Shown: positions 1-64,000 of the stretch, piece by piece
Layout of the letters: the number at the start of each line of letters is the position of its first letter
Numbering within the stretch: the stretch's first letter is position 1
IMG/VR virus record: IMGVR_UViG_3300044953_000352
Coordinates: 1-64,000 of that record
DNA from: a virus
DNA length: 64,000 bases
Direction: 5' to 3' (one strand)
The notes under the pieces: generated by a model
Databases searched by the model: none
Told to the model about the DNA's origin: nothing
Seen by the model: only the letters and a program-made list of their open reading frames with translations
Program-made: the position numbers and the translations under genes

Positions 1-780
1 ACCAGCAGATGAATAATCTTTTCTTTTTTGTATCATCCATCCTTGATTTTCACGATTTTGCATAAAATGAGGTAAATTTTTAGTATAAACTTCAATTACT
101 TTTTTTTGACCATTTACTTTAAAATCGGGATTAAATCTTTTTCCATCTGGTGTGTTTATCCAAAACTTATAATCTCCTACGTATCTTAAATCTAGATTTT
201 TATTTAAAAATTTATTAATAAACTTTTTTTCTAATAAAGTTGGTCTTTTCCACTGAGTTTTTTTCATTCCCTCTTGCCAGTTTTTAACATACTCTGGGGT
301 TTTCCACATCTTTTTACAAGAAATACTTGTTTTAAGATTAGAAATTTCAGGGTTTTTTCTTTTGTATCCTTTTTGATTCTGAGGCAATTCTTTTTGTTTC
401 ATCAAACCAAGATTATTTCTTTTTGAAATTTGTTTTGAATTAATATATTTTAACCATTGTTGTTTTCCAACATTATTAATTGAACGAAGTTCTCGTTCCG
501 TCATTTCCAATACTTCCATTCCAATTTCAAAATTTTCTGTTACTAATGGTCTATTATCTGCTCCCCACCAAACGTGATCTTTAGTGCAAATTATTTTTTT
601 CCTTAATCCAAAATCTAATACACACAAATCATTGGAGGACACTTCTTTTTTAATAATATTTTTAATAGTGTTTTTAACTACAGAGCTTCCATTCCATGTC
701 CAAATTTCATCACCTATTTTTAGATTTTTAATGGATGTATATCCGATTGGAGTAGCAATTGGACTATTACCACCTAAACA
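1..780 (-). mobile_element. Intein in IscU with Vsr/DUF559-like PD-(D/E)XK endonuclease (C-terminal part outside window)
   Basis: After FKTFG the frame reads CLGGNSPIATPIGYTSIKNLKIGDEIWTWNG (block A), IICTKDHVWW (block B TxxH), then RPTLLEKKF...RFNPDFKVNGQKKVIEVY. Confidence 0.85.
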
Positions 781-975
781 TCCAAAAGTTTTAAACCTAG
801 CATCAGTTACAGTACCAGTAACATCGTCAATTTTGAGACTGATTTTCATGATATCACCACAAACAGCTGCTCCTACTTCACCAACGGCATCTGCATCTTT
901 AATATCACCCATGTTACGTGGATTTAAAAAATGATCCATAACTGTTTCGTTGTATAATGTATAAGAATCGCTCAT
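1..975 (-). CDS. iscU: IscU/NifU-N Fe-S scaffold protein containing an intein (runs off left edge; not in ORF track)
   Basis: Manual translation from ATG at 975: MSDSYTLYNETVMDHFLNPRNMGDIKDADAVGEVGAAVCGDIMKISLKIDD...ARFKTFG|C. HFxNPRN, CGD and FKTFGC are IscU motifs; frame open to position 1. Confidence 0.9.
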   Translation of the reverse strand, partial: MSDSYTLYNETVMDHFLNPRNMGDIKDADAVGEVGAAVCGDIMKISLKIDDVTGTVTDARFKTFGCLGGNSPIATPIGYTSIKNLKIGDEIWTWNGSSVVKNTIKNIIKKEVSSNDLCVLDFGLRKKIICTKDHVWWGADNRPLVTENFEIGMEVLEMTERELRSINNVGKQQWLKYINSKQISKRNNLGLMKQKELPQNQKGYKRKNPEISNLKTSISCKKMWKTPEYVKNWQEGMKKTQWKRPTLLEKKFINKFLNKNLDLRYVGDYKFWINTPDGKRFNPDFKVNGQKKVIEVYTKNLPHFMQNRENQGWMIQKRKDYSSAG

Positions 976-979
976 AAAT

Positions 980-2116
980 TTATTGTATTGTTTGTTTTAG
1001 ATCATTATCAACCATTTTTTTCACAAGTTGATCAAATGAAGTTTTTGGATTCCAATTTAATTCTTTTCTCGCTAAGTTACTATTTCCTAGTAGTAAATCT
1101 ACTTCTGCTGGTCTAAAGAACTTCGGATTAATTTTAACTAAAACGCTTGAGTTTGGATTGTATTTTTCGTATGTTTCAACTGAAATACTAAACTCTTCAT
1201 TTACTCCGTTACCGTGCCAAGTACCTTCAATTCCTGCATATTTAAATGCTAATGATACGAATTCTCTGATAGTATGTGTTTCATTGCTACTTAATACGTA
1301 TTCGTTTGGTTTTTCTTGATTTAACATTTTCCAAATACCTTCAACAAAATCTTCAGCATCACTCCAATCTCGTTTTGATTCTACATTTCCTAATTCGATA
1401 GGATCAAAAGATTTACCTTCAATTATAGCTTTCTTAATTCTAGCTACACCTTTTGTAATTTTACGAGTTACAAATTCCCCTCCTCTACGAGTGCCTTCGT
1501 GATTGAATAGTAAACCTTGTATAGCATATAGATTATAACTTTCTCTATAAACTTTTACAATTTGTCTAGCTGCCGATTTACTAGCACCATATGGACTACG
1601 AGGTTTTGCAGGATGTTTTTCGTCTTGAGGAACGTATTCTACATTACCATATTCTTCACTACTTCCGGCATTATAAAATCTACAGATTGGTTTATGTTGA
1701 CGAATTGCTTCTAAAATATGAATAACTCCAGTTGTATTACATTCCCAAGTATGTGCCGGAAAGTCCCAACTGCTGGCTACAAATGTTTGTGCGGCTAAAT
1801 TGATAAAATAATCTGGCTTTAAGTCTTTTACAATACTGTTTATAGCATGTGCATCTGTTAAATCGAAATTTACAAGAGCAAATCTATTTAAACTGCAATC
1901 AACATCTTTTAAATTGTCATGGTTTGCTACACTAAGTCTACGAACTCCTCCAAAAATCATGTAATCTGTATTCTTCAATAAATAATCAACCAAATGACTA
2001 CCATCTTGTCCAGTAACTCCGGTGATAAAGACCACTTTTTTATTTTTGGGAATGAGTGAAACCGAATCTAAAATTTTAAATATATTCATATTTTTTATAA
2101 TAATTGTTGATGTCAT
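980..2116 (-). CDS. gmd: GDP-mannose 4,6-dehydratase (likely start 2089)
   Basis: ITGVTGQDGS, NLAAQTFV, PRSPYGASK, LFNHEGTRRG.EFVTRKIT, RDWSDAEDFV, FRPAEVDLLLG. Confidence 0.95.
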   Translation of the reverse strand: MTSTIIIKNMNIFKILDSVSLIPKNKKVVFITGVTGQDGSHLVDYLLKNTDYMIFGGVRRLSVANHDNLKDVDCSLNRFALVNFDLTDAHAINSIVKDLKPDYFINLAAQTFVASSWDFPAHTWECNTTGVIHILEAIRQHKPICRFYNAGSSEEYGNVEYVPQDEKHPAKPRSPYGASKSAARQIVKVYRESYNLYAIQGLLFNHEGTRRGGEFVTRKITKGVARIKKAIIEGKSFDPIELGNVESKRDWSDAEDFVEGIWKMLNQEKPNEYVLSSNETHTIREFVSLAFKYAGIEGTWHGNGVNEEFSISVETYEKYNPNSSVLVKINPKFFRPAEVDLLLGNSNLARKELNWNPKTSFDQLVKKMVDNDLKQTIQ

Positions 2117-2159
2117 ATAAAAACTTTTAAAGTGTTCAGATTATATATGTATATATACT

Positions 2160-2543
2160 ATGAATCAAGATATTTTAATTCAAAATCTAGAAAATAAAGA
2201 TTATTTTAATTCTGTTATACAAGATTTTCCGGGACTATACTCAGATTGTTTGATGGTAAAACAAAAAAAGTCAAAAAAGCTAACACAAACTTCTGTTGAA
2301 AAAATTATAAATTTTTATAAAACAAATCAAAAATTTAAAAAATTTATAGATAATTTAAATTTAACGATATCAAAAGAATCTATAAAAGAAGAGGTAAACG
2401 ACGTAGCAGGATTAATAATAGTAATTGACAAGCAAGAAAACAGTTATAAACAACTTATGGAAACTGCAAAAAAAGAAAAGTGGGTATATAAAGGATTACA
2501 CATTATAACTGAATTTGATAAACTTCGATTATATTTTTATTAA
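2160..2543 (+). CDS. hypothetical protein
   Basis: 127 aa ORF filling the gap; TATGTAT motif upstream of ATG. Confidence 0.6.
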   Translation: MNQDILIQNLENKDYFNSVIQDFPGLYSDCLMVKQKKSKKLTQTSVEKIINFYKTNQKFKKFIDNLNLTISKESIKEEVNDVAGLIIVIDKQENSYKQLMETAKKEKWVYKGLHIITEFDKLRLYFY

Positions 2544-2548
2544 TATTC

Positions 2549-3010
2549 TTAATCTTCATCTTCTCCAGCATCGTCATTTTCGTTTGTATTATTTCCATAT
2601 TTTTTATGAAAATTTCTAAAATCTTCATCACTTAACCCTAAAGAAGATAGTATCGATAAAATAACATAACATATTTCATCTTTAGTATAATTTGAATCAA
2701 TTAATTTTTTTGCTATTGTACTAGAAACGTGATTTAATTTTAATAATTTGGTGTCATCTGTTATAAATGTATTTACTTTATCTTTATTATTATAATTTAT
2801 AATTAATCCGGGAATGTCTTCTTGTTTCAATGACTGTCTAGTAAATTTTGATATTTCATCATTTAGCATCTTGTTAAACTGTTTAGGATTTTTACATTTC
2901 TTCTTTAAACGATCATTTAATTTTTTGATATATATTTTAGAAACTTTTTTGGCAACGCTAAAAGAAACTAAAACTCCATGTTTCGATATAAGATGTTCAA
3001 CAGTGTTCAT
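2549..3010 (-). CDS. hypothetical protein with acidic tail
   Basis: 153 aa ORF; TATTTAT 6 nt upstream of ATG. Confidence 0.65.
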   Translation of the reverse strand: MNTVEHLISKHGVLVSFSVAKKVSKIYIKKLNDRLKKKCKNPKQFNKMLNDEISKFTRQSLKQEDIPGLIINYNNKDKVNTFITDDTKLLKLNHVSSTIAKKLIDSNYTKDEICYVILSILSSLGLSDEDFRNFHKKYGNNTNENDDAGEDED

Positions 3011-3027
3011 TATTCAATAAATATCAT

Positions 3028-3816
3028 TTAAAATCTTGATTTCAACGGACATTTTGCTCCTTGTAAAATATCTGGATCCATGTTAAAATGAATAGTTCCT
3101 TTTTTAAGATAGCCTCTTCCACAATTAAATGTACAGTTATAACAATATATTTTTATATTTTCTAACCTATGATTATGTTTATCTCCATCTTCAAAATTAA
3201 GTAATAAAGGAATTTTGCCATCAGTAATTCTTCTTTCATGATATCCACATTGTTCACATTCTGCTTTTTTAATACCAGATCTAATTAACTTATCTTTTAA
3301 TCTGTGTATTGGAAAATTAGGATGTTTGCCTTCTAATATATCTGTAATAGGATATTTTCCTTTATAAGGATTAAATGGGCATATATTTGGTCTTTTTGCA
3401 GTGCGGTCATACTTCTTAAAAATATTATAAAGTTTACAATATTTTTTGTATGTTGGATAACTAACCCCCAATCTTTTTGCTGCTTGTCTTGCACTTGCAG
3501 TAACTTTTTGTACTTCTAAAATTTCGGATTCTAATAAAGGTTTCGCTGATAGTCCAACAAGTCCTCGTTTTTTAAAAATAATATCATCTGCTTTTTTCTG
3601 TAAAAAAGGAATAGTAATATCTTGTTGTTTAAGTGCTTCAACTTCTGCCACTATTTCTTTATTTACTTCATCTGCAATTTCAGAGCCAATTACAGTTAAA
3701 TCTTTTATATCTTTTACTTCACGTTTTAATAAATCTAATTCTTTAGATTTTGCTTCTAATTCTTTTAGTCTCAACAGAATTGCATCTATATCATGATTAT
3801 TTGGAGTATCGCTCAT
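3028..3816 (-). CDS. HTH plus degenerate HNH/Zn-finger protein
   Basis: SARQAAKRLGVSYPTYKKY (HTH); CEQCG...LLLNFEDGDKHNHRLENIKIYCYNC (HNH-like, usual His replaced). Confidence 0.65.
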   Translation of the reverse strand: MSDTPNNHDIDAILLRLKELEAKSKELDLLKREVKDIKDLTVIGSEIADEVNKEIVAEVEALKQQDITIPFLQKKADDIIFKKRGLVGLSAKPLLESEILEVQKVTASARQAAKRLGVSYPTYKKYCKLYNIFKKYDRTAKRPNICPFNPYKGKYPITDILEGKHPNFPIHRLKDKLIRSGIKKAECEQCGYHERRITDGKIPLLLNFEDGDKHNHRLENIKIYCYNCTFNCGRGYLKKGTIHFNMDPDILQGAKCPLKSRF

Positions 3817-4139
3817 ACATTTTTCAAAGGCTCAGTTGCCCAGTCTATGTTATTATTTTTAATAAAATGCTCTCTTACTATTTCTGCATATTTATGCATT
3901 CCTGCGTTTATTAAAATTTTATATGCATTGAACGTATGCATATTTTTATACAAATCTTTAGGCAAAGAACTATTATATAAACAACAGTTTATTACAGATG
4001 CCACTCGCAATTGTTTTTCTTTCACCAAGCTTTCAATAGCTTGTGTGCATGCTTCTGTGTATATATCTTCAAAGATTTTATTATCAATCTTTACTATTTT
4101 TGTCCAATTTCCACTACTAACTATTACTGTTTTTATCAT
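3813..4139 (-). CDS. hypothetical protein
   Basis: ATGA overlap with the downstream gene; likely start MIKTV at 4139. Confidence 0.6.
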   Translation of the reverse strand: MIKTVIVSSGNWTKIVKIDNKIFEDIYTEACTQAIESLVKEKQLRVASVINCCLYNSSLPKDLYKNMHTFNAYKILINAGMHKYAEIVREHFIKNNNIDWATEPLKNV

Positions 4140-6747
4140 AATTAAGATCTCCGTCATTCAATAAGTCTAAGTTTGTCAATTTTTTATTTACATTTTCACA
4201 AACTTTTTCTTCGACTGTATTTGCTACAAATACTATTTTTTGTATACTTTTTGTTTTTGAACTATCTCTCCAAACACGTCCTGTTGATTGTCTCATATTT
4301 ACAGGAGAATATGAAGGTGAAATTATAGCTAATCTTGGATGTTTTCCGTTTATATCATGCAAAGAAATTCCAGCACCACCAGCCGCTATATTAATTAATA
4401 TAACTCTTTCTTTATCATCTTGGAAATCATCAATACTCTGCCGTCTTGTTTTTTTATATTTTGCTTCTCCATTAACAATACATTGTGTATTTAATCTTTC
4501 AGAAAGTGCATGTAATGTTTCGGTGAAGTTAACAAATACTGCTACACTCATACCATTTTCAATTCCTTCTTCTATCATTTCAACAAACAAAGGAACTTTT
4601 ATTAATTCGATTTCTTGTCTGGCACGAAGAATTGCAGTTAATTCAGAGGTTTTTTCTTTTTTAATTTTTTTTCTTAACTTTTCCAATTCTTTATTCATTT
4701 CACTGTAAACCGAATTTATCTTTTTTTGAACTTTTTCTTCCATATCATAGCATTCTGCTATAATTTGACTTTCTGGAAAGTTTGGAATTGTATCTCTACT
4801 TAATCTAACACCTCTATCTATAAAAATATCTTTATGCAATTTTTTTAAAATATCATTATTTCCTTTAAATTCTAATCCAAATCTACCTTTTACAACACCG
4901 TGTTCATATAACCATTTATAGTATTGTTTATTATTACTAAATAATCCAAGACACATACCGACTGTTCTTAGTTCAAGTGGATTAGTAGCATTTGTAGCAC
5001 TACAAAATATCATTCTATAACCTTGTTTTAATGCAGCTAAACAAGTTTCACTGTTTTTTGTAGTTGCTCCTTTTAATTTTTGACTTTCATCCCATATAAT
5101 AACTGTATTTTTAGGCAATTTCCATACAAATTCTTTTCTTCTCGTATCTCTTCGTTTTACGTATGAAGCATATGGATTATCAGTCCTACCTACTCTCAAC
5201 GATTCATAATTTATAATACCTATTAATTTATCTTGTATTTTAAAATGGTTACATATTACTCTTCTCCATGATTCCATGACTGCAATAGGACAAACAATAA
5301 ACATTTTGGCATTTAATTCTCTTATTGTACCACATGCATTATATGTTTTACCTGTATTATGAGTAACAGTAAAATCTCCAAGTAAAAATCTACCATCACC
5401 ATTCAAACAAAATCCATAAAAATCATCGACTTGTAAAATTTCAGTCGAAAATCCAGTTACCAACACATTTTTCTTTTGTTTTCTCGTAGATGATTTTTTT
5501 CTGTCAAGTCGTGTCGGAATTATAGAACAATCTCCGCTAATAGATACTTTATAATATTCACCTGTCACTCCGTTATTAAAACATGTTTTTTTAACTTTTT
5601 TTATATACGCTGCGAGTCCTAATGATTTTGAAATAAATTCTACATCTTGAGCTAAATTATATGATTTTACTGTAAAATCATATCCCCCATTTCTATAAAA
5701 TCCGTCAGAATCCAAAAGCCCTGCTAATATTTCTAATCTTTGATTTTTATCACATATTTTATATTCATGAGGAATGTATCTATTTTCAGATTTTATATGC
5801 AATAGATTTACTTTTCGTAAATATTTATATAAATTAGGAGCATTTGTTATTCTTTTCGTAATCTTTTCTGAAGTGTACCCTAATTTCCAATCATTTTTAA
5901 TAACTTCTTCGTTAACTGCATTCCAACAAATATTATCAGTTGATGTAAAAGTCACACAATTAGATGAAAGTCCACCATCTCCAAGTATAAGACCAATGAA
6001 ATAAGGGGAAAACGGTTGAATAGATGTCTTCCAACAATTTACACCCATACGGAATAATTTCATATGCTTTTTGACAGATGAAGATAATTTCAAATAATCA
6101 GACACCTTTATATCATATATTTGATTTGATTTAAATCCACCGATTGATTTTTTTGTTTTATGTAAATTAGTAATTTTTACAGTTAAAACGTGGTTTATAT
6201 TAACAACAAATGGATATCCTTTTATTGGAGATATTTTAACCATTGTTTCTTTTCCAGAACATAATGATAATACTTTTTGTGGTCCATTCCATCCCATTAT
6301 ATAATCACCAATTTTTATGTTTTCTACCAATTTTACAGTTCCATCATACATTAATATCGGTTGTCCTTTAGCATGACATCCGACATCACTTCCATCAATA
6401 GCACATCCCCATGTATCTATTGCAGCAACTAATTTACCAACAGCCGAAACTTGCCAAGGTCGCAAGCCTTCTGTGTGTTTAACTTCTTTTGGTACTAATT
6501 CTTTAACTTTTTCAATTTTATTTTCTACTTGAGGTGCATCAAATAATTCTTTTTTTGGCTGTTTTTCAATTACGTACCATTTATTCTCTTTCTTGATAAC
6601 TCCATAACCATCAATTTTTAGTTTGAAACTATTTTTCTTCCAATAGTCAAAAAATTGAGAGCAAATTTCAAATGGAATTAACCATTCTCTTTGCCATCCG
6701 TCTGCCACTTTATATGGAGTGCCCCAATCAAGATTTAAAACGCCCAT
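4117..6747 (-). CDS. SF2 (SNF2-like) helicase with intein
   Basis: LRPWQ Q-motif; Walker A SDVG|TGKT split by intein; WDESQ; SAT; AGGAGISLH; QSTGRVWR. Confidence 0.9.
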   Translation of the reverse strand: MGVLNLDWGTPYKVADGWQREWLIPFEICSQFFDYWKKNSFKLKIDGYGVIKKENKWYVIEKQPKKELFDAPQVENKIEKVKELVPKEVKHTEGLRPWQVSAVGKLVAAIDTWGCAIDGSDVGCHAKGQPILMYDGTVKLVENIKIGDYIMGWNGPQKVLSLCSGKETMVKISPIKGYPFVVNINHVLTVKITNLHKTKKSIGGFKSNQIYDIKVSDYLKLSSSVKKHMKLFRMGVNCWKTSIQPFSPYFIGLILGDGGLSSNCVTFTSTDNICWNAVNEEVIKNDWKLGYTSEKITKRITNAPNLYKYLRKVNLLHIKSENRYIPHEYKICDKNQRLEILAGLLDSDGFYRNGGYDFTVKSYNLAQDVEFISKSLGLAAYIKKVKKTCFNNGVTGEYYKVSISGDCSIIPTRLDRKKSSTRKQKKNVLVTGFSTEILQVDDFYGFCLNGDGRFLLGDFTVTHNTGKTYNACGTIRELNAKMFIVCPIAVMESWRRVICNHFKIQDKLIGIINYESLRVGRTDNPYASYVKRRDTRRKEFVWKLPKNTVIIWDESQKLKGATTKNSETCLAALKQGYRMIFCSATNATNPLELRTVGMCLGLFSNNKQYYKWLYEHGVVKGRFGLEFKGNNDILKKLHKDIFIDRGVRLSRDTIPNFPESQIIAECYDMEEKVQKKINSVYSEMNKELEKLRKKIKKEKTSELTAILRARQEIELIKVPLFVEMIEEGIENGMSVAVFVNFTETLHALSERLNTQCIVNGEAKYKKTRRQSIDDFQDDKERVILINIAAGGAGISLHDINGKHPRLAIISPSYSPVNMRQSTGRVWRDSSKTKSIQKIVFVANTVEEKVCENVNKKLTNLDLLNDGDLNYDKNSNS
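5356..6378 (-). mobile_element. 341 aa intein with LAGLIDADG homing endonuclease
   Basis: Starts CHAKGQPILMYDG, contains IGLILGDGG and ILAGLLDSDG, ends FTVTHN followed by +1 Thr. Confidence 0.95.
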
Positions 6748-6754
6748 ATGTCAA

Positions 6755-7054
6755 TTAATCACCCATTTCGGTTCTATATTTTGAATATATTGCAACTTCA
6801 TGAATATTGCATCGAACAAGACGATCTGGTTTAACGACACCAATATCAAAATATTGACTCATTGATTCTGTAAATGTTTTGCCATTACGATCATCTGATC
6901 CATGTCCTAAATCTTCTAGATTTTGCATGTATTGAGTTCTGTTTTGCCTAAATTTACGTTGAACACTACCTTCCAAATGTTTTACAACTTCGTTAATAGT
7001 GTTAAAATAAATAGGATTATTTCCAATTGTAGTATCTTTGATATAAAATTTCAT
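6755..7054 (-). CDS. hypothetical protein
   Basis: Likely start MKFYIKD at 7054, preceded by ATATGTATA. Confidence 0.6.
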   Translation of the reverse strand: MKFYIKDTTIGNNPIYFNTINEVVKHLEGSVQRKFRQNRTQYMQNLEDLGHGSDDRNGKTFTESMSQYFDIGVVKPDRLVRCNIHEVAIYSKYRTEMGD

Positions 7055-7213
7055 AACAATTGTATACATATGAATTACTTCTGTATACAATTAATATTTT
7101 AGCATATAATAAATATAATACAATTTATTATATTTTTCTTATAAATCTTTATTGTCTATCTATATAAATATTAACGCAATTCGTGATAATTTCTAATATT
7201 TATTTATAGAACT

Positions 7214-9595
7214 ATGGCGACTATCAGCAGCTATTCAATAAGATTTGATCAAAGAAACTCAGGCAATACCGCTTACTCGGAACGTTATGTAAGCGGTTCT
7301 AATCTTGCATTAATTACAGATGCTGTTGGAGTTGTGACTGGATCATCAACTGTACCATCAAGTAGTTATTCATTAACTGCTTCATATGCAGCGACTGCAT
7401 CTTATTTAGTGGGTGCAACTGCAAATAAAATAATAAGTCCAGATACACAAACTTCAGTAACCGCAAATAATGGAAGTATTTCTGGATCTGTATCTGGTGT
7501 TGCGTTAATTTCTGTATTAACTCAAAGTACTGTAAATGAACAAAACAACTCTGGTAGTTTTACATTACAAGGTCGTTATTCTGGGTCCAATATAAATGTA
7601 GGAATTCCACAAGATGCTTATTCATGGGGATCTTCGTTAAATGGTTCATACTTTTCAACGTGGAATAGTGATACAAATATTTCAGATATGTTTAGATTTT
7701 TAGCAGGAGCATTAAGTGCAAGTTATCCATCACCTACTCCAAATACAAAAATATTTGCAGGAGTAACAACTGCAAATGTAAACACAGGATCTAGTGTAAC
7801 AATAAATGGAAGAGTACCATCTGGATCTACAAATCCAAATATTATATATTTGCAAAATTTAGGATGGACTAATAGTGGATCTACATTATTTAGCGGATAC
7901 ACTTTCAAAAGTGGATCTGCGTACATGATATATTCTAGTTCAGTAGGAGGCAGTACAGTTGTTAGTTCTAGTTTAGGTTCTCCTGCATTTGGATTGGGAT
8001 TATTAACAAATAATTTAATTACATTAATTAGCTTAAGTGGCTCATTTAAATTAACATTTGCATCATCAAGTGCAGCCACTATAAATTATACAAATATACA
8101 AAATGTAGTATTAACACAACAAAATACAGAAAATACTACTCCGTCAATATCAAATCCTATAGCAGCAAAAATAGTTCCTTCTGCAAATAGTTCAGTTATT
8201 CCTCCAGTATATCAAGACGGATATTTCTATGGATTTACAGGATCGAATTTAACTAATAGTGTTAGTTTAAACAGTATAAGTAGTTCTGGTATTTATATTT
8301 TCTCAGCAAGTATTGGTATTGCAACTGGAAGTTCATTATATTCATTTTTTACTGGAAGTACACTAACATACTATTATACTCCATTAAAAGATGCAGATTT
8401 TACGCAATCCATCAGTGCAATAAATAGTTCATTAACTGCAATTACTGCATATTCAAGAAGTTTAAGTGGAGTTCCTTATTTAACAAGTGGTTCTACATAT
8501 CGATATGTAATTACTGCCAGTGGTCTATTTAATCCTTTATATTATAACGGTTTAATATCAAATGTAAATATCCCTTCAAATGAACTTGGACTTGCAACTG
8601 TAAATAGTTCTAGTTTGACAATGAATCCAACAATAGATACTATTGGAGTAGTTAAGTCATCTGATTACACAATCACAAGAGCAGTTGGAAGTTATCCTAT
8701 AGAATCAGATATTGTTATATTTGATGTTACATTAACGGCATTAGGTACCGGAAGTACCGCAGCGTCTATGGGAGCCATATCATCTAGTTTTATCGTAAAT
8801 GATACATCTTATAATAGAGCAGGATCAGGAACAACGATTGGTTCTCAAACTGTAAATGTACATACATCTGGTTTTTTTGGACAACCTATTTCCAGTGGAA
8901 GTTTACTATATTTTGGACGACTTGACTCTAATATTGCATCTGCATTAACATTTAGCACAGTTGCAAATACTGAGAGACTTTTAGACGAAACGTATAGACG
9001 AGTATTAGACAATAATTTATTGACAATGACAGGAACTCCGTTTGATAGTTCTTCTTTATTGACTTCTAAAGATTTACAAGTTAAACCGGGATATCTTGTA
9101 AATTCCGGTGGTACTCACAGATATTGGTATCCATTGAATTATGGAGATACATACAAATATTATGTGCGTCATTTCAAAGCCGTTGCCGTAACAAGTCAAT
9201 TTAAGATAACTTTGACTGGAAACACTACATTAGTTGCGTGGGATAATTTAAGTACCGCCGATAGTATTGCAATCGGAATTATATTTGAAAGTGGAAATTC
9301 GAATAATTATGGTACATGTAGATTGTTTGATATTGCAAATTTAGCAAACAACATTGTTAGTGCAAGTGTACCACCCACAGCAGGAAAAAATCCATTTGGT
9401 GTAAATATCGATTTATACGGAAATAATGGAAGTGATGCAAGTAATAGTGGCGGTGTAATAATTTTTCCAACTAGAGCAGTCGATGGTGCAGAATTAGACA
9501 GCACTGTTGCTAGTAAAGATGAATTGTATTTAATTGTAAGATATAACGGAAGTCCAACCCCTTTAACAAGTATTAAAATAGAGAAAACATCTTAA
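7214..9595 (+). CDS. Ser/Thr/Gly-rich putative virion structural protein (tail/fibre-like)
   Basis: 793 aa low-charge protein with many SGS/TGS/TAS motifs; no catalytic motif seen. Confidence 0.6.
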   Translation: MATISSYSIRFDQRNSGNTAYSERYVSGSNLALITDAVGVVTGSSTVPSSSYSLTASYAATASYLVGATANKIISPDTQTSVTANNGSISGSVSGVALISVLTQSTVNEQNNSGSFTLQGRYSGSNINVGIPQDAYSWGSSLNGSYFSTWNSDTNISDMFRFLAGALSASYPSPTPNTKIFAGVTTANVNTGSSVTINGRVPSGSTNPNIIYLQNLGWTNSGSTLFSGYTFKSGSAYMIYSSSVGGSTVVSSSLGSPAFGLGLLTNNLITLISLSGSFKLTFASSSAATINYTNIQNVVLTQQNTENTTPSISNPIAAKIVPSANSSVIPPVYQDGYFYGFTGSNLTNSVSLNSISSSGIYIFSASIGIATGSSLYSFFTGSTLTYYYTPLKDADFTQSISAINSSLTAITAYSRSLSGVPYLTSGSTYRYVITASGLFNPLYYNGLISNVNIPSNELGLATVNSSSLTMNPTIDTIGVVKSSDYTITRAVGSYPIESDIVIFDVTLTALGTGSTAASMGAISSSFIVNDTSYNRAGSGTTIGSQTVNVHTSGFFGQPISSGSLLYFGRLDSNIASALTFSTVANTERLLDETYRRVLDNNLLTMTGTPFDSSSLLTSKDLQVKPGYLVNSGGTHRYWYPLNYGDTYKYYVRHFKAVAVTSQFKITLTGNTTLVAWDNLSTADSIAIGIIFESGNSNNYGTCRLFDIANLANNIVSASVPPTAGKNPFGVNIDLYGNNGSDASNSGGVIIFPTRAVDGAELDSTVASKDELYLIVRYNGSPTPLTSIKIEKTS

Positions 9596-9596
9596 T

Positions 9597-10916
9597 ATGG
9601 CAACATTTGATTTATTAACAAAAGTTTTTAGATTATTAATTGGAAGAAGATATACAAGTGCTGTCTTGGGAGATTCACAGGAAGCATTTACTTCTATTAT
9701 TCAAATCGGTGCTGAAGAAATATGGGCACAAACGAAATTAATACCAAGTTCAAGTCTTCCTTTTTCATCTAGTAACAATTCAGGAGATATATTGTCTAGT
9801 AGTGTTGTTAAATACTGGTATAAATTTCCGTTGACTGTGGCAAATGATGCCGGAACTGGAAGTTTTGCAAGTGGAAGTACTTGGTTCTTTTTATATCCAA
9901 GTGGATCTATAAACGGAGTTAGTAGTCAATTAGTACAAAATGGACAAATAACAAATTTTATTAGTCCTAAATATTCTACATCTTCATTGGCTAACCAATC
10001 CGCAGATTTTTCAAACAACGGAAATCCTCCGGGGTACAATATTGCATTATTTAGTTCATCTAATGGAACCACATTTGGTAACATTGTTGCATCTAGTATG
10101 CCATATCAATTTGATTATAAAACAGGTATACTTCAATTTACGACAACAGAAATACCAACTGCCCGTGTTTATGCAACAGTTTATCAATATATAGGAACCA
10201 CATTAGCCGATACAAATGATAATAACTTCGGAAATATCACTGCTTCTGTGGTTTCTTCTTCTGTTATTATTGCAAATCAAATTACTTCATCTGTTATAAC
10301 AAGTTCTTTAGGACTATTTGATGAAATTACAGCAAGTAATGCTTTAATAAAAAATAATTTATGGGTAAACGGAAGTATATATGCGTCTATTTTTAGTGCA
10401 AGTAATATCTATATTACATCAAGTCAGTTAGTTGTAAGTGATAATATAATTACTTTAAATGCATTAAGTCCCTATGTTCGTTACTCTGGATTTGAAATGT
10501 ATGATAGTGGAAGCGGCACCCTTAGTTCATTATTATGGGATAGTGAAAGAAATTATTTCTTCGTAAGTAGTAGTGACGCAGGATATGCAAGACAAATTAT
10601 TCTTGGTCCTGATGTAGAACAATCATTAGCACCGGGATATTTAGCATTAATTAGCGGTAGCAACAGTATTACTCAAAGTATAGTTCGTCAAAGTGGATCT
10701 AATATAGTTGTAGAAGGAAACCTAAGTGCAAGTACAGTAACTGCTACATCCGGTTCGTTTGTATATTTAAATATCAATAATACTGGATCTGCTCCAAGTA
10801 ATCCTTATCAAAATGGTAAAGTGGGAGAAATAAGATTAGACAATAATTTTATTTATATATACACAAATGAAAGATGGATAAGATCACCTATTAGTTTATG
10901 GGATGAAATTACTTAA
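9597..10916 (+). CDS. putative tail fibre/virion protein
   Basis: ITAS/SGS repeats, VSDNIITLNA, and C-terminal GKVGEIRLDNNFIYIYTNERWIRSP of the kind seen at phage fibre ends. Confidence 0.65.
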   Translation: MATFDLLTKVFRLLIGRRYTSAVLGDSQEAFTSIIQIGAEEIWAQTKLIPSSSLPFSSSNNSGDILSSSVVKYWYKFPLTVANDAGTGSFASGSTWFFLYPSGSINGVSSQLVQNGQITNFISPKYSTSSLANQSADFSNNGNPPGYNIALFSSSNGTTFGNIVASSMPYQFDYKTGILQFTTTEIPTARVYATVYQYIGTTLADTNDNNFGNITASVVSSSVIIANQITSSVITSSLGLFDEITASNALIKNNLWVNGSIYASIFSASNIYITSSQLVVSDNIITLNALSPYVRYSGFEMYDSGSGTLSSLLWDSERNYFFVSSSDAGYARQIILGPDVEQSLAPGYLALISGSNSITQSIVRQSGSNIVVEGNLSASTVTATSGSFVYLNINNTGSAPSNPYQNGKVGEIRLDNNFIYIYTNERWIRSPISLWDEIT

Positions 10917-11883
10917 TGAAGCTTGTTTGAGATTATCTGAAGCGATAGCTCGTTATTCAGCAGGTACTTACGCCGAGTCGTCAACATATACTCCTTATGA
11001 AAAAAGTAAAGCCGCACTTGATTATAATTTTAAAAGAGTGCAAGTATTAAAATGGCAAGATGTAAAGATGTTTGAATATGCTAAATTATTTGATTTGGAA
11101 GATGTAGGTGATGTAGTAATAAACGGAAGTCTTGATACTGGACCTTATAGTGATAAAAGAAGATGGTATACATCCCGTATATTTTATACAGGTCCACACG
11201 TTACAGGTACTAGACTTACAACCAAACAATTATTTCCATTTGGAATGGTTCCTTATTGAAAATGGACAGTTGAATCGGCCAGTTGGTACTTATTGGGAGG
11301 TACTTTACTTAGTGGTAATCGTGTTTTATTTGACCAAACTCAACTTGACCAAGGTTATTATCCAGCTTTCAACGAAAAAGCTTTTTCGAGCGATCCTACA
11401 TATAATTGGACATCAAAAAGTTATTCATCGCTCGGTAGTTGGTTTATTGCGTTTGTAAAACTACTTGAAGGTACTGATAGAGGTTTTCCAACTACAAGTC
11501 CCGGTGGATATCAAATCATAAAAGCATGGACAACTTTACATGACATTTTTTCATTAAGAGTAAGTGACATACCTTCTCAATATCCAACATCTGCGGACTG
11601 TCAAAAATATTCACAACTCATAAATGTAGCTACTCAGCAAATATGCGATAAAATGAATAGATATTCAAGAGATTATTTTTTAACTACAACATATTCAGCT
11701 TATATGTATCAAGAACCTCCATTTCAAAACACCGATGAAAGAACTTATTATTGGTTTATTAACGGCCACGAAGGTAGTTTAAATAACATTAATGGAAGTA
11801 ATAACGGTGATATAGTTATTTCACAAACTACACTCAATAAAATAAGATCGTTAAAAAATAAATTGTATCCTGAAATGCCTTAA
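10903..11883 (+). CDS. hypothetical protein interrupted by one in-frame TGA (11257-11259)
   Basis: Track ORFs 10903..11259 and 11293..11883 share a frame; sequence reads ...GMVPY*KWTVESASWYLLGGTLL... with no other stop. Confidence 0.6.
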
Positions 11884-12102
11884 TTATTGTTGAAAAGATT
11901 CTAAGGACGGAGGTAATTCGTTAGGTTTAACGGTGCCCCCGTTACTTTTTTGTCCAAAATATCAACCAACAACCGCCATAACTACACTATTTAATAATTC
12001 GCTATTAATTTTAAGAAATACAGATATTCCAAATACTAATATAAGAAAAAGAACAATGATTGCTCGTATTGATATTCCACAAATAGAAGATTCGCTATTC
12101 AT
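11884..12102 (-). CDS. small two-TM holin-like membrane protein with in-frame TGA at codon 47 (not in ORF track)
   Basis: MNSESSICGISIRAIIVLFLILVFGISVFLKINSELLNSVVMAVVG*YFGQKSNGGTVKPNELPPSLESFQQ; fills the gap between neighbours almost exactly. Holin role is inferred. Confidence 0.55.
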
Positions 12103-12107
12103 ATAAT

Positions 12108-12365
12108 TTATCCTTTTAATAACGATTTATTTTTAATATTAATTTGAGATTCTTCACTAGGAAGTCCTATTTTTGATTTTAATATCTTTAATGCAAATTT
12201 TGGATTCATTTTACCACAATTAAATCCAATAATATTGTGTTGTTTACAGAACTCTTGTAGTTCATATAAATCATTAGGATCTATAGACATTACCGGAGGT
12301 AATTCATTATTGTCTTGCGAGACTTTCTTTTTTAATAAAACTTTATATGGATCAAACTCATTCAT
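12108..12365 (-). CDS. hypothetical protein
   Basis: 85 aa ORF, tightly packed with neighbours. Confidence 0.65.
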   Translation of the reverse strand: MNEFDPYKVLLKKKVSQDNNELPPVMSIDPNDLYELQEFCKQHNIIGFNCGKMNPKFALKILKSKIGLPSEESQINIKNKSLLKG

Positions 12366-12367
12366 TT

Positions 12368-14011
12368 TTAGTCACGGTCATATTTTCTTCCTTCTGGTCC
12401 AAAATGATCCAAATGATGATAAACATCATCAAGATATTCTCCAGCAAGGTTAAGTTTGGCTTTTACCCAATCTTCAAGAGAAGCAGTGTCTGTAAACAAT
12501 GATTGTAATTCTTTAGCATCACTGTTTATTTGTTTTAATGTTCCCATTGCCATACTACTATTAAATTCTCTCAATAATTCTTGATAAACTTCTTTATAGA
12601 TTTCATTTATTGATTTACTTGAAGTTTTTCCACCAGCTTGTCTTTTTCTACGAGCGGCACAATGTGCTTTTTGACTGAATCCGTTTGGATTACCACAATC
12701 AATTGATTTTTTATATTTAATAGACCATTTTTCTTGTATATTTGTTTTATCTTTTTCTTCGTTATAAAACTTAAGATAATCTCTTACAGTAGCTACATAA
12801 TCACATGCATGATTTAATTTTGCTTTTACCCAATCTTCTAAGTTATCATTAACATTAAACATCGATTGTAGTTTTTCACTATAATCGATAATCTTTGTTA
12901 AATCACTTTGTGTAATTTCTGCATTTTCAAAAAAATTCTTATATTCTATAGATTCATTCTTTTTCTTTTGCCAAGAAACTGAACTTGGTCCTTTTTTCTT
13001 ACTTGTTCCAGTTTTATTACATTGTGAAGGAGTTGGACGACATGCAGGATACTTGGATCTCTTTTCACCAGTTTGACGACCACACGATTTGCATTTCTTT
13101 GTTCCAGTTTTAGGATCTTTACGACACGTATTGCAATCAACCCATCCCTTTCCACCTCTTCCACCACGACGTGCAAACCATCCATGTAAACCCTGTGATT
13201 TCTCTTTGCTAAAATCCTTTTTTTCTTCTAGTTCAGCGGATTCTTCTTGTTTTTTCTTCCAGATTTTACCCTGTCTACATTTTACAATAGCTCCTGATTT
13301 ATATGCGGAAGTTTTTGGACCATACACACTATCTGCTTTTTTGTGACATCTATCTTTTTTCTTTTTTTCTTCGTCAATAGTTGGCTCTTGAATATCAATT
13401 TCAGTTTTAGAAATACCTTTATCTATGATTGGTTGACTATTTCTACCATCTACTTGACCGTTTGATGTATCTCCAATTGTTCCTTGTACATTTCCTTGTT
13501 CTATTCCTGTATTTCCAACTCTAGCAGGATCATTAAAGCTTTGATTTGGGTCACCCAAACCCGATGCGGCACCCGGTTGAAATTCTTTAGCCAATCCACA
13601 ACGAATTAGTTTAGTATAATACTCTGGATCTTCTTTCAAATGATCTAATGCAATTTCTCTTGCAATATCAGGATTATTAGTATGTTCCATTTCCACTTGA
13701 ATTCCTAATGATAATTGAACTGGATTAACAGTGTGTTCATCGGTAGAATCCCCAACACCACCAATTAAGTTATTATCAGTAGTAGCAATATTTGCTTCAT
13801 TTAAGTCCGAATAAAAATCTTTATAATCGATATCCCATTTATCTTTTTCTTGTGACATAATAAATTCCTTTAAGTGTTTTTGTAATTTAGCATAACTACT
13901 GTGGGGTTCATATCCATAATCAATTGTCCAACGACGACCTTTCATAGCAGGATGTCCTATAATTGGATCATTTAGTTTTTCAGGATGTTGAAGTGGTTTG
14001 AAATCTTCCAT
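12368..14011 (-). CDS. modular putative head-associated protein (DUF5661-like module, Cys-rich basic modules, duplicated LEDWVKAKLN module)
   Basis: EMEHT...IALDHLKEDPEYYTKL; GWVDCNTC..KYPACRPT; KWSIKYKKSIDCGNPNGFSQKAHC; LEDWVKAKLN occurs twice. Confidence 0.6.
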   Translation of the reverse strand: MEDFKPLQHPEKLNDPIIGHPAMKGRRWTIDYGYEPHSSYAKLQKHLKEFIMSQEKDKWDIDYKDFYSDLNEANIATTDNNLIGGVGDSTDEHTVNPVQLSLGIQVEMEHTNNPDIAREIALDHLKEDPEYYTKLIRCGLAKEFQPGAASGLGDPNQSFNDPARVGNTGIEQGNVQGTIGDTSNGQVDGRNSQPIIDKGISKTEIDIQEPTIDEEKKKKDRCHKKADSVYGPKTSAYKSGAIVKCRQGKIWKKKQEESAELEEKKDFSKEKSQGLHGWFARRGGRGGKGWVDCNTCRKDPKTGTKKCKSCGRQTGEKRSKYPACRPTPSQCNKTGTSKKKGPSSVSWQKKKNESIEYKNFFENAEITQSDLTKIIDYSEKLQSMFNVNDNLEDWVKAKLNHACDYVATVRDYLKFYNEEKDKTNIQEKWSIKYKKSIDCGNPNGFSQKAHCAARRKRQAGGKTSSKSINEIYKEVYQELLREFNSSMAMGTLKQINSDAKELQSLFTDTASLEDWVKAKLNLAGEYLDDVYHHLDHFGPEGRKYDRD

Positions 14012-14012
14012 A

Positions 14013-14489
14013 TTATTTCATGATTTTTCTTTGTTTCATTTCACGGATAATATCATAAATTGCTTCTTTTTTGACTCCGTTTTCATCAACCATCATTGAT
14101 TCTAAACTACTATAAAATTTTGGATTTTTCTTTAAATTATGTGCCACTAATTGTTTGGCAACATCCATTCTTTTAAATACCATCTTTTTTAACTCATATT
14201 TAATACCAGCAATTATTTCATCCGGAGTGACTTTTGTTTTTATTGAATCTACATCACGATCAAAGTCTTGTTTGCTTTGTGTAGGACTATTGTCATAATC
14301 TTCTGGTGGTAAAACCGTTATATCGCTCGCACTTGCGGCCGTTTGAGGATATTTAAATTTTTCAGGATATTGACTAATATCTGGACTACTAATTGTATCA
14401 ATACTAGGTGTACCTAATCCTCCTCCTTGAGAATATGGTAATCCAATCATCATTCTGTCACCTAATTCATTTTCATTTATTTTTGCCAT
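14013..14489 (-). CDS. hypothetical protein with DUF5661-like C-terminus
   Basis: GIKYELKK...AKQLVAHNLKKNPKFYSSL resembles the module in the neighbouring gene; start MAKINE follows TATTTAT. Confidence 0.6.
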   Translation of the reverse strand: MAKINENELGDRMMIGLPYSQGGGLGTPSIDTISSPDISQYPEKFKYPQTAASASDITVLPPEDYDNSPTQSKQDFDRDVDSIKTKVTPDEIIAGIKYELKKMVFKRMDVAKQLVAHNLKKNPKFYSSLESMMVDENGVKKEAIYDIIREMKQRKIMK

Positions 14490-14527
14490 ATATATAAATA
14501 TCAAATAAATATTATAAATTGACGATT

Positions 14528-15454
14528 TTATCTGTGTTTATTCATATAAAGAACAGACGGATAATTAATTGAATCTAAATCTGATTTAAATACATCATTT
14601 AAAGGTAATTTTGGAAAGTTGGCATCTGCAATAATAAATTTACCATCTTTCCAAACTAATGGAATATAATCTAAAAACATTGTCAATGATTTGTCTTTAA
14701 GTTTGTGGTAGACATAACAACTTAAAAACATCTCGTCATTTGCATAACAACTATCAGATTCTGTACCACATATTCTATACTTTCCACCATTATATTCAAT
14801 ATATTTTGCTTTATCGTTTCCGATTGTATTAGTTACTCGTTTTGTTTCTTCCATCATCCATTTAGACATTGCACGAATTATATTTTTATCTGTATGATAT
14901 GTCATAAACATACCTTGAATGGCTTTATAAATAAATTTTTTTTCATCATCAATATCACGAAAACAGCTATAACGTATCATTTGATAACCATAATGAAATG
15001 CCCACATAAATTCTCTAAAAATTATTGGTGGATGTGGTGTGTCTAAATCTGTAAAAATTACAATTTTATTTTCATAAGAAAGTGGTATATATCTCCACAA
15101 CATTCCCGGAAATGTTTTAGTAGAGGTATGTTTCATCACATTAAATTGAACTCTAGGATGTTTTAACTGATCGATATATTTAATACAATCAGGTGATATA
15201 AAAATTTCAAAAACCCAATCATCTCCCAATATATGATAATTATTTTTAACAGGGGTAATGTATCTATTCTCCCATTCTTCTATAGACTCTTTATAATGAG
15301 GAGCATTGTACAAACACGCAGAAAATATTTTATTATTTTCTAATTTATTAATTACATAATCTACTGTAAATAAATCAATTATATTAGGATCGATATTGTC
15401 ATCATCGTTAACATTAAAAATTGGAAATAGATCTGTTATTTTAAATTTGTTCAT
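14528..15454 (-). CDS. putative GT-A glycosyltransferase-like protein
   Basis: GMLWRYIPL, DxD-like FTDLD, YANDEMFL; lies in a GT cluster. Confidence 0.45.
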   Translation of the reverse strand: MNKFKITDLFPIFNVNDDDNIDPNIIDLFTVDYVINKLENNKIFSACLYNAPHYKESIEEWENRYITPVKNNYHILGDDWVFEIFISPDCIKYIDQLKHPRVQFNVMKHTSTKTFPGMLWRYIPLSYENKIVIFTDLDTPHPPIIFREFMWAFHYGYQMIRYSCFRDIDDEKKFIYKAIQGMFMTYHTDKNIIRAMSKWMMEETKRVTNTIGNDKAKYIEYNGGKYRICGTESDSCYANDEMFLSCYVYHKLKDKSLTMFLDYIPLVWKDGKFIIADANFPKLPLNDVFKSDLDSINYPSVLYMNKHR

Positions 15455-16505
15455 ATATTTTTTTTAATAATTGTTTTGCGTGTTCATAATTAGGTTCTGC
15501 CCATTGATGGTTGTGCTGATAAAATCCGGTACATTTCATACCATCAACTTTTATAAGGTTATAATCAACGAAATATGGATAATCTTTTATAAAATATTCT
15601 GATTGCCCACCAAATTTTGTTACAATAACAGGTTTATGGTTTAAATATGCTTCATAACTAGAATATCCTAATCCTTCTCCTCTATGTAACAAAAAATAAC
15701 AATCTCCTAAAGAATGAATATTATTTAATTCACTTGTACAATAATTTTCTGGAAACAATACTATGTTCGGAGGGTTCTCATAATTAATTAATACTTTTTG
15801 TATTTCATATTTTATATATTCAGTTCTTTCATCACCGTATTCATAATAATTTGTTTTCATTAAAAATGATACATTATCTTTTTCGGTAAACGTATCACAT
15901 AAAGTTTTTAATGTGTTTAAGTTATTTTTTCTATCATTCCATGTTGAAATATAATAAAAATTATATGTTTGTGTTATATCTTTATTTCCAAATGCATAAT
16001 GCTTTGGTATTTCTATATGTTTCTTTTCTTGGTTATTAATAAAATTATAACTGATATATTTTTTTATCTTTATATCTTTTGTTACTCCACTTTCGATAAA
16101 CACTTTTTTATTGAACGTTGAAGGCAACCAGATTTCATCATATTCATTATTATTTAAATATTTAACCCAGTCAGGTGGTAATTTTGAAGTTTCCCAAACA
16201 GTTTGAAGTATTTTTTTACAATTAGGATTGTTAATCAGATGCTTATAATCATTGAGTCTGTCAATACAATGGTCTGGAATATAGTTGCATATAAAATAAT
16301 CATATCTATCGTAGTATTTATTTATACATTCATTTACAGATTTTGTAATAATATCATAACCATCTGTTCTTGAATTGTCTGAATTTATTGGAATATAAGT
16401 TACATTATATCCATTCATTAAATAATTAAATATGAAATATTTTGTAGAAATAGCGTAGCCACTTGTTCCTTTGGAACCAACATATAAAATATTTTTTGTA
16501 ATCAT
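15441..16505 (-). CDS. GT4-type (GT-B) glycosyltransferase
   Basis: GTSGYA, TVWET, WLPSTFNK, RKN, HRGEGLGYSSYEA, TKFGGQSEY. Confidence 0.85.
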   Translation of the reverse strand: MITKNILYVGSKGTSGYAISTKYFIFNYLMNGYNVTYIPINSDNSRTDGYDIITKSVNECINKYYDRYDYFICNYIPDHCIDRLNDYKHLINNPNCKKILQTVWETSKLPPDWVKYLNNNEYDEIWLPSTFNKKVFIESGVTKDIKIKKYISYNFINNQEKKHIEIPKHYAFGNKDITQTYNFYYISTWNDRKNNLNTLKTLCDTFTEKDNVSFLMKTNYYEYGDERTEYIKYEIQKVLINYENPPNIVLFPENYCTSELNNIHSLGDCYFLLHRGEGLGYSSYEAYLNHKPVIVTKFGGQSEYFIKDYPYFVDYNLIKVDGMKCTGFYQHNHQWAEPNYEHAKQLLKKIYEQI

Positions 16506-16541
16506 ATAACCTTGTATATATATTTTAATAACTTTGAATAT

Positions 16542-17159
16542 ATGAAATTTTGTTTGACTACTCTTTATAATGATAATTTTCAATCATTTATGCCATATGT
16601 TATAAAAAGTTTTGAAAAATTCTGTGGATATAATAATTGTAATTTAAAAATATACGATGCACTAATAGATGATAATATACATCCATCATGGAATAAATTA
16701 TTAGTATTAAAAGAATTAATTAAAAGATATGATATTGTTTTATGGGCTGATGCAGATAGTTTATTTACAGGTAAATCAGAAAATTTTTTAATTTACAATA
16801 ATTTTGATTCCGCTTCAAATTTTATGGTATCATCCGATACAAATGGAGTATGTCTTGGTTATATATTAATAAATAATTCTAATTATAATTTACAGTTAAT
16901 TGATACGATGTTATTACTTAAAGATGTTAAAAATGATAATTTTTTTGGAGACGGTCCTAAATGGGAACAGAATACATTTAAAGCATTAAATTTACATTTT
17001 AACATAAAATATCAAATTTTTAAATCTGATGTATCGGTTGATGTAGATTGTGTTAAAGATAAAGATTCTACATTTTTTTATCATTACTGTTGCAAAACAA
17101 ATGAAGAAAGATTAAAATATATTAAAAGAGATTTTGAAAATTTATATAAACTAGGATAA
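16542..17159 (+). CDS. GT34 (Mnn10/GMA12-like) glycosyltransferase
   Basis: HPSWNKL, WADADSL, WEQ, FFYHY; opposite strand to the rest of the cluster. Confidence 0.7.
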   Translation: MKFCLTTLYNDNFQSFMPYVIKSFEKFCGYNNCNLKIYDALIDDNIHPSWNKLLVLKELIKRYDIVLWADADSLFTGKSENFLIYNNFDSASNFMVSSDTNGVCLGYILINNSNYNLQLIDTMLLLKDVKNDNFFGDGPKWEQNTFKALNLHFNIKYQIFKSDVSVDVDCVKDKDSTFFYHYCCKTNEERLKYIKRDFENLYKLG

Positions 17160-17904
17160 AATTATATTTTGTTTACATTTACTAAACCACCAACTCATTT
17201 CTGTATAGGTACTAAAACGTGTGCCGTATAACGTATGACATTTACTTAATAATAACATTTCTATAAAATCATTTTGTATATCTGTCAAATTAGGATTTCT
17301 ATTATAAGTTATAATGTTATTATATTTATTTAAAAGAGACTGTTTTAATTTCAAATCATCCGTTGCAACGAATATTTTATCTTTGGTAGATCTAATAATA
17401 TTTTCGAAATTTTCTAAATAATATTTATTTGATCTTTCTAAAATAAAATTTTCCCAATATGGATTAGAAATATGATAAGTTCCCCCACCAAGTTCTTATA
17501 TGAAATGCAGTTAATATTTCAATATTAAACTCATTCACTATATTATTTATTTCAGTTTTAATAGAAAATGAGTCAATAATATTTAATATTTTATTTTTAA
17601 ACAAATAAGGAATGCGTTCATATTCATGATCAACGTCTCGAAAACGAATATCTCGTTCTGGAAAATCTCTGGTTTTTGTATTAAAGTTATCTGAAATTTC
17701 AATATCTTCATCTTTAACTAAAATTCTCCATGTGCATAAAGGAATGTATTCTGTATTTAGATCTAATGTAGTAAAATCGTTATCGAATATCTGATTTAAT
17801 TCTGTATAATTACTTTTACTTAAATGTGATAGTCTTAATACAGATATTAAATTCTTAAGTCTATTACCAAGTCCATTTGTTGTAGTTGCTATATATACAT
17901 TCAT
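17151..17904 (-). pseudogene. fucosyltransferase-like gene (GT11/GT23/O-FucT fold) with +1 frameshift in a G5 run
   Basis: GLGNRL and HIRTW in the 5' ORF; removing one C of CCCCC (17482-17486) joins it to IFVATDD...EMLLLSKC..GTRFSTYTEMSWW. Confidence 0.75.
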
Positions 17905-17905
17905 T

Positions 17906-18658
17906 TTAACACTGCCAATGTTTTATCTTAAATTTTAAACAACCAAATATTTCAAATCCATTTAAAAATGCCTGTTCAGAAAAACTCACTCCTTCTAATT
18001 TACACGGAATGTTATTTCCACATAAATCAACATACTCTTCTTCAATAAAATTATATCTTAATCCACTTTCAAACACTCTTTTTTTAATAAAGGCTGAACA
18101 TTCACATCTATTTAATTTGTATATCTCTTTATCTGGAAAAAGATCTGATAATTCATCCAGTTTGATTATTTTATTATCAACATTTGCATATGATGCACAA
18201 TCATAAAATTTCCACCACTCTGAATAGTAAAACGGCATCAACATATCTTTATCAAATGATGATAAATATTCTATAGAATTTATAGGCACTTCTTCTATGT
18301 CTGCATCTACCCACCAAAGATAATCATTATCACATAAATAATTATTTACTATAAAATTTCTTAACACTACTAAATTTTTTATTCTATTTTTTGAATATTC
18401 AAATTTATGTCTATCTTCATGCCTCAACTTAAATCCTAGATCTAATTTTAATATTATAACTTTTCTATATTTATCTACATTTAAAATTTGTTTTATTGAT
18501 TCATTAAGTTTTTTCCACGTATTATCTTCACTATCATTTTCAACGAAACATAAAGAAATATATTTTTTTGGATATGATAAATTATTAATTTGGTTTAATA
18601 AATTGTCAACAAAAATTTCTCCATTTTTGATTGGAGTACCAATCAAAATATTTTTCAT
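17906..18658 (-). CDS. Anp1/Mnn9/Van1-like (GT62) glycosyltransferase
   Basis: ILIGTPIKNG, LSYPKKYISLCFVENDSEDNT, RNFIV, WWVDADI. Confidence 0.7.
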   Translation of the reverse strand: MKNILIGTPIKNGEIFVDNLLNQINNLSYPKKYISLCFVENDSEDNTWKKLNESIKQILNVDKYRKVIILKLDLGFKLRHEDRHKFEYSKNRIKNLVVLRNFIVNNYLCDNDYLWWVDADIEEVPINSIEYLSSFDKDMLMPFYYSEWWKFYDCASYANVDNKIIKLDELSDLFPDKEIYKLNRCECSAFIKKRVFESGLRYNFIEEEYVDLCGNNIPCKLEGVSFSEQAFLNGFEIFGCLKFKIKHWQC

Positions 18659-19248
18659 ATTCTAAATACTCCTAAAGTATCTATCGCATTAATAAAATTT
18701 AATTTTCTATCGTTTACTTTAGTAGGAAACAACTTGTATGTACAATTAAAATCATGAACAACCCATATACAATTATTGTTACTTATCTTTTTCATATATG
18801 GTAAGTTCAATTTAATTTCATTAATATCATGCAATGCATCACAAAATATTAAATCATATTTAAAACTAAATGTATGAAAATTTTCGGGTATAAGAGTAAC
18901 ATACTTTAACAGATCATATTTTCCCAAATATTCTTTAGCAACTTCAAATATATTTTTATTTTTAGAAAAACTATATTCTTCAACTAAATCTGGAACAGTA
19001 ATTCCTCCATGAACTTTTGTATAAAAATCTATGAATTCTTCTCGATTTTTAAAATTTATGTCACAAGAATCAACCACAGCTGTGGACGATGAATCACGAA
19101 TCGCTTCACATATGACCGACGTACTTTTACCATACATACTTCCTATTTCTAATATAGAACCAGAAAAATTTAAACATAAATTATATAATCCCACTGCTTC
19201 TTTATCACTTAACCATCCGGGAATATTTGTATAAAATTTATCTTTCAT
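18655..19248 (-). CDS. class I SAM methyltransferase (Methyltransf_24-like)
   Basis: IPGWLS, LEIGSMYGKST, DLIFCDALH, VVHD. Confidence 0.85.
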   Translation of the reverse strand: MKDKFYTNIPGWLSDKEAVGLYNLCLNFSGSILEIGSMYGKSTSVICEAIRDSSSTAVVDSCDINFKNREEFIDFYTKVHGGITVPDLVEEYSFSKNKNIFEVAKEYLGKYDLLKYVTLIPENFHTFSFKYDLIFCDALHDINEIKLNLPYMKKISNNNCIWVVHDFNCTYKLFPTKVNDRKLNFINAIDTLGVFRI

Positions 19249-20017
19249 AATTAATCAATCCTTTATATAAATTACTCACGGTGTCATTGTTGTTCACTAT
19301 ATAATTTTTATTATATTTAATTAATCTATTATAGTTTTTATGTTCCCATAAATGTATTGAATAACAGTCTGATATATCTGAATTGTCTTCAAACATACAT
19401 TTTTTTCCGGTTTCTTCCCAAGAATATTTAAAAAAACTAGATTGTGGCTCAACATGAATGTATGATGGATATTTATAAGATAATTGAAGTGGTTTTTTCA
19501 CAGAATTATAATTCCAATCTTCTTTGTAATTAACACTATAATCATTTAACCAAATATTACTAAATTTACTATCTTTTTGAGACATTAATACCGCATTACA
19601 TAGTCCAACTAATACATTTGAATTATTTTCTCCGATTGCTGCACCTTCAACTCCCATTACGAATTCATTATGTAGTAAATTATCAAATGATTTTACACAT
19701 ATTGTATCTATATCAAGGTATATACCGCCAAATTTATTTATTATATTTAATCTAATAATATCAGAAAGATGTTCTGTATATGCAATTTTATTAGATGGTA
19801 TAAATACTTCTAGTGAATCTAATTTAATTAAATTACATATATTTTCTAACTCATAAAACCATATATTATTTGGACGGTGATAGTAATATAAATTTATTGT
19901 ATAATCTTTGTTAATATATTTTGCGCTCAATATATTTAAATAATGAAAATATTCAAATGGTTTATTACAAAAAGAATTATCTAAGCCAAATAAAAAATTT
20001 ATAACTTTTGGTATCAT
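19238..20017 (-). CDS. GT32 (Och1-like, DxD) glycosyltransferase
   Basis: MIPKVI, SDIIRL...GGIYLDID, LCNAVL, YSIHLW. Confidence 0.85.
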   Translation of the reverse strand: MIPKVINFLFGLDNSFCNKPFEYFHYLNILSAKYINKDYTINLYYYHRPNNIWFYELENICNLIKLDSLEVFIPSNKIAYTEHLSDIIRLNIINKFGGIYLDIDTICVKSFDNLLHNEFVMGVEGAAIGENNSNVLVGLCNAVLMSQKDSKFSNIWLNDYSVNYKEDWNYNSVKKPLQLSYKYPSYIHVEPQSSFFKYSWEETGKKCMFEDNSDISDCYSIHLWEHKNYNRLIKYNKNYIVNNNDTVSNLYKGLINYER

Positions 20018-20694
20018 ATATATTTAGAGTCTAGTGTCAATGATTCAAATGCGGTGTCTATATTTTCATCAGAATTTCTTTGTTTTAATAATGACAATTG
20101 ATCCGCCAATGGAGGATCAAATATATAATGTTTTAAAATAGACAATGACTTTTTTTGAATCTGTATATCTACTGCTGCCCATGCGTGATGGTTCGTATCT
20201 AACAATGTTTCTATACTTGATTTCTTAATCATATATGCATGTGTACACATAGGAGGAGGATTTGATGTAATAATATTGTTAGATATTCTTGTTTGATATT
20301 CAATAGGTGGCAAACAACAATTTCCGACAAATACGTATTGCCAATCAAGTGGTAATTGATTTTTAAACTCTATAAATTTTTCTTTAAAATTATCACACAA
20401 TATTACATCATCCTCTAAAATTAAAAATTCATCATATGGAAGATACGATAAAGTTTTCCATAACATATAATGAGTTAATAAACATCCTATACGTCCTGCC
20501 TTAATAAAATAATCAGGACCAGTTGGATCATCTTCTTTATATGGAATTGTTGTTACTAATCCAAACTGTCTTCCGTTTATACCTTCAAAAAAATCAAAAT
20601 CAATTTTTTGATGTAATAAATTATATTTTATATAGTTTTGTCTTACTGGTGTATCTTTTAATGTTACACAAAATACTTTTGGAAAATTATTCAT
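20014..20694 (-). CDS. GT25 glycosyltransferase
   Basis: FFEGING, GRIGCLLTHYMLW, LILEDDV, CTHAYMI. Confidence 0.85.
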   Translation of the reverse strand: MNNFPKVFCVTLKDTPVRQNYIKYNLLHQKIDFDFFEGINGRQFGLVTTIPYKEDDPTGPDYFIKAGRIGCLLTHYMLWKTLSYLPYDEFLILEDDVILCDNFKEKFIEFKNQLPLDWQYVFVGNCCLPPIEYQTRISNNIITSNPPPMCTHAYMIKKSSIETLLDTNHHAWAAVDIQIQKKSLSILKHYIFDPPLADQLSLLKQRNSDENIDTAFESLTLDSKYI

Positions 20695-20696
20695 AA

Positions 20697-21411
20697 TTAT
20701 AACACATTATCATATTGATGATCATTTATATATGTTGCTATTATTTTGTTTTGCATAGATATATTTTTTCGTGTCTGAAAATAACATTGAAATAACATAT
20801 ATACAGGAATCATAATAAAAGGATATTTTTTTGCACATTGCGTCAATAAAAAGCAACCATTTTTTTGTATAGTTCCATGTGTAATAGGATTTTGATTTTC
20901 ATCACTTAAATTTGTATTTATATTAAATGATTCTTGCATTGTATCTATCATATAAGATAATATATTATTATCTTTCTTAGCCATAAAAACCCGTTTGATA
21001 AATGAAATGCTAATGGTAAATTTCCATCAAATTCTACATAATTAATAAATTTTCTAATTGTCCATTCGGAATATAAATGTTCAGTGATTGCCATCAACAT
21101 ATCATGTTCACAATTTATTAAATTTGGAATATAATTTTCCCAACAAAAAAAGTCACAATCTGAATAAATTCCACCATATTTGTTTATAATTTCTATACGG
21201 GCAACATCAGACATTCCATGATAATAATTATTTTTTTATAATAATCATACAATTTTTTGTTTTTTAGATGTATAGATTCAATATCAGATTCTCTCCAAAG
21301 TTTATATGTCCATTTAAATTTTTCACAATAAGGCTGCCATGACTTCATCATATTCCAAGTAGCTTTATTGCTATCACCAACCCATATTTGATGAACAATA
21401 TTTTCAATTAT
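20697..21411 (-). pseudogene. GT32 (DxD) glycosyltransferase with ATA in place of ATG and two 1-nt deletions
   Basis: IIENIVHQIWVG..YKLWRE; frameshift at T7 21231-21237; SDVARIEI..GGIYSDCD; frameshift at A5 20985-20989 (NGFF-MAKKDNNIL). Confidence 0.75.
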
Positions 21412-22016
21412 ATTCTCATATATAAATTACAAAAGTTATTTGGATCATCTGATTGTGCCTTATCGATTAATTTCATCTGGAATTTATTTTCAATTAAATC
21501 AATAGCTTGTTTTGATTGTACCCAATTTGCATCATTATACCATAGAAATCCTCCGTGTTTTATTTTAGGTACATAATTTAACACGTCTTGACAAGAACTT
21601 AATTCCTCATGATTTCCATCAATGTGTAATATATCAATTTCAAAATCAATATAATTTATACAATCATTTGATTTTCCTTTATAAATATGAATAAATGGTT
21701 CTAATTTTAGTTCTTGTACTGTTTTTAAACATTTCGAATATATTTTATCCAAATCTAACGAAGACCACCAATTTATTGCATTTTCTTCTGTTATGTATTC
21801 AATACAATCAGCGGTATTCCAAGAATCAATACCATAAACTTTTCCACGTCTATTTTTTCTTAAAGACAATGCTTGGCATATTAAAGATTTTCCGTAAAAT
21901 ACTCCTATTTCAACTATATTAGTTGGTTTCGTAGCCAAAATAAGACTAGAAATTTTAGTCATTTTATCATGACTACACCATCCTTCAATATTTTTTACAA
22001 TATCATAATTAATCAT
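21408..22016 (-). CDS. class I SAM methyltransferase (Methyltransf_24-like)
   Basis: IEGWCS, VEIGVFYGKS, GIDSW, DILHIDGNH. Confidence 0.85.
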   Translation of the reverse strand: MINYDIVKNIEGWCSHDKMTKISSLILATKPTNIVEIGVFYGKSLICQALSLRKNRRGKVYGIDSWNTADCIEYITEENAINWWSSLDLDKIYSKCLKTVQELKLEPFIHIYKGKSNDCINYIDFEIDILHIDGNHEELSSCQDVLNYVPKIKHGGFLWYNDANWVQSKQAIDLIENKFQMKLIDKAQSDDPNNFCNLYMRI

Positions 22017-24067
22017 ATTTTTATAATTCCAGTTTTTTCATCATTAAATCCAAAACTTACATAAAAGTTATTATTGTCTAATATCGCTCCGCATGGAAAT
22101 ACAACTATTGAACTGTTCTTTGGTAAAAATCTAAAATCAGTCTCATTTCCCCATAAAATAGGTTCATTTGATATCTCTACAATTTTATATGGTGGTTTAC
22201 TTTCAAATTTATAATATCCCATCATATACTGTCTCTTTGGATTTTTCCAAGGAATGCTACTATGAAAGAAATTATGATAGTAACCATCTTTTAATATAGG
22301 ATTGCTTCCCATTCTACATTCACCAAATTTCCATATTTTATTTATATTTATGTGAGAAATATATTCACTAACAACATTTCCTTGATAATCAAATTCAAGA
22401 ACAGTGTGCGGATACATTTTATATACACACATTAATTTTCCATCTTCTATAAAATACGTCCAATTTTTTTGACTTTTAGTATTAGTCAAACAATCTTTTG
22501 AATTGCCGTCATAGATTGGATGTATATTGTCAATATGATTAAATTCTTTGTCAAAAACTAATATTTTTTGATGTATATATGAAGAATTATGTAACTGATA
22601 ATTTGCACAACTTACAAAGATTTTATCTTCTGCAACTAATACTCTAGGATCTTCATATTGTTCATCTTCGACTTCATTAATAATATTTAATTGTACAGAT
22701 TCTAGATTATTATCTAAATTAAATAGTTTTAAAGTATTGTGTGGAATTAAATCTTCATCAATATTACAATAACGAGTCATTATGTAATTTTGATTATTTA
22801 ATTTAAATAATGAAGGATTAAAATAAAAATTATTTACATCATATGGAAAATTTAAAATTTTTACATCAGAATGTTGATCAGTAATAGAAATAGAAATTTT
22901 ATCTTTTGTAAAATTAGAAACAAAATATTTTTCTGATTTCAAACCTTGTTTATAATTGTGTTGACATAATTCTATTGCATGATCTTTATCAGGATTTGCC
23001 CATTTGTATTTATTATCTAAATAATAATTTCTAAATATATACGAATTAACATCAACTAAATTATATCTAATCAATCCTTCATAATCAAGTCCAAGATATT
23101 CAAGATGACCGCCATAACCAGTTGCTATAATTTTATTTTTATGATTATATGCATCATGTATACTCAAACTAAATCCTTCAGTATGTGTGAGTGTTAAATA
23201 ACAATCACAATTATAATGCAAGCTTTGAATTTCATCATAATTTAACTGATCTTTTATCAATACAATAGGTGCATGATCATATTTTAAAGTCAATTCATTA
23301 ATATATTTCGCGCACTCTATTTGTTCTTCAATAGAGTAATTTGCTCTAAATGTTTTAACAAATAAAATTACTCTGTCTGTAGATTTAAAACTTCTGCAAA
23401 AGGTTTCAATGGTATCATCTATATTTTTTCGATGTGTTAATTGCTCAATACAATAAAATTTATAATAATCATTTAAATTAATACCCACTAAATCTTTTTT
23501 ATATATTATAACACTCTTTTTTAACAAATGTTCAATTGTAAAACGAGTATCTCCAACGTTCGTAAATACATGTGGCTCAACAATGATTGGTTTTGTTACT
23601 CCATTTTTTATAAAAATTTGTTTGTTCCATTCTGTAGGAACACTTACAGTTGTAACAACACTTTCATTAATTGATTTAATCCAATCAGGATGTACATTTT
23701 CAAATTCCCAAACTGTTCTACCTATTATTTTAATGTTATTATCAGAGTTAATGCTTGCATTAAAAAATAATTCATTCCAAACAAGAGGTACAGAATGAAT
23801 TATAACAGTTGAATAAGTTAAAAATATAGTTTTTTTAGACTTTGCTATAAATTTATCAAATGTAGTGCTTTCTTCAATGTAATATGTATTTGATTGATTA
23901 TATTGTATCCAGTGAACATATGCTTTCTTTGCATTCAATTGATATAAATATCCTTTGGCAGCAGTTGCGTATCCACTTGTTCCAATAGAACTTATATACA
24001 AAATTCGTTCTGGAGCAGGTGTTAAAACCTTTTTAGGTAATAAATCAAATTTTGAAATATCGTTCAT
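22013..24067 (-). CDS. GT4 glycosyltransferase fused to a GH130/GT91-like five-bladed beta-propeller
   Basis: N-half: GTSGYA, TVWE, THTEGFSL. C-half: YFNPSL, EDPRV, QKNW, VVFPCGA, VSFGFND. Confidence 0.75.
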   Translation of the reverse strand: MNDISKFDLLPKKVLTPAPERILYISSIGTSGYATAAKGYLYQLNAKKAYVHWIQYNQSNTYYIEESTTFDKFIAKSKKTIFLTYSTVIIHSVPLVWNELFFNASINSDNNIKIIGRTVWEFENVHPDWIKSINESVVTTVSVPTEWNKQIFIKNGVTKPIIVEPHVFTNVGDTRFTIEHLLKKSVIIYKKDLVGINLNDYYKFYCIEQLTHRKNIDDTIETFCRSFKSTDRVILFVKTFRANYSIEEQIECAKYINELTLKYDHAPIVLIKDQLNYDEIQSLHYNCDCYLTLTHTEGFSLSIHDAYNHKNKIIATGYGGHLEYLGLDYEGLIRYNLVDVNSYIFRNYYLDNKYKWANPDKDHAIELCQHNYKQGLKSEKYFVSNFTKDKISISITDQHSDVKILNFPYDVNNFYFNPSLFKLNNQNYIMTRYCNIDEDLIPHNTLKLFNLDNNLESVQLNIINEVEDEQYEDPRVLVAEDKIFVSCANYQLHNSSYIHQKILVFDKEFNHIDNIHPIYDGNSKDCLTNTKSQKNWTYFIEDGKLMCVYKMYPHTVLEFDYQGNVVSEYISHININKIWKFGECRMGSNPILKDGYYHNFFHSSIPWKNPKRQYMMGYYKFESKPPYKIVEISNEPILWGNETDFRFLPKNSSIVVFPCGAILDNNNFYVSFGFNDEKTGIIKI

Positions 24068-24117
24068 TATAACTCTTTACAATAAGTATAAAGAATTATA
24101 CAAATTTATTATTATAA

Positions 24118-24654
24118 TTACCTATATTCTGGCTTAAGTAGACGCCATCTATCACTATCAATTTCTTTTTCTCCAGAGTTTATTTTTTTTAACATATTAA
24201 GTACATCTTCTTTTGAAGAATAAATATAATTGTGTGGAATAGTCCAAAATACCCAAAATGGTGTAAGTTTTTTACCTCCTTCTGTTATAAAAAAAATAGG
24301 GCGTTTACTTCTATTTGCTAAAAAAAATTCTTCCCATGAACCAACTGTAACTATATTTGGTATAAAATGAAAAATAATAAAGTCTGATTTTTCAATTAAT
24401 GCCAAATCAAAAGAACGTATAGATTTTAAATTGGAAATTTTATCGTATTGTTCATTTTCTGCCCACTCTTTTAATTTACACGTAACTTGTTCCGATTCAT
24501 TTAATTTTTGATTATCAAACGGTTTATTATAATGATTAAAAATTGTTACATTTAATGTAGATAGTTCATTTTTAAAAAAATCTCGTATATTTCTTCCGTT
24601 TGCATATTGCATTGGACCAATTACAGTACATTTAGTTTTATTTAGTAGATTCAT
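24118..24654 (-). CDS. nucleoside 2-deoxyribosyltransferase-like protein
   Basis: IGPMQY, RSFDLALIEKSDFII, VGSWEEFFLANRSKRPIF. Confidence 0.6.
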   Translation of the reverse strand: MNLLNKTKCTVIGPMQYANGRNIRDFFKNELSTLNVTIFNHYNKPFDNQKLNESEQVTCKLKEWAENEQYDKISNLKSIRSFDLALIEKSDFIIFHFIPNIVTVGSWEEFFLANRSKRPIFFITEGGKKLTPFWVFWTIPHNYIYSSKEDVLNMLKKINSGEKEIDSDRWRLLKPEYR

Positions 24655-25363
24655 ATGTTTTAATTATAAGTTTTGCATAATATACTAACTCGTCTAAAGA
24701 GAAATCTTGTTTAATATTGTTAACGTCTTTGTGTACCCATTGTACGTTACCTATTATATAACCCTTTGAAGAATCAATTCTATCAATAGATGCCGTTTGT
24801 TTATTATTTTTATTTGAGATTAACGATATATCCAACCCAGACAATGCACATTTTTTATTTTGTTTTAAATATAAGTCCCACAAATATTCTTTTGTTACTA
24901 AGTATTCAATTTTACGCTTCATTGCATTATATTTTATAGAAGATAAATATCTACCTTGTAAATCACCAATACCTTTATAATTAAAAGAATGTGGGTATAA
25001 ATCTCTCGCTTTTTTTAGATTGTTATAACTTGTTTGTACATGAAGACATCCGCATGATTTTATTTTAGCACTTATCAAATCTGATCCACGGGCTTCTGTC
25101 ACATTACCACATTCACATAAACATTCCCACATTGTTTTTTTATTATTATCACAGCGTGTAAACTTTTTTACAATTAATCTACCGTATATGTTTCCTATTA
25201 AATTAATTTTTCCTTTTTTTATTAAAATTTGATTTAATTTTAATATTTTTAATACCGATTTAATATTAATTTTATATTTTTCTGAGATATTTTTACTTGT
25301 TAATTGATTAATTGTATACTCTTTGATAATTTGTTTTTGTAATTGTTTTAGTCTATTTGTCAT
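24638..25363 (-). CDS. free-standing HNH homing endonuclease
   Basis: YGRLIV...WECLCECGN...KSCGC; KCALSG; ASIDRIDSSKGYIIGNVQWVHKDVNNIK. Confidence 0.85.
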   Translation of the reverse strand: MTNRLKQLQKQIIKEYTINQLTSKNISEKYKINIKSVLKILKLNQILIKKGKINLIGNIYGRLIVKKFTRCDNNKKTMWECLCECGNVTEARGSDLISAKIKSCGCLHVQTSYNNLKKARDLYPHSFNYKGIGDLQGRYLSSIKYNAMKRKIEYLVTKEYLWDLYLKQNKKCALSGLDISLISNKNNKQTASIDRIDSSKGYIIGNVQWVHKDVNNIKQDFSLDELVYYAKLIIKTYESTK

Positions 25364-25409
25364 ATAATATAAATATGTACAATTTCTTCAATAAACATAC
25401 ATTTCTTCA

Positions 25410-25597
25410 TTAGCCTCCTATAGTACGTATATGCAATCTAACTTTATTTAGTTTTTCATATTCAAAAACATAACGGTCGTCCATATAAGGATATTTATGT
25501 GTATAAATTATATATTCATTCTTATATGAGGTAGCATCAACTCGTTCAAACCAACTGTAACGTTTAAAATATTCAGTAATAATTTTAAGTTTTTCAT
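25410..25597 (-). pseudogene. small 62 aa gene with a 1-nt deletion in the A run after ATG
   Basis: ATGA overlap with clamp-loader stop; adding one A to the run at 25590-25594 gives MKKLKIITEYFKRYSWFERV...HIRTIGG*, which fills the gap. Confidence 0.5.
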
Positions 25598-26544
25598 AGT
25601 TCAGATAATAGTTTAGAAATACATGCCATAAACATTATTTCTTTGTTTACAACCATACTACTTTGATAAAGATATTCTGCCACAATAAGAATAGCAACGC
25701 TTTGATTATTCGATGCATATTCGTTTACCTTTTCAAACAACAATTCATACAATTCTTCAAAATGACGAATTCCACTATCTGCAACTAACTGACGAATAGT
25801 TAAGAATTTAGTATTCTTATCTCCAGTCGATTTTAACACCTCTAGAATTTTACTTTTCGCAGTTGCAGCGGATGATTGTAATTCAGTTATTTTGATAATA
25901 CCATCAATCGTTGACTGTTGTGAAAAATTGATAACTTTACGAATATCTGGATAATATGTGTTTACAATATATCCAATATCTTCCATAGTATGACTGACCT
26001 TTTCTTTGATCAATATATTCTTAAGATGAATGGCTACATCTTTCTTTGTCATCGGTGTAATCTCATAACATTGACAACGAGAAAACAAAGGCTCGCTAAT
26101 CTTTTCAAAATAGTTACAAGTTAGTATAAATCGAGTAGAACGTGAATATGATTCGATCATATTACGCAATGCTGCCTGTGAACTATGTGTTAGAAAATCC
26201 GCTTCGTCTAAGATAACAATCTTTAAAGCAGATAATCCTGCATTTGCAGAAAAGTCTTTGATTTTTGTTCTTACATTATCTACATTATTCTGATCAGATG
26301 CATTGATATATAATGCATCACACTTGAGAGTAGATGCAATTAGTTTAGCCAAAGTTGTCTTTCCTGTTCCAGCTTTTCCAAAAAATAACAAATGCGGAAT
26401 ATCATTTGTTTTAATGTAACGGGAAACGGTTTCTTTCAAAGAAGAATTGCCTACATAATCAGTCAATGCATTCGGACGATATTTTTCTGCCCAAATAGTA
26501 TGTTCTACAACTTCAGTTTTATTCTTTGTTTCAAATAGATCCAT
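25594..26544 (-). CDS. clamp loader large subunit (T4 gp44/RFC-like)
   Basis: WAEKYRP, GKAGTGKTT, INASD, ILDEADFLT, QAALR, SRC. Confidence 0.95.
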   Translation of the reverse strand: MDLFETKNKTEVVEHTIWAEKYRPNALTDYVGNSSLKETVSRYIKTNDIPHLLFFGKAGTGKTTLAKLIASTLKCDALYINASDQNNVDNVRTKIKDFSANAGLSALKIVILDEADFLTHSSQAALRNMIESYSRSTRFILTCNYFEKISEPLFSRCQCYEITPMTKKDVAIHLKNILIKEKVSHTMEDIGYIVNTYYPDIRKVINFSQQSTIDGIIKITELQSSAATAKSKILEVLKSTGDKNTKFLTIRQLVADSGIRHFEELYELLFEKVNEYASNNQSVAILIVAEYLYQSSMVVNKEIMFMACISKLLSEL

Positions 26545-26556
26545 ATATAAATATTT

Positions 26557-27312
26557 TTAGAATTCTGAAATACCAACCAAGTAATAAGTTGAACAAATAT
26601 TATCCTTTGTAAATATAATCTGACCCAATCCGTTTTTATGATTGCTAATATTAAAAGTAGTCTTATCTACATCTTTGTTTGCAGACAGAATTTCTTTGAA
26701 TAAATCTGCATTAAAATGTACCATCTTAGATAAAGAATTCTTTCCTTCAATTGTTTCTACTTGAAACTTTACATTTGTAGAATTCAATCCTTTAATATTG
26801 TGTCCAAATACCATTTCGATTTGATCGTCGTTATTCCAAAATGTAACCGCAGTGGCATCATGTAATGCAGATTTAGCAGACGAAAACTTACTGATAAATT
26901 CTTTATCTACGATAATCTCTGCTTCAAATTCAGGAATAGCTCCTTTTTTAAGGGTAGCAGGTTCAGGAATCACTGTCAAATCGGCAGTAACATACTTGAT
27001 TTTGGTAGATTTATCACCAAGATTTATTCCAGTAATACGTTCTTCACCATCAATAGTGTTCTTTTCAAATGATGTATTGACATCTTCTTGCAAGATATTA
27101 ATCAACTTTAAAAACTTAGAAGTATCATGAATACCAAACTCAACTTCTTTAAAGTCTGAAAACTCTGAATAGGTTACATTAAGGTGCAACAACTTGTTGT
27201 CAGTAGACACATCTACAGATAGTTTATTATCTGTTGCCTTCCATTTAACTGCTTCATTTGTACCGGAAAGATAATAGTTTTTAATAAAAGTTTCTAGATT
27301 ACTTTTCTTCAT
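26557..27312 (-). CDS. sliding clamp (T4 gp45-like)
   Basis: Between polymerase and clamp loader; ~250 aa; FGIHDTSKFL, YVTADLTVIP, C-terminal STYYLV. Confidence 0.75.
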   Translation of the reverse strand: MKKSNLETFIKNYYLSGTNEAVKWKATDNKLSVDVSTDNKLLHLNVTYSEFSDFKEVEFGIHDTSKFLKLINILQEDVNTSFEKNTIDGEERITGINLGDKSTKIKYVTADLTVIPEPATLKKGAIPEFEAEIIVDKEFISKFSSAKSALHDATAVTFWNNDDQIEMVFGHNIKGLNSTNVKFQVETIEGKNSLSKMVHFNADLFKEILSANKDVDKTTFNISNHKNGLGQIIFTKDNICSTYYLVGISEF

Positions 27313-27375
27313 ATAATAACTGTATTTTACTGTGTATAGTATAGTTGAAAACAATAGGAGTGTCGATTTTTTATA

Positions 27376-29901
27376 TCAGAAATCAAAGAAGTCTGATGCA
27401 TTATTTGAATTTGCATCAGGATAATGCCAATTCAATACTTTGTAAAAATCTTCTAATTTAGATTTTAACTCTTGTTCGTACATTGAATTTCTATCAATAT
27501 ATTTTTCAATGAAATTTAAAATTTGATCTGGATCAGTATCATCCGCTTTCATGGCAATTGCTTCTATGCCAAATGAATTCTCAGACAAGTATACCCACTT
27601 GATTTTTTGCCCATGAACAATTCTTGGATGTTTTTTATGTAAATTCCAATGTTCCAATAGATCATTATATGCTAATCCAGCTTTTACTTGCGCCGGTGTA
27701 CCAAGTACAAATGTAAAAGGAGAACGAGTTTGTGGATTGTAATTTTTACTTTTATCCTGACTCATAAATTTTACACTAGTATTTTTTGCAATATCTATGA
27801 TAGATACCGTGTCAATATTCTTTTTAAAGTCAAGAATTTTTTCATCGATAATTGATTTATCTACCTTTTTAAGAAGATCAATCAAGAATTGATTCATGAA
27901 TGTACGAAACTTTAAAGGAAAACTTGTGCGTACAACATCGATTCCTTTAATTTCTAGTTCATCACATTCAATACCACCTTTATTTATGATGAATTGAGTA
28001 TAACGTTTTTTAGCCAACCAAAATCCAGTCTTTGCAATCACTTCTTGTTTTGCATCAAAACGATGTGTTTTCAAATGAAACATTTTCTGTGACATCACAT
28101 CAAACATTTTATTTACAAACTTTTGAACTTCTGAACACACCGACAAAATAGCAGTGGTCATTTGTTTTTCATCATTTACATCTATTTCAGGCATTTTATG
28201 CTTGATAATAGGCAATGCACTTGCAAAACAACTGTCTGTATCGGAATAAATAACATAATCCTCCTCTTTATTTAGTTCTTTTTTGTAATACAGATTTACT
28301 GCTTTTCCAACAGTCTGAATAATAGTAACACCAGTTTTAGTTACAGCTTCAGCATTATCCTTATCATAAAAACGAAATATAGGAAGTCCGAGAACTCCAT
28401 AAGCACTATTCAACATGATTTTTTGCACCAACTGACGTTGATGATAAAATTCATACAATTCTTTGTTGTTTTCTTTACCATATTTCTTTTCCAACTTACG
28501 CATTTCAACACGTTCATTGAACCATTTAATCAATATGTCAGGAATAACACCAACTTTATCACGTTTATATAGACATCCATTACTTGCAACACTGAGATTC
28601 TGCTGATCAAGCAATTGCTTAAATTCATCAACAGTATATGGATTTCCAGAAATAAAAATCTTCTCTAATTCTCCGTTTATAAATTTCTCAACATCCCAGT
28701 TGTCTACTTTACCAACTTTGGTTTCTGGACTGATATTAAGACTAATGATAATATTAGGATACATACTTGTAAGGTCCAAGTCGTAAATCCATTCATAACG
28801 ACCCGGAATAGGATCTTTTACGTATGCACCTTCAAATCCTTCTTCGTTGTCTTCAATACGTTGTTCATACTCTTCTCGTCCTTCTATTGGTTTATTTGGA
28901 GCAATTCTACCTCCGTTTCTACGAAGATATGTCAATATAGCTCCTTCAAGATAACGAGAACTCATTGAAAAACTTTCATACGGAACGTGTCCTGCATGAC
29001 AGATCTTTCTTGCCAATTCGATATATTTTTTAAGTTTATCTAATACAACAACAATCTTTACGTCATTTAAATTGTATTCAAGATACTTATTCAGATCGTT
29101 TTTATACAAATCATTCAAACTACCTTTATATTGTATTTTATCAATATTGACAAACTTTTTACCAATGTAACCGAGTGCATACGATGGTTCCTTTTTGTCA
29201 GCGTACTTCTTGAAAAGTTCAAGATAATCCAAACAGGAAATTCCAGCAACAACCAAACGTTTGCTCCAATCGTTGATATAACAAATTTGAATAGGACTCA
29301 ATCGTTTGGCGTGATCGTTGCCCATGACATTCTTAATTCGATTATACATATATGGCATATCGAATCCATCAATGTTCCATCCAGTAACAATTGTAAATGC
29401 AAGTTCTTCCCACTTATTGAGAAATCCGTTTAACAAATTATATTCATTGTCATAACAGATAACTTCAACACCATTGATTACTTGTTGATTTACACGATTA
29501 TCTTTATCCAACAAAAATGCAATATACTTGTCAGATGGTTGGTCATAAATCGATATTGCTGTGATTTCCTTATCACCCTTTTCGACATTAGGAAACCCAC
29601 CCTCAGAATCAGTTTCAATATCAATAAAACCGATGCGGTGTCCTGTAGAAACATCATCACTATCTTCGTACAAATCAATTAAAACTTTAGTGTCTAGAGG
29701 AACATCCGCTTCAAACAAAGAAGGATCTCTTGGATTAAAATGAGTTACACGTTCTAATTCATCTCCATAAATGCTGCGATAACGTCCACCAGCACGTTTA
29801 CGATAGGCATAATTTCTAAAAGGAACGTTTTGATAGCCACCTTTATCATCCCAAAGATGTACTGTACTAGATTTCTTATCAATAAATATATTTTTATACA
29901 C
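27376..29901 (-). CDS. family B DNA polymerase (T4 gp43-like)
   Basis: DIET (ExoI), TGWNIDGFDMPY, YNLNDV, DLDLTSMYPNII, KIMLNSAYG, YSDTDS, KKRY; C-terminal DFFDF clamp-binding motif. Confidence 0.97.
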   Translation of the reverse strand: MYKNIFIDKKSSTVHLWDDKGGYQNVPFRNYAYRKRAGGRYRSIYGDELERVTHFNPRDPSLFEADVPLDTKVLIDLYEDSDDVSTGHRIGFIDIETDSEGGFPNVEKGDKEITAISIYDQPSDKYIAFLLDKDNRVNQQVINGVEVICYDNEYNLLNGFLNKWEELAFTIVTGWNIDGFDMPYMYNRIKNVMGNDHAKRLSPIQICYINDWSKRLVVAGISCLDYLELFKKYADKKEPSYALGYIGKKFVNIDKIQYKGSLNDLYKNDLNKYLEYNLNDVKIVVVLDKLKKYIELARKICHAGHVPYESFSMSSRYLEGAILTYLRRNGGRIAPNKPIEGREEYEQRIEDNEEGFEGAYVKDPIPGRYEWIYDLDLTSMYPNIIISLNISPETKVGKVDNWDVEKFINGELEKIFISGNPYTVDEFKQLLDQQNLSVASNGCLYKRDKVGVIPDILIKWFNERVEMRKLEKKYGKENNKELYEFYHQRQLVQKIMLNSAYGVLGLPIFRFYDKDNAEAVTKTGVTIIQTVGKAVNLYYKKELNKEEDYVIYSDTDSCFASALPIIKHKMPEIDVNDEKQMTTAILSVCSEVQKFVNKMFDVMSQKMFHLKTHRFDAKQEVIAKTGFWLAKKRYTQFIINKGGIECDELEIKGIDVVRTSFPLKFRTFMNQFLIDLLKKVDKSIIDEKILDFKKNIDTVSIIDIAKNTSVKFMSQDKSKNYNPQTRSPFTFVLGTPAQVKAGLAYNDLLEHWNLHKKHPRIVHGQKIKWVYLSENSFGIEAIAMKADDTDPDQILNFIEKYIDRNSMYEQELKSKLEDFYKVLNWHYPDANSNNASDFFDF

Positions 29902-29907
29902 AGAGTT

Positions 29908-30135
29908 TTATGAAGATAATTTATTTTTCAAAGAAACAAATATGTGTTTGTGTTCTTCTTTAATGAACTTTTCACACAAGTCTATTCTTTGAATCAATTT
30001 ATCATGACGAATAGAAGTAAATAGCATAAGTTCCATTTCAATGCCAGCCAAAACTTGAGGACTGACTTTGTTTACCATAAACCATAACATTGCTACTTCA
30101 TCTTCATTCAATGATTTTAATTGTTCAATCTTCAT
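29908..30135 (-). CDS. hypothetical protein
   Basis: 75 aa ORF directly downstream of a sigma70-like promoter. Confidence 0.6.
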   Translation of the reverse strand: MKIEQLKSLNEDEVAMLWFMVNKVSPQVLAGIEMELMLFTSIRHDKLIQRIDLCEKFIKEEHKHIFVSLKNKLSS

Positions 30136-30141
30136 CCATCT

Positions 30142-30169
30142 ATGATACCACCATCAACCTAAAAGTCAA
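30142..30169 (-). promoter_or_regulatory. sigma70-like promoter for the polymerase/clamp operon
   Basis: TTGACT-N16-TATCAT with TG extension; ATG 6 nt downstream. Confidence 0.55.
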
Positions 30170-30915
30170 CGTATTTCAACACCAAAAATTTCTTTATTAA
30201 TTACAATAAATTTAATATTATCTTCAATCACAGTCATAGTATTTATGTCATTTAATATATCTTTTAGATCGGCATCTTCTAAACTTTTTATTGTAAATAC
30301 ATTTCCCTTTTTAATCATTTGTTCTGCTGCTCTTCCTTGAAATTTCGGGGAAGGTACAACAACGACCATATTTTTTTCTTTGATAATTTGTTCACGTTTG
30401 CTTGCACCGTCAAATACAACTGTTTCTCCTTCTAAAACAATCACCATTAAACTTTTCTCTTCACTTCTAATAAAAAATTTTCCTTTTTTTGGAGCAACGG
30501 TTCCCATTTCAGTTGCAATTAAAATCGGTGATGTATTTTCATTATACAAATAAATTGTACCATTTAAAGAAGTATTTATGTTTTCAGTAGTATATTGTAT
30601 AACATCAGGTAAACTCTCTATATTTAGTATTTTTTGATCGAACGTATCTATAGAAAAACGAGAATTTTCATTAACTTTTATAATAATATCAGAACTTAAT
30701 GTTAATGTTACATCACTATTTGTAGATGTTAAAACTGTATAATTATTTTTACAATCATACGTTTGTTTAGAAATTGGACTATTTGTTATAACACTAGTGC
30801 CGTTAATATTTTCTAAAATTACATTATTTGTAAAAGTAGAAATGTAAAATTTACCATCTGCAATCACTTTGAGTGGCAAAATTGACATTAAAATAAAAAA
30901 AAGAATACGTTTCAT
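30166..30915 (-). CDS. signal-peptide-bearing FecR-domain-like protein
   Basis: MKRILFFILMSILPLKVIA signal; TSTNSDVTLTLS..IIKVNENSRF; IATEMGTV; VIVLEGETVV. Confidence 0.55.
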   Translation of the reverse strand: MKRILFFILMSILPLKVIADGKFYISTFTNNVILENINGTSVITNSPISKQTYDCKNNYTVLTSTNSDVTLTLSSDIIIKVNENSRFSIDTFDQKILNIESLPDVIQYTTENINTSLNGTIYLYNENTSPILIATEMGTVAPKKGKFFIRSEEKSLMVIVLEGETVVFDGASKREQIIKEKNMVVVVPSPKFQGRAAEQMIKKGNVFTIKSLEDADLKDILNDINTMTVIEDNIKFIVINKEIFGVEIR

Positions 30916-30945
30916 AATAAATCGACATCGTAAAGAGTTTACTCT

Positions 30946-32049
30946 ATGTTAATACATATGTCTGACAACACCAAAGAAATCAAAGAAATCAAAGACACCA
31001 AAGAAATCAAAGAAATCAAAGACACCAAAGAAATCAAAGAAATCAAAGAAATCAAAGACACCAAAGAAATCAAAGAAATCAAAGAAATCAAAGAAATCAA
31101 AGAAATCAAAGAAATCAAAGAAATCAAAGAAATCACAGAAATCACAGAAAATCAAGAACCAAAGAAAAAGAAAGTAAGTTTTAGCCAATATAGTATGTGG
31201 ATGAAATGTCCCCATAGTTGGTATCTAAATTACGCAAAAGGATTGCGTAAAACAGATTTAAATTTAAACATTTTCTTCGGAACCGCTATGCATGTAGCTA
31301 TCCAAACATATCTAGAAACCTTATATTCCAAAGGAATGGTTGAAGCAGATAGTTTAGATATGTATAATCTTTTTAAAACTAAATTTCACGAAGAAGTTGA
31401 AAAAGAAAAAGATAATTTTACTTACACAAATGAAGAATTTGCTGGCTTCGTAAAAGATGGTCACGATATTTTAGATACATTTTTGAGTGCGTCTGCAAGA
31501 CTAAAATACTTTCCAAATAATAAATACGAGTTTATTGGTGTTGAAACTCCATTAAACATGGAGATTCTAAATAGTGTAGATTTCGTAGCATTTGTTGATT
31601 TAATATTAAAAGACAAAACCACAGGAAAAGTAAAAATATACGACTTTAAAACATCTTCTGCTGGATGGAATAGCTACATGAAAGAAGATGAAAGTAAATA
31701 TAGCCAAATATTGCTGTATAAAGCATTTTACAGTAAAAAATTCAATGTTCCTCTCAACATGATTGATGTCGAATTCTTTATCTTAAAGAGAAAACTATAT
31801 GAAAATGCCAACTTTCCTCAAAGTAGAATTCAAACATTTGAACCTACAAACAACAATAAAGCTATTGTAGGGGCTTTAAAAGGGTTCACTGACTTCGTTA
31901 AAGAATGTTTTACGCCACAAGGAGAGTATAATTTAGAAGTAAAATATCTAAAAATACCGGGAAAAAACAAGAAAAATTGCAAATATTGCGCCCATCACAA
32001 AAAACTATGTGACGGTAAAGCAGATAAAATAGAACAAGAAATTTTGTGA
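30946..32049 (+). CDS. PD-(D/E)XK Cas4/AddB-like exonuclease with N-terminal (KEI)n repeat (likely start 30958)
   Basis: SFSQYSMWMKCP, FGTAMH, FVDLI...IYDFKTS, QILLY, C-terminal CKYC....LC. Confidence 0.85.
   Translation: MLIHMSDNTKEIKEIKDTKEIKEIKDTKEIKEIKEIKDTKEIKEIKEIKEIKEIKEIKEIKEITEITENQEPKKKKVSFSQYSMWMKCPHSWYLNYAKGLRKTDLNLNIFFGTAMHVAIQTYLETLYSKGMVEADSLDMYNLFKTKFHEEVEKEKDNFTYTNEEFAGFVKDGHDILDTFLSASARLKYFPNNKYEFIGVETPLNMEILNSVDFVAFVDLILKDKTTGKVKIYDFKTSSAGWNSYMKEDESKYSQILLYKAFYSKKFNVPLNMIDVEFFILKRKLYENANFPQSRIQTFEPTNNNKAIVGALKGFTDFVKECFTPQGEYNLEVKYLKIPGKNKKNCKYCAHHKKLCDGKADKIEQEIL
30973..31152 (+). repeat. 9-bp coding tandem repeat AAAGAAATC
   Basis: 15 AAAGAAATC and 3 AAAGACACC units (30973-31134) plus 2 degenerate ACAGAAA.. 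units. Confidence 0.97.
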
Positions 32050-32107
32050 AATAAAAAAAATACTTCATAAATACGTATATATGTATATGCATATATACGG
32101 CTATATT

Positions 32108-32344
32108 ATGAAGAACAATAGTATTACAACAGTAAAGGTAGATAAAAGTCTTTACGAGTTATTTAAGATCAATAATATAAAAAATAAGTTTTATTTACAA
32201 GATCTCGTCAATCGATGCATGTATTTGTATATGAATGACGAGACTTTTCGTAACAAGATTTATAATTTTAATATTCCAATATTAAGCGAAGAATCACAAT
32301 TAACGATTCTTAATTTCACAGGATCATCAATACCAACGGAATAA
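32108..32344 (+). CDS. ribbon-helix-helix-like DNA-binding protein
   Basis: ITTVKVDKSLYELFK...LQDLVNRCMYLY. Confidence 0.55.
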   Translation: MKNNSITTVKVDKSLYELFKINNIKNKFYLQDLVNRCMYLYMNDETFRNKIYNFNIPILSEESQLTILNFTGSSIPTE

Positions 32345-32345
32345 T

Positions 32346-32891
32346 ATGAATAAAAAGAAAAAGATATTACTTTTGAGCGATGATTTACGTATGCATAGTG
32401 GTATAGCTACTATGAGTAGAGAATTGGTGTTAGGTACTGCACATCATTATGATTGGGTTCAGATTGCCGGTGCTATAAAACATCCAGAAGCAGGTAAAAT
32501 AGTTGACTTGTCTGAGGCGTCTCGTCAATTAGGAATTAAAGATCCTTATATCAGACTATATCCAACAGATGGTTATGGAAATGATCAGTTGTTATTTGCT
32601 GTAATGGAACAAGAGAAACCCGATGCATTAATGCATTTTACTGATCCTCGTTATTGGGGATGGTTATATGCAATTGAAAACCAAATTCACAAAAAGATTC
32701 CATTGACATATTTGGACATATGGGATGATTTGCCGTATCCAATGTGGAATAGACCGTTTTATGAAAGCTGTGATGCTCTATTCGCTATTAGTAAACAAAC
32801 CGACAATATTAATAAATGGGTGTTGCGTCCAGAAAATTGTATTGCCGTTGACGGATATTATGACAAAGAAGGAAATTTAATTAAGTACTGA
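32346..32891 (+). CDS. GT4 glycosyltransferase, N-terminal part
   Basis: KILLLSDDLRMHSGIAT, EKPDALMHFTDPRYW, IWDDLPYP; ends at a TGA in frame with the next ORF. Confidence 0.8.
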   Translation: MNKKKKILLLSDDLRMHSGIATMSRELVLGTAHHYDWVQIAGAIKHPEAGKIVDLSEASRQLGIKDPYIRLYPTDGYGNDQLLFAVMEQEKPDALMHFTDPRYWGWLYAIENQIHKKIPLTYLDIWDDLPYPMWNRPFYESCDALFAISKQTDNINKWVLRPENCIAVDGYYDKEGNLIKY

Positions 32892-32903
32892 GGAATTATT
32901 GTT

Positions 32904-33926
32904 ATGCCATTTAAAATTAATAATGAAATAGTTAATAAACATTTGTTGCATTATGTGCCACATGGAATCAACCATGAAGTTTTCAAGCCATTGGATAAAT
33001 ATGACAAAACTCTAAAGGCTAGAAAAAAGAAACTATTTGGTGATACTGTGTATGATTTTGTAATATTCTATAATAGTAGAAACGTTCAAAGAAAAAAGAC
33101 TGCCAATACTATTTTAGCATTTAGAGCATTCTGTGACAATTTAACTCCAGAAGAAGCTTCAAAATGTGTATTAGTATTGCATACAGAAGCTATACAAGAT
33201 GCAGGTACAGATTTACCAGCAACAATTGAAGCTTTGTGTACAAATTATAAAGTAATCATTGATGAAGAAAAGCAAACACCCGAGGATATGTGTGCGAATT
33301 ATAGTATCGCAGATGTAACTGTGCTTATTAGTAGCAATGAAGGATTTGGATTGAGTGTTGCAGAAAGTATTATTTGTGGAACTCCTGTGGTTGTTAATGT
33401 TACTGGAGGTTTACAAGATCAAATAGGTCAAGTAGATAACGATGGAAACCCAGTTACATTTAATTCAAAGTTTGGAACAAATAATTCTGGTAAATATAGA
33501 AAACACGGAGTGTGGGCTAAACCTGTTTGGCCAGTAGCACGAGGATTACAAGGAAGTCCTCCGACACCATATATTTTTGATGATTGGTGTACTTGGGAAG
33601 AAGTTGCTGAAGCATTCATGTATTGGTATTTAATGAAACCTGAAGACAGAGAAAAATGTGGATTAGAAGGTCGTCGTTGGGCAATGAACGAAGGAGGACT
33701 AAACAGTAAAAATATGTGTGCTCAATTTATTAAAGCAATGGATTATACATTAGAACACTTTGTTCCTTCAACTTCATTCGGACTTTATAAACCGGAAAGT
33801 TTTTATGGTCAAACACAACCATTTAATAATATTGGAGTAGAAATTCCTGTTATTGATAAAAATAAACTAGGAATTGATATTAGTCACACATTAAAACAAC
33901 TTGAAACAATATCAATAAAAAATTGA
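32904..33926 (+). CDS. GT4 glycosyltransferase, C-terminal part
   Basis: YVPHGIN, SRNVQRKK, SSNEGFGLSVAES, NVTGGLQDQ. Confidence 0.85.
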   Translation: MPFKINNEIVNKHLLHYVPHGINHEVFKPLDKYDKTLKARKKKLFGDTVYDFVIFYNSRNVQRKKTANTILAFRAFCDNLTPEEASKCVLVLHTEAIQDAGTDLPATIEALCTNYKVIIDEEKQTPEDMCANYSIADVTVLISSNEGFGLSVAESIICGTPVVVNVTGGLQDQIGQVDNDGNPVTFNSKFGTNNSGKYRKHGVWAKPVWPVARGLQGSPPTPYIFDDWCTWEEVAEAFMYWYLMKPEDREKCGLEGRRWAMNEGGLNSKNMCAQFIKAMDYTLEHFVPSTSFGLYKPESFYGQTQPFNNIGVEIPVIDKNKLGIDISHTLKQLETISIKN

Positions 33927-33950
33927 CTTTGATTTATATTTTAGTATCAT
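33923..33950 (+). promoter_or_regulatory. sigma70-like promoter upstream of dUTPase
   Basis: TTGACT-N16-TATCAT; ATG 7 nt downstream. Confidence 0.5.
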
Positions 33951-33957
33951 TTATACC

Positions 33958-34614
33958 ATGACAATACAAATAGAAAAAAACGAAACATATACAGATATTA
34001 ATGTGTTGCCAAAAAAAGCAACAGAAAGATCTACTGGATGTGATATTGTAACCATAAGCGATCCAGAAATTGTTGGAGAAAAAACTGACACTGGATATAA
34101 AAGAATCGATTATATTCAATATAAAACTAATCTTAAATTAGCTGTTCAAAAAGAATCGACAGGATGGAATGGAACTTCACATGTTGAACTCATTGATTAT
34201 GATATTCTAGCATTTCCTCGCAGTAGTGTTAGTAAATATAATTTAATATTAGCAAACTGTATTGGTCTAATTGACGCAGATTATCGTGGAGAAGTTTTAC
34301 TTCGTTTTAAATATATCTGGCAACCAGAAGACTTTGATTTTTCAGAAAAATCTGTAATTGTAGGTACTCCAAATATTGACAAGGTTTATAAAAAAGGAGA
34401 TAAAATTTGTCAATTGAAAGCTACAAAAGTCGAAAATATAAATTTTGTATTAGTAGATAAATTGGATACCACTTCAAGAGGTGAAGGTGGATTTGGAAGC
34501 ACAAATAAACCAAATGTATCTGATTCAGTAATTGAATCTTGGAAGAAAAATCCGTTTGTTGCTCCTGAAAGAAAATATAGTGATTTAATAAAAGAAAAAG
34601 AAAAAAGTATATGA
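33958..34614 (+). CDS. dut: trimeric dUTPase
   Basis: STGCD, FPRSSVSK, GLIDADYRGE, GDKICQL, RGEGGFGST. Confidence 0.92.
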   Translation: MTIQIEKNETYTDINVLPKKATERSTGCDIVTISDPEIVGEKTDTGYKRIDYIQYKTNLKLAVQKESTGWNGTSHVELIDYDILAFPRSSVSKYNLILANCIGLIDADYRGEVLLRFKYIWQPEDFDFSEKSVIVGTPNIDKVYKKGDKICQLKATKVENINFVLVDKLDTTSRGEGGFGSTNKPNVSDSVIESWKKNPFVAPERKYSDLIKEKEKSI

Positions 34615-35921
34615 GTAAACCTTTATGTGTATTACAAAGCCCACTTTTCACCCGTAGTGGATATGGCGACTGGGCAATGGCAATTGGAAAAAGTTTGTTG
34701 CGATACAACAAATATGATTTGTTAATTGCACCTACCCCTTGGGGAAATACTCCAAGAAAAATGTCTCTTGATGAATTTGATAAGAGCGACTCTGAAGCTA
34801 TTGAATTAGCAAATAGAGTTTTAAAGTCTCCGTTGAATAAACAACCAGACGTGTTTATACAAATTACTATTCCAAATGAATATCAACCAATAGGAAAATA
34901 TAATATTGGCATGACTGCCGGTATTGAAACTACAATTCCTCCCGGCGATTGGATTGAAGGAATGAATCGTATGAATCTTAATTTGCTTTTGAGCAATTTT
35001 GCAAAGGATGGATTTGTTAAAGCAAATTATATGAAACAATTCCAAGACGGTAGACAAGAAAAATTGTCAGTGGAAAAGCCAATGGAAGTTTGTTTATGGG
35101 GTGCGGATACTTCAATATATAAGAAAACAGATGAAAAAGTCGAAAGTGTTGATTCTATTTTAAGTACAATTCCAGAAAAATTTGCTTATTTGTTTGTAGG
35201 ACAATGGACTCATACCAATGGACTTTACAGTGATCGAAAGGACATCGGAAATCTTATCAAAGTATTTTGTTCTGCATTTAAAGACAGGAAAGGTTCACGT
35301 CCATGTTTATTATTAAAAACAAATGGAGTTAACTTTTCAAAAATTGATAAAGATGATGTTTTAAAGAAAATTAAAACTATACGAGACGAAGTTGGTGGTG
35401 ATTTGCCAAACGTTTATGTTTTACATGGCGAATTGAGTGATGTAGAAATGAACGCATTGTTTAATCACGATAAGGTCAAAGCGCATGTGAGTTTTACTCA
35501 TGGTGAAGGATATGGGCATCCATTATTACTTGCTTCATTAAGCGGAAAACCTATTTTTGCTCCAAATTGGAGTGGACATTTAGACTTTTTAAATTCTAAT
35601 TACTGTGTATTATTAAATGGTTCAGTTAAACCAATAGATCCCGCTTCCGTTAATCAATGGTTAATAAAAGAAAGTAGTTGGTTTTATGTTGTATATGGAT
35701 TGGCAGAAGATAAACTTAAAAACTTTTATTATTCACCAAGTAGTCTTTTAAAAGAAAACGCAGAAAAATTAAGATTAGAGAATGCGGAAAAATTTAGTTT
35801 GCAAGCTATGGACAAAGTATTTCATGGTTTATTAGATAGATACGTTCCAGAATTTGCGGTAGAAAAGAAAATCATATTGCCTAAATTAAAGAAAATTGAA
35901 TTGCCAAAAATAACTGTATAA
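34611..35921 (+). CDS. GT4-type glycosyltransferase
   Basis: TRSGYG, TAGIET, FVGQW, DRKD, FTHGEGYGHPLL, WSGHLDFL. Confidence 0.85.
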   Translation: MSKPLCVLQSPLFTRSGYGDWAMAIGKSLLRYNKYDLLIAPTPWGNTPRKMSLDEFDKSDSEAIELANRVLKSPLNKQPDVFIQITIPNEYQPIGKYNIGMTAGIETTIPPGDWIEGMNRMNLNLLLSNFAKDGFVKANYMKQFQDGRQEKLSVEKPMEVCLWGADTSIYKKTDEKVESVDSILSTIPEKFAYLFVGQWTHTNGLYSDRKDIGNLIKVFCSAFKDRKGSRPCLLLKTNGVNFSKIDKDDVLKKIKTIRDEVGGDLPNVYVLHGELSDVEMNALFNHDKVKAHVSFTHGEGYGHPLLLASLSGKPIFAPNWSGHLDFLNSNYCVLLNGSVKPIDPASVNQWLIKESSWFYVVYGLAEDKLKNFYYSPSSLLKENAEKLRLENAEKFSLQAMDKVFHGLLDRYVPEFAVEKKIILPKLKKIELPKITV

Positions 35922-35922
35922 T

Positions 35923-36597
35923 ATGAACGATATATTTTTATCATTTCTTGTTACATGTAAAAACGAAACTGAAACGTTGTTTCAACTATTACGGTTTCTA
36001 TCTAAATATACAGAAAATAATGAATGTATTATTCTTGATGATTACAGTGATAATCCACAAACACTTGCTATTATTAATAGTGCATACGATTCTAATCCAT
36101 TATTTTTTAAGGTACATCAACATAAATTAAATAATAATTATGGTGAACATAAAAATTATGGTAAGTCTTTATGTAAAGGAAAGTATATATTCCAAATTGA
36201 CGGAGATGAATTGCCTTCTTCATTTTTGATGGATTCAATTAAAGATATTATTAATTTAAATACTGACGTAGAATTATTTTGGGTTCCTAGAATTAATGAT
36301 TTCAACGGAGTTAAACCAGAACATGCAAATCAATGGGGATGGAGATTAACTTCTTACGAAAATAGATCAATTGTTAATTGGCCAGATCCTCAGAGTCGTA
36401 TATTTAAAAATCTTTCTCATATTTCATGGAAAAGAAAATTGCATGAAAAGGTAGAAGGTGCTAAAGTGTTCTCAATGCTTCCAGAAAGTTTTGAATTTGC
36501 ATTGCATCATAATAAAACTATTGAAAAGCAAATAGAAACTAATACGAGATATAATACTCAATTTACTGAAGAAGATAATAGAGGATTTAAATATTAA
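35923..36597 (+). CDS. GT2 glycosyltransferase
   Basis: VTCKNE, ILDDYSD, YIFQIDGDE, WPDPQSRIF, LHE. Confidence 0.85.
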   Translation: MNDIFLSFLVTCKNETETLFQLLRFLSKYTENNECIILDDYSDNPQTLAIINSAYDSNPLFFKVHQHKLNNNYGEHKNYGKSLCKGKYIFQIDGDELPSSFLMDSIKDIINLNTDVELFWVPRINDFNGVKPEHANQWGWRLTSYENRSIVNWPDPQSRIFKNLSHISWKRKLHEKVEGAKVFSMLPESFEFALHHNKTIEKQIETNTRYNTQFTEEDNRGFKY

Positions 36598-36601
36598 TAC
36601 T

Positions 36602-37921
36602 ATGATAGAAAATATTTTGTCAAATATTAAATCATTGATAAATGAAAAAAATAAAAACAAAAAATGGACTCCAAATGTTGATTGGGTGCAATATGCTGGT
36701 CCATTTTTTGATGAAAATGAATATATTGCCGCAATAAATTCTTTATTAGAAGGATGGTTAGTTTTAGGAAAAGATGCTATAAAATTTGAAACTACATTTC
36801 CATCTCAATTCAATAAAAAATACGGAATATTAACAAATAGTGGAAGTAGCTCTAATCTTATAATGATGTCTGTATTAACATCAAAAAGATTATATAATTT
36901 AAAAAAAGGAACCAAAGTTATTACTCCAATAGCTGGATTTCCTACAACTATAAATCCTATTTTTCAAGTTGGATTTACACCAGTATTTGTTGATATTGAT
37001 TTAGATACCCTCAATCTTAATTTGGATCAAGTAGAGGATGCTGCTAAAAAAGGAGCAAAAATTATTACATTTGCACATGTATTAGGAAATCCTCCTAATA
37101 TGGATCGTTTAATGGAAATCATTAAACAATATAATTTGATTCTTTTAGAAGATTGTTGTGACGCTCTTGGATCTACTTATAAAGAAAAACCTCTTGGTAG
37201 TTTTGGAGAATTAACAAGTTGTAGTTTTTATCCTGCACATCATATGACTATGGGTGAAGGAGGATTTGTTGCATGCAATACAGAAATACAAGAAATCATT
37301 GCTCGTAGTTTTCGTGAATGGGGACGTGGATGTTATTGTGTAGGTAAAAAGGCAAATTTATTAAAAAACGGATCTTGTGGAAAAAGATTTTCAAATTGGT
37401 TGCCAGAGTTACCAGATGAAATATTTGATCATAAATACGTATATGATGAAATTGGATATAATCTCAAACCGATTGAATTACAAGCATCTATTGGACTTGA
37501 ACAGATGAAGAAACTTCCTTTGATTCATCAAAAGAGAAAAGAAAATCATAAAAGATTAACTGATATATTTTATAAATATCAAGACTATTTTCATCTTCCA
37601 AAAGCAACGTTATATTCTGATCCAAGTTGGTTTGCATTTGCTTTAACTATAAAAGACAATGCGCCATTCAAGAGAAAAGATATAGTTGAATTTCTAGAAT
37701 CAAATAAAATACAAACTCGTCCATATTTTGCTGGTAATATTATGTTACAACCAGCATATACGGGATTGATTAATAAAAATGAAGTAATAACTAAATATCC
37801 AAATTCAAGAAAGGTAACAACCGACACGTTCTTTTTAGGAACAAGTCCTGTTATTACTATGGAACAATTGGATTATATACAAGAAAAAGTAGATGGGTTT
37901 TTTAAAAATAAAATTATATGA
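36602..37921 (+). CDS. rfbH: NDP-4-keto-6-deoxyglucose 3-dehydrase E1 (RfbH/DdhC)
   Basis: NSGSSSNL, AGFPTT, AHVLGNP, EDCCDALG, SFYPAHHMTMGEGG, WGRGCYC..CG, DHKY. Confidence 0.92.
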   Translation: MIENILSNIKSLINEKNKNKKWTPNVDWVQYAGPFFDENEYIAAINSLLEGWLVLGKDAIKFETTFPSQFNKKYGILTNSGSSSNLIMMSVLTSKRLYNLKKGTKVITPIAGFPTTINPIFQVGFTPVFVDIDLDTLNLNLDQVEDAAKKGAKIITFAHVLGNPPNMDRLMEIIKQYNLILLEDCCDALGSTYKEKPLGSFGELTSCSFYPAHHMTMGEGGFVACNTEIQEIIARSFREWGRGCYCVGKKANLLKNGSCGKRFSNWLPELPDEIFDHKYVYDEIGYNLKPIELQASIGLEQMKKLPLIHQKRKENHKRLTDIFYKYQDYFHLPKATLYSDPSWFAFALTIKDNAPFKRKDIVEFLESNKIQTRPYFAGNIMLQPAYTGLINKNEVITKYPNSRKVTTDTFFLGTSPVITMEQLDYIQEKVDGFFKNKII

Positions 37922-38874
37922 AATTATTATATATTACAGGATGCTTGGGTTTTATCGGATCTCATTTGACTCGTGCGTGTCTTAAAAAAGGATGGTATGT
38001 AAGAGGAGTAGATAAGGCAACATATGCTGCGGATTTAAATTTATTAAACGAATTTAATCAATATCCTACATTTAGTTTTAAGAGGGGAGATATTTGTAAA
38101 TTAGATCGTTTAGTAGATTGTGATTATTTTATTAATGTTGCCGCCGAAACTCATGTTGATAATTCTATTAGAAAAAGTGATGACTTTGTTTATTCTAATA
38201 TTAATGGCGTTTATAATATCCTAGAATTATTGAAAAATTATAATAAACAAGGATATGTAAAGCCAGTTTTATTACATTTTAGTACAGATGAAGTGTATGG
38301 AGATATAGAAGATGGTCAGCATTTTGAAACGGATATATTGAAACCAAGTAATCCTTATTCAGCAACAAAAGCATCAGCGGATCAATTAATTCTTGCATGG
38401 GCACGAACATATGGTATACAATACGTTATTGTTAGACCAACTAATAATTATGGAATAGGACAATATGTTGAAAAATTAATTCCAAAGACTTGTAAATATA
38501 TAAGTTTAAACAGAAAAGTGCCTCTTCACAATAATGGAACTCCAATACGTAATTGGCTTCATGTAGAAGATACTGCTAGAGGAATTATAACAATAATTGA
38601 ATCGGGTGTTAAAAACGAAATATTTAACATAGCAGGTGGATTTGAACAATCAAATATAGTAACTCTTCAGAAAATAGTAAAAGAATATTTTGGTAATTTA
38701 CCTGATGATTACGAAAACAAATATATTGATTTTTCTTTAACAAGAGTTGGTCAAGACATTCGATATGCATTAAATGATGACAAATTGAGAAGTCTAGGAT
38801 GGAAGCCTCAATGTGATTTTGATGTCGAATTAAAAAAGATAGTGAAGTATTATAAGGATAATTTTATATGGTAA
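37918..38874 (+). CDS. rmlB: dTDP-glucose 4,6-dehydratase
   Basis: GCLGFIGS, AAETHVDNSI, STDEVYG, PSNPYSATK, NNYG..QYVEKLIP. Confidence 0.88.
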   Translation: MKLLYITGCLGFIGSHLTRACLKKGWYVRGVDKATYAADLNLLNEFNQYPTFSFKRGDICKLDRLVDCDYFINVAAETHVDNSIRKSDDFVYSNINGVYNILELLKNYNKQGYVKPVLLHFSTDEVYGDIEDGQHFETDILKPSNPYSATKASADQLILAWARTYGIQYVIVRPTNNYGIGQYVEKLIPKTCKYISLNRKVPLHNNGTPIRNWLHVEDTARGIITIIESGVKNEIFNIAGGFEQSNIVTLQKIVKEYFGNLPDDYENKYIDFSLTRVGQDIRYALNDDKLRSLGWKPQCDFDVELKKIVKYYKDNFIW

Positions 38875-40661
38875 AATATGATAATTCAAATTATTTGGCA
38901 GCAGACTTGATAGCAGATTTTCTCGAAGAGAAAGAAATTGATATAGCATTTGGTATTATAGGATCTGCCAACTCATATATTTTTGATTCTATATCTAGAA
39001 AAGGATATACTAAATTAATATGCATGCATCATGAACAAGCAGTTGTAATGGCAGCAGGTGCATATTATAGAACTACTGGAAAATTATGTGCTGCTATTGT
39101 AACCGCTGGAGCAGGTGCTTCTAATGCAATAACAGGAGTATTATGCAATTGGGCAGATTCTATACCTTGTATTGTAATATCAGGACAAGAATCAACTAAA
39201 TATGTCAATGAGCATTCTAACCTTAGAATGTTAGGTACGCAAGGATTTGATGTATCAAAAATGGTATCTGATATTGTAAAATTTAGTACAATTATTAAGA
39301 ATAAATCTGATATTTTACAATCATTAGAACAAGCATATTATATAGCATTAGAAGGAAGACCGGGACCAGTATGGATTGATATTCCAATGGATATGCAATC
39401 TGCAATACTTAATAAAGAAGATTTAAATAAATTTACCGTTCCAAATCAAGTTGTATCTGAATATGATTTACATGAGATAATAAAGTTAATCGAACAATCA
39501 GATAGACCATTAATTTTAGGAGGACACGGAGTACGTCTTTCTAAATGTCAGGATAAATTTAAGAGCTTAATAGAAAAATTAAAAATTCCCACTGTTTTAT
39601 CGTGGTCTGGAATTGATAATTTATCATTTGATAATCCATACAACTTTGGTTGTCCGGGTTTATATGGACAACGATGTGCTAATTTTATAATTCAAAATTG
39701 TGATTTATTAATTGTATTAGGAAGCAGACTTGCGTTACCACAAACTGGTTATAATATAAATAATTTTGCACCAAATGCAAAAATAATAATGGTAAATAAC
39801 GATGAAAATGAATTAAAAAAGCACAATAGATATGATATAAAAATCAAAGATGATTGTAAGAATTTTATAAATAAATTATTAGCTTACGACATAAATTCAT
39901 ATAAATCCAAGTGGTATGATCGTTGTTTGCAGTACAAAAATGAGTTTCCTTTAGTTGAAAAATCTCATTGGGTAGACAATAAAAATCATGATAATTCTTA
40001 TGTATTTATCAATGAACTATCAAAACTTCTAAAAGAAGATCATATTATTGTTATAGGACAAGGTACACCATTACCATGTTCACATCAAAGTCTTGAACTC
40101 AAATCAAAACAAATAGCATTTGCATCAAATGGTTTAGGAGAAATGGGAAATGGATTACCATCTGCTATCGGAGCAGCATTTGGTCGTAATAATAGAGAGG
40201 TTATCTTAATGGATGGTGACGGTAGTATGATGATGAACTTGCAAGAGTTACAAACTATTGTAAGTTATAATCTTCCTGTAAAAATAATAATCTTTAATAA
40301 TGAAGGTTATTTGTTTATAAAACACACACAAAAAATGTTATTTAATGGTCGATATACTGCGGTCAATAAAGAAACCGGCATGAGTTTACCTGAATTTAAA
40401 AAAATAGCATACGCATTTGATATACCTTATTTTAATACAAAACATAATACTGTGGAAGAATTTTTAAGTCATGATGGATATGCTATATTTGAATGTTATA
40501 TGAATCCAGAACAAGAATTCGCTCCAAAAGTAAAAGGTATTTTAACAAAGAATGGTATTTTACCACCACCAATTGAGGATATGTCGCCTTTATTACCGAT
40601 AGAAATTTTAGAAAAAAATATGTTGAAAGTAAATGAAACGTCATATAAAATCAGACAATGA
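38868..40661 (+). CDS. TPP-dependent acetolactate-synthase-like enzyme (YerE-like)
   Basis: HHEQAVVMAA, EGRPGPVWIDIP, MGNGLP, DGDGSMMMNLQEL...NNEGY; sugar-cluster context. Confidence 0.85.
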   Translation: MVKYDNSNYLAADLIADFLEEKEIDIAFGIIGSANSYIFDSISRKGYTKLICMHHEQAVVMAAGAYYRTTGKLCAAIVTAGAGASNAITGVLCNWADSIPCIVISGQESTKYVNEHSNLRMLGTQGFDVSKMVSDIVKFSTIIKNKSDILQSLEQAYYIALEGRPGPVWIDIPMDMQSAILNKEDLNKFTVPNQVVSEYDLHEIIKLIEQSDRPLILGGHGVRLSKCQDKFKSLIEKLKIPTVLSWSGIDNLSFDNPYNFGCPGLYGQRCANFIIQNCDLLIVLGSRLALPQTGYNINNFAPNAKIIMVNNDENELKKHNRYDIKIKDDCKNFINKLLAYDINSYKSKWYDRCLQYKNEFPLVEKSHWVDNKNHDNSYVFINELSKLLKEDHIIVIGQGTPLPCSHQSLELKSKQIAFASNGLGEMGNGLPSAIGAAFGRNNREVILMDGDGSMMMNLQELQTIVSYNLPVKIIIFNNEGYLFIKHTQKMLFNGRYTAVNKETGMSLPEFKKIAYAFDIPYFNTKHNTVEEFLSHDGYAIFECYMNPEQEFAPKVKGILTKNGILPPPIEDMSPLLPIEILEKNMLKVNETSYKIRQ

Positions 40662-41371
40662 ATTTAACTTTACAAACAATATCATCAACAATAATTTCCG
40701 AACTACTCGCAAATTCTCCATTAGATGGGGTGGTTTTGGACATGGAACATGGTAATTTTAATAATGAATCTTTATACGCTTGTATTCAAGTTATTACTTT
40801 ATATAAAAAACAATGTTTTGTTAGAGTCACCGATTTAAATAAAACCTTAGTTCGAATGTGTTTAGACGCAGGAGCAACAGGAATAATATTTTCAACAATC
40901 GAATCATATTCACAAGGTAAAGAAATAGTAGAGTTTTGTACATATCCTTTATTTAAAGGAAAAAGAGGATGTGGGCTTGTTAGAGAAAATCAATGGGGTG
41001 AATACAGTTTAGGTACAAATAAACCCCTAATAATAGGACAAATTGAAACACAAACAGCAGTGGATAATTTAGATTCTATTTGCACATGTGGATTTGATAT
41101 GTTTATTATCGGACCATATGATTTATCTAATAGTCTAAATTGTGTAGGAGACTGGCAAAATTTACTTTATAAAATGTATATAAGTAAAATATATAACACA
41201 ATTGATAATAAAAAAATTGGAATGTTTCTTCCTTCCAAAAGTAATATTACTGAATTTCTATCAAATAAAAAAAATAATATGTTCAGTCCGGCGTTAATTA
41301 TATGGGGAATGGACACTGAGTTAATCAAGTCCGGTATAAATTCCATAGCATATGATATACAAACTAACTGA
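40658..41371 (+). CDS. HpcH/HpaI aldolase family protein
   Basis: LDMEHG, LDAGATGII, GKRGCG, GQIET, IIGPYDLS. Confidence 0.85.
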   Translation: MNLTLQTISSTIISELLANSPLDGVVLDMEHGNFNNESLYACIQVITLYKKQCFVRVTDLNKTLVRMCLDAGATGIIFSTIESYSQGKEIVEFCTYPLFKGKRGCGLVRENQWGEYSLGTNKPLIIGQIETQTAVDNLDSICTCGFDMFIIGPYDLSNSLNCVGDWQNLLYKMYISKIYNTIDNKKIGMFLPSKSNITEFLSNKKNNMFSPALIIWGMDTELIKSGINSIAYDIQTN

Positions 41372-42104
41372 AAAATTAAAGGTTTTAGCAAATAACTATG
41401 GTGTTATAGGTATAAAACAGTCATTTGAAGATGAAGGAATCGAAATAAATGATTTAATCTTAGTAAGAAGATTAACCGATATTTGTAATATTGAATGTTT
41501 TGTAAAAATTGGTGGATGTGAAGCAAAGTCTGATATAAATAATTGTATAAAATATGGAGTTAATAACATCATTGCTCCTATGATAGAATCGTCGTTTGCC
41601 GTATCAAAAGTTACTGATATCACATCTAAATACAATAAACTCATAAATTCTTACATTGTTGTTGAAACCAAAACATCCTTTAATAATTTAGATAGCATTT
41701 TAGAAAAAGGATACAATACATTAAAAGGAATTGTTGTTGGTCGATCAGACTTTTCAAAATCATATTCAATCGATAAAACACAAGTTGATTCTGATTTTAT
41801 ATTTGATAAAGTAAAAACAATTTTACTCAAATCAAAAGAATATAATTATCAAACGACATTAGGTGGAAATATATCTAAACAAAGTGTTGATTTTATTAAA
41901 AAAATGTATTTTCAAAATTTACTTGATAAAATCGAGACTAGAAACATTGTTATTGATTTATCAAAAATTGATATTGAAAATTTAGAAAATGTAATTAAAT
42001 TAGCTATCGAATTTGAAATCGAATTAATAAAATATAAATCTACTTCTTTAACATTGACATTAAAAGAATCAAATGATAGAATAGAAGCATTAGTAAATAG
42101 ATAA
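41352..42104 (+). CDS. aldolase/citrate-lyase-fold protein
   Basis: KQSFEDEG, VKIGGCEA, IAPMIES, VVET, VVGRSDF, TLGG. Confidence 0.65.
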   Translation: MIYKLTEKLKVLANNYGVIGIKQSFEDEGIEINDLILVRRLTDICNIECFVKIGGCEAKSDINNCIKYGVNNIIAPMIESSFAVSKVTDITSKYNKLINSYIVVETKTSFNNLDSILEKGYNTLKGIVVGRSDFSKSYSIDKTQVDSDFIFDKVKTILLKSKEYNYQTTLGGNISKQSVDFIKKMYFQNLLDKIETRNIVIDLSKIDIENLENVIKLAIEFEIELIKYKSTSLTLTLKESNDRIEALVNR

Positions 42105-42109
42105 ATAAA

Positions 42110-43270
42110 ATGAACAAGAGATTTGAACAGTTACAAAACATTGTACACCGAGAAGAATGTTTTAAAACAATATGTGGTGCCGGAAATGAAGATAAAGCAC
42201 ATGTTAAAAAATTATCTTTTGTCTATACATTAGCAGGAACAAAAATATTAGACGTATCAGCTAATGTTGACGTTGTTAAAGCAGCAATGGAAGGTATTGA
42301 TTTAGCGTATGAGTATACCCATAAATTAAATGTTAAGATAGAAGATAGACCTTATATTATGGTCAGTGTAGGAATGCCGGGAGATCCTCACGTTAGAAAA
42401 TCTTTTATAAATGCAGATAAGTGCATTGGATGTACATTATGTATTCCTATTTGCCCAACTGATGCTATTCCTAAAGACTTTGTACAAAATCTAAATGTAT
42501 TTAAAAATTTAGGAGGAGTTTTTGATATCGAAGATCAATCAAAAGAAATTGTTATCAAAGATCTGTGTATAGGATGTGGCAAATGTAGTAGTATTTGCCC
42601 AAAGAATGATATTATCTCATATAGACACAATGCAAGAGAAATACATAAACTTTTACCGAAGTGTATGGAAGCCGGTGCAGAATTATTTGAACTTCATGCT
42701 GCGGTTGGAGAAGATGATATTACTCTTACAGAATGGTCAATAATCAATGAGATTAATTCCAATAATTATAATTCAATGTGTTTGGATAGATTAAATCTAG
42801 GAAACTTAAGATTTGAACATAGAATTAATGAGGCTAGAAAAATTGCTGGTAATCGTTTAATGATTCAAGCAGATGGATATCCAATGAGTGGTGGAGAAGA
42901 TGATTATAACACTACTTTACAAGCAGTTGCATGTGCTGATGTTGTCAATAAAAAGTTTAATATGCGAATTGACAAGAAACGTACAACCGACAAATTAGGA
43001 AAGCCAAAAATATCTTCCAAAAAAGTATATAAAAACATTAATGATGTAGATAATATTCCTATATTAATTTCAGGAGGTACAAATTCTTATAGTAAAGAAT
43101 TGGCAGAAAAGGCAGAAGTAAGAATTAATGGGGTATCTATAGGAACATTTGCGAGAGATTTAATTGAAAAATTTATAGTGCAACCAGATTTCTATGAAAA
43201 CGATGAACTTATTAAATTGGCATATGAAAATGCAAAAAATTTAATACAAATTAGTAATAAAAAAATATGA
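42110..43270 (+). CDS. ldpA: LdpA-like protein with 2x[4Fe-4S] ferredoxin motifs
   Basis: FKTICGAGNED..YTLAG..LDVSA; DPHVRK; CIGCTLCIPICP; CIGCGKCSSICP; ELH; IQADGYPMSGG; ISGGTN. Confidence 0.8.
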   Translation: MNKRFEQLQNIVHREECFKTICGAGNEDKAHVKKLSFVYTLAGTKILDVSANVDVVKAAMEGIDLAYEYTHKLNVKIEDRPYIMVSVGMPGDPHVRKSFINADKCIGCTLCIPICPTDAIPKDFVQNLNVFKNLGGVFDIEDQSKEIVIKDLCIGCGKCSSICPKNDIISYRHNAREIHKLLPKCMEAGAELFELHAAVGEDDITLTEWSIINEINSNNYNSMCLDRLNLGNLRFEHRINEARKIAGNRLMIQADGYPMSGGEDDYNTTLQAVACADVVNKKFNMRIDKKRTTDKLGKPKISSKKVYKNINDVDNIPILISGGTNSYSKELAEKAEVRINGVSIGTFARDLIEKFIVQPDFYENDELIKLAYENAKNLIQISNKKI

Positions 43271-43647
43271 AACAACTTGTTATAGCAGTCGATTTTGATG
43301 GTACGTTGTGTGAATACGCATTTCCTAAAATAGGAAATCAAACAGAACAACAAAAAAACTTGTTAGATTTATTGATCGCACTAAAACAAAAAGGTCATTA
43401 TCTAATATTATGGACAAACAGAGGGGACACAGATGAACTAAAATGTTTATCTGAAGCAATTGAATGGTGTAAAAACCAAGGATTAGAATTTGATCAAGTT
43501 AATAACAATAATCCCGAACGTGAAGCTAATAAAAAATCAGGATACAGTAGGAAAATATTAGCAGACTATTATATTGATGATAAATGCTTAGAATTTGGAA
43601 ATGTATTGGCTAGAACAAAGACTTTAGAGTTTTTATCCAATTTATGA
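43267..43647 (+). CDS. minimal HAD-family phosphatase
   Basis: IAVDFDGTL, LWTNR, RKILADYYIDDK. Confidence 0.85.
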   Translation: MKQLVIAVDFDGTLCEYAFPKIGNQTEQQKNLLDLLIALKQKGHYLILWTNRGDTDELKCLSEAIEWCKNQGLEFDQVNNNNPEREANKKSGYSRKILADYYIDDKCLEFGNVLARTKTLEFLSNL

Positions 43648-44549
43648 ATATATTAGTAACAGGAGGAAATGGATTCTTAGGTTCAAATACAATTAAGAAA
43701 TTAATAGAAAAGAATCATAATATATTAATAACATCTAAAAATAAAACCAACTTAACTTATTTAAAAGATGATACAAAAATAATACCCTGTTATATAAACA
43801 ATATATGTTATCATATTGATGAAATTAAAAATTTTTCTCCTGATGTAATAATATTTTTTGGTTGGCACGGAGGAAATAATTATAAAGATACAAATATACT
43901 TGATCAGTTTCATCAAAACGTTCCGCCACATATAACTTTTTTAGAACAAATAAGTACATTTTCTAAGAAACCTAAAATTATAGGTGTTGGAAGTTTTTCA
44001 GAATATGGAGATTACAATATTCCTATCAACGAAACTTGTATTGAAAATCCAACAAGTTTATATGGATTATCAAAGTTGACGTTCAAAAAATACAGTGAAA
44101 TGTTTTGTAAACAACACCAAATGCAATGGACGTGGATACGACCATGTTTCATATATGGACCAAATGATATTCAAACAAGAGTAATTCCATCAGTAATTAA
44201 AAAAGCATTAAATAATGAAAAAATTCATTTAAATGAATGTAATACAATATTAGATTATCTATACGTTGAAGATTTTGTTAATTTTTTATATAAATTAATT
44301 GACTTAAACTGTGAAGGCGTATATAATATTTGCTCAGGAAAACAATATCAACTACAATCTATAATTAATCAAATTTGTGCATTATCTAATAGTAATTCTG
44401 AAATTATTTTTGATAAATCATTAAATAGAAAAGGACTAAATAATTTTATTTGTGGTGATAACACTAAGATTCAAAATACAACAGGTTATTTTGAATTACA
44501 TAATATACACGATGGTTTGCTAAAGACTATAAATTATTATAACCAATGA
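43644..44549 (+). CDS. NAD-dependent sugar epimerase/4-reductase
   Basis: TGGNGFLG, GSFSEYG, YGLSK, IRPCFIYGP. Confidence 0.85.
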   Translation: MNILVTGGNGFLGSNTIKKLIEKNHNILITSKNKTNLTYLKDDTKIIPCYINNICYHIDEIKNFSPDVIIFFGWHGGNNYKDTNILDQFHQNVPPHITFLEQISTFSKKPKIIGVGSFSEYGDYNIPINETCIENPTSLYGLSKLTFKKYSEMFCKQHQMQWTWIRPCFIYGPNDIQTRVIPSVIKKALNNEKIHLNECNTILDYLYVEDFVNFLYKLIDLNCEGVYNICSGKQYQLQSIINQICALSNSNSEIIFDKSLNRKGLNNFICGDNTKIQNTTGYFELHNIHDGLLKTINYYNQ

Positions 44550-45466
44550 ATTATAAAATAACATGTCATTTAATGCCGTGGGAATTAGATTTTGCTTTGT
44601 TGTCGTTTACACAATTAAAAAAATCAAAATATCATCTAAATTCAAATGATACAGTTTATATTGATGTTACTTTAAATCTTTCAAATTATATATTCGATTG
44701 GAGTTCTAGTAAACTACCAAAAGAATTCTTTATAGATAAGTTTACATCATTACAGCCATTATTAAATGATTATAAATGTAGATTTAACATTTATACTGGA
44801 GATGAAATCTACGGCGGATTAAATACAATGCTATATGCTACAGAACCACATATAGATCATTATATGGATTTGAATCCAGATATGTATTTTACAGAGCATT
44901 TATTATGCATGCTTATAGAATCTTCAAAAGTTATAAAAAATAGATTTTTCATAGTAACCCCACAAATTCCAAAATTATGGGATAACACATGGGACATCAT
45001 ATCAAACTATCATTATAATAATATATCATATCAAGATCATAATAAAATTGAGGTTTATGATGTTAGAAATTATATGAAAACAAATGATCTTGAAGTAAAA
45101 TTATCATCAATCAATACGTTTAAATTTGCTGGATGGATGGATTTATACAATAAAGAAACATGGGAAAATTTTATTGTACAAGACGGATGGCAAGGATACG
45201 GAGGATGTGATTACTACGCAATGTTATTATGTAATACAGCCAAGGTTAACGGAGTAGATGTTCAACAATACGTATTAGAAAATCAAATCACGACTGAATA
45301 TAATTATGGTCATATGAATTCTACCGGATATACCAAGTATTATAAAAAATTTTTGGCACTAAAAGATATACCAAATCAACGCGAATATTTTAACTCTAAA
45401 TTAAATGAATATCTAAACTATGGAGTTAGAAATTTAATAAATAAAAATATTATAAAATTGTTATGA
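44546..45466 (+). CDS. putative GT-A glycosyltransferase-like protein
   Basis: DLNPD, GWQGYGGCD; cluster context. Confidence 0.45.
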   Translation: MNYKITCHLMPWELDFALLSFTQLKKSKYHLNSNDTVYIDVTLNLSNYIFDWSSSKLPKEFFIDKFTSLQPLLNDYKCRFNIYTGDEIYGGLNTMLYATEPHIDHYMDLNPDMYFTEHLLCMLIESSKVIKNRFFIVTPQIPKLWDNTWDIISNYHYNNISYQDHNKIEVYDVRNYMKTNDLEVKLSSINTFKFAGWMDLYNKETWENFIVQDGWQGYGGCDYYAMLLCNTAKVNGVDVQQYVLENQITTEYNYGHMNSTGYTKYYKKFLALKDIPNQREYFNSKLNEYLNYGVRNLINKNIIKLL

Positions 45467-46338
45467 AGTTATTTTCAAATTTTAGACCAGAAAGTTGTCA
45501 TACATATGACAAAGTAAAAAAGGTATGTGAAAACAAACCTGTTACTATATTTTATGACTATATACCAAAAAGCATAAATGAACTAAATATAAATCCATAT
45601 AATTTTATAATTTTGGTTGAACCAGATGAATTTTTCGGAATGCAATCATGGGTAAGACAAAATCATCATCTATTTACTGGAATTTTAACATGGAATGAAA
45701 AGCTATTCAAAGATTGTCCAAATGCAATCTTTTTTCATTATATTGGTGATGGTGGCGCAGGAAATGTTAAACATAATTATTTAGAAGATTTTAATACACA
45801 ATATCCAAATAAAGAGTTTGAAATTAGTTTTTTATGTGGAGCAAAATCACTAGTTCAAGGACATAAATTTAGGCAAGAAATATATAAAATTGGAGATAAA
45901 ATAACAATCCCAAAAAAATGGTTTTATACATTACCTGATTTTGATGCAGAAAACTTTAAAAAAGGTGGAGTAGGAAGACCAGATGATATATGGATACAAA
46001 AACAAATTTGTTATCAAAAGGCAATGTTTCATATAGGAGTGGAAAATGTTTATTATAATAACTGGTGTAACGAAAAGATTTGTGATGCATTTGCAACAAA
46101 AACAGTTCCTGTATATTGGGGATGTCCTAATTTAGGAGATTTAGGTTATGATGAAAGAGGAATAATTAGATTTAATTCAACCGATGAATTAATTGAAAAA
46201 GTAAATAAATTAACTCCAGAGGATTATACTAATAGATTACCTTATGTAGAATATAATTATCAATTGATTAAACATTATCGATTTGAAGATGTAATTGCGA
46301 GAATTTTTAAAGACTTTATAGAACAAAATAATATATGA
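45463..46338 (+). CDS. GT10 (alpha-1,3-fucosyltransferase-like)
   Basis: FHIGVEN..NNWCNEKICDAF..KTVPVYWG. Confidence 0.8.
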   Translation: MKLFSNFRPESCHTYDKVKKVCENKPVTIFYDYIPKSINELNINPYNFIILVEPDEFFGMQSWVRQNHHLFTGILTWNEKLFKDCPNAIFFHYIGDGGAGNVKHNYLEDFNTQYPNKEFEISFLCGAKSLVQGHKFRQEIYKIGDKITIPKKWFYTLPDFDAENFKKGGVGRPDDIWIQKQICYQKAMFHIGVENVYYNNWCNEKICDAFATKTVPVYWGCPNLGDLGYDERGIIRFNSTDELIEKVNKLTPEDYTNRLPYVEYNYQLIKHYRFEDVIARIFKDFIEQNNI

Positions 46339-46877
46339 AACCTACTATAGTAAATAATATAAGCAATATAAAAGATTTGACTGTATTAAAAATAGATTCT
46401 TTCTATGATTATAGAGGAGAAAACATACAATCTTATGACTCTACAGAATATAAAGAGTTAATAAACAATATTGAATTTACTACTGATTCGTTTTCGTTTT
46501 CTACAAAAAATGTTCTTAGAGGATTTCATGGTGATACACAATCTTGGAAATTAATTCAATGCATTAGAGGAACAGTTTATTTTGCTGTAATTGATTTGAG
46601 ACCCAATTCTCCAACATACGAGAATGTATTTACATGTACATTAAGTGATAAAAACCGCTGGCAAGTATTAGTTCCAAATGGTTGTGTTAATGCACATCTA
46701 TGCATGTCTGATGATTGTATTTTTTCTTATAAACTATCACATGGATATATTTCAATTGATAAACAGTTACATGTATTTTGGGATGATAGTAAATTTTTTC
46801 TTAAAATTAAATGGCCAATACAATTATCTCCAATTGTATCTCACCGAGACAACTCATTTCAGTTCAGTGTAATATAA
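46335..46877 (+). CDS. rmlC: dTDP-4-dehydrorhamnose 3,5-epimerase
   Basis: DYRG, KNVLRGFH, KLIQC, DLRPNSPT, VLVPNGCVNAH. Confidence 0.85.
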   Translation: MKPTIVNNISNIKDLTVLKIDSFYDYRGENIQSYDSTEYKELINNIEFTTDSFSFSTKNVLRGFHGDTQSWKLIQCIRGTVYFAVIDLRPNSPTYENVFTCTLSDKNRWQVLVPNGCVNAHLCMSDDCIFSYKLSHGYISIDKQLHVFWDDSKFFLKIKWPIQLSPIVSHRDNSFQFSVI

Positions 46878-47381
46878 ATGAAACTCATAGTCACAGTATT
46901 AGAGCAAGAATTTCCATTTAGTAATAAATTTAATATCTTATATACAGGTGTTGGAAAAATTAATGCAAGTATAATTTATTAGAATATTTAAACAGTCATA
47001 ATAACGTAGATACTATTATAAATGTTGGAACTGCCGCTGGTATAAATTGTAAAAGAAATACAGTATTATCATGTGGTAAGTTTATTGAAGGAGATTTGGA
47101 TTATCCAAGTTATACTCTTGATCCTATTATAGTTGATCCTAATTTAAAACAATTAGCCACGTCTGATTCATTTCAAACATCTTTACCAAATAGAATGTGT
47201 AATTGTATTGATATGGAGGGCATGCATTTGCAAAAATTTGTAAAATAAAGAAAATAAATTTTTTTGTTTTAAATATATATCAGATATAATAAGAGAACAA
47301 AATCAAGAAGATTCTTGGTTAGAAAACTACAAAAATGGTCGATTTCTTCTTAAAGAACATGTTATAAAAGTATATGAATAA
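46878..47381 (+). pseudogene. MTA/SAH nucleosidase (Pfs)-like gene with three 1-nt deletions (not in ORF track)
   Basis: YTGVGKINAS | INVGTAAG ... TSDSF ... IDMEG | HAFAKIC | FKYISD; frameshifts near 46970, 47220 and 47259-47265. Confidence 0.75.
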
Positions 47382-48318
47382 AGTTTTAATTACTGGCGGG
47401 GCAGGATATTTAGGCTCTGTTTTAACAGAAACACTATTAAATGAAGGATATATAGTTACTATACTTGATAGTTTATTATATAAACAATTATCATTGAGTG
47501 GTTTTTGTAATAATAAAAATTTTAATTTTATACTAGGTGATGTTAGAGATAATGTATTATTAGAAAAGCTAGTTAATGAAAATAATATTATTATACCACT
47601 TGCCGCTATTGTTGGAATGCCAGCATGCAAAGCAAATCCTCAAGCAACAATTGATATTAATTTAAATCAAATTAAAAATATTATTAAGTTTGCTAAAAAC
47701 GATCCCACGAAAGAAATCATCTTGCCAAATACAAACAGTCAATATGGATCGTCAACCGAAATTATAACAGAAGAAAGTCCATTTAAACCTTTGTCTTTGT
47801 ATGCTGAAACGAAATGCGATGCTGAAAAGGCATTATTAGATTCTCACAACGGTATTGCTTTAAGACTCGCAACTGTTTTTGGAATGTCTTATAGAATGAG
47901 AATGGATTTGTTAGTAAATGATCTTGTTTATAAATCTATAACAGATGGTTATTTAGTGCTATTCGAATCGCACTTCATTCGTAACTACATACACGTTCGT
48001 GATGTGGCCAATACATTTTTATTCATGATCAATAGATACAATCAATGTAATAACTCAGCATATAATGTTGGATTGACAAGTGCTAACTGTAATAAACTAG
48101 AATTGGCAGAAACTATCAAAAAGTTTGTTCCGGAATTAGTTATCGTTCAAAATGAATTCAAAAAAGACCTTGATCAACGTAATTACAAAGTATCAAATGC
48201 AAAATTAGAATCTTTAGGGTGGTCCGCAAAAAATTCTCTTGAAGACGGTATCCAAGAATTGCTAAAAGGATATCAAATGATTGTAAAATTTAAAAATAAA
48301 GATTTTACTAATTTGTAA
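47374..48318 (+). CDS. NAD-dependent epimerase/dehydratase
   Basis: TGGAGYLGS, LAAIVGMPAC, YAETK, LRLATVFG, RMDLLVND. Confidence 0.88.
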   Translation: MNKVLITGGAGYLGSVLTETLLNEGYIVTILDSLLYKQLSLSGFCNNKNFNFILGDVRDNVLLEKLVNENNIIIPLAAIVGMPACKANPQATIDINLNQIKNIIKFAKNDPTKEIILPNTNSQYGSSTEIITEESPFKPLSLYAETKCDAEKALLDSHNGIALRLATVFGMSYRMRMDLLVNDLVYKSITDGYLVLFESHFIRNYIHVRDVANTFLFMINRYNQCNNSAYNVGLTSANCNKLELAETIKKFVPELVIVQNEFKKDLDQRNYKVSNAKLESLGWSAKNSLEDGIQELLKGYQMIVKFKNKDFTNL

Positions 48319-48319
48319 T

Positions 48320-49282
48320 ATGGATAAAAAACTTTTGGTTATTTATAATATTTGCGGAATTAAACGCAATAACATTGAAATGTGGGTCAATCATTTAACC
48401 GACATTCTAAATCAAAATTATAGCAATTTTATTGTAGCAGTTTCAGGCTGTATTGTAGCTGAAGAAGCTAAATCACAACTTATAGAATTAAAAAATAAAT
48501 ATAAAAATTTAGTGTTTAATTTTACCGAAGAAAAGTTGCCTGTTAACATTACTTTTAATCATACTGCTCAAGTTTGTACAAATAAATTTGGAATATTTGA
48601 TGGTTATATGTATGTTGCGTCTGATGTTAAATTTGGTAACGATCAAGAAGTTTTGAAAAAAATGTCTACACTACATTTTAATTCAAACAGCGGAATGACA
48701 TATGCAATGGTAGATAATGATCATGGATTAGATGGATGGTATAAAGAATGTTGGGAAGAACTAAATACCCTATTAGAAACAGATCATTTTTGTATTAATA
48801 TTGGAAAAACTGCAAACATGCATGTTATTTTATTTGATAAAGACATTTATATCAAATACGCAAATAAAATTGTTCCTAATATTTTTGCATCTCATTGTAC
48901 TGAAACTACTTATACCTATTTGACTGCTGCAATAAATAAAAAAGTTACAGTACATAATAAAACTGTTATGTTAAAACATATTGGATTTGCAGATAGTCAT
49001 AGTGTTGGATTTATGGATGAAATTGGATGGAATCATAAAGTTGCATGGAAACATTTATTCAAATCTAAAATACCAGTTGAAGATAGATTATTATCAAATG
49101 AAGCAAAAAATGTAGGGTTTGGTTATGTAGATTTTTATGGCGGATTTTCTCATTCTTCAGAGTTATATGATGATAATGAAAATCACAAAAATCCAGAAAA
49201 TCTTTTTAAATTCTTAAAAGACGCATTATATCTTTCAGAAGACGAATTTAACTACAATCAAATTTCTTACAATCTTATTTAA
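48320..49282 (+). CDS. putative glycosyltransferase-like protein
   Basis: LPVNITFN, YVASDV; cluster context only. Confidence 0.4.
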   Translation: MDKKLLVIYNICGIKRNNIEMWVNHLTDILNQNYSNFIVAVSGCIVAEEAKSQLIELKNKYKNLVFNFTEEKLPVNITFNHTAQVCTNKFGIFDGYMYVASDVKFGNDQEVLKKMSTLHFNSNSGMTYAMVDNDHGLDGWYKECWEELNTLLETDHFCINIGKTANMHVILFDKDIYIKYANKIVPNIFASHCTETTYTYLTAAINKKVTVHNKTVMLKHIGFADSHSVGFMDEIGWNHKVAWKHLFKSKIPVEDRLLSNEAKNVGFGYVDFYGGFSHSSELYDDNENHKNPENLFKFLKDALYLSEDEFNYNQISYNLI

Positions 49283-49292
49283 ATAAACTTAT

Positions 49293-50831
49293 ATGGATGT
49301 ATTATTTATAAATCCCGGAAACGCACGAGTAATTTATCAAAACTTAGAAAAAGATTATTCTGCTATTGAACCTCCTACTTGGGCACTTTTATTAGCCGAA
49401 TCTTGTCGATCCATAGGAAAAACTGTTAGTATTTTAGATATAAACGCTGAAAGACTCTCTGTCGAACAATCATATGAAAGAATTGTAAATATAAATCCTA
49501 AATTAATATGTTTTGTTGTATATGGACAAAATGTTAATGCTGGTACTACAAATATGAGTGGTGCAGTTGAGTTATCCAAGTATATAAAATTGCATAATAA
49601 AAATATACCAATCGCGTTTATAGGATCATATGTACAAGCTCTTCCTAAGAAGACATTGTTTGATGAAAAATCAATAGATATTGTATTTACTAACGAAGGT
49701 GTTTATGCATTAAGAAATTTACTTTCTCAAGACAAAATTGACTTAAATAACTTAGACCATATTAAAGGTATTGGATGGAGAAAAAATGGGTTTCCTACTT
49801 TAAATCCTCCAGAATTTGTAGTGCCGCAAGATAGATTAGACACCGATTTACCGGGATATGCATGGGACTTATTACCATATAAAGAAACACCATTGGATTT
49901 ATATCGTTCTCCAATGTGGCATGCTGAATATGATCCTAAAAAACGTACTCCATATGCTGCTATACAGACTTCATTAGGATGTAAATTCGGCTGTGATTTT
50001 TGTATGATAAACATACTAAATAGAAATGATAATGAAGAAATCGGAGTAGCATCAAATTACAGTTTAATGAGATATTGGTCTCCTGAATTCATTATAAGAG
50101 AATTTGATAAATTAGTAAAAATGGAAGTTGAAACTATTCGTATTATCGATGAATTGTTTTTACTTAACAAAAAACATTATGTTCCATTGTGTGAAATGCT
50201 AAAAGAAAGAGGTTATGGTAAATTCTTAAGAATGTGGGCATATTCACGTATTGATACTGTATGTAATCCAGAACTTCTTAAGTTAGTAAGAGAAGCGGGT
50301 ATTAAATGGTTGTGTTTAGGAATAGAAAGTGGAGACAGAAACATACGTTTAGAAGTCTCAAAAGGCAAGTTTCAAGATGTTGATATTAAAAAGATAGTAG
50401 AGCAAATTCATGCGAATGATATTGAGATAATGGGAAATTATATATTTGGGTTGCCGGGAGATAGTATTGATAGTATGCAAACAACTCTAAATCTATCAAA
50501 AGAATTATGTACATCTGGATGGAATGCATATACAGCAATGGCATTGCCGGGAAGCAAATTGTATAAAGATGCTATAGACAAAGGACTCAATATTCCCAAA
50601 AAATATGAAGAGTTTTCATTTCATTCATATGAAACACTTCCATTGCCTACAGAACATTTAACTCCTGCTGAAATTGTAAAATTTAGAGATAATGCATTTG
50701 ATGAATATCATTCAAATTCTTTATTTCTGGAAAGAATAGAAAAAAGATTTGGAGAAGTAGCGGTAAACTCTATAAGAAAAATGTTAAAATTTAAATTAAA
50801 ACGCAAGATTGTTGAGGAATCAAATAAATAA
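49293..50831 (+). CDS. B12-binding radical SAM enzyme
   Basis: N-terminal cobalamin-binding domain (EPPTWALLLA, LDINAE); TSLGCKFGCDFC; LGIESG; YIFGLPGD. Confidence 0.9.
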   Translation: MDVLFINPGNARVIYQNLEKDYSAIEPPTWALLLAESCRSIGKTVSILDINAERLSVEQSYERIVNINPKLICFVVYGQNVNAGTTNMSGAVELSKYIKLHNKNIPIAFIGSYVQALPKKTLFDEKSIDIVFTNEGVYALRNLLSQDKIDLNNLDHIKGIGWRKNGFPTLNPPEFVVPQDRLDTDLPGYAWDLLPYKETPLDLYRSPMWHAEYDPKKRTPYAAIQTSLGCKFGCDFCMINILNRNDNEEIGVASNYSLMRYWSPEFIIREFDKLVKMEVETIRIIDELFLLNKKHYVPLCEMLKERGYGKFLRMWAYSRIDTVCNPELLKLVREAGIKWLCLGIESGDRNIRLEVSKGKFQDVDIKKIVEQIHANDIEIMGNYIFGLPGDSIDSMQTTLNLSKELCTSGWNAYTAMALPGSKLYKDAIDKGLNIPKKYEEFSFHSYETLPLPTEHLTPAEIVKFRDNAFDEYHSNSLFLERIEKRFGEVAVNSIRKMLKFKLKRKIVEESNK

Positions 50832-50837
50832 TTTTCT

Positions 50838-51443
50838 ATGAAAGAATATACATCAGAAGAATTAATCGCATTTGAAGAAGATATTGCGAATGAATTCAAT
50901 TCATCAAAAATAAAAGCACCTATTCATTTATATAATGGAAATGAACAACAAATGATAAATGTGTTTAAAAATATTCAAGATAATAATTGGATATTTTGTA
51001 CATGGAGATCACATTATCAATGTTTATTAAAAGGTGTTCCTAAAGAACTTGTAAAACAAGATATATTAAATGGTAAATCTATTACTTTATGTTATCCTGA
51101 ATACAACATCTATTCGTCTGCGATTGTAGCAGGTAGTATTCCTATTGCAACAGGTATGGCATTAGATATAAAACGTAAAAATTTATCAAATAGAGTTTGG
51201 TGTTTTGTGGGTGATATGGCATCAGAAACTGGTACATTCTTTGAAAATTGGAAATATTCAGTAAATCATGATCTTCCTATAACATACGTTATAGAAAACA
51301 ATGGTAAGTCAGTGTGTACTGATACACTAAAAACGTGGAACTGTAATAATTTATATTTTGCAAATGAAACACGTAATATAATATATTACGAATATCAAAC
51401 TAAGTATCCACATGCGGGAGCAGGAAAAAGAATTCAATTTTAA
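50838..51443 (+). CDS. short TPP-dependent E1 alpha-like subunit
   Basis: PIHLYNGNE, WRSHY, SAIVAG, FVGDMASETG...IENN. Confidence 0.85.
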   Translation: MKEYTSEELIAFEEDIANEFNSSKIKAPIHLYNGNEQQMINVFKNIQDNNWIFCTWRSHYQCLLKGVPKELVKQDILNGKSITLCYPEYNIYSSAIVAGSIPIATGMALDIKRKNLSNRVWCFVGDMASETGTFFENWKYSVNHDLPITYVIENNGKSVCTDTLKTWNCNNLYFANETRNIIYYEYQTKYPHAGAGKRIQF

Positions 51444-51445
51444 TT

Positions 51446-51982
51446 ATGAAATACTTTGACGAACTTAAAAAATCGATGGATTGGTTGGCAGGAAAAGACG
51501 ATACCTTATTTTTAGGTCAAGCAGTAGAATATGCAGGAACTGCTATGACAAATACATTAAAAGATGTAGATAAAAAGAAGTTGTTAGAAATGCCAGTTAA
51601 TGAAGACATGCAAATGGGAATTTCTATTGGAATGGCTCTAAACAAAAGTGTTCCGATTTCTATTTTTCCAAGATGGAACTTTTTACTTCTTGCCGCAAAT
51701 CAAATTGTAAATCATTTGGACAAAGCGAAAATAATGTCATCTGGAGGATATAAACCAACGGTTATCATTAGAACATCTATAGGTTCACAACGCCCACTAC
51801 ATCCACAACATCAACATATATCAGATTTTACATCTGCTTTCAGAGCAATGTGTGATACAGTTGATATAATTCGTCTTGATGAACCACATCAAATTTTTGA
51901 ATCATTTCAATATGCATATGAAAGAAATGATGGAAGATCAACCATTTTAGTTGAATGGGGAGATTATTATAGTGAAAAATAA
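51446..51982 (+). CDS. E1 beta/transketolase pyrimidine-binding subunit lacking the C-terminal domain
   Basis: FLGQAV, EMPVNEDMQMG, NQIVNHLDK, HPQHQH. Confidence 0.8.
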   Translation: MKYFDELKKSMDWLAGKDDTLFLGQAVEYAGTAMTNTLKDVDKKKLLEMPVNEDMQMGISIGMALNKSVPISIFPRWNFLLLAANQIVNHLDKAKIMSSGGYKPTVIIRTSIGSQRPLHPQHQHISDFTSAFRAMCDTVDIIRLDEPHQIFESFQYAYERNDGRSTILVEWGDYYSEK

Positions 51983-51984
51983 GT

Positions 51985-52947
51985 ATGACAATTGTAAAAT
52001 CACCATTTCGAATATCCTTGTTTGGAGGAAGTACTGATTATAAAAAATTTTATCAGCAACATGGTTCTTTTTTAATAGGTACGACTATTAATAAATATTG
52101 TTATTTATCTATGAGATATCGTCCGTCGATACTCTCAAAACAATATTTGTGTACATATTCAAAGTATGAGTTGGTAAACAATGTCAACGAAATTCAAAAT
52201 CCACTAATAAGAGAAACTTTTAATTATTTTAATATAAATAAACCAGTTGAGTTTTTTTCTTTTTCTGATATACCGGCTCGTACTGGTTTAGGAGGATCTT
52301 CTTCATATTGTATAGGAATGGCATATTTGATTTGTAAATTAAATAATCTATCTTTATCAAACAAAGAAATTATTAAAACAGCTATTCACATTGAACGAAA
52401 TATATTAAAAGAAAGTGGAGGTATACAAGATCAAATTTGGCCATTTGCAAAAGGTCTAAATAGCATTGAAATTCAAAAAGATGGTGAATTTTATACAAAA
52501 CCTTTACCTGTTACAGAAGAATTTACAAATGAATTTGAAAAATCATTCACTTTAATATACACAGACGAACAAAGAACAACGGACAATATTGCTAAGTCAC
52601 ATGAAAGTGATATTGAAAATAAATTACAGATTTTAAAATTTGCAAAAGATGCATATAATTTATTTTTAAAAGAAGATATAAAGGGTATAGGAAATTTAGT
52701 TTATGAAAGTTGGTTATATAAAGATAGAATATCTCCTTTGATATCTAATTCAAAAATTAATAATATAATTAATGATGTAATGCAAATGGGTGCATATGGT
52801 ACAAAGTTATTAGGAAGTGGAGGATGTGGATTTGTATTGGTAATATCTGATCCTATAATAAAAAATAAAATAGAACAGAAATATAACGGATATGTATTGA
52901 ACGTTAATTTTGAAAAAACAGGTACGTCTGACATATTTAAAAGCTAA
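51985..52947 (+). CDS. GHMP sugar kinase (HddA-like)
   Basis: SPFRISLFGGSTD, DIPARTGLGGSS, GIQDQ, KLLGSGGCGF. Confidence 0.85.
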   Translation: MTIVKSPFRISLFGGSTDYKKFYQQHGSFLIGTTINKYCYLSMRYRPSILSKQYLCTYSKYELVNNVNEIQNPLIRETFNYFNINKPVEFFSFSDIPARTGLGGSSSYCIGMAYLICKLNNLSLSNKEIIKTAIHIERNILKESGGIQDQIWPFAKGLNSIEIQKDGEFYTKPLPVTEEFTNEFEKSFTLIYTDEQRTTDNIAKSHESDIENKLQILKFAKDAYNLFLKEDIKGIGNLVYESWLYKDRISPLISNSKINNIINDVMQMGAYGTKLLGSGGCGFVLVISDPIIKNKIEQKYNGYVLNVNFEKTGTSDIFKS

Positions 52948-52949
52948 GT

Positions 52950-53372
52950 ATGAAAATTGGAATTGTATCAGGTTATTTTAATCCACTACATGCAGGTCAC
53001 GTTGAATACATCAACGCTGCAAAAAAAGAATGTGATAAATTGATCGTTATTATCAATAGCGACTATCAAAGAAAATTAAAAGGAAGTAAAGAATTTATGG
53101 ACGAATCTCATAGATCTTTTATTGTAAATAATTTAAAATCTGTTGATGAAACTTTTATATCTATAGATCAAGATAAAACACAATGTAGTACATTAAGATA
53201 TTTTAGAGATTTGTATCCAAATGAAGAATTAAAGTTCATGAATAGTGGAGATAGAAAAGGTGAAAATTTAGTCACCGCTGAAAGTAATGTTTGCAAAGAA
53301 TTAAAAATACTTGAAATTATTCTAGATTTGCCTAAAATATACTCATCGAGTAAATTATTGAAAAAACTATAA
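52950..53372 (+). CDS. cytidylyltransferase-family (TagD/RfaE-like) nucleotidyltransferase
   Basis: SGYFNPLHAGH, INSD...KG, NSGDR, SSS. Confidence 0.85.
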   Translation: MKIGIVSGYFNPLHAGHVEYINAAKKECDKLIVIINSDYQRKLKGSKEFMDESHRSFIVNNLKSVDETFISIDQDKTQCSTLRYFRDLYPNEELKFMNSGDRKGENLVTAESNVCKELKILEIILDLPKIYSSSKLLKKL

Positions 53373-53377
53373 ATAAT

Positions 53378-54553
53378 ATGAATCACTTTTATTTACCTCT
53401 AATGGAGGACAACATCGATAAAGAAGACATTAAAAATTTAATAAATTTTCTTTCAAGTCCAAATATACCAAAATTAACAAATGGTCCTAAAGTTGTTGAA
53501 TTTGAAAATGCATGGGGCAATTGGTTAGGAACAAAATATAACTTGATGGTCAATAGCGGAGCGTCTGCTAATGAATTAACTATTCTTGCATTAAATGAAA
53601 TGTATGAAGATGGAGATATTATAATACCTCCGTTGACATGGATTTCAGATGTATCTTCTGTTATTTTTAGTAAATTTAATCCAGTATTTTGTGATATAAA
53701 TTTAAAAAATTTATCGTTTGATTTGAACCGTCTTAAAAAATTAATCACACCAAAAACACGAGCAATTTTTCTAACCCATGTATTAGGTATTAATGGATTG
53801 ACAGATGAACTACTTGATCTTTGTAAACGAAATAACATTCACTTGATAGAAGATGTATGTGAATCACACGGAACAACTTTCAAAGGTAAAAAGGTAGGAT
53901 CATATGGATTTGTAAGTAATTTTAGTTTTTATTTTGCCCACCATATGTCTACAATTGAAGGTGGTATGATTTGTACTGATGATGAAAGATTTTATCAAAT
54001 TTGTAGAGCATTGAGATCGCATGGAATGATTAGAGAAATGACTAATGAATCCATGAAAAATGAAATCATTAATCAACATCCTGATCTTAATAAAGATTTT
54101 ATATTTTTGCGTCCGTCTCATAATTTTAGAAGTACAGAAATCAATGCAGTGATTGGTCTTTCTCAATTACCAAAATTAGATAGTAATAATAAAAAGAGAA
54201 TTGATAATTACAATTACTTCATGAGTAAATTAGATTCTTCAAAGTATATTACAGATCTAAATTTAGAGGGACAGTGCAATTATGCGTTTACCGTTATTTT
54301 GAAAGAACCTTCGATGGTTACTAGACTAAATATAGAATTACGCTTAAAAGAAGCAAAAATTGAATTTAGAAGAGGAATGTCAGGTGGTGGAAACCAACTT
54401 CGTCAACCATATATCAAAAAATACTTTAAGATTGATTATAATGAATTTCCAAACGTAGAACATGTACACGATTTTAGTTGGTATATAGGAAATTATCCTA
54501 GCTTACAATTTGAGAAAATTGATACTCTAATTAACGTATTAAATAAAATATAA
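53378..54553 (+). CDS. DegT/DnrJ-family PLP enzyme, ColD-like 3-dehydratase
   Basis: NSGASAN, THVLG, EDVCESHG, SFYFAHHMSTIEGG (His at the Schiff-base Lys position), RSHG. Confidence 0.8.
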   Translation: MNHFYLPLMEDNIDKEDIKNLINFLSSPNIPKLTNGPKVVEFENAWGNWLGTKYNLMVNSGASANELTILALNEMYEDGDIIIPPLTWISDVSSVIFSKFNPVFCDINLKNLSFDLNRLKKLITPKTRAIFLTHVLGINGLTDELLDLCKRNNIHLIEDVCESHGTTFKGKKVGSYGFVSNFSFYFAHHMSTIEGGMICTDDERFYQICRALRSHGMIREMTNESMKNEIINQHPDLNKDFIFLRPSHNFRSTEINAVIGLSQLPKLDSNNKKRIDNYNYFMSKLDSSKYITDLNLEGQCNYAFTVILKEPSMVTRLNIELRLKEAKIEFRRGMSGGGNQLRQPYIKKYFKIDYNEFPNVEHVHDFSWYIGNYPSLQFEKIDTLINVLNKI

Positions 54554-54555
54554 TT

Positions 54556-56223
54556 ATGGCTAAAAAAATAGTACCTTCTTTAGGAGAAGTAGAATTAACA
54601 CAAGATTTCTCAAGTGATGCATTTGAATTTCTTCATCAGAACTTTAAAAAACTAATACCAAAAAATACTGTGGTATTAGATATTGGAGCGCATATAGGAA
54701 TATTTTCTGTTATTTTTGGTTCTTGTGCAAGTAAAGTTATATCATTTGAACCGAATCCTAATATTTTCAATAAATTATCAGAGAACGCATCAAAAAATAA
54801 ACAATTAAATATTATTCCATATCCATATGCATGTACGTCTGAAAATAAAAAATACACATTTAATTACAGTGATTATAATGTATACAAAGATGGTACAAAT
54901 GGTGGATTTTTAAGTAATTTACAAAGAACAGACTTTTTACAAATACATCCTTCTCAAGTAGAAGTTGATGGTGTTAATTTAGTTGATTTTTTAACTAATA
55001 ATCATAAATCAGACATCGATAATATTAAATTTATAAAAATTGATACTGAAGGATATGATAAAGAAGTGATAAAAACTCTTTATCCTATTATTAATAAAAA
55101 TAGACCTCTTTTAATGACAGAAGCCTTTAAATATTTAACCGAAGCTGAATTAGAAGACTATTATAATACTATTAATAATTTAAATTATTCTATATATGAT
55201 ATTTCTCCATTAGACAATATTAATGATTGTGCTGGACCATTAGATACAAATGAATTTAAATATTTTACTGTAAAAATATGTGATAATGGAAATTTTTTGT
55301 GCGTTCCAAATGAAAAAGTTAAACAATATAACTTGCCCGAAATAGTTCGTAATAAAACTGCGGTTGTAGTATTTGGAAGAAACGATGGATATAAAGAACC
55401 TGAACGTTTCTATGTTCATATAAAAACAATGTTAGATACATTCGATGAAGTTATTTACGTTGATTGGAATTCAGACAAACAAAGTTTCTTATATGAAATA
55501 AAAGACAAACTTCCAAAAACTAATAGACTAAAACATATTGTTATTCCTCCCACCGCAGCTAATCAATTAGTCAATTTTGATTCTAAAGCTCAGGTATGTA
55601 ATTCAGTGTTGTCATTTAATATTGGTATTCGTAGAATTGACGCAGAATACATAGTACTAGCAACAACTGATATTATACCTCCTTCAAAAGAAACTCTACA
55701 ACAGTTCATAAACAAAACTAATAAATACTCATTTTATACACTTAGTAGAAGAGATATAGAATATAAAGACGTTATTGACAATATTAATAACTTAGAAGCG
55801 TATAGAAAACATTTGGATTTAACTGTTCCTCCACGTTATTTTCCGGCTAAAGTAACTCCTAATGATAATTATAGTCTATTTAATTGTTGCGGAGATTTTC
55901 AATTTGCAACAAAAAATATATGGCTAAAAATTAGAGGATATGAAGAAGAAATGTTATATGCATGTTTTTGTGATACAAATGTACAAAAAAAGGCAGTTCT
56001 ATATGGATTTCAATTAGTACCTGTTTATGATGTTCCTTTATATCACATGAGTCATACAGGCATGGCTAACGATGGAACATCTCCTAGTAAACAGTACTAT
56101 AATGATGCTATGAAGTGGGTTGAATATTTTGATAAATATCAATTACACGGTCATATTATGTATTCTAGAAATAATGAAACTTGGGGATTTTCAGACATAG
56201 AAATTGAGCATGAAATTATATGA
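54556..56223 (+). CDS. FkbM methyltransferase fused to a GT-A-like domain
   Basis: LDIGAHIG, FEPNP, IKIDTEGYD; then GRNDGY, VDWNS, NIGIRR, TTDII, CCGDFQ, GYEE. Confidence 0.8.
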   Translation: MAKKIVPSLGEVELTQDFSSDAFEFLHQNFKKLIPKNTVVLDIGAHIGIFSVIFGSCASKVISFEPNPNIFNKLSENASKNKQLNIIPYPYACTSENKKYTFNYSDYNVYKDGTNGGFLSNLQRTDFLQIHPSQVEVDGVNLVDFLTNNHKSDIDNIKFIKIDTEGYDKEVIKTLYPIINKNRPLLMTEAFKYLTEAELEDYYNTINNLNYSIYDISPLDNINDCAGPLDTNEFKYFTVKICDNGNFLCVPNEKVKQYNLPEIVRNKTAVVVFGRNDGYKEPERFYVHIKTMLDTFDEVIYVDWNSDKQSFLYEIKDKLPKTNRLKHIVIPPTAANQLVNFDSKAQVCNSVLSFNIGIRRIDAEYIVLATTDIIPPSKETLQQFINKTNKYSFYTLSRRDIEYKDVIDNINNLEAYRKHLDLTVPPRYFPAKVTPNDNYSLFNCCGDFQFATKNIWLKIRGYEEEMLYACFCDTNVQKKAVLYGFQLVPVYDVPLYHMSHTGMANDGTSPSKQYYNDAMKWVEYFDKYQLHGHIMYSRNNETWGFSDIEIEHEII

Positions 56224-57419
56224 AAAATGTTATTATTGTTGGTGGAGGAATAGTAGGATTAGCTACTGCATATAAACTATCATGTAAATATAATGATATA
56301 CAAATTATTGTACTTGAAAAAGAAAATGAGGTAGGTTTGCACCAAACTACTCATAACAGTGGTGTATTACACTGTGGTTTATATTATAAACCCGGTTCAC
56401 TAAAAGCAAAATTAGCTGTTGACGGTATTAAGCAAATGACATCGTTTTGCAAACAATATAATATTCCACATGAAATATGCGGAAAATTAGTTGTAGCAAC
56501 AAATGAAATAGAACATTCAAGACTTAAAGATTTGTATAAAAGAGGCATTGAAAATGGTTTAGAAGGATTAAAATATTTAGATAATAAAGAAGAAATACAA
56601 AAAATAGAACCATATGTAACAAATGCAATTGCCGCTATACATGTTCCACAAGAAGGAATAGTAGACTATAAAGCAGTAATAAATAAATTAAAATTATTAA
56701 TTTTAAAAAAAGGACATTTAATTCTTTGTAATAGTAAAGTTAATTATATATGCAATAAAACCAATACCGTTTCTGTTAAATCTCCACTACAAGAAGAAAC
56801 TTATGCATATGATTATTTGATAAATTGCACAGGGTTATATAGTGATGTCATTTCCAAATTAACAACTACAGTTTCATCAAAAATAGTTCCTTTTCGAGGA
56901 GAATATTATAAACTTAAAAAAGAATCTGAACACCTCGTTAATAATTTAATATATCCTGTTCCAGATCCATCTTTTCCATTTTTAGGTGTTCATTTTACAA
57001 GATTAATACATGGAGGAATAGAAGCAGGGCCAAATGCTGTATTAGCGTTTTCTAGAGAAGGATATAAACTTTATAATATAAACTTACTTGAAATGCTTGA
57101 TTATTTGTGTTTTCGAGGATTTTGGAAATTTATATGGAAACATAAATCTATGTGTTGGAAAGAATTCTGGCAATCTTTAAGCAAAAAACGTCTTTGTAAA
57201 TCGTTACAAAAATTGATACCTTCAATAACAGAAAATGATTTGATGCCGGGAGGATCTGGAGTCAGAGCACAAGCTATGAGTATAGATGGTAATTTAATTC
57301 AAGATTTTGAAATTCATATTGTAAATAACAATATATGTAACGTTTTAAACGCTCCTAGTCCCGCTGCAACTGCATCACTATCTATCGCAGATATTATATT
57401 AAATAAGATAAATTTATGA
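56220..57419 (+). CDS. lhgO: L-2-hydroxyglutarate oxidase-like FAD oxidoreductase
   Basis: GGGIVGLA, HQTTHNSGVLHCGLYY.PGSLKA, PFRGEYY, YPVPDP.FPFLGVH, GVRAQA, NAPSPAATAS. Confidence 0.9.
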   Translation: MKNVIIVGGGIVGLATAYKLSCKYNDIQIIVLEKENEVGLHQTTHNSGVLHCGLYYKPGSLKAKLAVDGIKQMTSFCKQYNIPHEICGKLVVATNEIEHSRLKDLYKRGIENGLEGLKYLDNKEEIQKIEPYVTNAIAAIHVPQEGIVDYKAVINKLKLLILKKGHLILCNSKVNYICNKTNTVSVKSPLQEETYAYDYLINCTGLYSDVISKLTTTVSSKIVPFRGEYYKLKKESEHLVNNLIYPVPDPSFPFLGVHFTRLIHGGIEAGPNAVLAFSREGYKLYNINLLEMLDYLCFRGFWKFIWKHKSMCWKEFWQSLSKKRLCKSLQKLIPSITENDLMPGGSGVRAQAMSIDGNLIQDFEIHIVNNNICNVLNAPSPAATASLSIADIILNKINL

Positions 57420-57745
57420 TCAATTTAATTTTCTTAATAACTTCAATATTAATAGTTTGGTTTAATACAGAAGCATTTATTGAATATATGCAACTATTTA
57501 AACTTAATTTTTTTAAGATAAAAGAATATAATATTGAAAAAGAAAAAGATTGTACAATTGATTATCATTTATATTTAAAATTGCATCATAATAATTTTTT
57601 TACTAGATTGATTACATGTCCAATTTGTACATCTTTTTGGCTATCTCTAGTTGGAAGTATTTTATTTTCAATCAATTTATTAAATTTTGGAATTATATTT
57701 ATATGCAGTCTATTACTATATTTTGCGTTTAATAAATTATTATGA
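57416..57745 (+). CDS. small membrane protein, DUF1360-like
   Basis: Hydrophobic segments and RLITCPICTSFWLS. Confidence 0.55.
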   Translation: MINLIFLITSILIVWFNTEAFIEYMQLFKLNFFKIKEYNIEKEKDCTIDYHLYLKLHHNNFFTRLITCPICTSFWLSLVGSILFSINLLNFGIIFICSLLLYFAFNKLL

Positions 57746-58032
57746 GAATAAATAGCTTTGGAGAATTTAATTTTTATGTAAGAACAAAACATTTAGAAAG
57801 ATTACATCCTTCTATAGCTAATTTTTGTCAGTGTGTAAGTCGTTATCAACTACTATGTAACTGTCAAAGAAATGAAAAACAAAAAAAAGGAGTTGAATGT
57901 AACGCGCAATATATTGAAATTGTAAATTCAATTCTACCCGCTGTTAAAAGTCAACTCTTTTCAGATATACAAGAACATTCCATTGAATTTTATAACAATG
58001 GAACACATCTTATTAATGTATTAACAAGATAA
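57742..58032 (+). CDS. hypothetical protein
   Basis: 96 aa Cys-containing ORF, ATGA overlap. Confidence 0.6.
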   Translation: MRINSFGEFNFYVRTKHLERLHPSIANFCQCVSRYQLLCNCQRNEKQKKGVECNAQYIEIVNSILPAVKSQLFSDIQEHSIEFYNNGTHLINVLTR

Positions 58033-58728
58033 TACTTTTTTAAGTTTATCACTTTCTATACAATTACTTACTACACTATTAAAATATTCATTCTTTAATA
58101 GCTCTTCATATTGAATTGATTTACCATCACTTACATCTTCCCATTGTATCAAATAGTCTGCTTTTTTTCTTAACTTTGGATCGTTTAACATTTCATGTGA
58201 GTTGGCTGGATCAGTAAATATTTTTATACCATTATTTCCTTTTACTTTGATAATACGACCATTAGATGGAAATCCATAAGTAAATTTACCTACATGTATT
58301 AGTATACCATTCTTTTCTCTTTGAATCCAATTTACTTCATCATTCGGATAAAAATCATATCGAATATCGCTAACAATAGCCACATCAATAGGTGGAGTAC
58401 CCCATGCAAATTCCTTTTCTATAGTTAGATTAAGTTTATTGATCCAATATCTTCCTTCAGATTGTTTTCGTTTTGCATCTCCATACCAAACTAACATATC
58501 TCTAAATATAGATTTTTCTTCCGTTTTATCGGTAAAAACATCCAAATTAAATTTATCACGAATAAATTGTCTACAATCTTCTTTGAGTTCAGTTGCTAGT
58601 GCAAAATGTTTTGCATGTAAATTATATTTTGATTTCAATTGTTTGACAAGAAGATCACAAAATAAATTTTTACCAGATCTAGCAACACCCGCAACTCCAA
58701 TGTATATTTCTTTATTCATATTTATCAC
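58021..58728 (-). CDS. deoxynucleoside monophosphate kinase (T4 gp1-like)
   Basis: GVAGVARSGKN, FALATELK, RDMLVWYG, VSDIRY, NEVNWI. Confidence 0.8.
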   Translation of the reverse strand: MINMNKEIYIGVAGVARSGKNLFCDLLVKQLKSKYNLHAKHFALATELKEDCRQFIRDKFNLDVFTDKTEEKSIFRDMLVWYGDAKRKQSEGRYWINKLNLTIEKEFAWGTPPIDVAIVSDIRYDFYPNDEVNWIQREKNGILIHVGKFTYGFPSNGRIIKVKGNNGIKIFTDPANSHEMLNDPKLRKKADYLIQWEDVSDGKSIQYEELLKNEYFNSVVSNCIESDKLKKVLSC

Positions 58729-59236
58729 TTAATAACTTTTCCACTTCCTTTTCTGAGTATCCATATTTTTCACATAAAATAGCTAACTGTTGTAAATTAG
58801 CCTCGTTATGAAAATAAATTGTACAATACTCGTACGCTTCATCTTTACTAATCTTGTAGTGATTTGTAACAATTTCTATTAACTGTTTATTATACTTCGC
58901 CGCACTAGATTTAATCCATTTACTGAATTTCTTTCCTAATGGAGTCAAATCACAACACACTTTGTAAAAGGCTTCATTTGAAAGTATATCAAAATATTTA
59001 GATAAATATGCCAAGTTTGGTAATGCGGTTACATCCATACTGAGTCCCATCAGAATTACATATTTATTGAATGTTTTTTTATCTTGTTCAGAAAGATTGC
59101 GATAATAATTTGGATCTTTTACTTCTCTGATGTGAGAAATATGATCAAAAAGAGTTTTTGTTTTAATCGCTGATGTTATCTTCTCCTTCATCAAATTTTT
59201 TGAATCTGATTTTTGGATCTTTGTGTTTTTTGGCAT
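58712..59236 (-). CDS. clamp loader small subunit (T4 gp62-like)
   Basis: LFDHI...FNKYVILMGLSMD...KKFSKWIK...HYKISKDEAYEY. Confidence 0.7.
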   Translation of the reverse strand: MPKNTKIQKSDSKNLMKEKITSAIKTKTLFDHISHIREVKDPNYYRNLSEQDKKTFNKYVILMGLSMDVTALPNLAYLSKYFDILSNEAFYKVCCDLTPLGKKFSKWIKSSAAKYNKQLIEIVTNHYKISKDEAYEYCTIYFHNEANLQQLAILCEKYGYSEKEVEKLLSDKYE

Positions 59237-59510
59237 AAAAATTATTTACTCTTACTCGCAACGCATTTATCAACGATATTAGCAGACGTTGATTGTCTGC
59301 TAAAGTTTTTATATCAACTGTCATTTTTTTATTCTTGTCCTCTGTTTGCTTTTGTAAAGAATCTATTTTTGTATTTAAATCTTTTATATTATTAAATATA
59401 TTTATGGTTAAATATATTAATACTGCACATAGCAGAGGCACCGCATATTTCGCAAAGAAAAAAGCTATAGCAAATACTATAGCTCCAAACAAATAACTTT
59501 TAATATTCAT
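59163..59510 (-). CDS. membrane-anchored coiled-coil hypothetical protein
   Basis: Two N-terminal hydrophobic stretches followed by a coiled coil. Confidence 0.55.
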   Translation of the reverse strand: MNIKSYLFGAIVFAIAFFFAKYAVPLLCAVLIYLTINIFNNIKDLNTKIDSLQKQTEDKNKKMTVDIKTLADNQRLLISLINALRVRVNNFYAKKHKDPKIRFKKFDEGEDNISD

Positions 59511-59637
59511 TATCTATTTCTTCTACAGTAATAATCTTCTTTTCTCTTTTCTTCTGATGTTTCAACTTCTTCGGAACATCTTTTGTTTTCTTAGAATTAA
59601 ATTTAAAATCAGAATTACGACGATACGTTTTTCCCAT
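59500..59637 (-). CDS. small basic protein, 45 aa (not in ORF track)
   Basis: MGKTYRRNSDFKFNSKKTKDVPKKLKHQKKREKKIITVEEIDNEY; fills the gap between neighbours. Confidence 0.55.
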   Translation of the reverse strand: MGKTYRRNSDFKFNSKKTKDVPKKLKHQKKREKKIITVEEIDNEY

Positions 59638-59641
59638 ATAA

Positions 59642-59857
59642 TTATCCAGTGATCACTTTTGACTTTTCAAGAACATTCTTGATTACATTAATTTGACGAC
59701 CAGTCAACTTAAGTTTTCCATTCGCAGTTTCAATAGTCATATACTTGGCTTTTTTTGCATGAGGCAATGCCGCACTAAGTGTGACTTGAATATTCTTGTT
59801 ATTATTTTTAATAAGATAAGTTCTATTATTTGCTTTTGTATTTTTTATTGTTTTCAT
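59642..59857 (-). CDS. hypothetical basic protein
   Basis: 71 aa ORF downstream of a sigma70-like promoter. Confidence 0.6.
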   Translation of the reverse strand: MKTIKNTKANNRTYLIKNNNKNIQVTLSAALPHAKKAKYMTIETANGKLKLTGRQINVIKNVLEKSKVITG

Positions 59858-59882
59858 ATGTTTATTATTTAAGTTTCAATAT

Positions 59883-59911
59883 ATGATATACTATCAATCG
59901 TTAGATTGCAA
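59883..59911 (-). promoter_or_regulatory. sigma70-like promoter
   Basis: TTGCAA-N17-TATCAT. Confidence 0.5.
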
Positions 59912-59917
59912 GTTTTT

Positions 59918-60844
59918 TTAATTGTACTTAAATTTTTCTTGAAAGTGTTTAATAGCCAAATCTTTAGCCTTGAATTCCATCTCCAAATCAATTCGGTCAC
60001 TATTATTATATTCTTCAGGAAATTCAGTAACACAATCTGCATGAGCACGAGGATTTGTTCCATTTGGAATACTATCACTGAAATGAAACAATGGAACAAT
60101 ATCTTTTGGCCATGTACTCTTTGCCAATTCATATGCTTCATATTTAGTAAGATTACCTGAGTTGCACTTATTGTGCAAGTTATCATATGTTATAGGAATT
60201 CCAGTTTTTTGATAAACATAATCATATAGTTGCTGAACATTCCAACTATTTGGCTTGTCCTCGTTTTCAAGAACGAGCCTAGACTTAACATTATGTGGAA
60301 GAGAATTATATACGTCAATGAATCGTGAAGAAATATCTCGCAAATCTCCTCCCTTAAAACAATTCATATGAATATTAATAGGACTATTGTAGTCTTGACT
60401 GAGACCAAACATATCCATCATTTTGCCGTGCATAATAAGTTCCACTACACTTTTTTTGGCTACTTCAACATTTATACTTGCAGGAACAACAAATTGATCT
60501 GGATGGGTACTACAACGAATATTATATTGCTTAATAATAGCTGCTGCTTTATCAAATGCTTCTTTGATTCCTTTATAATTATATGCCGATTCAATAGACA
60601 AATTTGCTTTTGGCAAAGTTTCGAGTGGCATCATTCCACTACTAATACGATAGTTCCATCCATTTTTACCACACTGTTCCAACGTTTTTTGAACAACATA
60701 GATGTTATTTAGAGTTCTGTCAGCAACCAAAGTTTCTGCATACTTACGTTCAAGTTGCAGAAATCTCGTTTTTGTCATCGTAGAAGATTTAATGCCGTAA
60801 TCTTGAAGAGACAAACTGATACAACAAAGTCCTAGTTTTTTCAT
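59918..60844 (-). CDS. uvsE: UV-damage endonuclease
   Basis: LGLCCIS, YRISSG, STHPDQF, INIH, RLVLENED, PITYDNLH, PLFHFSD, RAHAD, EFKAKDLAI. Confidence 0.92.
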   Translation of the reverse strand: MKKLGLCCISLSLQDYGIKSSTMTKTRFLQLERKYAETLVADRTLNNIYVVQKTLEQCGKNGWNYRISSGMMPLETLPKANLSIESAYNYKGIKEAFDKAAAIIKQYNIRCSTHPDQFVVPASINVEVAKKSVVELIMHGKMMDMFGLSQDYNSPINIHMNCFKGGDLRDISSRFIDVYNSLPHNVKSRLVLENEDKPNSWNVQQLYDYVYQKTGIPITYDNLHNKCNSGNLTKYEAYELAKSTWPKDIVPLFHFSDSIPNGTNPRAHADCVTEFPEEYNNSDRIDLEMEFKAKDLAIKHFQEKFKYN

Positions 60845-60853
60845 TGGACAATT

Positions 60854-60882
60854 ACTGTACACCAGATGTTTTTATACGTCAA
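60854..60882 (-). promoter_or_regulatory. sigma70-like promoter for uvsE
   Basis: TTGACG-N17-TACAGT with TG extension; ATG 9 nt downstream. Confidence 0.55.
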
Positions 60883-61247
60883 GCGGAATAGTAACATGCA
60901 GGACATGCAACATCAAAAGGACAAATATATCCTAAAAACTTCCAAGTCTTTTGTTTCGAAGTTGAATTTTTAATCCAAGTAACTCGTTGATTGGTGCCCT
61001 GTGTTAATAACACTTTACGCGGTTCAACTATATATGGAAATAATGAAGATAAATTTATAAACTCACTATCATCATTGTTTCTGTATAAAATATCACTTCC
61101 ATTTTTTACCAAGACAATTCCTCTATCACCATCAAACAAATCATTTGGACTCAAATCTATATATTCATCGCTCGTTTGATTGCGAGATATCGTCGCTAAT
61201 CTATCCAAAAAAGTGGCGAATCTATTGTCTTTTATAAAATTTATCAT
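60879..61247 (-). CDS. hypothetical protein
   Basis: 122 aa; TATTTAT upstream; C-terminal CPFDVACPAC. Confidence 0.55.
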   Translation of the reverse strand: MINFIKDNRFATFLDRLATISRNQTSDEYIDLSPNDLFDGDRGIVLVKNGSDILYRNNDDSEFINLSSLFPYIVEPRKVLLTQGTNQRVTWIKNSTSKQKTWKFLGYICPFDVACPACYYSA

Positions 61248-61297
61248 GACATAATATAAATATATATTTATATTATAAAATTTCTATTTATTTGTAT

Positions 61298-61558
61298 ATG
61301 CAATATACATCTAAAATTGTTAATAAAACGTTTTATCTCTTGATTTTTCCCAGCAAAGTGTACATGTTATTTGATCAAGATATGAAAAAATTACCTTTGT
61401 TTATTGGAATTAATCGTCAAGGACTCATAAACGAATTGCGAAAAATAAGAGACGTTGCTACCAAAGAAACTAAACTAAAAGTATATACAATTGATAATGA
61501 TAATTTTAAATTAAATACACAACCTAATGAATTTAATTTGATAATACCAGCAAAATAA
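61298..61558 (+). CDS. hypothetical protein
   Basis: ATG at 61298 with TATTTAT 6 nt upstream. Confidence 0.55.
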   Translation: MQYTSKIVNKTFYLLIFPSKVYMLFDQDMKKLPLFIGINRQGLINELRKIRDVATKETKLKVYTIDNDNFKLNTQPNEFNLIIPAK

Positions 61559-61681
61559 TTATATTTTAACTAATAATTTTATTATTTTATAAATTTCTAC
61601 ATCATACATTTGAATATCAAATTCAAATGTCACTTCATTTATATCCAAATGAACCATTATTAATTCTTTGGTTTTAATATT

Positions 61682-61722
61682 AAAAATGCCGTAGATGGTA
61701 TTTAGTTTACCATCATACGGCA
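61682..61722 (-). terminator. intrinsic terminator
   Basis: TGCCGTAGATGGTA / TACCATCATACGGCA stem with one bulge, then a T run on the minus strand, downstream of 61750..62136. Confidence 0.75.
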
Positions 61723-61749
61723 CTTCCACACTTTTTTTTGGTGTTCTTT

Positions 61750-62136
61750 TTAGGCATTAACTATTGCTTGAGTTTGTTCAGTGATATTAGACTTAGATTC
61801 AACCGTCGAATCATTGTCTGCTACGGACACGCTGATAACAGCAACTGTATTGTACTGCTCATGAAGGTTGATTCCTGCGTTTCGAGCATTTTCAATCACA
61901 TTGGAAGAGACGGGCGTTAACGCATATGCCTTCTTGGGACGGCCCTTACCATTATGGATAGTACCGAGTTCAGCAATTACACCATTAGTTTCTGCATCCT
62001 TTACGTGAGTGCGCAAACTAATCACTGCGGTGTATTGAGGATTCTTACTGTGAATGGTTTCAATGGTAAAATGACCATTAATACCTGACCAATCAATGTT
62101 TAAATTGGTGTTGTTCTTACGATTCGTTTTTTTCAT
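61750..62136 (-). CDS. putative winged-helix DNA-binding protein
   Basis: FTIETI...ISLRTHVKDA..NGVIAELG...GKGRPKKAYA wing motif. Confidence 0.5.
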   Translation of the reverse strand: MKKTNRKNNTNLNIDWSGINGHFTIETIHSKNPQYTAVISLRTHVKDAETNGVIAELGTIHNGKGRPKKAYALTPVSSNVIENARNAGINLHEQYNTVAVISVSVADNDSTVESKSNITEQTQAIVNA

Positions 62137-62192
62137 ATTAATTATGTTAATTTTTAATTGTTAAGTTTCTGACTCTAGTCAGATTAGTACAT

Positions 62193-62221
62193 AGTCTATA
62201 ACAACATAGACTGTCTGTCAA
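62193..62221 (-). promoter_or_regulatory. sigma70-like promoter overlapped by an inverted repeat
   Basis: TTGACA-N17-TAGACT; AGTCTAT-N6-ATAGACT at 62193-62212. Confidence 0.65.
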
Positions 62222-62222
62222 T

Positions 62223-62252
62223 AAAAAAAGCATACCTTTTAAAGTATGCTTT
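62223..62252 (-). terminator. intrinsic terminator
   Basis: AAAGCATAC-N8-GTATGCTTT plus T run, after 62277..62933. Confidence 0.7.
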
Positions 62253-62276
62253 CTATACATATGTTAAATTTTAATG

Positions 62277-62933
62277 TTACTTTTTACCATTCTTTTTCCC
62301 CTTTAACTTGATTAAATGAGCCTTATCTTTTTTATCTTGTTTAGGATATTTATAATCTACTTTATTACCTTTAATATTATGATCTATTTGTTTGGTTATT
62401 TTTTCTACTTTTTTAAAAGGAGCGTTTGGTAAATCTTCTTCTTTTTTAACTGCATCTTCAACTTTTTCTTTTGTTTTTTGTGGACCTTCTTCTTTTCCTT
62501 CTACAGGTTTACTATTTTCAGCAGCTTTATTGTATTGTTGTTTTACGTAATTTAAATCTTTTGATTTTAATTTTTCAATAATATATTTCTTTGCATCTTC
62601 AAAAGACATTCCTAACTTATTTTCACGATCTGTGCTGTCTTTAATATAAGTTACATTAAATTTATCTTCGTACATATGTTTTAATTTAAACATATGAGGA
62701 GGACAATTACATACATTGTAAATTTTCGCATCATCTTGTGTTACTGTATAATCTTTATCAATTGACTTAACAGCAGAATCCAATTCACTCATTAATTCAT
62801 TGCATCCTTTTTTTGGGTCGCCTTCAGATTTTAGTTCTTGAATCGCTTCAATAACTAAAGAACGTAGCATCTTTTTTAATTTATATTCTTGAATTCCTTC
62901 AGAAATTAATTGTTTTAATCGATCTTTATTCAT
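62277..62933 (-). CDS. hypothetical charged protein, possibly head-associated
   Basis: Start MNKDRLKQLISEGIQE follows TATTTAT. Confidence 0.55.
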   Translation of the reverse strand: MNKDRLKQLISEGIQEYKLKKMLRSLVIEAIQELKSEGDPKKGCNELMSELDSAVKSIDKDYTVTQDDAKIYNVCNCPPHMFKLKHMYEDKFNVTYIKDSTDRENKLGMSFEDAKKYIIEKLKSKDLNYVKQQYNKAAENSKPVEGKEEGPQKTKEKVEDAVKKEEDLPNAPFKKVEKITKQIDHNIKGNKVDYKYPKQDKKDKAHLIKLKGKKNGKK

Positions 62934-62998
62934 ATGTACTCTATATAAATATATACAAAGTTCCACTTATTTCATTAAATTTAGTGATTTTAATAAAT

Positions 62999-63026
62999 AA
63001 AAAATCCCGGCGTAAATGCCGGGATT
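62999..63026 (-). terminator. intrinsic terminator after RNR
   Basis: AATCCCGGC-N6-GCCGGGATT followed by TTTT on the minus strand. Confidence 0.85.
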
Positions 63027-63046
63027 CTCATTTAATTTAGCTCTTT

Positions 63047-64000
63047 TTAGCGCATAGGACAATATCCATTCGCACATTCAAATCCTTGGATAACGTCTCC
63101 AGACTCAATTTGAACACTCATTAATGATTTGACCTTTTGTTTTGCTTTTAGATAAGTATCTTTATTAATTTCTTGATATGGAGCTTGCTTGAATCCATGT
63201 TTTTGTCTCAACAAAAAGCTAACGCTTTTCACATTGTCTTTATAGTTTTTCTTCAACCAATCCTTCAAACTATCTAATTCAGTTGGTTCATAATATGCTG
63301 TTACACTAACTGCATTATCACTCCATACTGATTGAAGCTTTTTAACCATGTCAAGTTGTTTAATAACATCCATTTCGTCTGCCAAAATTGCACCTTCTGG
63401 AGTTTCACATGGAAAATAAACCACAACAGTATCATGATTTTCAGTTCCATCAAAATTCAATAGAAACTCTGTATGATATCCCATATCTTTACACGTTTGA
63501 ACCAACTTATCACTGCTGCTCATACGAACAGTTCTCATATAATACTTGTTATATGCTGGATGAACACCCGGAGTAGCACCACCAAGTAAACTTAATGTTC
63601 CACTTGGTTTTACCGTTGTCAACTTGACGCTTTCTGGCCAATTATTTTCTTTGCTCCATTGCTTATCAAACTTACGAAGAGCAACATAGCAATCATCAAG
63701 CCAATCCAACTTATCAAGAGACTGACAAACGCCAGTAACCCCAAGGCCGAGGCGCATGTTTTTGTGTACAATTTTATTTGTTTCATCGTGTATAAACGGT
63801 AATGCAGCAATTGCTTTTTGAGTCTTATAAAGAAGTTTTGCACAATCAACTAATTCTTCTTTAGAAGAAATATTATTTAAATATAGTTCACATAAATTGC
63901 AACATTCATAATTGCTCAAACTAATTTCTCCACACGGATTTGTGCCGACAACATTATCAGTGTCAGTAGGATAAAGATTTGAATCTTTCATAAGACCATC
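63047..64000 (-). CDS. nrdJ: class II (adenosylcobalamin) ribonucleotide reductase, C-terminal part (5' end outside window)
   Basis: TNPCGEI, CNLCE, RLGLGVTG, TTVKPSGTLSLL, WSDNAVSVT, QAPYQEI, C-terminal CANGYCPMR. Confidence 0.88.
   Translation of the reverse strand, partial: DGLMKDSNLYPTDTDNVVGTNPCGEISLSNYECCNLCELYLNNISSKEELVDCAKLLYKTQKAIAALPFIHDETNKIVHKNMRLGLGVTGVCQSLDKLDWLDDCYVALRKFDKQWSKENNWPESVKLTTVKPSGTLSLLGGATPGVHPAYNKYYMRTVRMSSSDKLVQTCKDMGYHTEFLLNFDGTENHDTVVVYFPCETPEGAILADEMDVIKQLDMVKKLQSVWSDNAVSVTAYYEPTELDSLKDWLKKNYKDNVKSVSFLLRQKHGFKQAPYQEINKDTYLKAKQKVKSLMSVQIESGDVIQGFECANGYCPMR

What the first reader, a model, noticed from the sequence alone, without database searches (positions are those of the whole stretch)
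1..975. Phage IscU with an endonuclease-bearing intein at an Fe-S-ligating cysteine
Seen: IscU N-extein ending FKTFG, then intein blocks A and B and a Vsr/DUF559-like nuclease rather than LAGLIDADG. Known: the Cys of FKTFGC is a cluster ligand in IscU, and the mycobacterial SufB intein splices in a redox/metal-sensitive way. Inferred: the +1 residue is that ligand Cys, so the scaffold works only after splicing and could act as a redox- or metal-gated switch on Fe-S assembly. I do not know this as a described intein site.
Basis: partly seen in the sequence, partly recalled or inferred. Interest (0 to 1): 0.8.

Follow-up and report, generated by a model that had tools for sequence, protein, structure and literature searches.

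The report
Mobile intein splitting a phage IscU
A large freshwater phage's iron-sulfur scaffold gene (iscU) is interrupted, just before a cluster-binding cysteine, by a self-splicing intein that is still spreading and carries an unusual Vsr-like nuclease; I found no paper describing it, it behaves like a selfish element, and no regulatory switch is shown.

Summary
Window 1-975 (-) encodes 65 residues of IscU ending in FKTFG, followed by 260 residues of a class-1 intein. The gene is cut by the end of the contig, so there is no "left window".

More than 30 full-length relatives complete the picture. They have a 333-aa intein ending in SHN, followed by CGSAIA. The +1 Cys is the Cys63 cluster ligand.

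The central domain folds like the I-Bth0305I/Vsr nucleases (Z 11.2). It is in frame and lacks that family's conserved His.

The intein is mobile. Intein-free alleles are intermixed on the extein tree and co-occur with it in one lake metagenome. Against another phage, the intein is 95% identical in DNA while the exteins are 73-75% identical. dN/dS is 0.03-0.28 in all intein parts.

Sister phages carry a second intein (HNH type) before Cys37, and some carry both. The same intein sits in the isc operon of Candidatus Achromatium palustre.

The redox or metal switch idea is untested, and nothing here requires it.

I found no paper on IscU inteins. This scan has already noted them on other DNA (16 notes), including the two-intein phage allele.

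The parts
781..975 (-). IscU N-extein, residues 1-65. The start ATG is at 973-975. It contains the first ligand Cys39 and Asp41 (CGD at 853-861) and ends in FKTFG (781-795).
   Evidence: Pfam NifU_N E 1.8e-21. Maps to E. coli IscU residues 1-63. Coordinates.
505..780 (-). N-terminal lobe of the intein splicing (Hint) domain, intein residues 1-92. Cys1 is at 778-780. Block B TKDH is at 574-585, preceded by a conserved Cys (586-588).
   Evidence: Alignments A1 and A2. The profile matches the gp41-1 intein 6riz at E 1.9e-6. Foldseek hits inteins and BIL domains. The Cys next to block B is present in 26 of 27 sequences.
250..504 (-). Helical, basic region between the Hint lobe and the nuclease. 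It is the putative DNA-binding part, with NUMOD-like repeats (NSKxISxRN at 415-441; KTSISCKKMWK at 301-333) and an invariant LPQNQKGY (364-387).
   Evidence: Helices in the AF2 domain model. Weak NUMOD3 hit (E 0.041) in one member. Weak matches to PHROG 'homing endonuclease' families 655 and 314. dN/dS 0.06-0.28.
1..249 (-). First 83 residues of the in-frame Vsr-like (PD-(D/E)xK-fold) homing endonuclease core, cut by the contig end. It holds RPTLLE (229-246), PDF (121-129), KKVIEVYTK (79-105) and FMQNR (52-66). Relatives have about 20 more nuclease residues, the C-terminal Hint lobe (...SHN) and the 68-aa C-extein.
   Evidence: Domain model of relative L083: best VIA-align match I-Bth0305I 3r3p Z 11.2, then 3hrl Z 9.4 and Vsr 1cw0 Z 8.7. 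Invariant residues. dN/dS 0.03-0.15.

Best explanation
This is a phage auxiliary iscU gene parasitised by an active, mobile class-1 intein.

The gene is translated as a precursor of about 466 aa. In the window only the first 325 aa are present, because the contig ends.

Inferred splicing: the Hint domain (Cys1, block-B TxxH, terminal His-Asn) excises itself and joins Gly62 to the +1 Cys, recreating the FKTFG-CGSAIA loop. That +1 Cys is the Cys63 [2Fe-2S] ligand. Only the spliced IscU of about 133 aa should therefore be able to build clusters.

Inferred homing: the in-frame central module has a helical NUMOD-like DNA-binding part and a Vsr-fold nuclease. It cuts intein-free iscU alleles of co-infecting relatives at the conserved FKTFGCGSAIA codons. 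Recombinational repair then copies the intein in, with co-conversion of the flanks.

The site is a ligand Cys because inteins need a Cys, Ser or Thr at +1 and homing nucleases persist best on invariant DNA. Regulation is not needed to explain it.

Shown here: the anatomy, conservation of all splicing residues in relatives, the fold of the nuclease, purifying selection, the presence/absence polymorphism and recent horizontal transfer.

Inferred: splicing itself, DNA cleavage and its target, and inactivity of the precursor.
For: Anatomy and junctions. Mapping to the Cys63 ligand.

Hint fold and nuclease fold.

hhalign aligns the PDF..GQKKVVEV motif of the intein nuclease with VDF..GKKLAIEV of I-Bth0305I.

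Purifying selection: dN/dS is 0.03-0.28 in Hint-N, the DNA-binding part, the nuclease and Hint-C.

Horizontal transfer:
- Window versus viral contig G001: exteins 73-75% nt identity with saturated dS, intein 95% (dS 0.15), nuclease part 98.8% (dS 0.02).
- L083 versus L084: N-extein 79.5% nt identity, but nuclease, Hint-C and C-extein 99-100%, which looks like a co-conversion tract.

Polymorphism:
- Intein-free alleles at up to 95% N-extein aa identity. One of them, L010, is syntenic, with a GMD gene upstream that is 78% identical.
- Extein tree: two deep clades, each mixing intein-bearing and intein-free alleles. Parsimony gives 20-21 changes, and at least 3 are forced by well-supported branches.
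- In lake-water run X3, one contig spans the N-extein/intein junction. Another continues from FKTFG straight into letters that read CGSAIAAS.

Other hosts and sites:
- The same intein lies in iscS-iscU-iscA of Candidatus Achromatium palustre.
- An HNH intein sits before the Cys37-equivalent, and double-intein alleles exist.
- A LAGLIDADG intein occupies the same site b in another IscU lineage.
Against: - The window's own copy is truncated, so its block F/G, terminal Asn and +1 Cys are not seen. They are inferred from relatives that are 77-90% identical.
- There is no experimental evidence of splicing or of DNA cleavage.
- The nuclease lacks a conserved counterpart of the general-base His of Vsr and I-Bth0305I. 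Its activity rests on the conserved Glu, Asp, Glu and Lys and on low dN/dS.
- Long-term retention under purifying selection is also what an adaptive (regulatory) intein would show.
- The run data are contigs, so depths and absences are weak evidence.
Confidence: 0.85

Rival explanations
1. Conditional-splicing switch. The intein has been co-opted so that oxidation or metal binding at Cys1, the +1 Cys, or both blocks splicing. Release of a working Fe-S scaffold would then be gated by the redox or metal state of the infected cell.
For: - Cys1 and the +1 Cys are both cysteines, and the +1 is a cluster ligand.
- A further Cys directly before the block-B Thr is conserved in 26 of 27 sequences.
- Some phages carry inteins at two of the three ligand cysteines.
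- The M. tuberculosis SufB intein is reported as a sensor of oxidative and nitrosative stress (Topilina et al. 2015, as cited in PMC4760082).
Against: - Most sampled alleles lack the intein: 121 of 164. Intein-free alleles co-occur with it.
- The nuclease is under purifying selection, and the intein has moved recently between diverged alleles. Selfish homing therefore suffices.
- Unrelated inteins use the same and other ligand sites.
- Nothing measured here bears on splicing conditions.
Confidence: 0.1
2. Decaying or domesticated insertion. The nuclease, the splicing activity or both are dead, and the gene is a pseudogene or a non-splicing fusion.
For: - The window copy is incomplete.
- The nuclease has no Pfam match and lacks the family's His.
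- One relative (L006) appears to have a frame break near the C-extein.
Against: - There are no stops in 325 codons.
- All splicing residues and the nuclease's acidic and Lys residues are invariant across sequences of 42-90% identity.
- dN/dS is well below 1 in every part.
- The intein is 95-99% identical in DNA across diverged hosts.
Confidence: 0.04
3. Assembly artefact. The IscU-intein junction is a chimeric join at a contig end.
For: The feature sits at the very end of the contig. In run X1 the intein part lies on a separate contig from the flank.
Against: The same junction occurs in more than 30 independent assemblies. Several are internal to contigs of 74-200 kb (L004, G001) and one is in a GenBank genome. 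A contig in run X3 spans the junction.
Confidence: 0.01

Closest known systems
Mycobacterium tuberculosis SufB (Pps1) intein
   Same: A class-1 intein with Cys1 and Cys+1 in an Fe-S cluster assembly protein. Splicing is needed for function. It is the reference case for redox-sensitive splicing (cited in PMC4760082; see also PMC8891592).
   Different: A different host protein (SUF system versus the ISC scaffold), a different nuclease type, and a cellular host. In IscU the +1 residue is itself a cluster ligand. No homology beyond the Hint fold was tested.
I-Bth0305I and the 'EDxHD' Vsr-like homing endonucleases (Taylor et al. 2011, PMC3239194; PDB 3r3p)
   Same: It is the best structural match to the nuclease core (Z 11.2, rmsd 2.9 A, 92 of 98 residues). 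The (P/V)DF...GxKKx(I/V)EV motif is shared. The DNA-binding region lies N-terminal to the nuclease, and the element is phage-borne.
   Different: I-Bth0305I is a free-standing ORF inside a group I intron, whereas here the domain is fused in frame inside an intein. The general-base His is not conserved here, and an invariant Lys (EVYTK) is present instead. There is no HMM-level match.
Fractured-gene split inteins with Vsr-like endonuclease genes, e.g. gp41-1 (Dassa et al. 2009, PMC2677866)
   Same: They come from T4-like aquatic phages. The Hint domain here is closest in sequence to the gp41-1 intein, and the nuclease family is the same.
   Different: There the intein is split and the nuclease is a separate gene between the halves. 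Here everything is one reading frame. This matches step 'IIIa' of that paper's model (nuclease fused in frame, contiguous gene recreated), which the paper proposes as a step of its model.
Actinobacteriophage inteins with anti-sense VSR-like HENs (bioRxiv 10.1101/2025.01.02.630785)
   Same: Contiguous phage inteins associated with a Vsr/EDxHD-like nuclease, with a patchy distribution that suggests horizontal transfer.
   Different: Their nuclease is encoded on the opposite strand, and the host proteins differ (polymerase, capsid, terminase). That paper says the VSR-like HEN was otherwise reported only with split inteins.
IscU site-a HNH intein of sister phages (L143, L144, P0032, G001)
   Same: The same phage IscU lineage and the same logic (+1 is a ligand Cys, here the Cys37-equivalent). 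It co-resides with the site-b intein in alleles of 812-818 aa.
   Different: A different site, a different Hint sequence, and an HNH_3 nuclease. It is absent from the window's allele, which reads GAAVCGD uninterrupted.

Membership tests
Class-1 intein (Hint splicing domain) | Nucleophilic Cys/Ser at intein position 1, directly after the N-extein | tested here: met
   Cys at window 778-780 follows FKTFG. It is invariant in 27 of 27 sequences.
Class-1 intein (Hint splicing domain) | Block B TxxH | tested here: met
   TKDH at window 574-585. The His is invariant; the Thr is replaced in one relative, P0027.
Class-1 intein (Hint splicing domain) | C-terminal His-Asn followed by a Cys/Ser/Thr at +1 | tested here: inconclusive
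   This part is missing from the window copy because the contig ends. It is present as SHN|C in all complete relatives, including those 77-90% identical.
Class-1 intein (Hint splicing domain) | Hint fold | tested here: met
   AF2 model of relative P0002: Foldseek hits to gp41-1, DnaB inteins and BIL domains at E 1e-5 to 1e-4. Profile hit to 6riz at E 1.9e-6.
Class-1 intein (Hint splicing domain) | Precise in-frame insertion, with intein-free alleles that restore the host motif | tested here: met
   L010, L011 and many others read FKTFGCGSAIA uninterrupted.
Class-1 intein (Hint splicing domain) | Protein splicing demonstrated | not testable with these tools
   Needs expression of a full-length allele.
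EDxHD / Vsr-like homing endonucleases | Vsr-like restriction-endonuclease fold of the catalytic domain | tested here: met
   3r3p Z 11.2, 3hrl Z 9.4 and 1cw0 Z 8.7. The next unrelated rows are at Z 8.6 or lower. Foldseek gives the same top three.
EDxHD / Vsr-like homing endonucleases | Conserved metal-binding Asp and the extra conserved acidic residue (Glu in IEV) | tested here: met
   PDF and (I/V/L)EV are invariant. They align to VDF and IEV of I-Bth0305I.
EDxHD / Vsr-like homing endonucleases | Conserved His acting as general base | tested here: not met
   The His of the I-Bth0305I VYWH motif has no conserved counterpart. The nearest position reads LP[H/K/S/E]F across relatives. An invariant Lys (EVYTK) may take the role, but that is inference.
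EDxHD / Vsr-like homing endonucleases | N-terminal NUMOD-type DNA-binding repeats | tested here: inconclusive
   The region is helical and basic with two similar repeats. The only Pfam support is a NUMOD3 hit at E 0.041 in one member.
Pfam DUF559 (PF04480) / Vsr (PF03852) | Match to the family HMM | tested here: not met
   Neither family matched at E <= 1 in any of 17 members scanned.
LAGLIDADG homing endonucleases | LAGLIDADG motifs or an HMM match in the central domain | tested here: not met
   No LAGLIDADG family among the Pfam hits for this intein. The neighbouring SNF2 intein does match LAGLIDADG_3.
IscU / NifU_N Fe-S scaffold | NifU_N domain with the three Cys ligands, plus the Asp and His | tested here: met
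   NifU_N E 1.8e-21 for the window. Cys39 and Asp41 are in the window. The +1 Cys and the His-Cys (KIHCS) are invariant in complete relatives. The exteins align end to end with E. coli, human and Aquifex IscU.

The most novel reading that the evidence does not exclude
The IscU inteins could be more than parasites. The +1 nucleophile is a [2Fe-2S] ligand, and a further conserved Cys sits next to the block-B Thr near Cys1. Splicing might therefore be blocked by oxidation or by metal or cluster binding in the precursor. The phage would then release active scaffold only under suitable redox or iron conditions, and alleles with inteins at both Cys37 and Cys63 would carry a double lock. Separately, this would be the first contiguous intein with an in-frame Vsr-like (EDxHD-related) nuclease, the fused state proposed as step IIIa of the 2009 fractured-gene model.
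Probability: 0.1. Interest if true: 0.8.

Novelty: new variant of a known kind. Interest (0 to 1): 0.45.

Why it matters
- **New intein host.** It adds IscU, the central ISC scaffold, to the proteins that host inteins. At least two insertion sites lie exactly at cluster-ligand cysteines, and at least three nuclease types are involved.
- **Active spread.** One of these inteins is shown to be moving now among large freshwater phages, and it also sits in a bacterial isc operon.
- **Architecture.** The intein has a Vsr-like nuclease fused in frame. The papers I could search describe this nuclease only as a separate gene in split inteins, or on the opposite strand.
- **Test system.** The precursor is small (about 466 aa), and its splicing nucleophile doubles as a metal ligand. 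That makes it a clean system for asking whether natural inteins respond to redox state or metals.
- **Annotation and assembly.** These genes are called as oversized 'NifU-like' proteins, and the shared intein breaks metagenomic assemblies, as it did here.

Tried and rejected
I obtained genomic context through the search for related loci and the genome search instead.
- Searching the rest of the contig for a C-extein found only the N-extein.
- Foldseek with the whole 470-aa model returned only Hint and IscU hits. A domain-only model was needed to identify the nuclease.
- Pfam gave no family for the nuclease. The PHROG hits to 'homing endonuclease' families were weak.
- An HMM search of phage 0305phi8-36 with the nuclease alignment found nothing. 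The link to I-Bth0305I rests on fold and a weak hhalign alignment.
- L174, a long match in a Clostridium MAG, is two tandem iscU genes and not an intein.
- No cultured phage in INPHARED carries this intein.
- No RNA holder was listed among the sequencing runs, so nothing can be said about expression.
- In run X4 the joint 536/830 with 519 other letters is ambiguous (20-nt side) and was not interpreted. The X1 contig depths (143 for the intein contig, 17.5 for the flank) are per-contig figures and serve only as a hint that the intein is shared among genomes.
- Literature searches for IscU or NifU inteins and for Achromatium inteins found nothing relevant. The supplementary files of the Novikova survey are not held.
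- No model coordinates were available, so Cys-Cys distances and catalytic-residue superpositions could not be measured.

Full report
**What is in the window.** A single open frame starts at the ATG at 975-973 on the minus strand and runs off the left end of the window, 325 codons with no stop. Residues 8-66 match Pfam NifU_N (E 1.8e-21), and weak Hint matches begin at residue 65. The window begins at base 1 of a 79,239-bp IMG/VR viral contig with 20% CheckV completeness. The gene is therefore cut by the contig end, no "left window" exists, and no C-extein lies elsewhere on the contig.

The contig is a large T4-like phage. Its family-B polymerase is 45% identical to that of Microcystis phage Mel-JY01 and about 31% identical to those of cyanomyoviruses and pelagiphage HTVC008M. 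It also has a gp44-type clamp loader, an exonuclease and free-standing HNH endonucleases. G+C content is 24-33%. The sequencing runs that hold the stretch are mostly lake-water metagenomes.

**Completing the gene from relatives.** A protein search found 27 clusters of 420-478 aa that cover the whole fragment (E down to 8e-199, 42-90% identity). In alignment, all complete ones read FKTFG | C-L-x-x-N ... TxxH ... SHN | CGSAIA(A/S)SS. Full-length DNA loci from lake metagenomes (L083-L086) give a 466-aa precursor made of a 65-aa N-extein, a 333-aa intein and a 68-aa C-extein.

A profile of the family matches E. coli IscU as two stretches, residues 1-63 and 63-127. The intein-free allele aligns without gaps in that region to Aquifex IscU 2z7e, so the Cys of FKTFGC is Cys63. 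That Cys37 (Cys36 in Aquifex), Cys63 and Cys106 (Cys107 in Aquifex) bind the cluster is established knowledge of IscU, not tested here.

For the window's own copy it remains an inference, because its C-terminus is missing.

**The nuclease.** Pfam gives no family for the central 190 residues, and PHROGs gives only weak 'homing endonuclease' hits. An AlphaFold model of this module from L083 has mean pLDDT 80, with the core at about 75-95. It was compared with about 48,000 PDB representatives:

| Match | Z | Detail |
|---|---|---|
| I-Bth0305I catalytic domain (3r3p) | 11.2 | rmsd 2.9 A, 92 of 98 residues |
| Endonuclease-like protein NGO0050 (3hrl) | 9.4 | |
| E. coli Vsr (1cw0) | 8.7 | |

These figures are, and Foldseek ranks the same three first. 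hhalign aligns PDF..GQKKVVEV of the intein nuclease with VDF..GKKLAIEV of I-Bth0305I.

The invariant residues are a Glu in the first helix (RPTxxE), the Asp of PDF, the Glu and Lys of EVYTK, and FMQ(N/D)R. The general-base His that defines Vsr and the 'EDxHD' family (PMC3239194, PMC3384342) has no conserved counterpart. "Vsr-like" is therefore right for the fold, but full membership of EDxHD or of Pfam DUF559/Vsr is not met.

The region upstream of the nuclease is helical and basic with two NUMOD-like repeats. This echoes the family's architecture of an N-terminal DNA-binding region and a C-terminal nuclease, but the evidence is weak.

**Is it alive and moving?** Pairwise dN/dS is 0.03-0.28 in every part of the intein, nuclease included. 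The intein is much less diverged than its host gene.

- Window versus viral contig G001: the exteins are 73-75% identical in DNA with saturated synonymous sites. The intein is 95% identical (dS 0.15), and its nuclease part is 98.8% identical (dS 0.02).
- L083 versus L084: 79.5% in the N-extein, but 99-100% from the nuclease through the C-extein, as expected of a co-conversion tract.

Intein-free alleles are the majority of those sampled, 121 of 164. They reach 95% N-extein amino-acid identity to the window. One of them (L010) has the same upstream GDP-mannose dehydratase gene, 78% identical.

On an extein tree the family falls into two deep clades. Each mixes intein-bearing and intein-free alleles, with 20-21 parsimony changes, of which at least 3 are forced by well-supported branches.

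In lake run X3 one contig spans the N-extein/intein junction. Another runs from FKTFG straight into codons that read C-G-S-A-I-A-A-S, so both allele types co-occur. In run X1 the exact flank contig stops about 30 nt inside the intein, and a 95%-identical intein lies on a separate contig. This fits a shared element breaking the assembly and would explain why the window's contig ends inside the intein (contig-level data, so only a hint).

**Wider picture.**
- Sister phages carry a different intein, with an HNH nuclease, directly before the Cys37-equivalent (GAAA|CF...VVKN|CGDIMK).
- Alleles of 812-818 aa carry both inteins (P0124; G001 locus L244).
- Among the representatives of 185,579 prokaryote species, the best 80 matches kept from the scan included one carrier of the site-b intein. 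This is Candidatus Achromatium palustre, where it sits in iscS-iscU-iscA.
- An unrelated LAGLIDADG intein occupies the same site b in another IscU lineage.

Ligand-Cys codons of IscU are thus recurrent landing sites for several independent inteins. The simplest reason is that these codons are invariant and supply the required +1 nucleophile.

**Comparison with what is known.** The closest functional analogue is the M. tuberculosis SufB intein, reported to sense oxidative and nitrosative stress (cited in PMC4760082).

Vsr-like nucleases were described as separate genes between split-intein halves in aquatic T4-like phages (PMC2677866). That paper's model proposes a step (IIIa) in which the nuclease becomes fused in frame and the gene becomes contiguous again. 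A 2025 preprint states that the VSR-like nuclease had otherwise been reported only with split inteins, and adds anti-sense copies in full inteins.

An in-frame Vsr-like nuclease in a contiguous intein, whose Hint domain is closest in sequence to the gp41-1 split intein, therefore looks like that proposed state. I found no paper on IscU or NifU inteins, though the searchable library is incomplete.

Earlier notes of this scan record IscU/NifU inteins in at least 15 other genomes, including the two-intein phage allele. They likewise found no publication.

**The switch idea.** Nothing computed here tests it. Points in its favour are Cys1 and Cys+1, a conserved extra Cys before block B (26 of 27), and the double-intein alleles. 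Against it are the dominance and co-occurrence of intein-free alleles, the selection on the nuclease, the recent transfer, and the use of these sites by unrelated inteins. I put it at about 10%.

**Verdict.** This is an ordinary kind of element (a mobile class-1 intein) in an apparently unpublished host gene and site, with an apparently unreported nuclease architecture. Interest is moderate.

Noticed in passing
window 4117-6747 (-): An 876-aa SNF2-type helicase carries a second intein of a different kind: Hom_end_hint E 1.1e-15 and LAGLIDADG_3 E 1.5e-5, between the SNF2 and Helicase_C parts.
   Followed up: no
window 3028-3816 (-) and 24638-25363 (-): Two free-standing HNH endonuclease genes (PHROG hits E 1.9e-13 and 6.5e-24). 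The first lies about 2 kb from the iscU intein. The genome is rich in homing-type nucleases.
   Followed up: no
window 49293-50831 (+) and 38868-40661 (+): A B12-binding radical SAM enzyme and a TPP enzyme sit in the long sugar-synthesis run. The radical SAM enzyme is a likely Fe-S client of the phage IscU.
   Followed up: no
L244:1498-3936 (-) (IMG/VR contig G001); P0124; P0143: IscU alleles of 812-818 aa carry both inteins, one before the Cys37-equivalent (HNH) and one before Cys63 (Vsr-like). The mature protein is about 130 aa.
   Followed up: partly
L163:4980-6380 (+) (LFCU01000252.1, Candidatus Achromatium palustre): The same site-b intein with the same nuclease (51% identity) lies in a bacterial iscS-iscU-iscA operon.
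   Followed up: partly
P0235 (504 aa): A different IscU lineage has a LAGLIDADG intein at exactly the same site (FKTFG|CLPANEE...AVHN|CGAAIS).
   Followed up: partly
L083 versus L084: The alleles are mosaic. The N-extein is 79.5% identical in DNA, but the nuclease, Hint-C and C-extein are 99-100% identical, which looks like a homing co-conversion tract.
   Followed up: partly
window 586-588 (-), Cys130 of the precursor: A Cys directly before the block-B Thr (C-T-K-D-H) is conserved in 26 of 27 intein sequences. Its role is unknown, and its distance to Cys1 could not be measured.
   Followed up: no
P0142 (523 aa, named ISU1 of Symbiodinium microadriaticum): This was the best 'longer' hit of the intein-free phage IscU (E 3.3e-85, 55% identity, 92% coverage) and is far longer than an IscU. 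I did not check whether it has an insertion or is a repeat or fusion.
   Followed up: no
L006:4209-5591: The intein-bearing iscU of this viral contig ends early, 412 aa against a tblastn match that runs further. This suggests a frameshift or an assembly error near the C-extein.
   Followed up: no

What the first reader, a model, noticed from the sequence alone, without database searches (positions are those of the whole stretch)
36602..57419. Phage operon for a probable branched-chain or higher-carbon 3,6-dideoxy sugar
Seen, tightly coupled: RfbH, a 4,6-dehydratase, a YerE-like TPP enzyme, two aldolase-fold proteins, LdpA-like Fe-S protein, HAD phosphatase, two SDRs, RmlC, B12 radical SAM, TPP E1 pair, kinase, nucleotidyltransferase, ColD-like enzyme, FkbM-GT and LhgO. 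Known: E1 plus YerE and a reductase make the C4-branched sugar yersiniose. Inferred: the extra C-C-forming enzymes build a longer branch (caryophyllose/erwiniose-like) or a new sugar, transferred by the interspersed GTs. This is the best candidate for an undescribed system in the window.
Basis: partly seen in the sequence, partly recalled or inferred. Interest (0 to 1): 0.82.

Follow-up and report, generated by a model that had tools for sequence, protein, structure and literature searches.

The report
Two phage branched deoxy-sugar modules
A large freshwater phage carries two separable gene modules that most likely each build a rare branched, deoxygenated sugar, using several enzymes whose chemistry has never been tested, among them a relative of the cyanobacterial clock protein LdpA.

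Summary
All 17 named enzyme types are present in one co-directional run whose genes overlap or lie up to 10 bp apart.

It is not one pathway. It is two modules that occur separately in other phages.

- **Module A (36602-44549):** RfbH/E1, a 4,6-dehydratase, an ALS-like ThDP enzyme, two HpcH aldolases, an LdpA-like Fe-S barrel, a HAD phosphatase and an SDR. This fits the published erwiniose/caryophyllose scheme for acyl-branched 3,6-dideoxyhexoses.
- **LdpA-like protein:** In bacteria it travels with aldolases, HAD and CMP-transferases, and is sometimes fused to an aldolase. It rarely sits near RfbH. It therefore more likely helps make the keto-acid donor than replaces the E3 reductase.
- **Module B (46335-57419):** a Cj1427-like C4-dehydrogenase, a ColD-like 3-dehydratase, an RmlC-like epimerase, a cut-down E1 alpha/beta ThDP pair, a B12 radical SAM enzyme, a kinase, a nucleotidyltransferase, an FkbM-GT fusion and LhgO. 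It is found in at least 142 IMG/VR loci.
- **LhgO:** Cj1427 makes L-2-hydroxyglutarate, so an L-2-hydroxyglutarate oxidase makes sense in this module.

The products and the glycosylation target are unknown. This scan has noted both modules before on other DNA.

Verdict: a new variant of a known kind, interest 0.66.

The parts
36602..37921 (+). Module A: RfbH/DdhC-type (E1) PMP-dependent NDP-4-keto-6-deoxyhexose 3-dehydrase
   Evidence: NF011936 scores 472.8 bits against a cut-off of 423. It scores 338 bits to PDB 3BCX (E1). The YPAHH active-site His and the CC...CyC...C cysteines are conserved.
37918..38874 (+). Module A: NDP-hexose 4,6-dehydratase (RmlB-like)
   Evidence: Pfam Epimerase and GDP_Man_Dehyd. 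TIGR01181 scores 304.6 bits, below its cut-off of 365. The CDP-glucose dehydratase model scores only 67.6 bits.
38868..40661 (+). Module A: ALS/YerE-like three-domain ThDP enzyme, proposed C4 acyl-branch carboligase
   Evidence: TPP_enzyme_N, M and C domains. It falls below every ALS equivalog cut-off (351 against 738). It overlaps the dehydratase gene. Its type co-varies with aldolase 1 in relatives.
40658..41371 (+). Module A: HpcH/HpaI class II pyruvate aldolase (aldolase 1)
   Evidence: PF03328 scores 53 bits against a cut-off of 25. The FVRV, GQIET and IGPYDL motifs are present. It occurs only in relatives whose ThDP enzyme is 63-78% identical to the window's.
41352..42104 (+). Module A: divergent HpcH-family protein (aldolase 2), always next to the LdpA-like gene
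   Evidence: PF03328 scores 27.2 bits against a cut-off of 25. Glu and Asp motifs are kept, and Lys replaces the usual Arg. Found in 8 of 9 phage relatives and in Pelagibacteraceae loci.
42110..43270 (+). Module A: LdpA-like (beta/alpha)8 barrel with an inserted 2x[4Fe-4S] ferredoxin domain
   Evidence: Pfam LdpA_Fe-S-bd and LdpA_C. NF045992 scores 141 bits against a cut-off of 450. AlphaFold2 pLDDT is 91. Best structural neighbours are KDPG aldolase and phosphate-binding barrels, Z 15-18. Fusions to an HMGL-like aldolase exist.
43267..43647 (+). Module A: small HAD phosphatase (BT0820-like)
   Evidence: NF046079 scores 95.7 bits, below its cut-off. The DFDGT motif is present. It lies directly after the LdpA-like gene in all 9 phage relatives.
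43644..44549 (+). Module A: SDR, candidate branch or C4 ketoreductase (YerF-like role)
   Evidence: Pfam Epimerase, 115 bits. An SDR follows the HAD gene in the L002 and L004 variants too.
44546..45466 (+). Unknown phage protein, possibly a glycosyltransferase
   Evidence: No Pfam or NCBIfam hit. ESM Atlas neighbours are viral hypothetical clusters, with only a weak GT2 lead.
45463..46338 (+). Putative glycosyltransferase (weak GT10 C-terminal match)
   Evidence: PF00852 scores 18.8 bits, below its cut-off of 23.9. Present in 18 of 80 module B loci.
46335..46877 (+). Module B: RmlC-like C3/C5 epimerase
   Evidence: PF00908 scores 128 bits. The best PDB hits are the C. jejuni GDP-4-keto-heptose 3- and 3,5-epimerases, at 88-92 bits. 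Canonical RmlC scores about 80 bits.
46878..47373 (+). Pseudogene of a PNP_UDP_1 (nucleosidase-like) gene
   Evidence: At least two frameshifts and a stop, relative to the intact 168-aa gene at L091:5373-5879. That intact gene matches PF01048.
47374..48318 (+). Module B: Cj1427-like NDP-sugar C4-dehydrogenase
   Evidence: 318 bits (E 4e-94) to PDB 6VO6/6VO8. The next best SDR scores 84 bits. Present in 68 of 80 module B loci.
48320..49282 (+). GT-A (GT2-like) glycosyltransferase candidate
   Evidence: No Pfam family. The ESM Atlas structure search gives TM 0.62-0.67 to GT2 clusters.
49293..50831 (+). Module B: class B (B12-binding) radical SAM enzyme, probable C-methyltransferase
   Evidence: PF04055 plus PF02310. 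The best NCBIfam hit is HpnJ at 118 bits, far below its cut-off. Present in 56 of 80 loci.
50838..51443 (+). Module B: cut-down E1 alpha-like ThDP subunit (201 aa)
   Evidence: PF00676 scores 60.7 bits. The GDM-x27-NN ThDP motif is present. Present in 79 of 80 loci.
51446..51982 (+). Module B: cut-down E1 beta-like subunit (178 aa, no C-terminal domain)
   Evidence: PF02779 scores 33.8 bits. The PVNEDMQMG Glu motif is present. The family holds 7,735 clusters and at least 142 IMG/VR loci.
51985..52947 (+). Module B: GHMP sugar kinase (HddA-like)
   Evidence: GHMP_kinases_N and C domains. NF049969 scores 133 bits against a cut-off of 600. Present in 23 of 80 loci.
52950..53372 (+). Module B: HxGH nucleotidyltransferase (RfaE domain II-like)
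   Evidence: PF01467 scores 46 bits. TIGR02199 scores 56 bits, below its cut-off. It matches PF01467 in the complete relative G001, where only one other place (a 315-aa ORF) does, and where no PF00483 nucleotidyltransferase is found.
53378..54553 (+). Module B: ColD-like PLP-dependent C3-dehydratase
   Evidence: 183 bits to ColD (2GMS). FAHH sits at the position of the active-site His, with no Lys. Present in 65 of 80 loci.
54556..56223 (+). FkbM methyltransferase fused to a GT-A glycosyltransferase
   Evidence: PF05050 covers residues 42-211. The C-terminal 289 aa exist as a separate gene in other phages. Their model matches SpsA, K4CP and WrtF at Foldseek E 3e-8.
56220..57419 (+). L-2-hydroxyglutarate oxidase (LhgO)
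   Evidence: NF008726 scores 489.8 bits against a cut-off of 299. All 8 viral LhgO loci that have upstream sequence lie at the 3' end of module B.
57416..58032 (+). Two small conserved ORFs (109 and 96 aa) that end the operon
   Evidence: No significant family. Homologues follow LhgO, or the GT, in relatives.

Best explanation
The region joins two independent sugar-nucleotide modules. Each takes a sugar nucleotide to a 3-deoxy-4-keto intermediate and then adds a carbon branch at C4 with a thiamine enzyme. Glycosyltransferases are interspersed to attach the products.

**Module A**
1. [quoted passage not shown] The gene functions are shown. The identity of the nucleotide is unknown.
2. The HpcH aldolases, the LdpA-like Fe-S barrel and the HAD phosphatase make and dephosphorylate a hydroxylated 2-oxo acid (inferred).
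3. The ALS-like ThDP enzyme decarboxylates that acid and adds it to C4. The SDR then reduces the branch, as in erwiniose and caryophyllose (inferred by analogy).

**Module B**
1. The kinase and nucleotidyltransferase activate a heptose or hexose.
2. The Cj1427-like enzyme oxidises C4, reducing 2-oxoglutarate to L-2-hydroxyglutarate.
3. LhgO regenerates 2-oxoglutarate.
4. The ColD-like enzyme removes the 3-OH, and the RmlC-like enzyme epimerises.
5. The cut-down E1 alpha/beta pair adds a pyruvate-derived C2 branch, as proposed for AviB1/AviB2.
6. The B12 radical SAM enzyme methylates.

All the chemical steps of module B are inferred from homology.
For: **Gene identities:**

**Modularity**
- Nine phage loci share the module A core without module B, except L003.
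- In 80 loci found with E1 beta, the counts were: E1 alpha 79, Cj1427-like 68, ColD-like 65, radical SAM 56, RmlC-like 47, RfbH 10 and LdpA-like 2.

**Module A**
- It fits the published scheme (PMC9306805).
- The ThDP enzyme is 63-78% identical wherever aldolase 1 is present (L002, L003, L009, L127). It is 29-37% identical where aldolase 1 is absent.

**LdpA-like protein and aldolases**
- An HpcH-like gene lies within 8 kb in 23 of 80 genome loci. RfbH at 35% identity or more is nearby in only 4 of 80.
- With better queries on the same 80 loci, about 31 have a CTP_transf_3 gene somewhere on the fetched locus, 31 have an L018-type HAD (5 loci have the window's BT0820-type HAD), and 22 have an HMGL-like gene.
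- Nineteen protein clusters are fusions of an HMGL-like aldolase, an MptE-like domain and an LdpA-like domain.
- The model is a barrel with invariant polar residues and an SGGTN phosphate-type motif.

**LhgO**
- Cj1427 reduces 2-oxoglutarate to L-2-hydroxyglutarate (PMC10680097).
- Viral LhgO genes sit at the end of module B.

**Other support**
- Cj1427 plus a C3-dehydratase yields GDP-3-deoxy-4-keto-heptose in vitro.
- AviB1/AviB2 is the precedent for the E1 pair (PMC4753412).
- In the cultured cyanophage S-SM2, a related fused E1 lies with a kinase, a nucleotidyltransferase and a phosphoheptose isomerase.
Against: - No enzyme here has been assayed, and no product or acceptor is known.
- Module A has no PF00483 nucleotidyltransferase and no E3 reductase, even in the complete relative. 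The source of its substrate and of electrons for E1 is therefore open.
- I could not compare the ThDP enzyme with YerE, ErwE or MMAR_2332, nor the E1 pair with AviB1/AviB2, because no reference sequences were reachable.
- The E1 subunits are far shorter than any characterised E1.
- GmhA and an HddC-type transferase are absent, and the kinase scores far below the HddA cut-off. A heptose substrate is therefore only a lead.
- Structural matches of the LdpA-like barrel are generic TIM barrels.
- LhgO accompanies only a minority of module B loci (7 of 80).
Confidence: 0.55

Rival explanations
1. One linear pathway. All C-C-forming enzymes (the ALS-like ThDP enzyme, two aldolases, the E1 pair and the radical SAM enzyme) act in turn on a single sugar to give one higher-carbon 3,6-dideoxy sugar.
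For: All the genes are co-directional and tightly packed. The closest relative, L003/G001, keeps both halves together. The complete relative has no PF00483 nucleotidyltransferase, and its only other PF01467 match is a 315-aa ORF, so the module B nucleotidyltransferase may feed both halves.
Against: The two halves occur apart in most relatives. Each half has its own 3-deoxygenation enzyme (RfbH and ColD-like). Each also has its own way of making the 4-keto group and its own ThDP enzyme.
Confidence: 0.12
2. The LdpA-like protein is only an electron-transfer partner. It replaces the missing E3 (DdhD) reductase for RfbH and perhaps reduces the radical SAM enzyme. The aldolases and HAD act without it.
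For: It has two ferredoxin-type 4Fe-4S motifs. No PF00175-type reductase is found in the window record or in the complete 296-kb relative. In phages it always travels with RfbH. L018, L073 and L075 have an RfbH-like gene nearby.
Against: In 80 bacterial and archaeal loci, RfbH at 35% identity or more is nearby in only 4. Aldolase, HAD and CMP-transferase genes are nearby in 22-31. Pelagibacteraceae and Planctomycetales cassettes have no RfbH or ThDP enzyme on the fetched loci. Fusions to an HMGL-like aldolase exist. The barrel has many invariant polar residues.
Confidence: 0.15
3. The cut-down E1 pair works before activation. It acts as a transketolase- or DXS-like enzyme that extends or decarboxylates a sugar phosphate or keto acid. 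The kinase and nucleotidyltransferase then activate the product.
For: The E1 pair lies next to the kinase and nucleotidyltransferase in the window. There are weak DXP-synthase and transketolase matches. In S-SM2 the fused homologue sits with a phosphoheptose isomerase and a kinase.
Against: The kinase and nucleotidyltransferase accompany the pair in only 20-23 of 80 loci. The Cj1427-like and ColD-like genes, which make a 4-keto acceptor, accompany it in 65-68.
Confidence: 0.12
4. An unlinked mosaic of ordinary metabolic genes (acetolactate synthase, pyruvate dehydrogenase pieces, common deoxysugar genes) with no special product.
For: The best NCBIfam names are acetolactate synthase and PDH E1. 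Neither promoter-like nor terminator-like sites were more frequent than in shuffled sequence, so the scan adds no evidence on transcription units.
Against: All these hits fall far below the equivalog cut-offs. No ALS small subunit or E2/E3 is present. Synteny is conserved over dozens of phage loci and one 48% GC bacterial contig.
Confidence: 0.03

Closest known systems
Acyl-branched 3,6-dideoxyhexose pathways: yersiniose (YerE/YerF), erwiniose (ErwE/F/I/J), caryophyllose (MMAR_2331/2332), gastriose (MyGE/MygI); Steitz et al. 2022, PMC9306805
   Same: An E1-type 3-dehydrase, a 4,6-dehydratase, an ALS-like ThDP enzyme, a pyruvate aldolase (HpcH/citrate-lyase type, as in MMAR_2331), an SDR reductase and nearby glycosyltransferases.
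   Different: Carried by a phage. No DdhA-type nucleotidyltransferase and no E3. There is a second, divergent HpcH protein, plus an LdpA-like Fe-S barrel and a HAD phosphatase, none of which is part of the published scheme. The dehydratase looks dTDP-type rather than CDP-type.
Campylobacter jejuni GDP-heptose modification enzymes (Cj1427 C4-dehydrogenase, C3-dehydratase, C3/C5 epimerases); PMC10680097
   Same: The SDR scores 318 bits to Cj1427 (6VO6). A ColD-type PLP 3-dehydratase and a cupin epimerase closest to the C. jejuni heptose epimerases are present. The combination of Cj1427 and the C3-dehydratase gave GDP-3-deoxy-4-keto-heptose in vitro.
   Different: No GmhA, GmhB or HddC, and no evident C4-reductase. 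Instead there are a ThDP E1 pair, a B12 radical SAM enzyme and an LhgO. The combination of C4-dehydrogenase and 3-dehydratase was made in vitro in that paper; here it is a conserved natural gene set.
AviB1/AviB2 and Pau11/Pau12, PDH-E1-like pairs proposed to add the C4 acetyl branch in avilamycin and paulomycin sugars (PMC4753412)
   Same: A two-subunit E1-type ThDP enzyme, with no E2 or E3, inside a deoxysugar cluster next to enzymes that make a 4-keto NDP-sugar.
   Different: The subunits are only 201 and 178 aa and lack the beta C-terminal domain. The pair is phage-borne and belongs to a very large aquatic family (7,735 clusters). Sequence relatedness to AviB1/B2 was not tested here.
LdpA, the iron-sulfur clock-input protein of Synechococcus elongatus (NF045992; PF25160, PF12617)
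   Same: The same domain layout, the two CxxCxxCxxxCP motifs, and many invariant residues shared with cyanobacterial homologues.
   Different: It scores far below the equivalog cut-off (141 against 450). No kai context. It lies in sugar operons with aldolase and phosphatase genes. LdpA itself has no known enzymatic role (PMC13421787).
Colitose pathway (Gmd, ColD, ColC)
   Same: A ColD-like His-type PLP dehydratase at 53378, and a Gmd-like gene elsewhere in the window (980-2116, minus strand).
   Different: No ColC-type bifunctional epimerase/reductase was identified. The dehydratase is embedded with a C4-dehydrogenase, an E1 pair and a radical SAM enzyme.

Membership tests
Acyl-branched 3,6-dideoxyhexose pathway (yersiniose/erwiniose/caryophyllose type) | E1 (DdhC/RfbH) 3-dehydrase with an active-site His and [2Fe-2S] cysteines | tested here: met
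   NF011936 scores 472.8 bits, above the cut-off of 423. YPAHH and the Cys motif align to PDB 3BCX.
Acyl-branched 3,6-dideoxyhexose pathway (yersiniose/erwiniose/caryophyllose type) | NDP-hexose 4,6-dehydratase | tested here: met
   Pfam PF16363 and PF01370. TIGR01181 scores 304.6 bits, below its equivalog cut-off. The match is at family level, and the nucleotide specificity is unknown.
Acyl-branched 3,6-dideoxyhexose pathway (yersiniose/erwiniose/caryophyllose type) | Glucose-1-phosphate nucleotidyltransferase (DdhA) and E3 reductase (DdhD) | tested here: not met
   PF00483 and PF00175 give no match in the 79-kb record or in five related records, including the complete 296-kb G001. The host could supply both functions.
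Acyl-branched 3,6-dideoxyhexose pathway (yersiniose/erwiniose/caryophyllose type) | YerE/ErwE-type ThDP carboligase acting on the 4-keto sugar | tested here: inconclusive
   It has the three-domain ALS-like architecture and falls below the ALS cut-offs. Its context and its co-variation with aldolase 1 fit. No YerE or ErwE sequence was available for comparison.
Acyl-branched 3,6-dideoxyhexose pathway (yersiniose/erwiniose/caryophyllose type) | Pyruvate aldolase that supplies a gamma-hydroxy-2-oxo acid donor | tested here: met
   40658 scores 53 bits on PF03328 and has the catalytic Arg, Glu and Asp motifs. Its activity and substrate are untested.
Acyl-branched 3,6-dideoxyhexose pathway (yersiniose/erwiniose/caryophyllose type) | A C4 acyl-branched sugar as the product | not testable with these tools
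   This needs NDP-sugar LC-MS/NMR or glycan analysis.
Cj1427-type NDP-heptose C4-dehydrogenase route | Close homology to Cj1427 | tested here: met
   318 bits (E 4e-94) over residues 2-304 to PDB 6VO6. The next SDR scores 84 bits.
Cj1427-type NDP-heptose C4-dehydrogenase route | [quoted passage not shown] | tested here: not met
   No SIS_2 match in G000 or G001. The kinase scores 133 bits against a cut-off of 600 for HddA. The nucleotidyltransferase is of the HxGH type, not the HddC type.
Cj1427-type NDP-heptose C4-dehydrogenase route | Ping-pong recycling of bound NADH with 2-oxoglutarate, giving L-2-hydroxyglutarate | not testable with these tools
   Indirect support only: an LhgO equivalog lies in the same operon, and viral LhgO genes lie at the end of module B.
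ColD-type PLP-dependent 3-dehydratase | His replaces the PLP-binding Lys, and overall similarity to ColD | tested here: met
   183 bits to PDB 2GMS. FAHH aligns with ColD SHH.
AviB1/AviB2-type E1 pair for C2 branching | ThDP-binding motif in alpha and the activating Glu motif in beta | tested here: met
   GDM-x27-NN in 50838 and PVNEDMQMG in 51446.
AviB1/AviB2-type E1 pair for C2 branching | Full-length E1 alpha and beta subunits | tested here: not met
   The subunits are 201 and 178 aa. The alpha chain's best matched stretch spans profile positions 6-179 of 300 in PF00676, and the only Pfam family matched by the beta chain is Transket_pyr.
LdpA (circadian clock protein, NF045992) | Equivalog-level score | tested here: not met
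   141.4 bits against a cut-off of 450. The Pfam LdpA_Fe-S-bd and LdpA_C domains are both over their cut-offs.
L-2-hydroxyglutarate oxidase (LhgO, NF008726) | Equivalog-level score over the full length | tested here: met
   489.8 bits against a cut-off of 299, covering residues 3-394.

The most novel reading that the evidence does not exclude
The LdpA family is not primarily a redox sensor. It is an iron-sulfur (beta/alpha)8 enzyme that works with pyruvate aldolases and a phosphatase to make a so far undescribed hydroxylated 2-oxo (ulosonic-type) acid.

Bacteria would activate this acid with a CMP-transferase. These phages would instead feed it to a ThDP carboligase, giving a long-branched dideoxy sugar of unknown structure.

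Alongside it, a second phage module would be the first natural route to a C4-branched 3-deoxy-heptose (or hexose), with a built-in L-2-hydroxyglutarate recycling step.
Probability: 0.4. Interest if true: 0.85.

Novelty: new variant of a known kind. Interest (0 to 1): 0.66.

Why it matters
- Branched deoxysugars are rare antigenic determinants, and only a few biosynthetic routes have been worked out.
- This operon, with its hundreds of phage relatives, suggests that large aquatic phages commonly make such sugars themselves, presumably to decorate virions or the infected cell.
- It offers three testable enzymology leads:
  - a catalytic role for the LdpA family, whose only known member is a clock-input protein with no known mechanism;
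  - a minimal two-subunit thiamine enzyme family with thousands of members;
  - a metabolic reason for an L-2-hydroxyglutarate oxidase in a sugar operon.
- The cultured cyanophages S-SM2 and P-TIM68 carry distant versions of the E1 enzyme, so experiments are feasible.

Tried and rejected
I used genome contigs and IMG/VR loci instead.
- **Megablast** of the region against cultured phages found nothing. tblastn with the ThDP enzyme found only ilvB-like genes at about 30% identity. The LdpA-like protein has no match in cultured phages.
- **PDB sequence searches** gave nothing useful for aldolase 2. For the LdpA-like profile they matched only the ferredoxin part.
- **Fold searches with the LdpA-like model** gave no specific answer. 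Foldseek gave weak class II FBP aldolase and pyruvate kinase matches (TM about 0.4). The wide VIA search gave many phosphate-binding TIM barrels at Z 15-18 with no clear winner. No specific enzyme family can be assigned.
- **The promoter and terminator scan** found no more sites than in shuffled sequence. It does not define transcription units.
- **tRNA scan:** no tRNAs in the window.
- **A single-sequence LhgO scan** found only one locus. An alignment-based scan was needed.
- **The cut-down E1 beta** was found in 1 of 301 sampled cyanobacterial genomes, and only weakly. I rejected the idea that it is a common host gene there. It does occur, in synteny, on a 48% GC contig of a Planctomycetales MAG.
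- **Phosphonate pathway:** I considered PEP mutase, Ppd and Fom3-like enzymes. I dropped the idea because no PEP mutase or Ppd-type enzyme was found and the context is sugar-nucleotide chemistry.
- **DNA hypermodification:** I considered this because of the nearby dUTPase-like gene. I found no supporting evidence.

Full report
**Setting.** The window is the first 64 kb of a 79-kb IMG/VR virus record that CheckV rates about 20% complete. GC content is about 28%. It encodes a T4-type family B DNA polymerase and a clamp loader. The nearest cultured relative by polymerase is Microcystis phage Mel-JY01, at 45% identity. A close relative is a 296-kb record rated 100% complete (L003/G001). The finding lies in a plus-strand run of genes from about 30946 to 58032.

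**The observation.**
- Neighbouring genes overlap by 4-20 bp or are 1-10 bp apart.
- The single 496-bp gap (46878-47373) is a decayed copy of a 168-aa PNP_UDP_1 nucleosidase-like gene that is intact in relatives.
- 36602 passes the RfbH equivalog cut-off. It keeps the E1 active-site His (YPAHH) and the cysteines aligned with the E1 iron-sulfur motif.
- 53378 is ColD-like, with His rather than Lys at the cofactor position.
- 54556 is a fusion of an FkbM methyltransferase and a GT-A fold glycosyltransferase.
- 48320 is probably a GT-A enzyme.
- 56220 passes the L-2-hydroxyglutarate oxidase equivalog cut-off.

**Two modules, not one pathway.**
- Nine IMG/VR loci found with the LdpA-like protein share the following genes, but only L003 also has the genes from 47374 onward:
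  - RfbH
  - the 4,6-dehydratase
  - a ThDP enzyme
  - aldolase 2
  - the LdpA-like protein
  - HAD
  - usually an SDR
- The short E1 beta retrieves at least 142 IMG/VR loci. In the 80 kept, the counts are:
  - E1 alpha: 79
  - Cj1427-like SDR: 68
  - ColD-like enzyme: 65
  - B12 radical SAM enzyme: 56
  - RmlC-like gene: 47
  - kinase: 23
  - nucleotidyltransferase: 20
  - RfbH: 10
  - LdpA-like gene: 2
- The window therefore joins a module A (36602-44549) and a much more widespread module B (46335-57419). Glycosyltransferase candidates lie between and within them.

**Module A.**
- *Published scheme.* In the scheme for acyl-branched sugars, DdhA-D make CDP-4-keto-3,6-dideoxyglucose. A pyruvate aldolase makes a gamma-hydroxy-2-oxo acid. 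A YerE-like ThDP enzyme adds it at C4, and a reductase finishes the branch. MMAR_2331 of the caryophyllose cluster is an aldolase/citrate-lyase family protein (PMC9306805).
- *What module A has.* It has the E1, the dehydratase, an ALS-like ThDP enzyme that falls below all acetolactate synthase cut-offs, an HpcH aldolase with the catalytic motifs, and an SDR.
- *Co-variation.* In relatives the ThDP enzyme is 63-78% identical wherever aldolase 1 is present. It is 29-37% identical where aldolase 1 is absent. One variant has RfbH and a ThDP enzyme with no aldolase at all. This fits a donor-specific pairing of aldolase and carboligase.
- *What is missing.* There is no PF00483 nucleotidyltransferase and no E3 reductase, even in the complete relative. 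The host must supply these, or other genes cover for them.

**The LdpA-like protein.** I tested this against its wider distribution.
- The protein has 1,655 homologous clusters.
- A scan of one genome per species gave 80 loci in Pelagibacteraceae, Prochlorococcus, Planctomycetota, Omnitrophota, Melainabacteria and others.
- An HpcH-like gene lies within 8 kb in 23 of the 80 loci. RfbH at 35% identity or more does so in only 4.
- With better queries on the same 80 loci:
  - about 31 have a CTP_transf_3 (KdsB/NeuA-type) gene somewhere on the fetched locus;
  - 31 have an L018-type HAD, and 5 have the window's BT0820-type HAD;
  - 22 have an HMGL-like aldolase;
  - these genes often lie in the fixed order HMGL-like, LdpA-like, HAD, HpcH, CMP-transferase.
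- Nineteen protein clusters are fusions of an HMGL-like aldolase, an MptE-like domain and a full-length LdpA-like domain.
- The AlphaFold2 model (pLDDT 91) is a (beta/alpha)8 barrel with the ferredoxin domain inserted. Invariant residues include K19, D48, D92, H94, K97, E194, H196, R227, D255 and an SGGTN motif.
- Structural neighbours are KDPG aldolase, hexulose-phosphate synthase and other phosphate-binding barrels. None stands out.
- My reading is that this is an enzyme that works with pyruvate aldolases and a phosphatase to make a 2-oxo acid. Bacteria would activate the acid with CMP, and the phage would use it as the ThDP donor. This is inference, and the reaction itself is unknown.
- A second role as electron donor to E1 is not excluded.
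- A 2026 review assigns LdpA no enzymatic function (PMC13421787).

**Module B.**
- *C4-dehydrogenase.* The SDR at 47374 scores 318 bits to PDB 6VO6/6VO8. The next SDR scores 84 bits. The entry title is generic, and I identify it as Cj1427 from my own knowledge. Cj1427 is the C. jejuni GDP-heptose C4-dehydrogenase. Its tightly bound NADH is re-oxidised by 2-oxoglutarate, giving L-2-hydroxyglutarate (PMC10680097).
- *3-dehydratase.* That paper also shows that Cj1427 plus a PLP- and glutamate-dependent C3-dehydratase makes GDP-3-deoxy-4-keto-heptose in vitro. Here the same pair of enzyme types is a conserved natural gene set.
- *Epimerase.* The RmlC-like protein is closest to the C. jejuni GDP-4-keto-heptose epimerases, by a small margin.
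- *LhgO.* The oxidase would return L-2-hydroxyglutarate to 2-oxoglutarate. All eight viral LhgO loci that have upstream sequence lie at the 3' end of module B. This link is inferred.
- *E1 pair.* The 201-aa and 178-aa E1 subunits keep the ThDP and Glu motifs. They have no E2 or E3 partner. They belong to a family of 7,735 clusters. The only precedent is AviB1/AviB2 and Pau11/12, which are proposed to add a pyruvate-derived acetyl branch to a 4-keto sugar (PMC4753412).
- *No C4-reductase.* No conserved C4-reductase accompanies the module. This fits use of the ketone as the acceptor.
- *Radical SAM.* The B12 radical SAM enzyme is most simply a C-methyltransferase. The neighbouring nucleosidase-like gene in relatives would fit removal of 5'-deoxyadenosine or SAH (inference).
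- *Substrate.* It may be a heptose. The kinase is HddA-like, and cultured cyanophage S-SM2 has a fused E1 homologue beside a kinase, a nucleotidyltransferase and a phosphoheptose isomerase. However, GmhA and HddC are absent here.
- *Not phage-only.* A 48% GC contig of a Planctomycetales MAG carries the module core in synteny. The E1 beta was found in only 1 of 301 sampled cyanobacterial genomes.

**Comparison and novelty.**
- Both halves are variants of known logic: make a 3-deoxy-4-keto NDP-sugar, then branch it with ThDP chemistry.
- The new elements are:
  - the LdpA-like, aldolase and HAD set;
  - the minimal E1 pair;
  - the natural pairing of a Cj1427-type dehydrogenase with a ColD-type dehydratase;
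  - the LhgO link;
  - carriage by phages.
- I found no paper that describes these phage modules.
- Earlier notes of this scan on other genomes reached similar readings for the E1 pair and the LdpA-like protein. I re-derived the modularity, tested the fusion claim, and added the Cj1427/LhgO and CMP-transferase associations.

**Limits.** Nothing here shows the product structures, the nucleotide carriers, the acceptor (virion, host envelope or other) or the timing of expression.

Noticed in passing
window 46878-47373: A decayed gene (at least two frameshifts and a stop) for a 168-aa PNP_UDP_1 nucleosidase-like protein. It is intact in relatives (L091:5373-5879). It may serve to remove 5'-deoxyadenosine or SAH for the radical SAM enzyme.
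   Followed up: partly
window 980-2116 (minus strand): A GDP-mannose 4,6-dehydratase-like gene (TIGR01472, 347 bits, below the cut-off of 415), far from the operon. It could feed the ColD-like enzyme with a GDP-4-keto-6-deoxy sugar.
   Followed up: no
L023, L024, L026, L027, L029, L046 (bacterial genome loci): A recurrent bacterial cassette in the order HMGL-like (+MptE-like), LdpA-like, HAD, HpcH aldolase, CTP_transf_3. It looks like a pathway for an unknown CMP-activated keto-acid sugar.
   Followed up: partly
P0121-P0139: Proteins of about 885 aa that fuse an N-terminal HMGL-like aldolase, an MptE-like domain and a C-terminal full-length LdpA-like domain. The LdpA-like part is 50-53% identical to the window protein.
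   Followed up: yes
L021 (Flavobacteriales MAG), L022 (Omnitrophota MAG), L011 (Chloroflexota MAG): These MAG contigs share phage-like synteny with the window. L021 has homologues of 30946, 32346, 32904, 34611 and 35923. L022 has RfbH and the dehydratase at 64% identity. They may be phage contigs binned into MAGs.
   Followed up: no
L185 (Synechococcus phage S-SM2, SSM2_191-211): This cultured cyanophage has a fused 402-aa E1 alpha+beta-like protein in a sugar cluster. The cluster also holds a carbohydrate kinase, nucleotidyltransferases, phosphoheptose isomerases and a class II aldolase. P-TIM68 has a similar gene.
   Followed up: partly
L191 (G009 contig 11, Planctomycetales MAG, 48% GC): The module B core lies in synteny on a contig of quite different base composition. 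It comprises an SDR, E1 alpha and beta (43-49% identity), a Cj1427-like gene (46%), a B12 radical SAM gene (43%), a GHMP kinase and a DegT gene.
   Followed up: partly
window 32346-33926 and 33958-34614: The GT4-type transferase upstream appears as two adjacent ORFs. Only the second has the GT1 C-terminal domain. The next gene is a 218-aa protein in which only the C-terminal part matches dUTPase.
   Followed up: no
window 57416-58032: Two small ORFs (109 and 96 aa) with no family. They consistently follow LhgO, or the terminal glycosyltransferase, in related phages.
   Followed up: no
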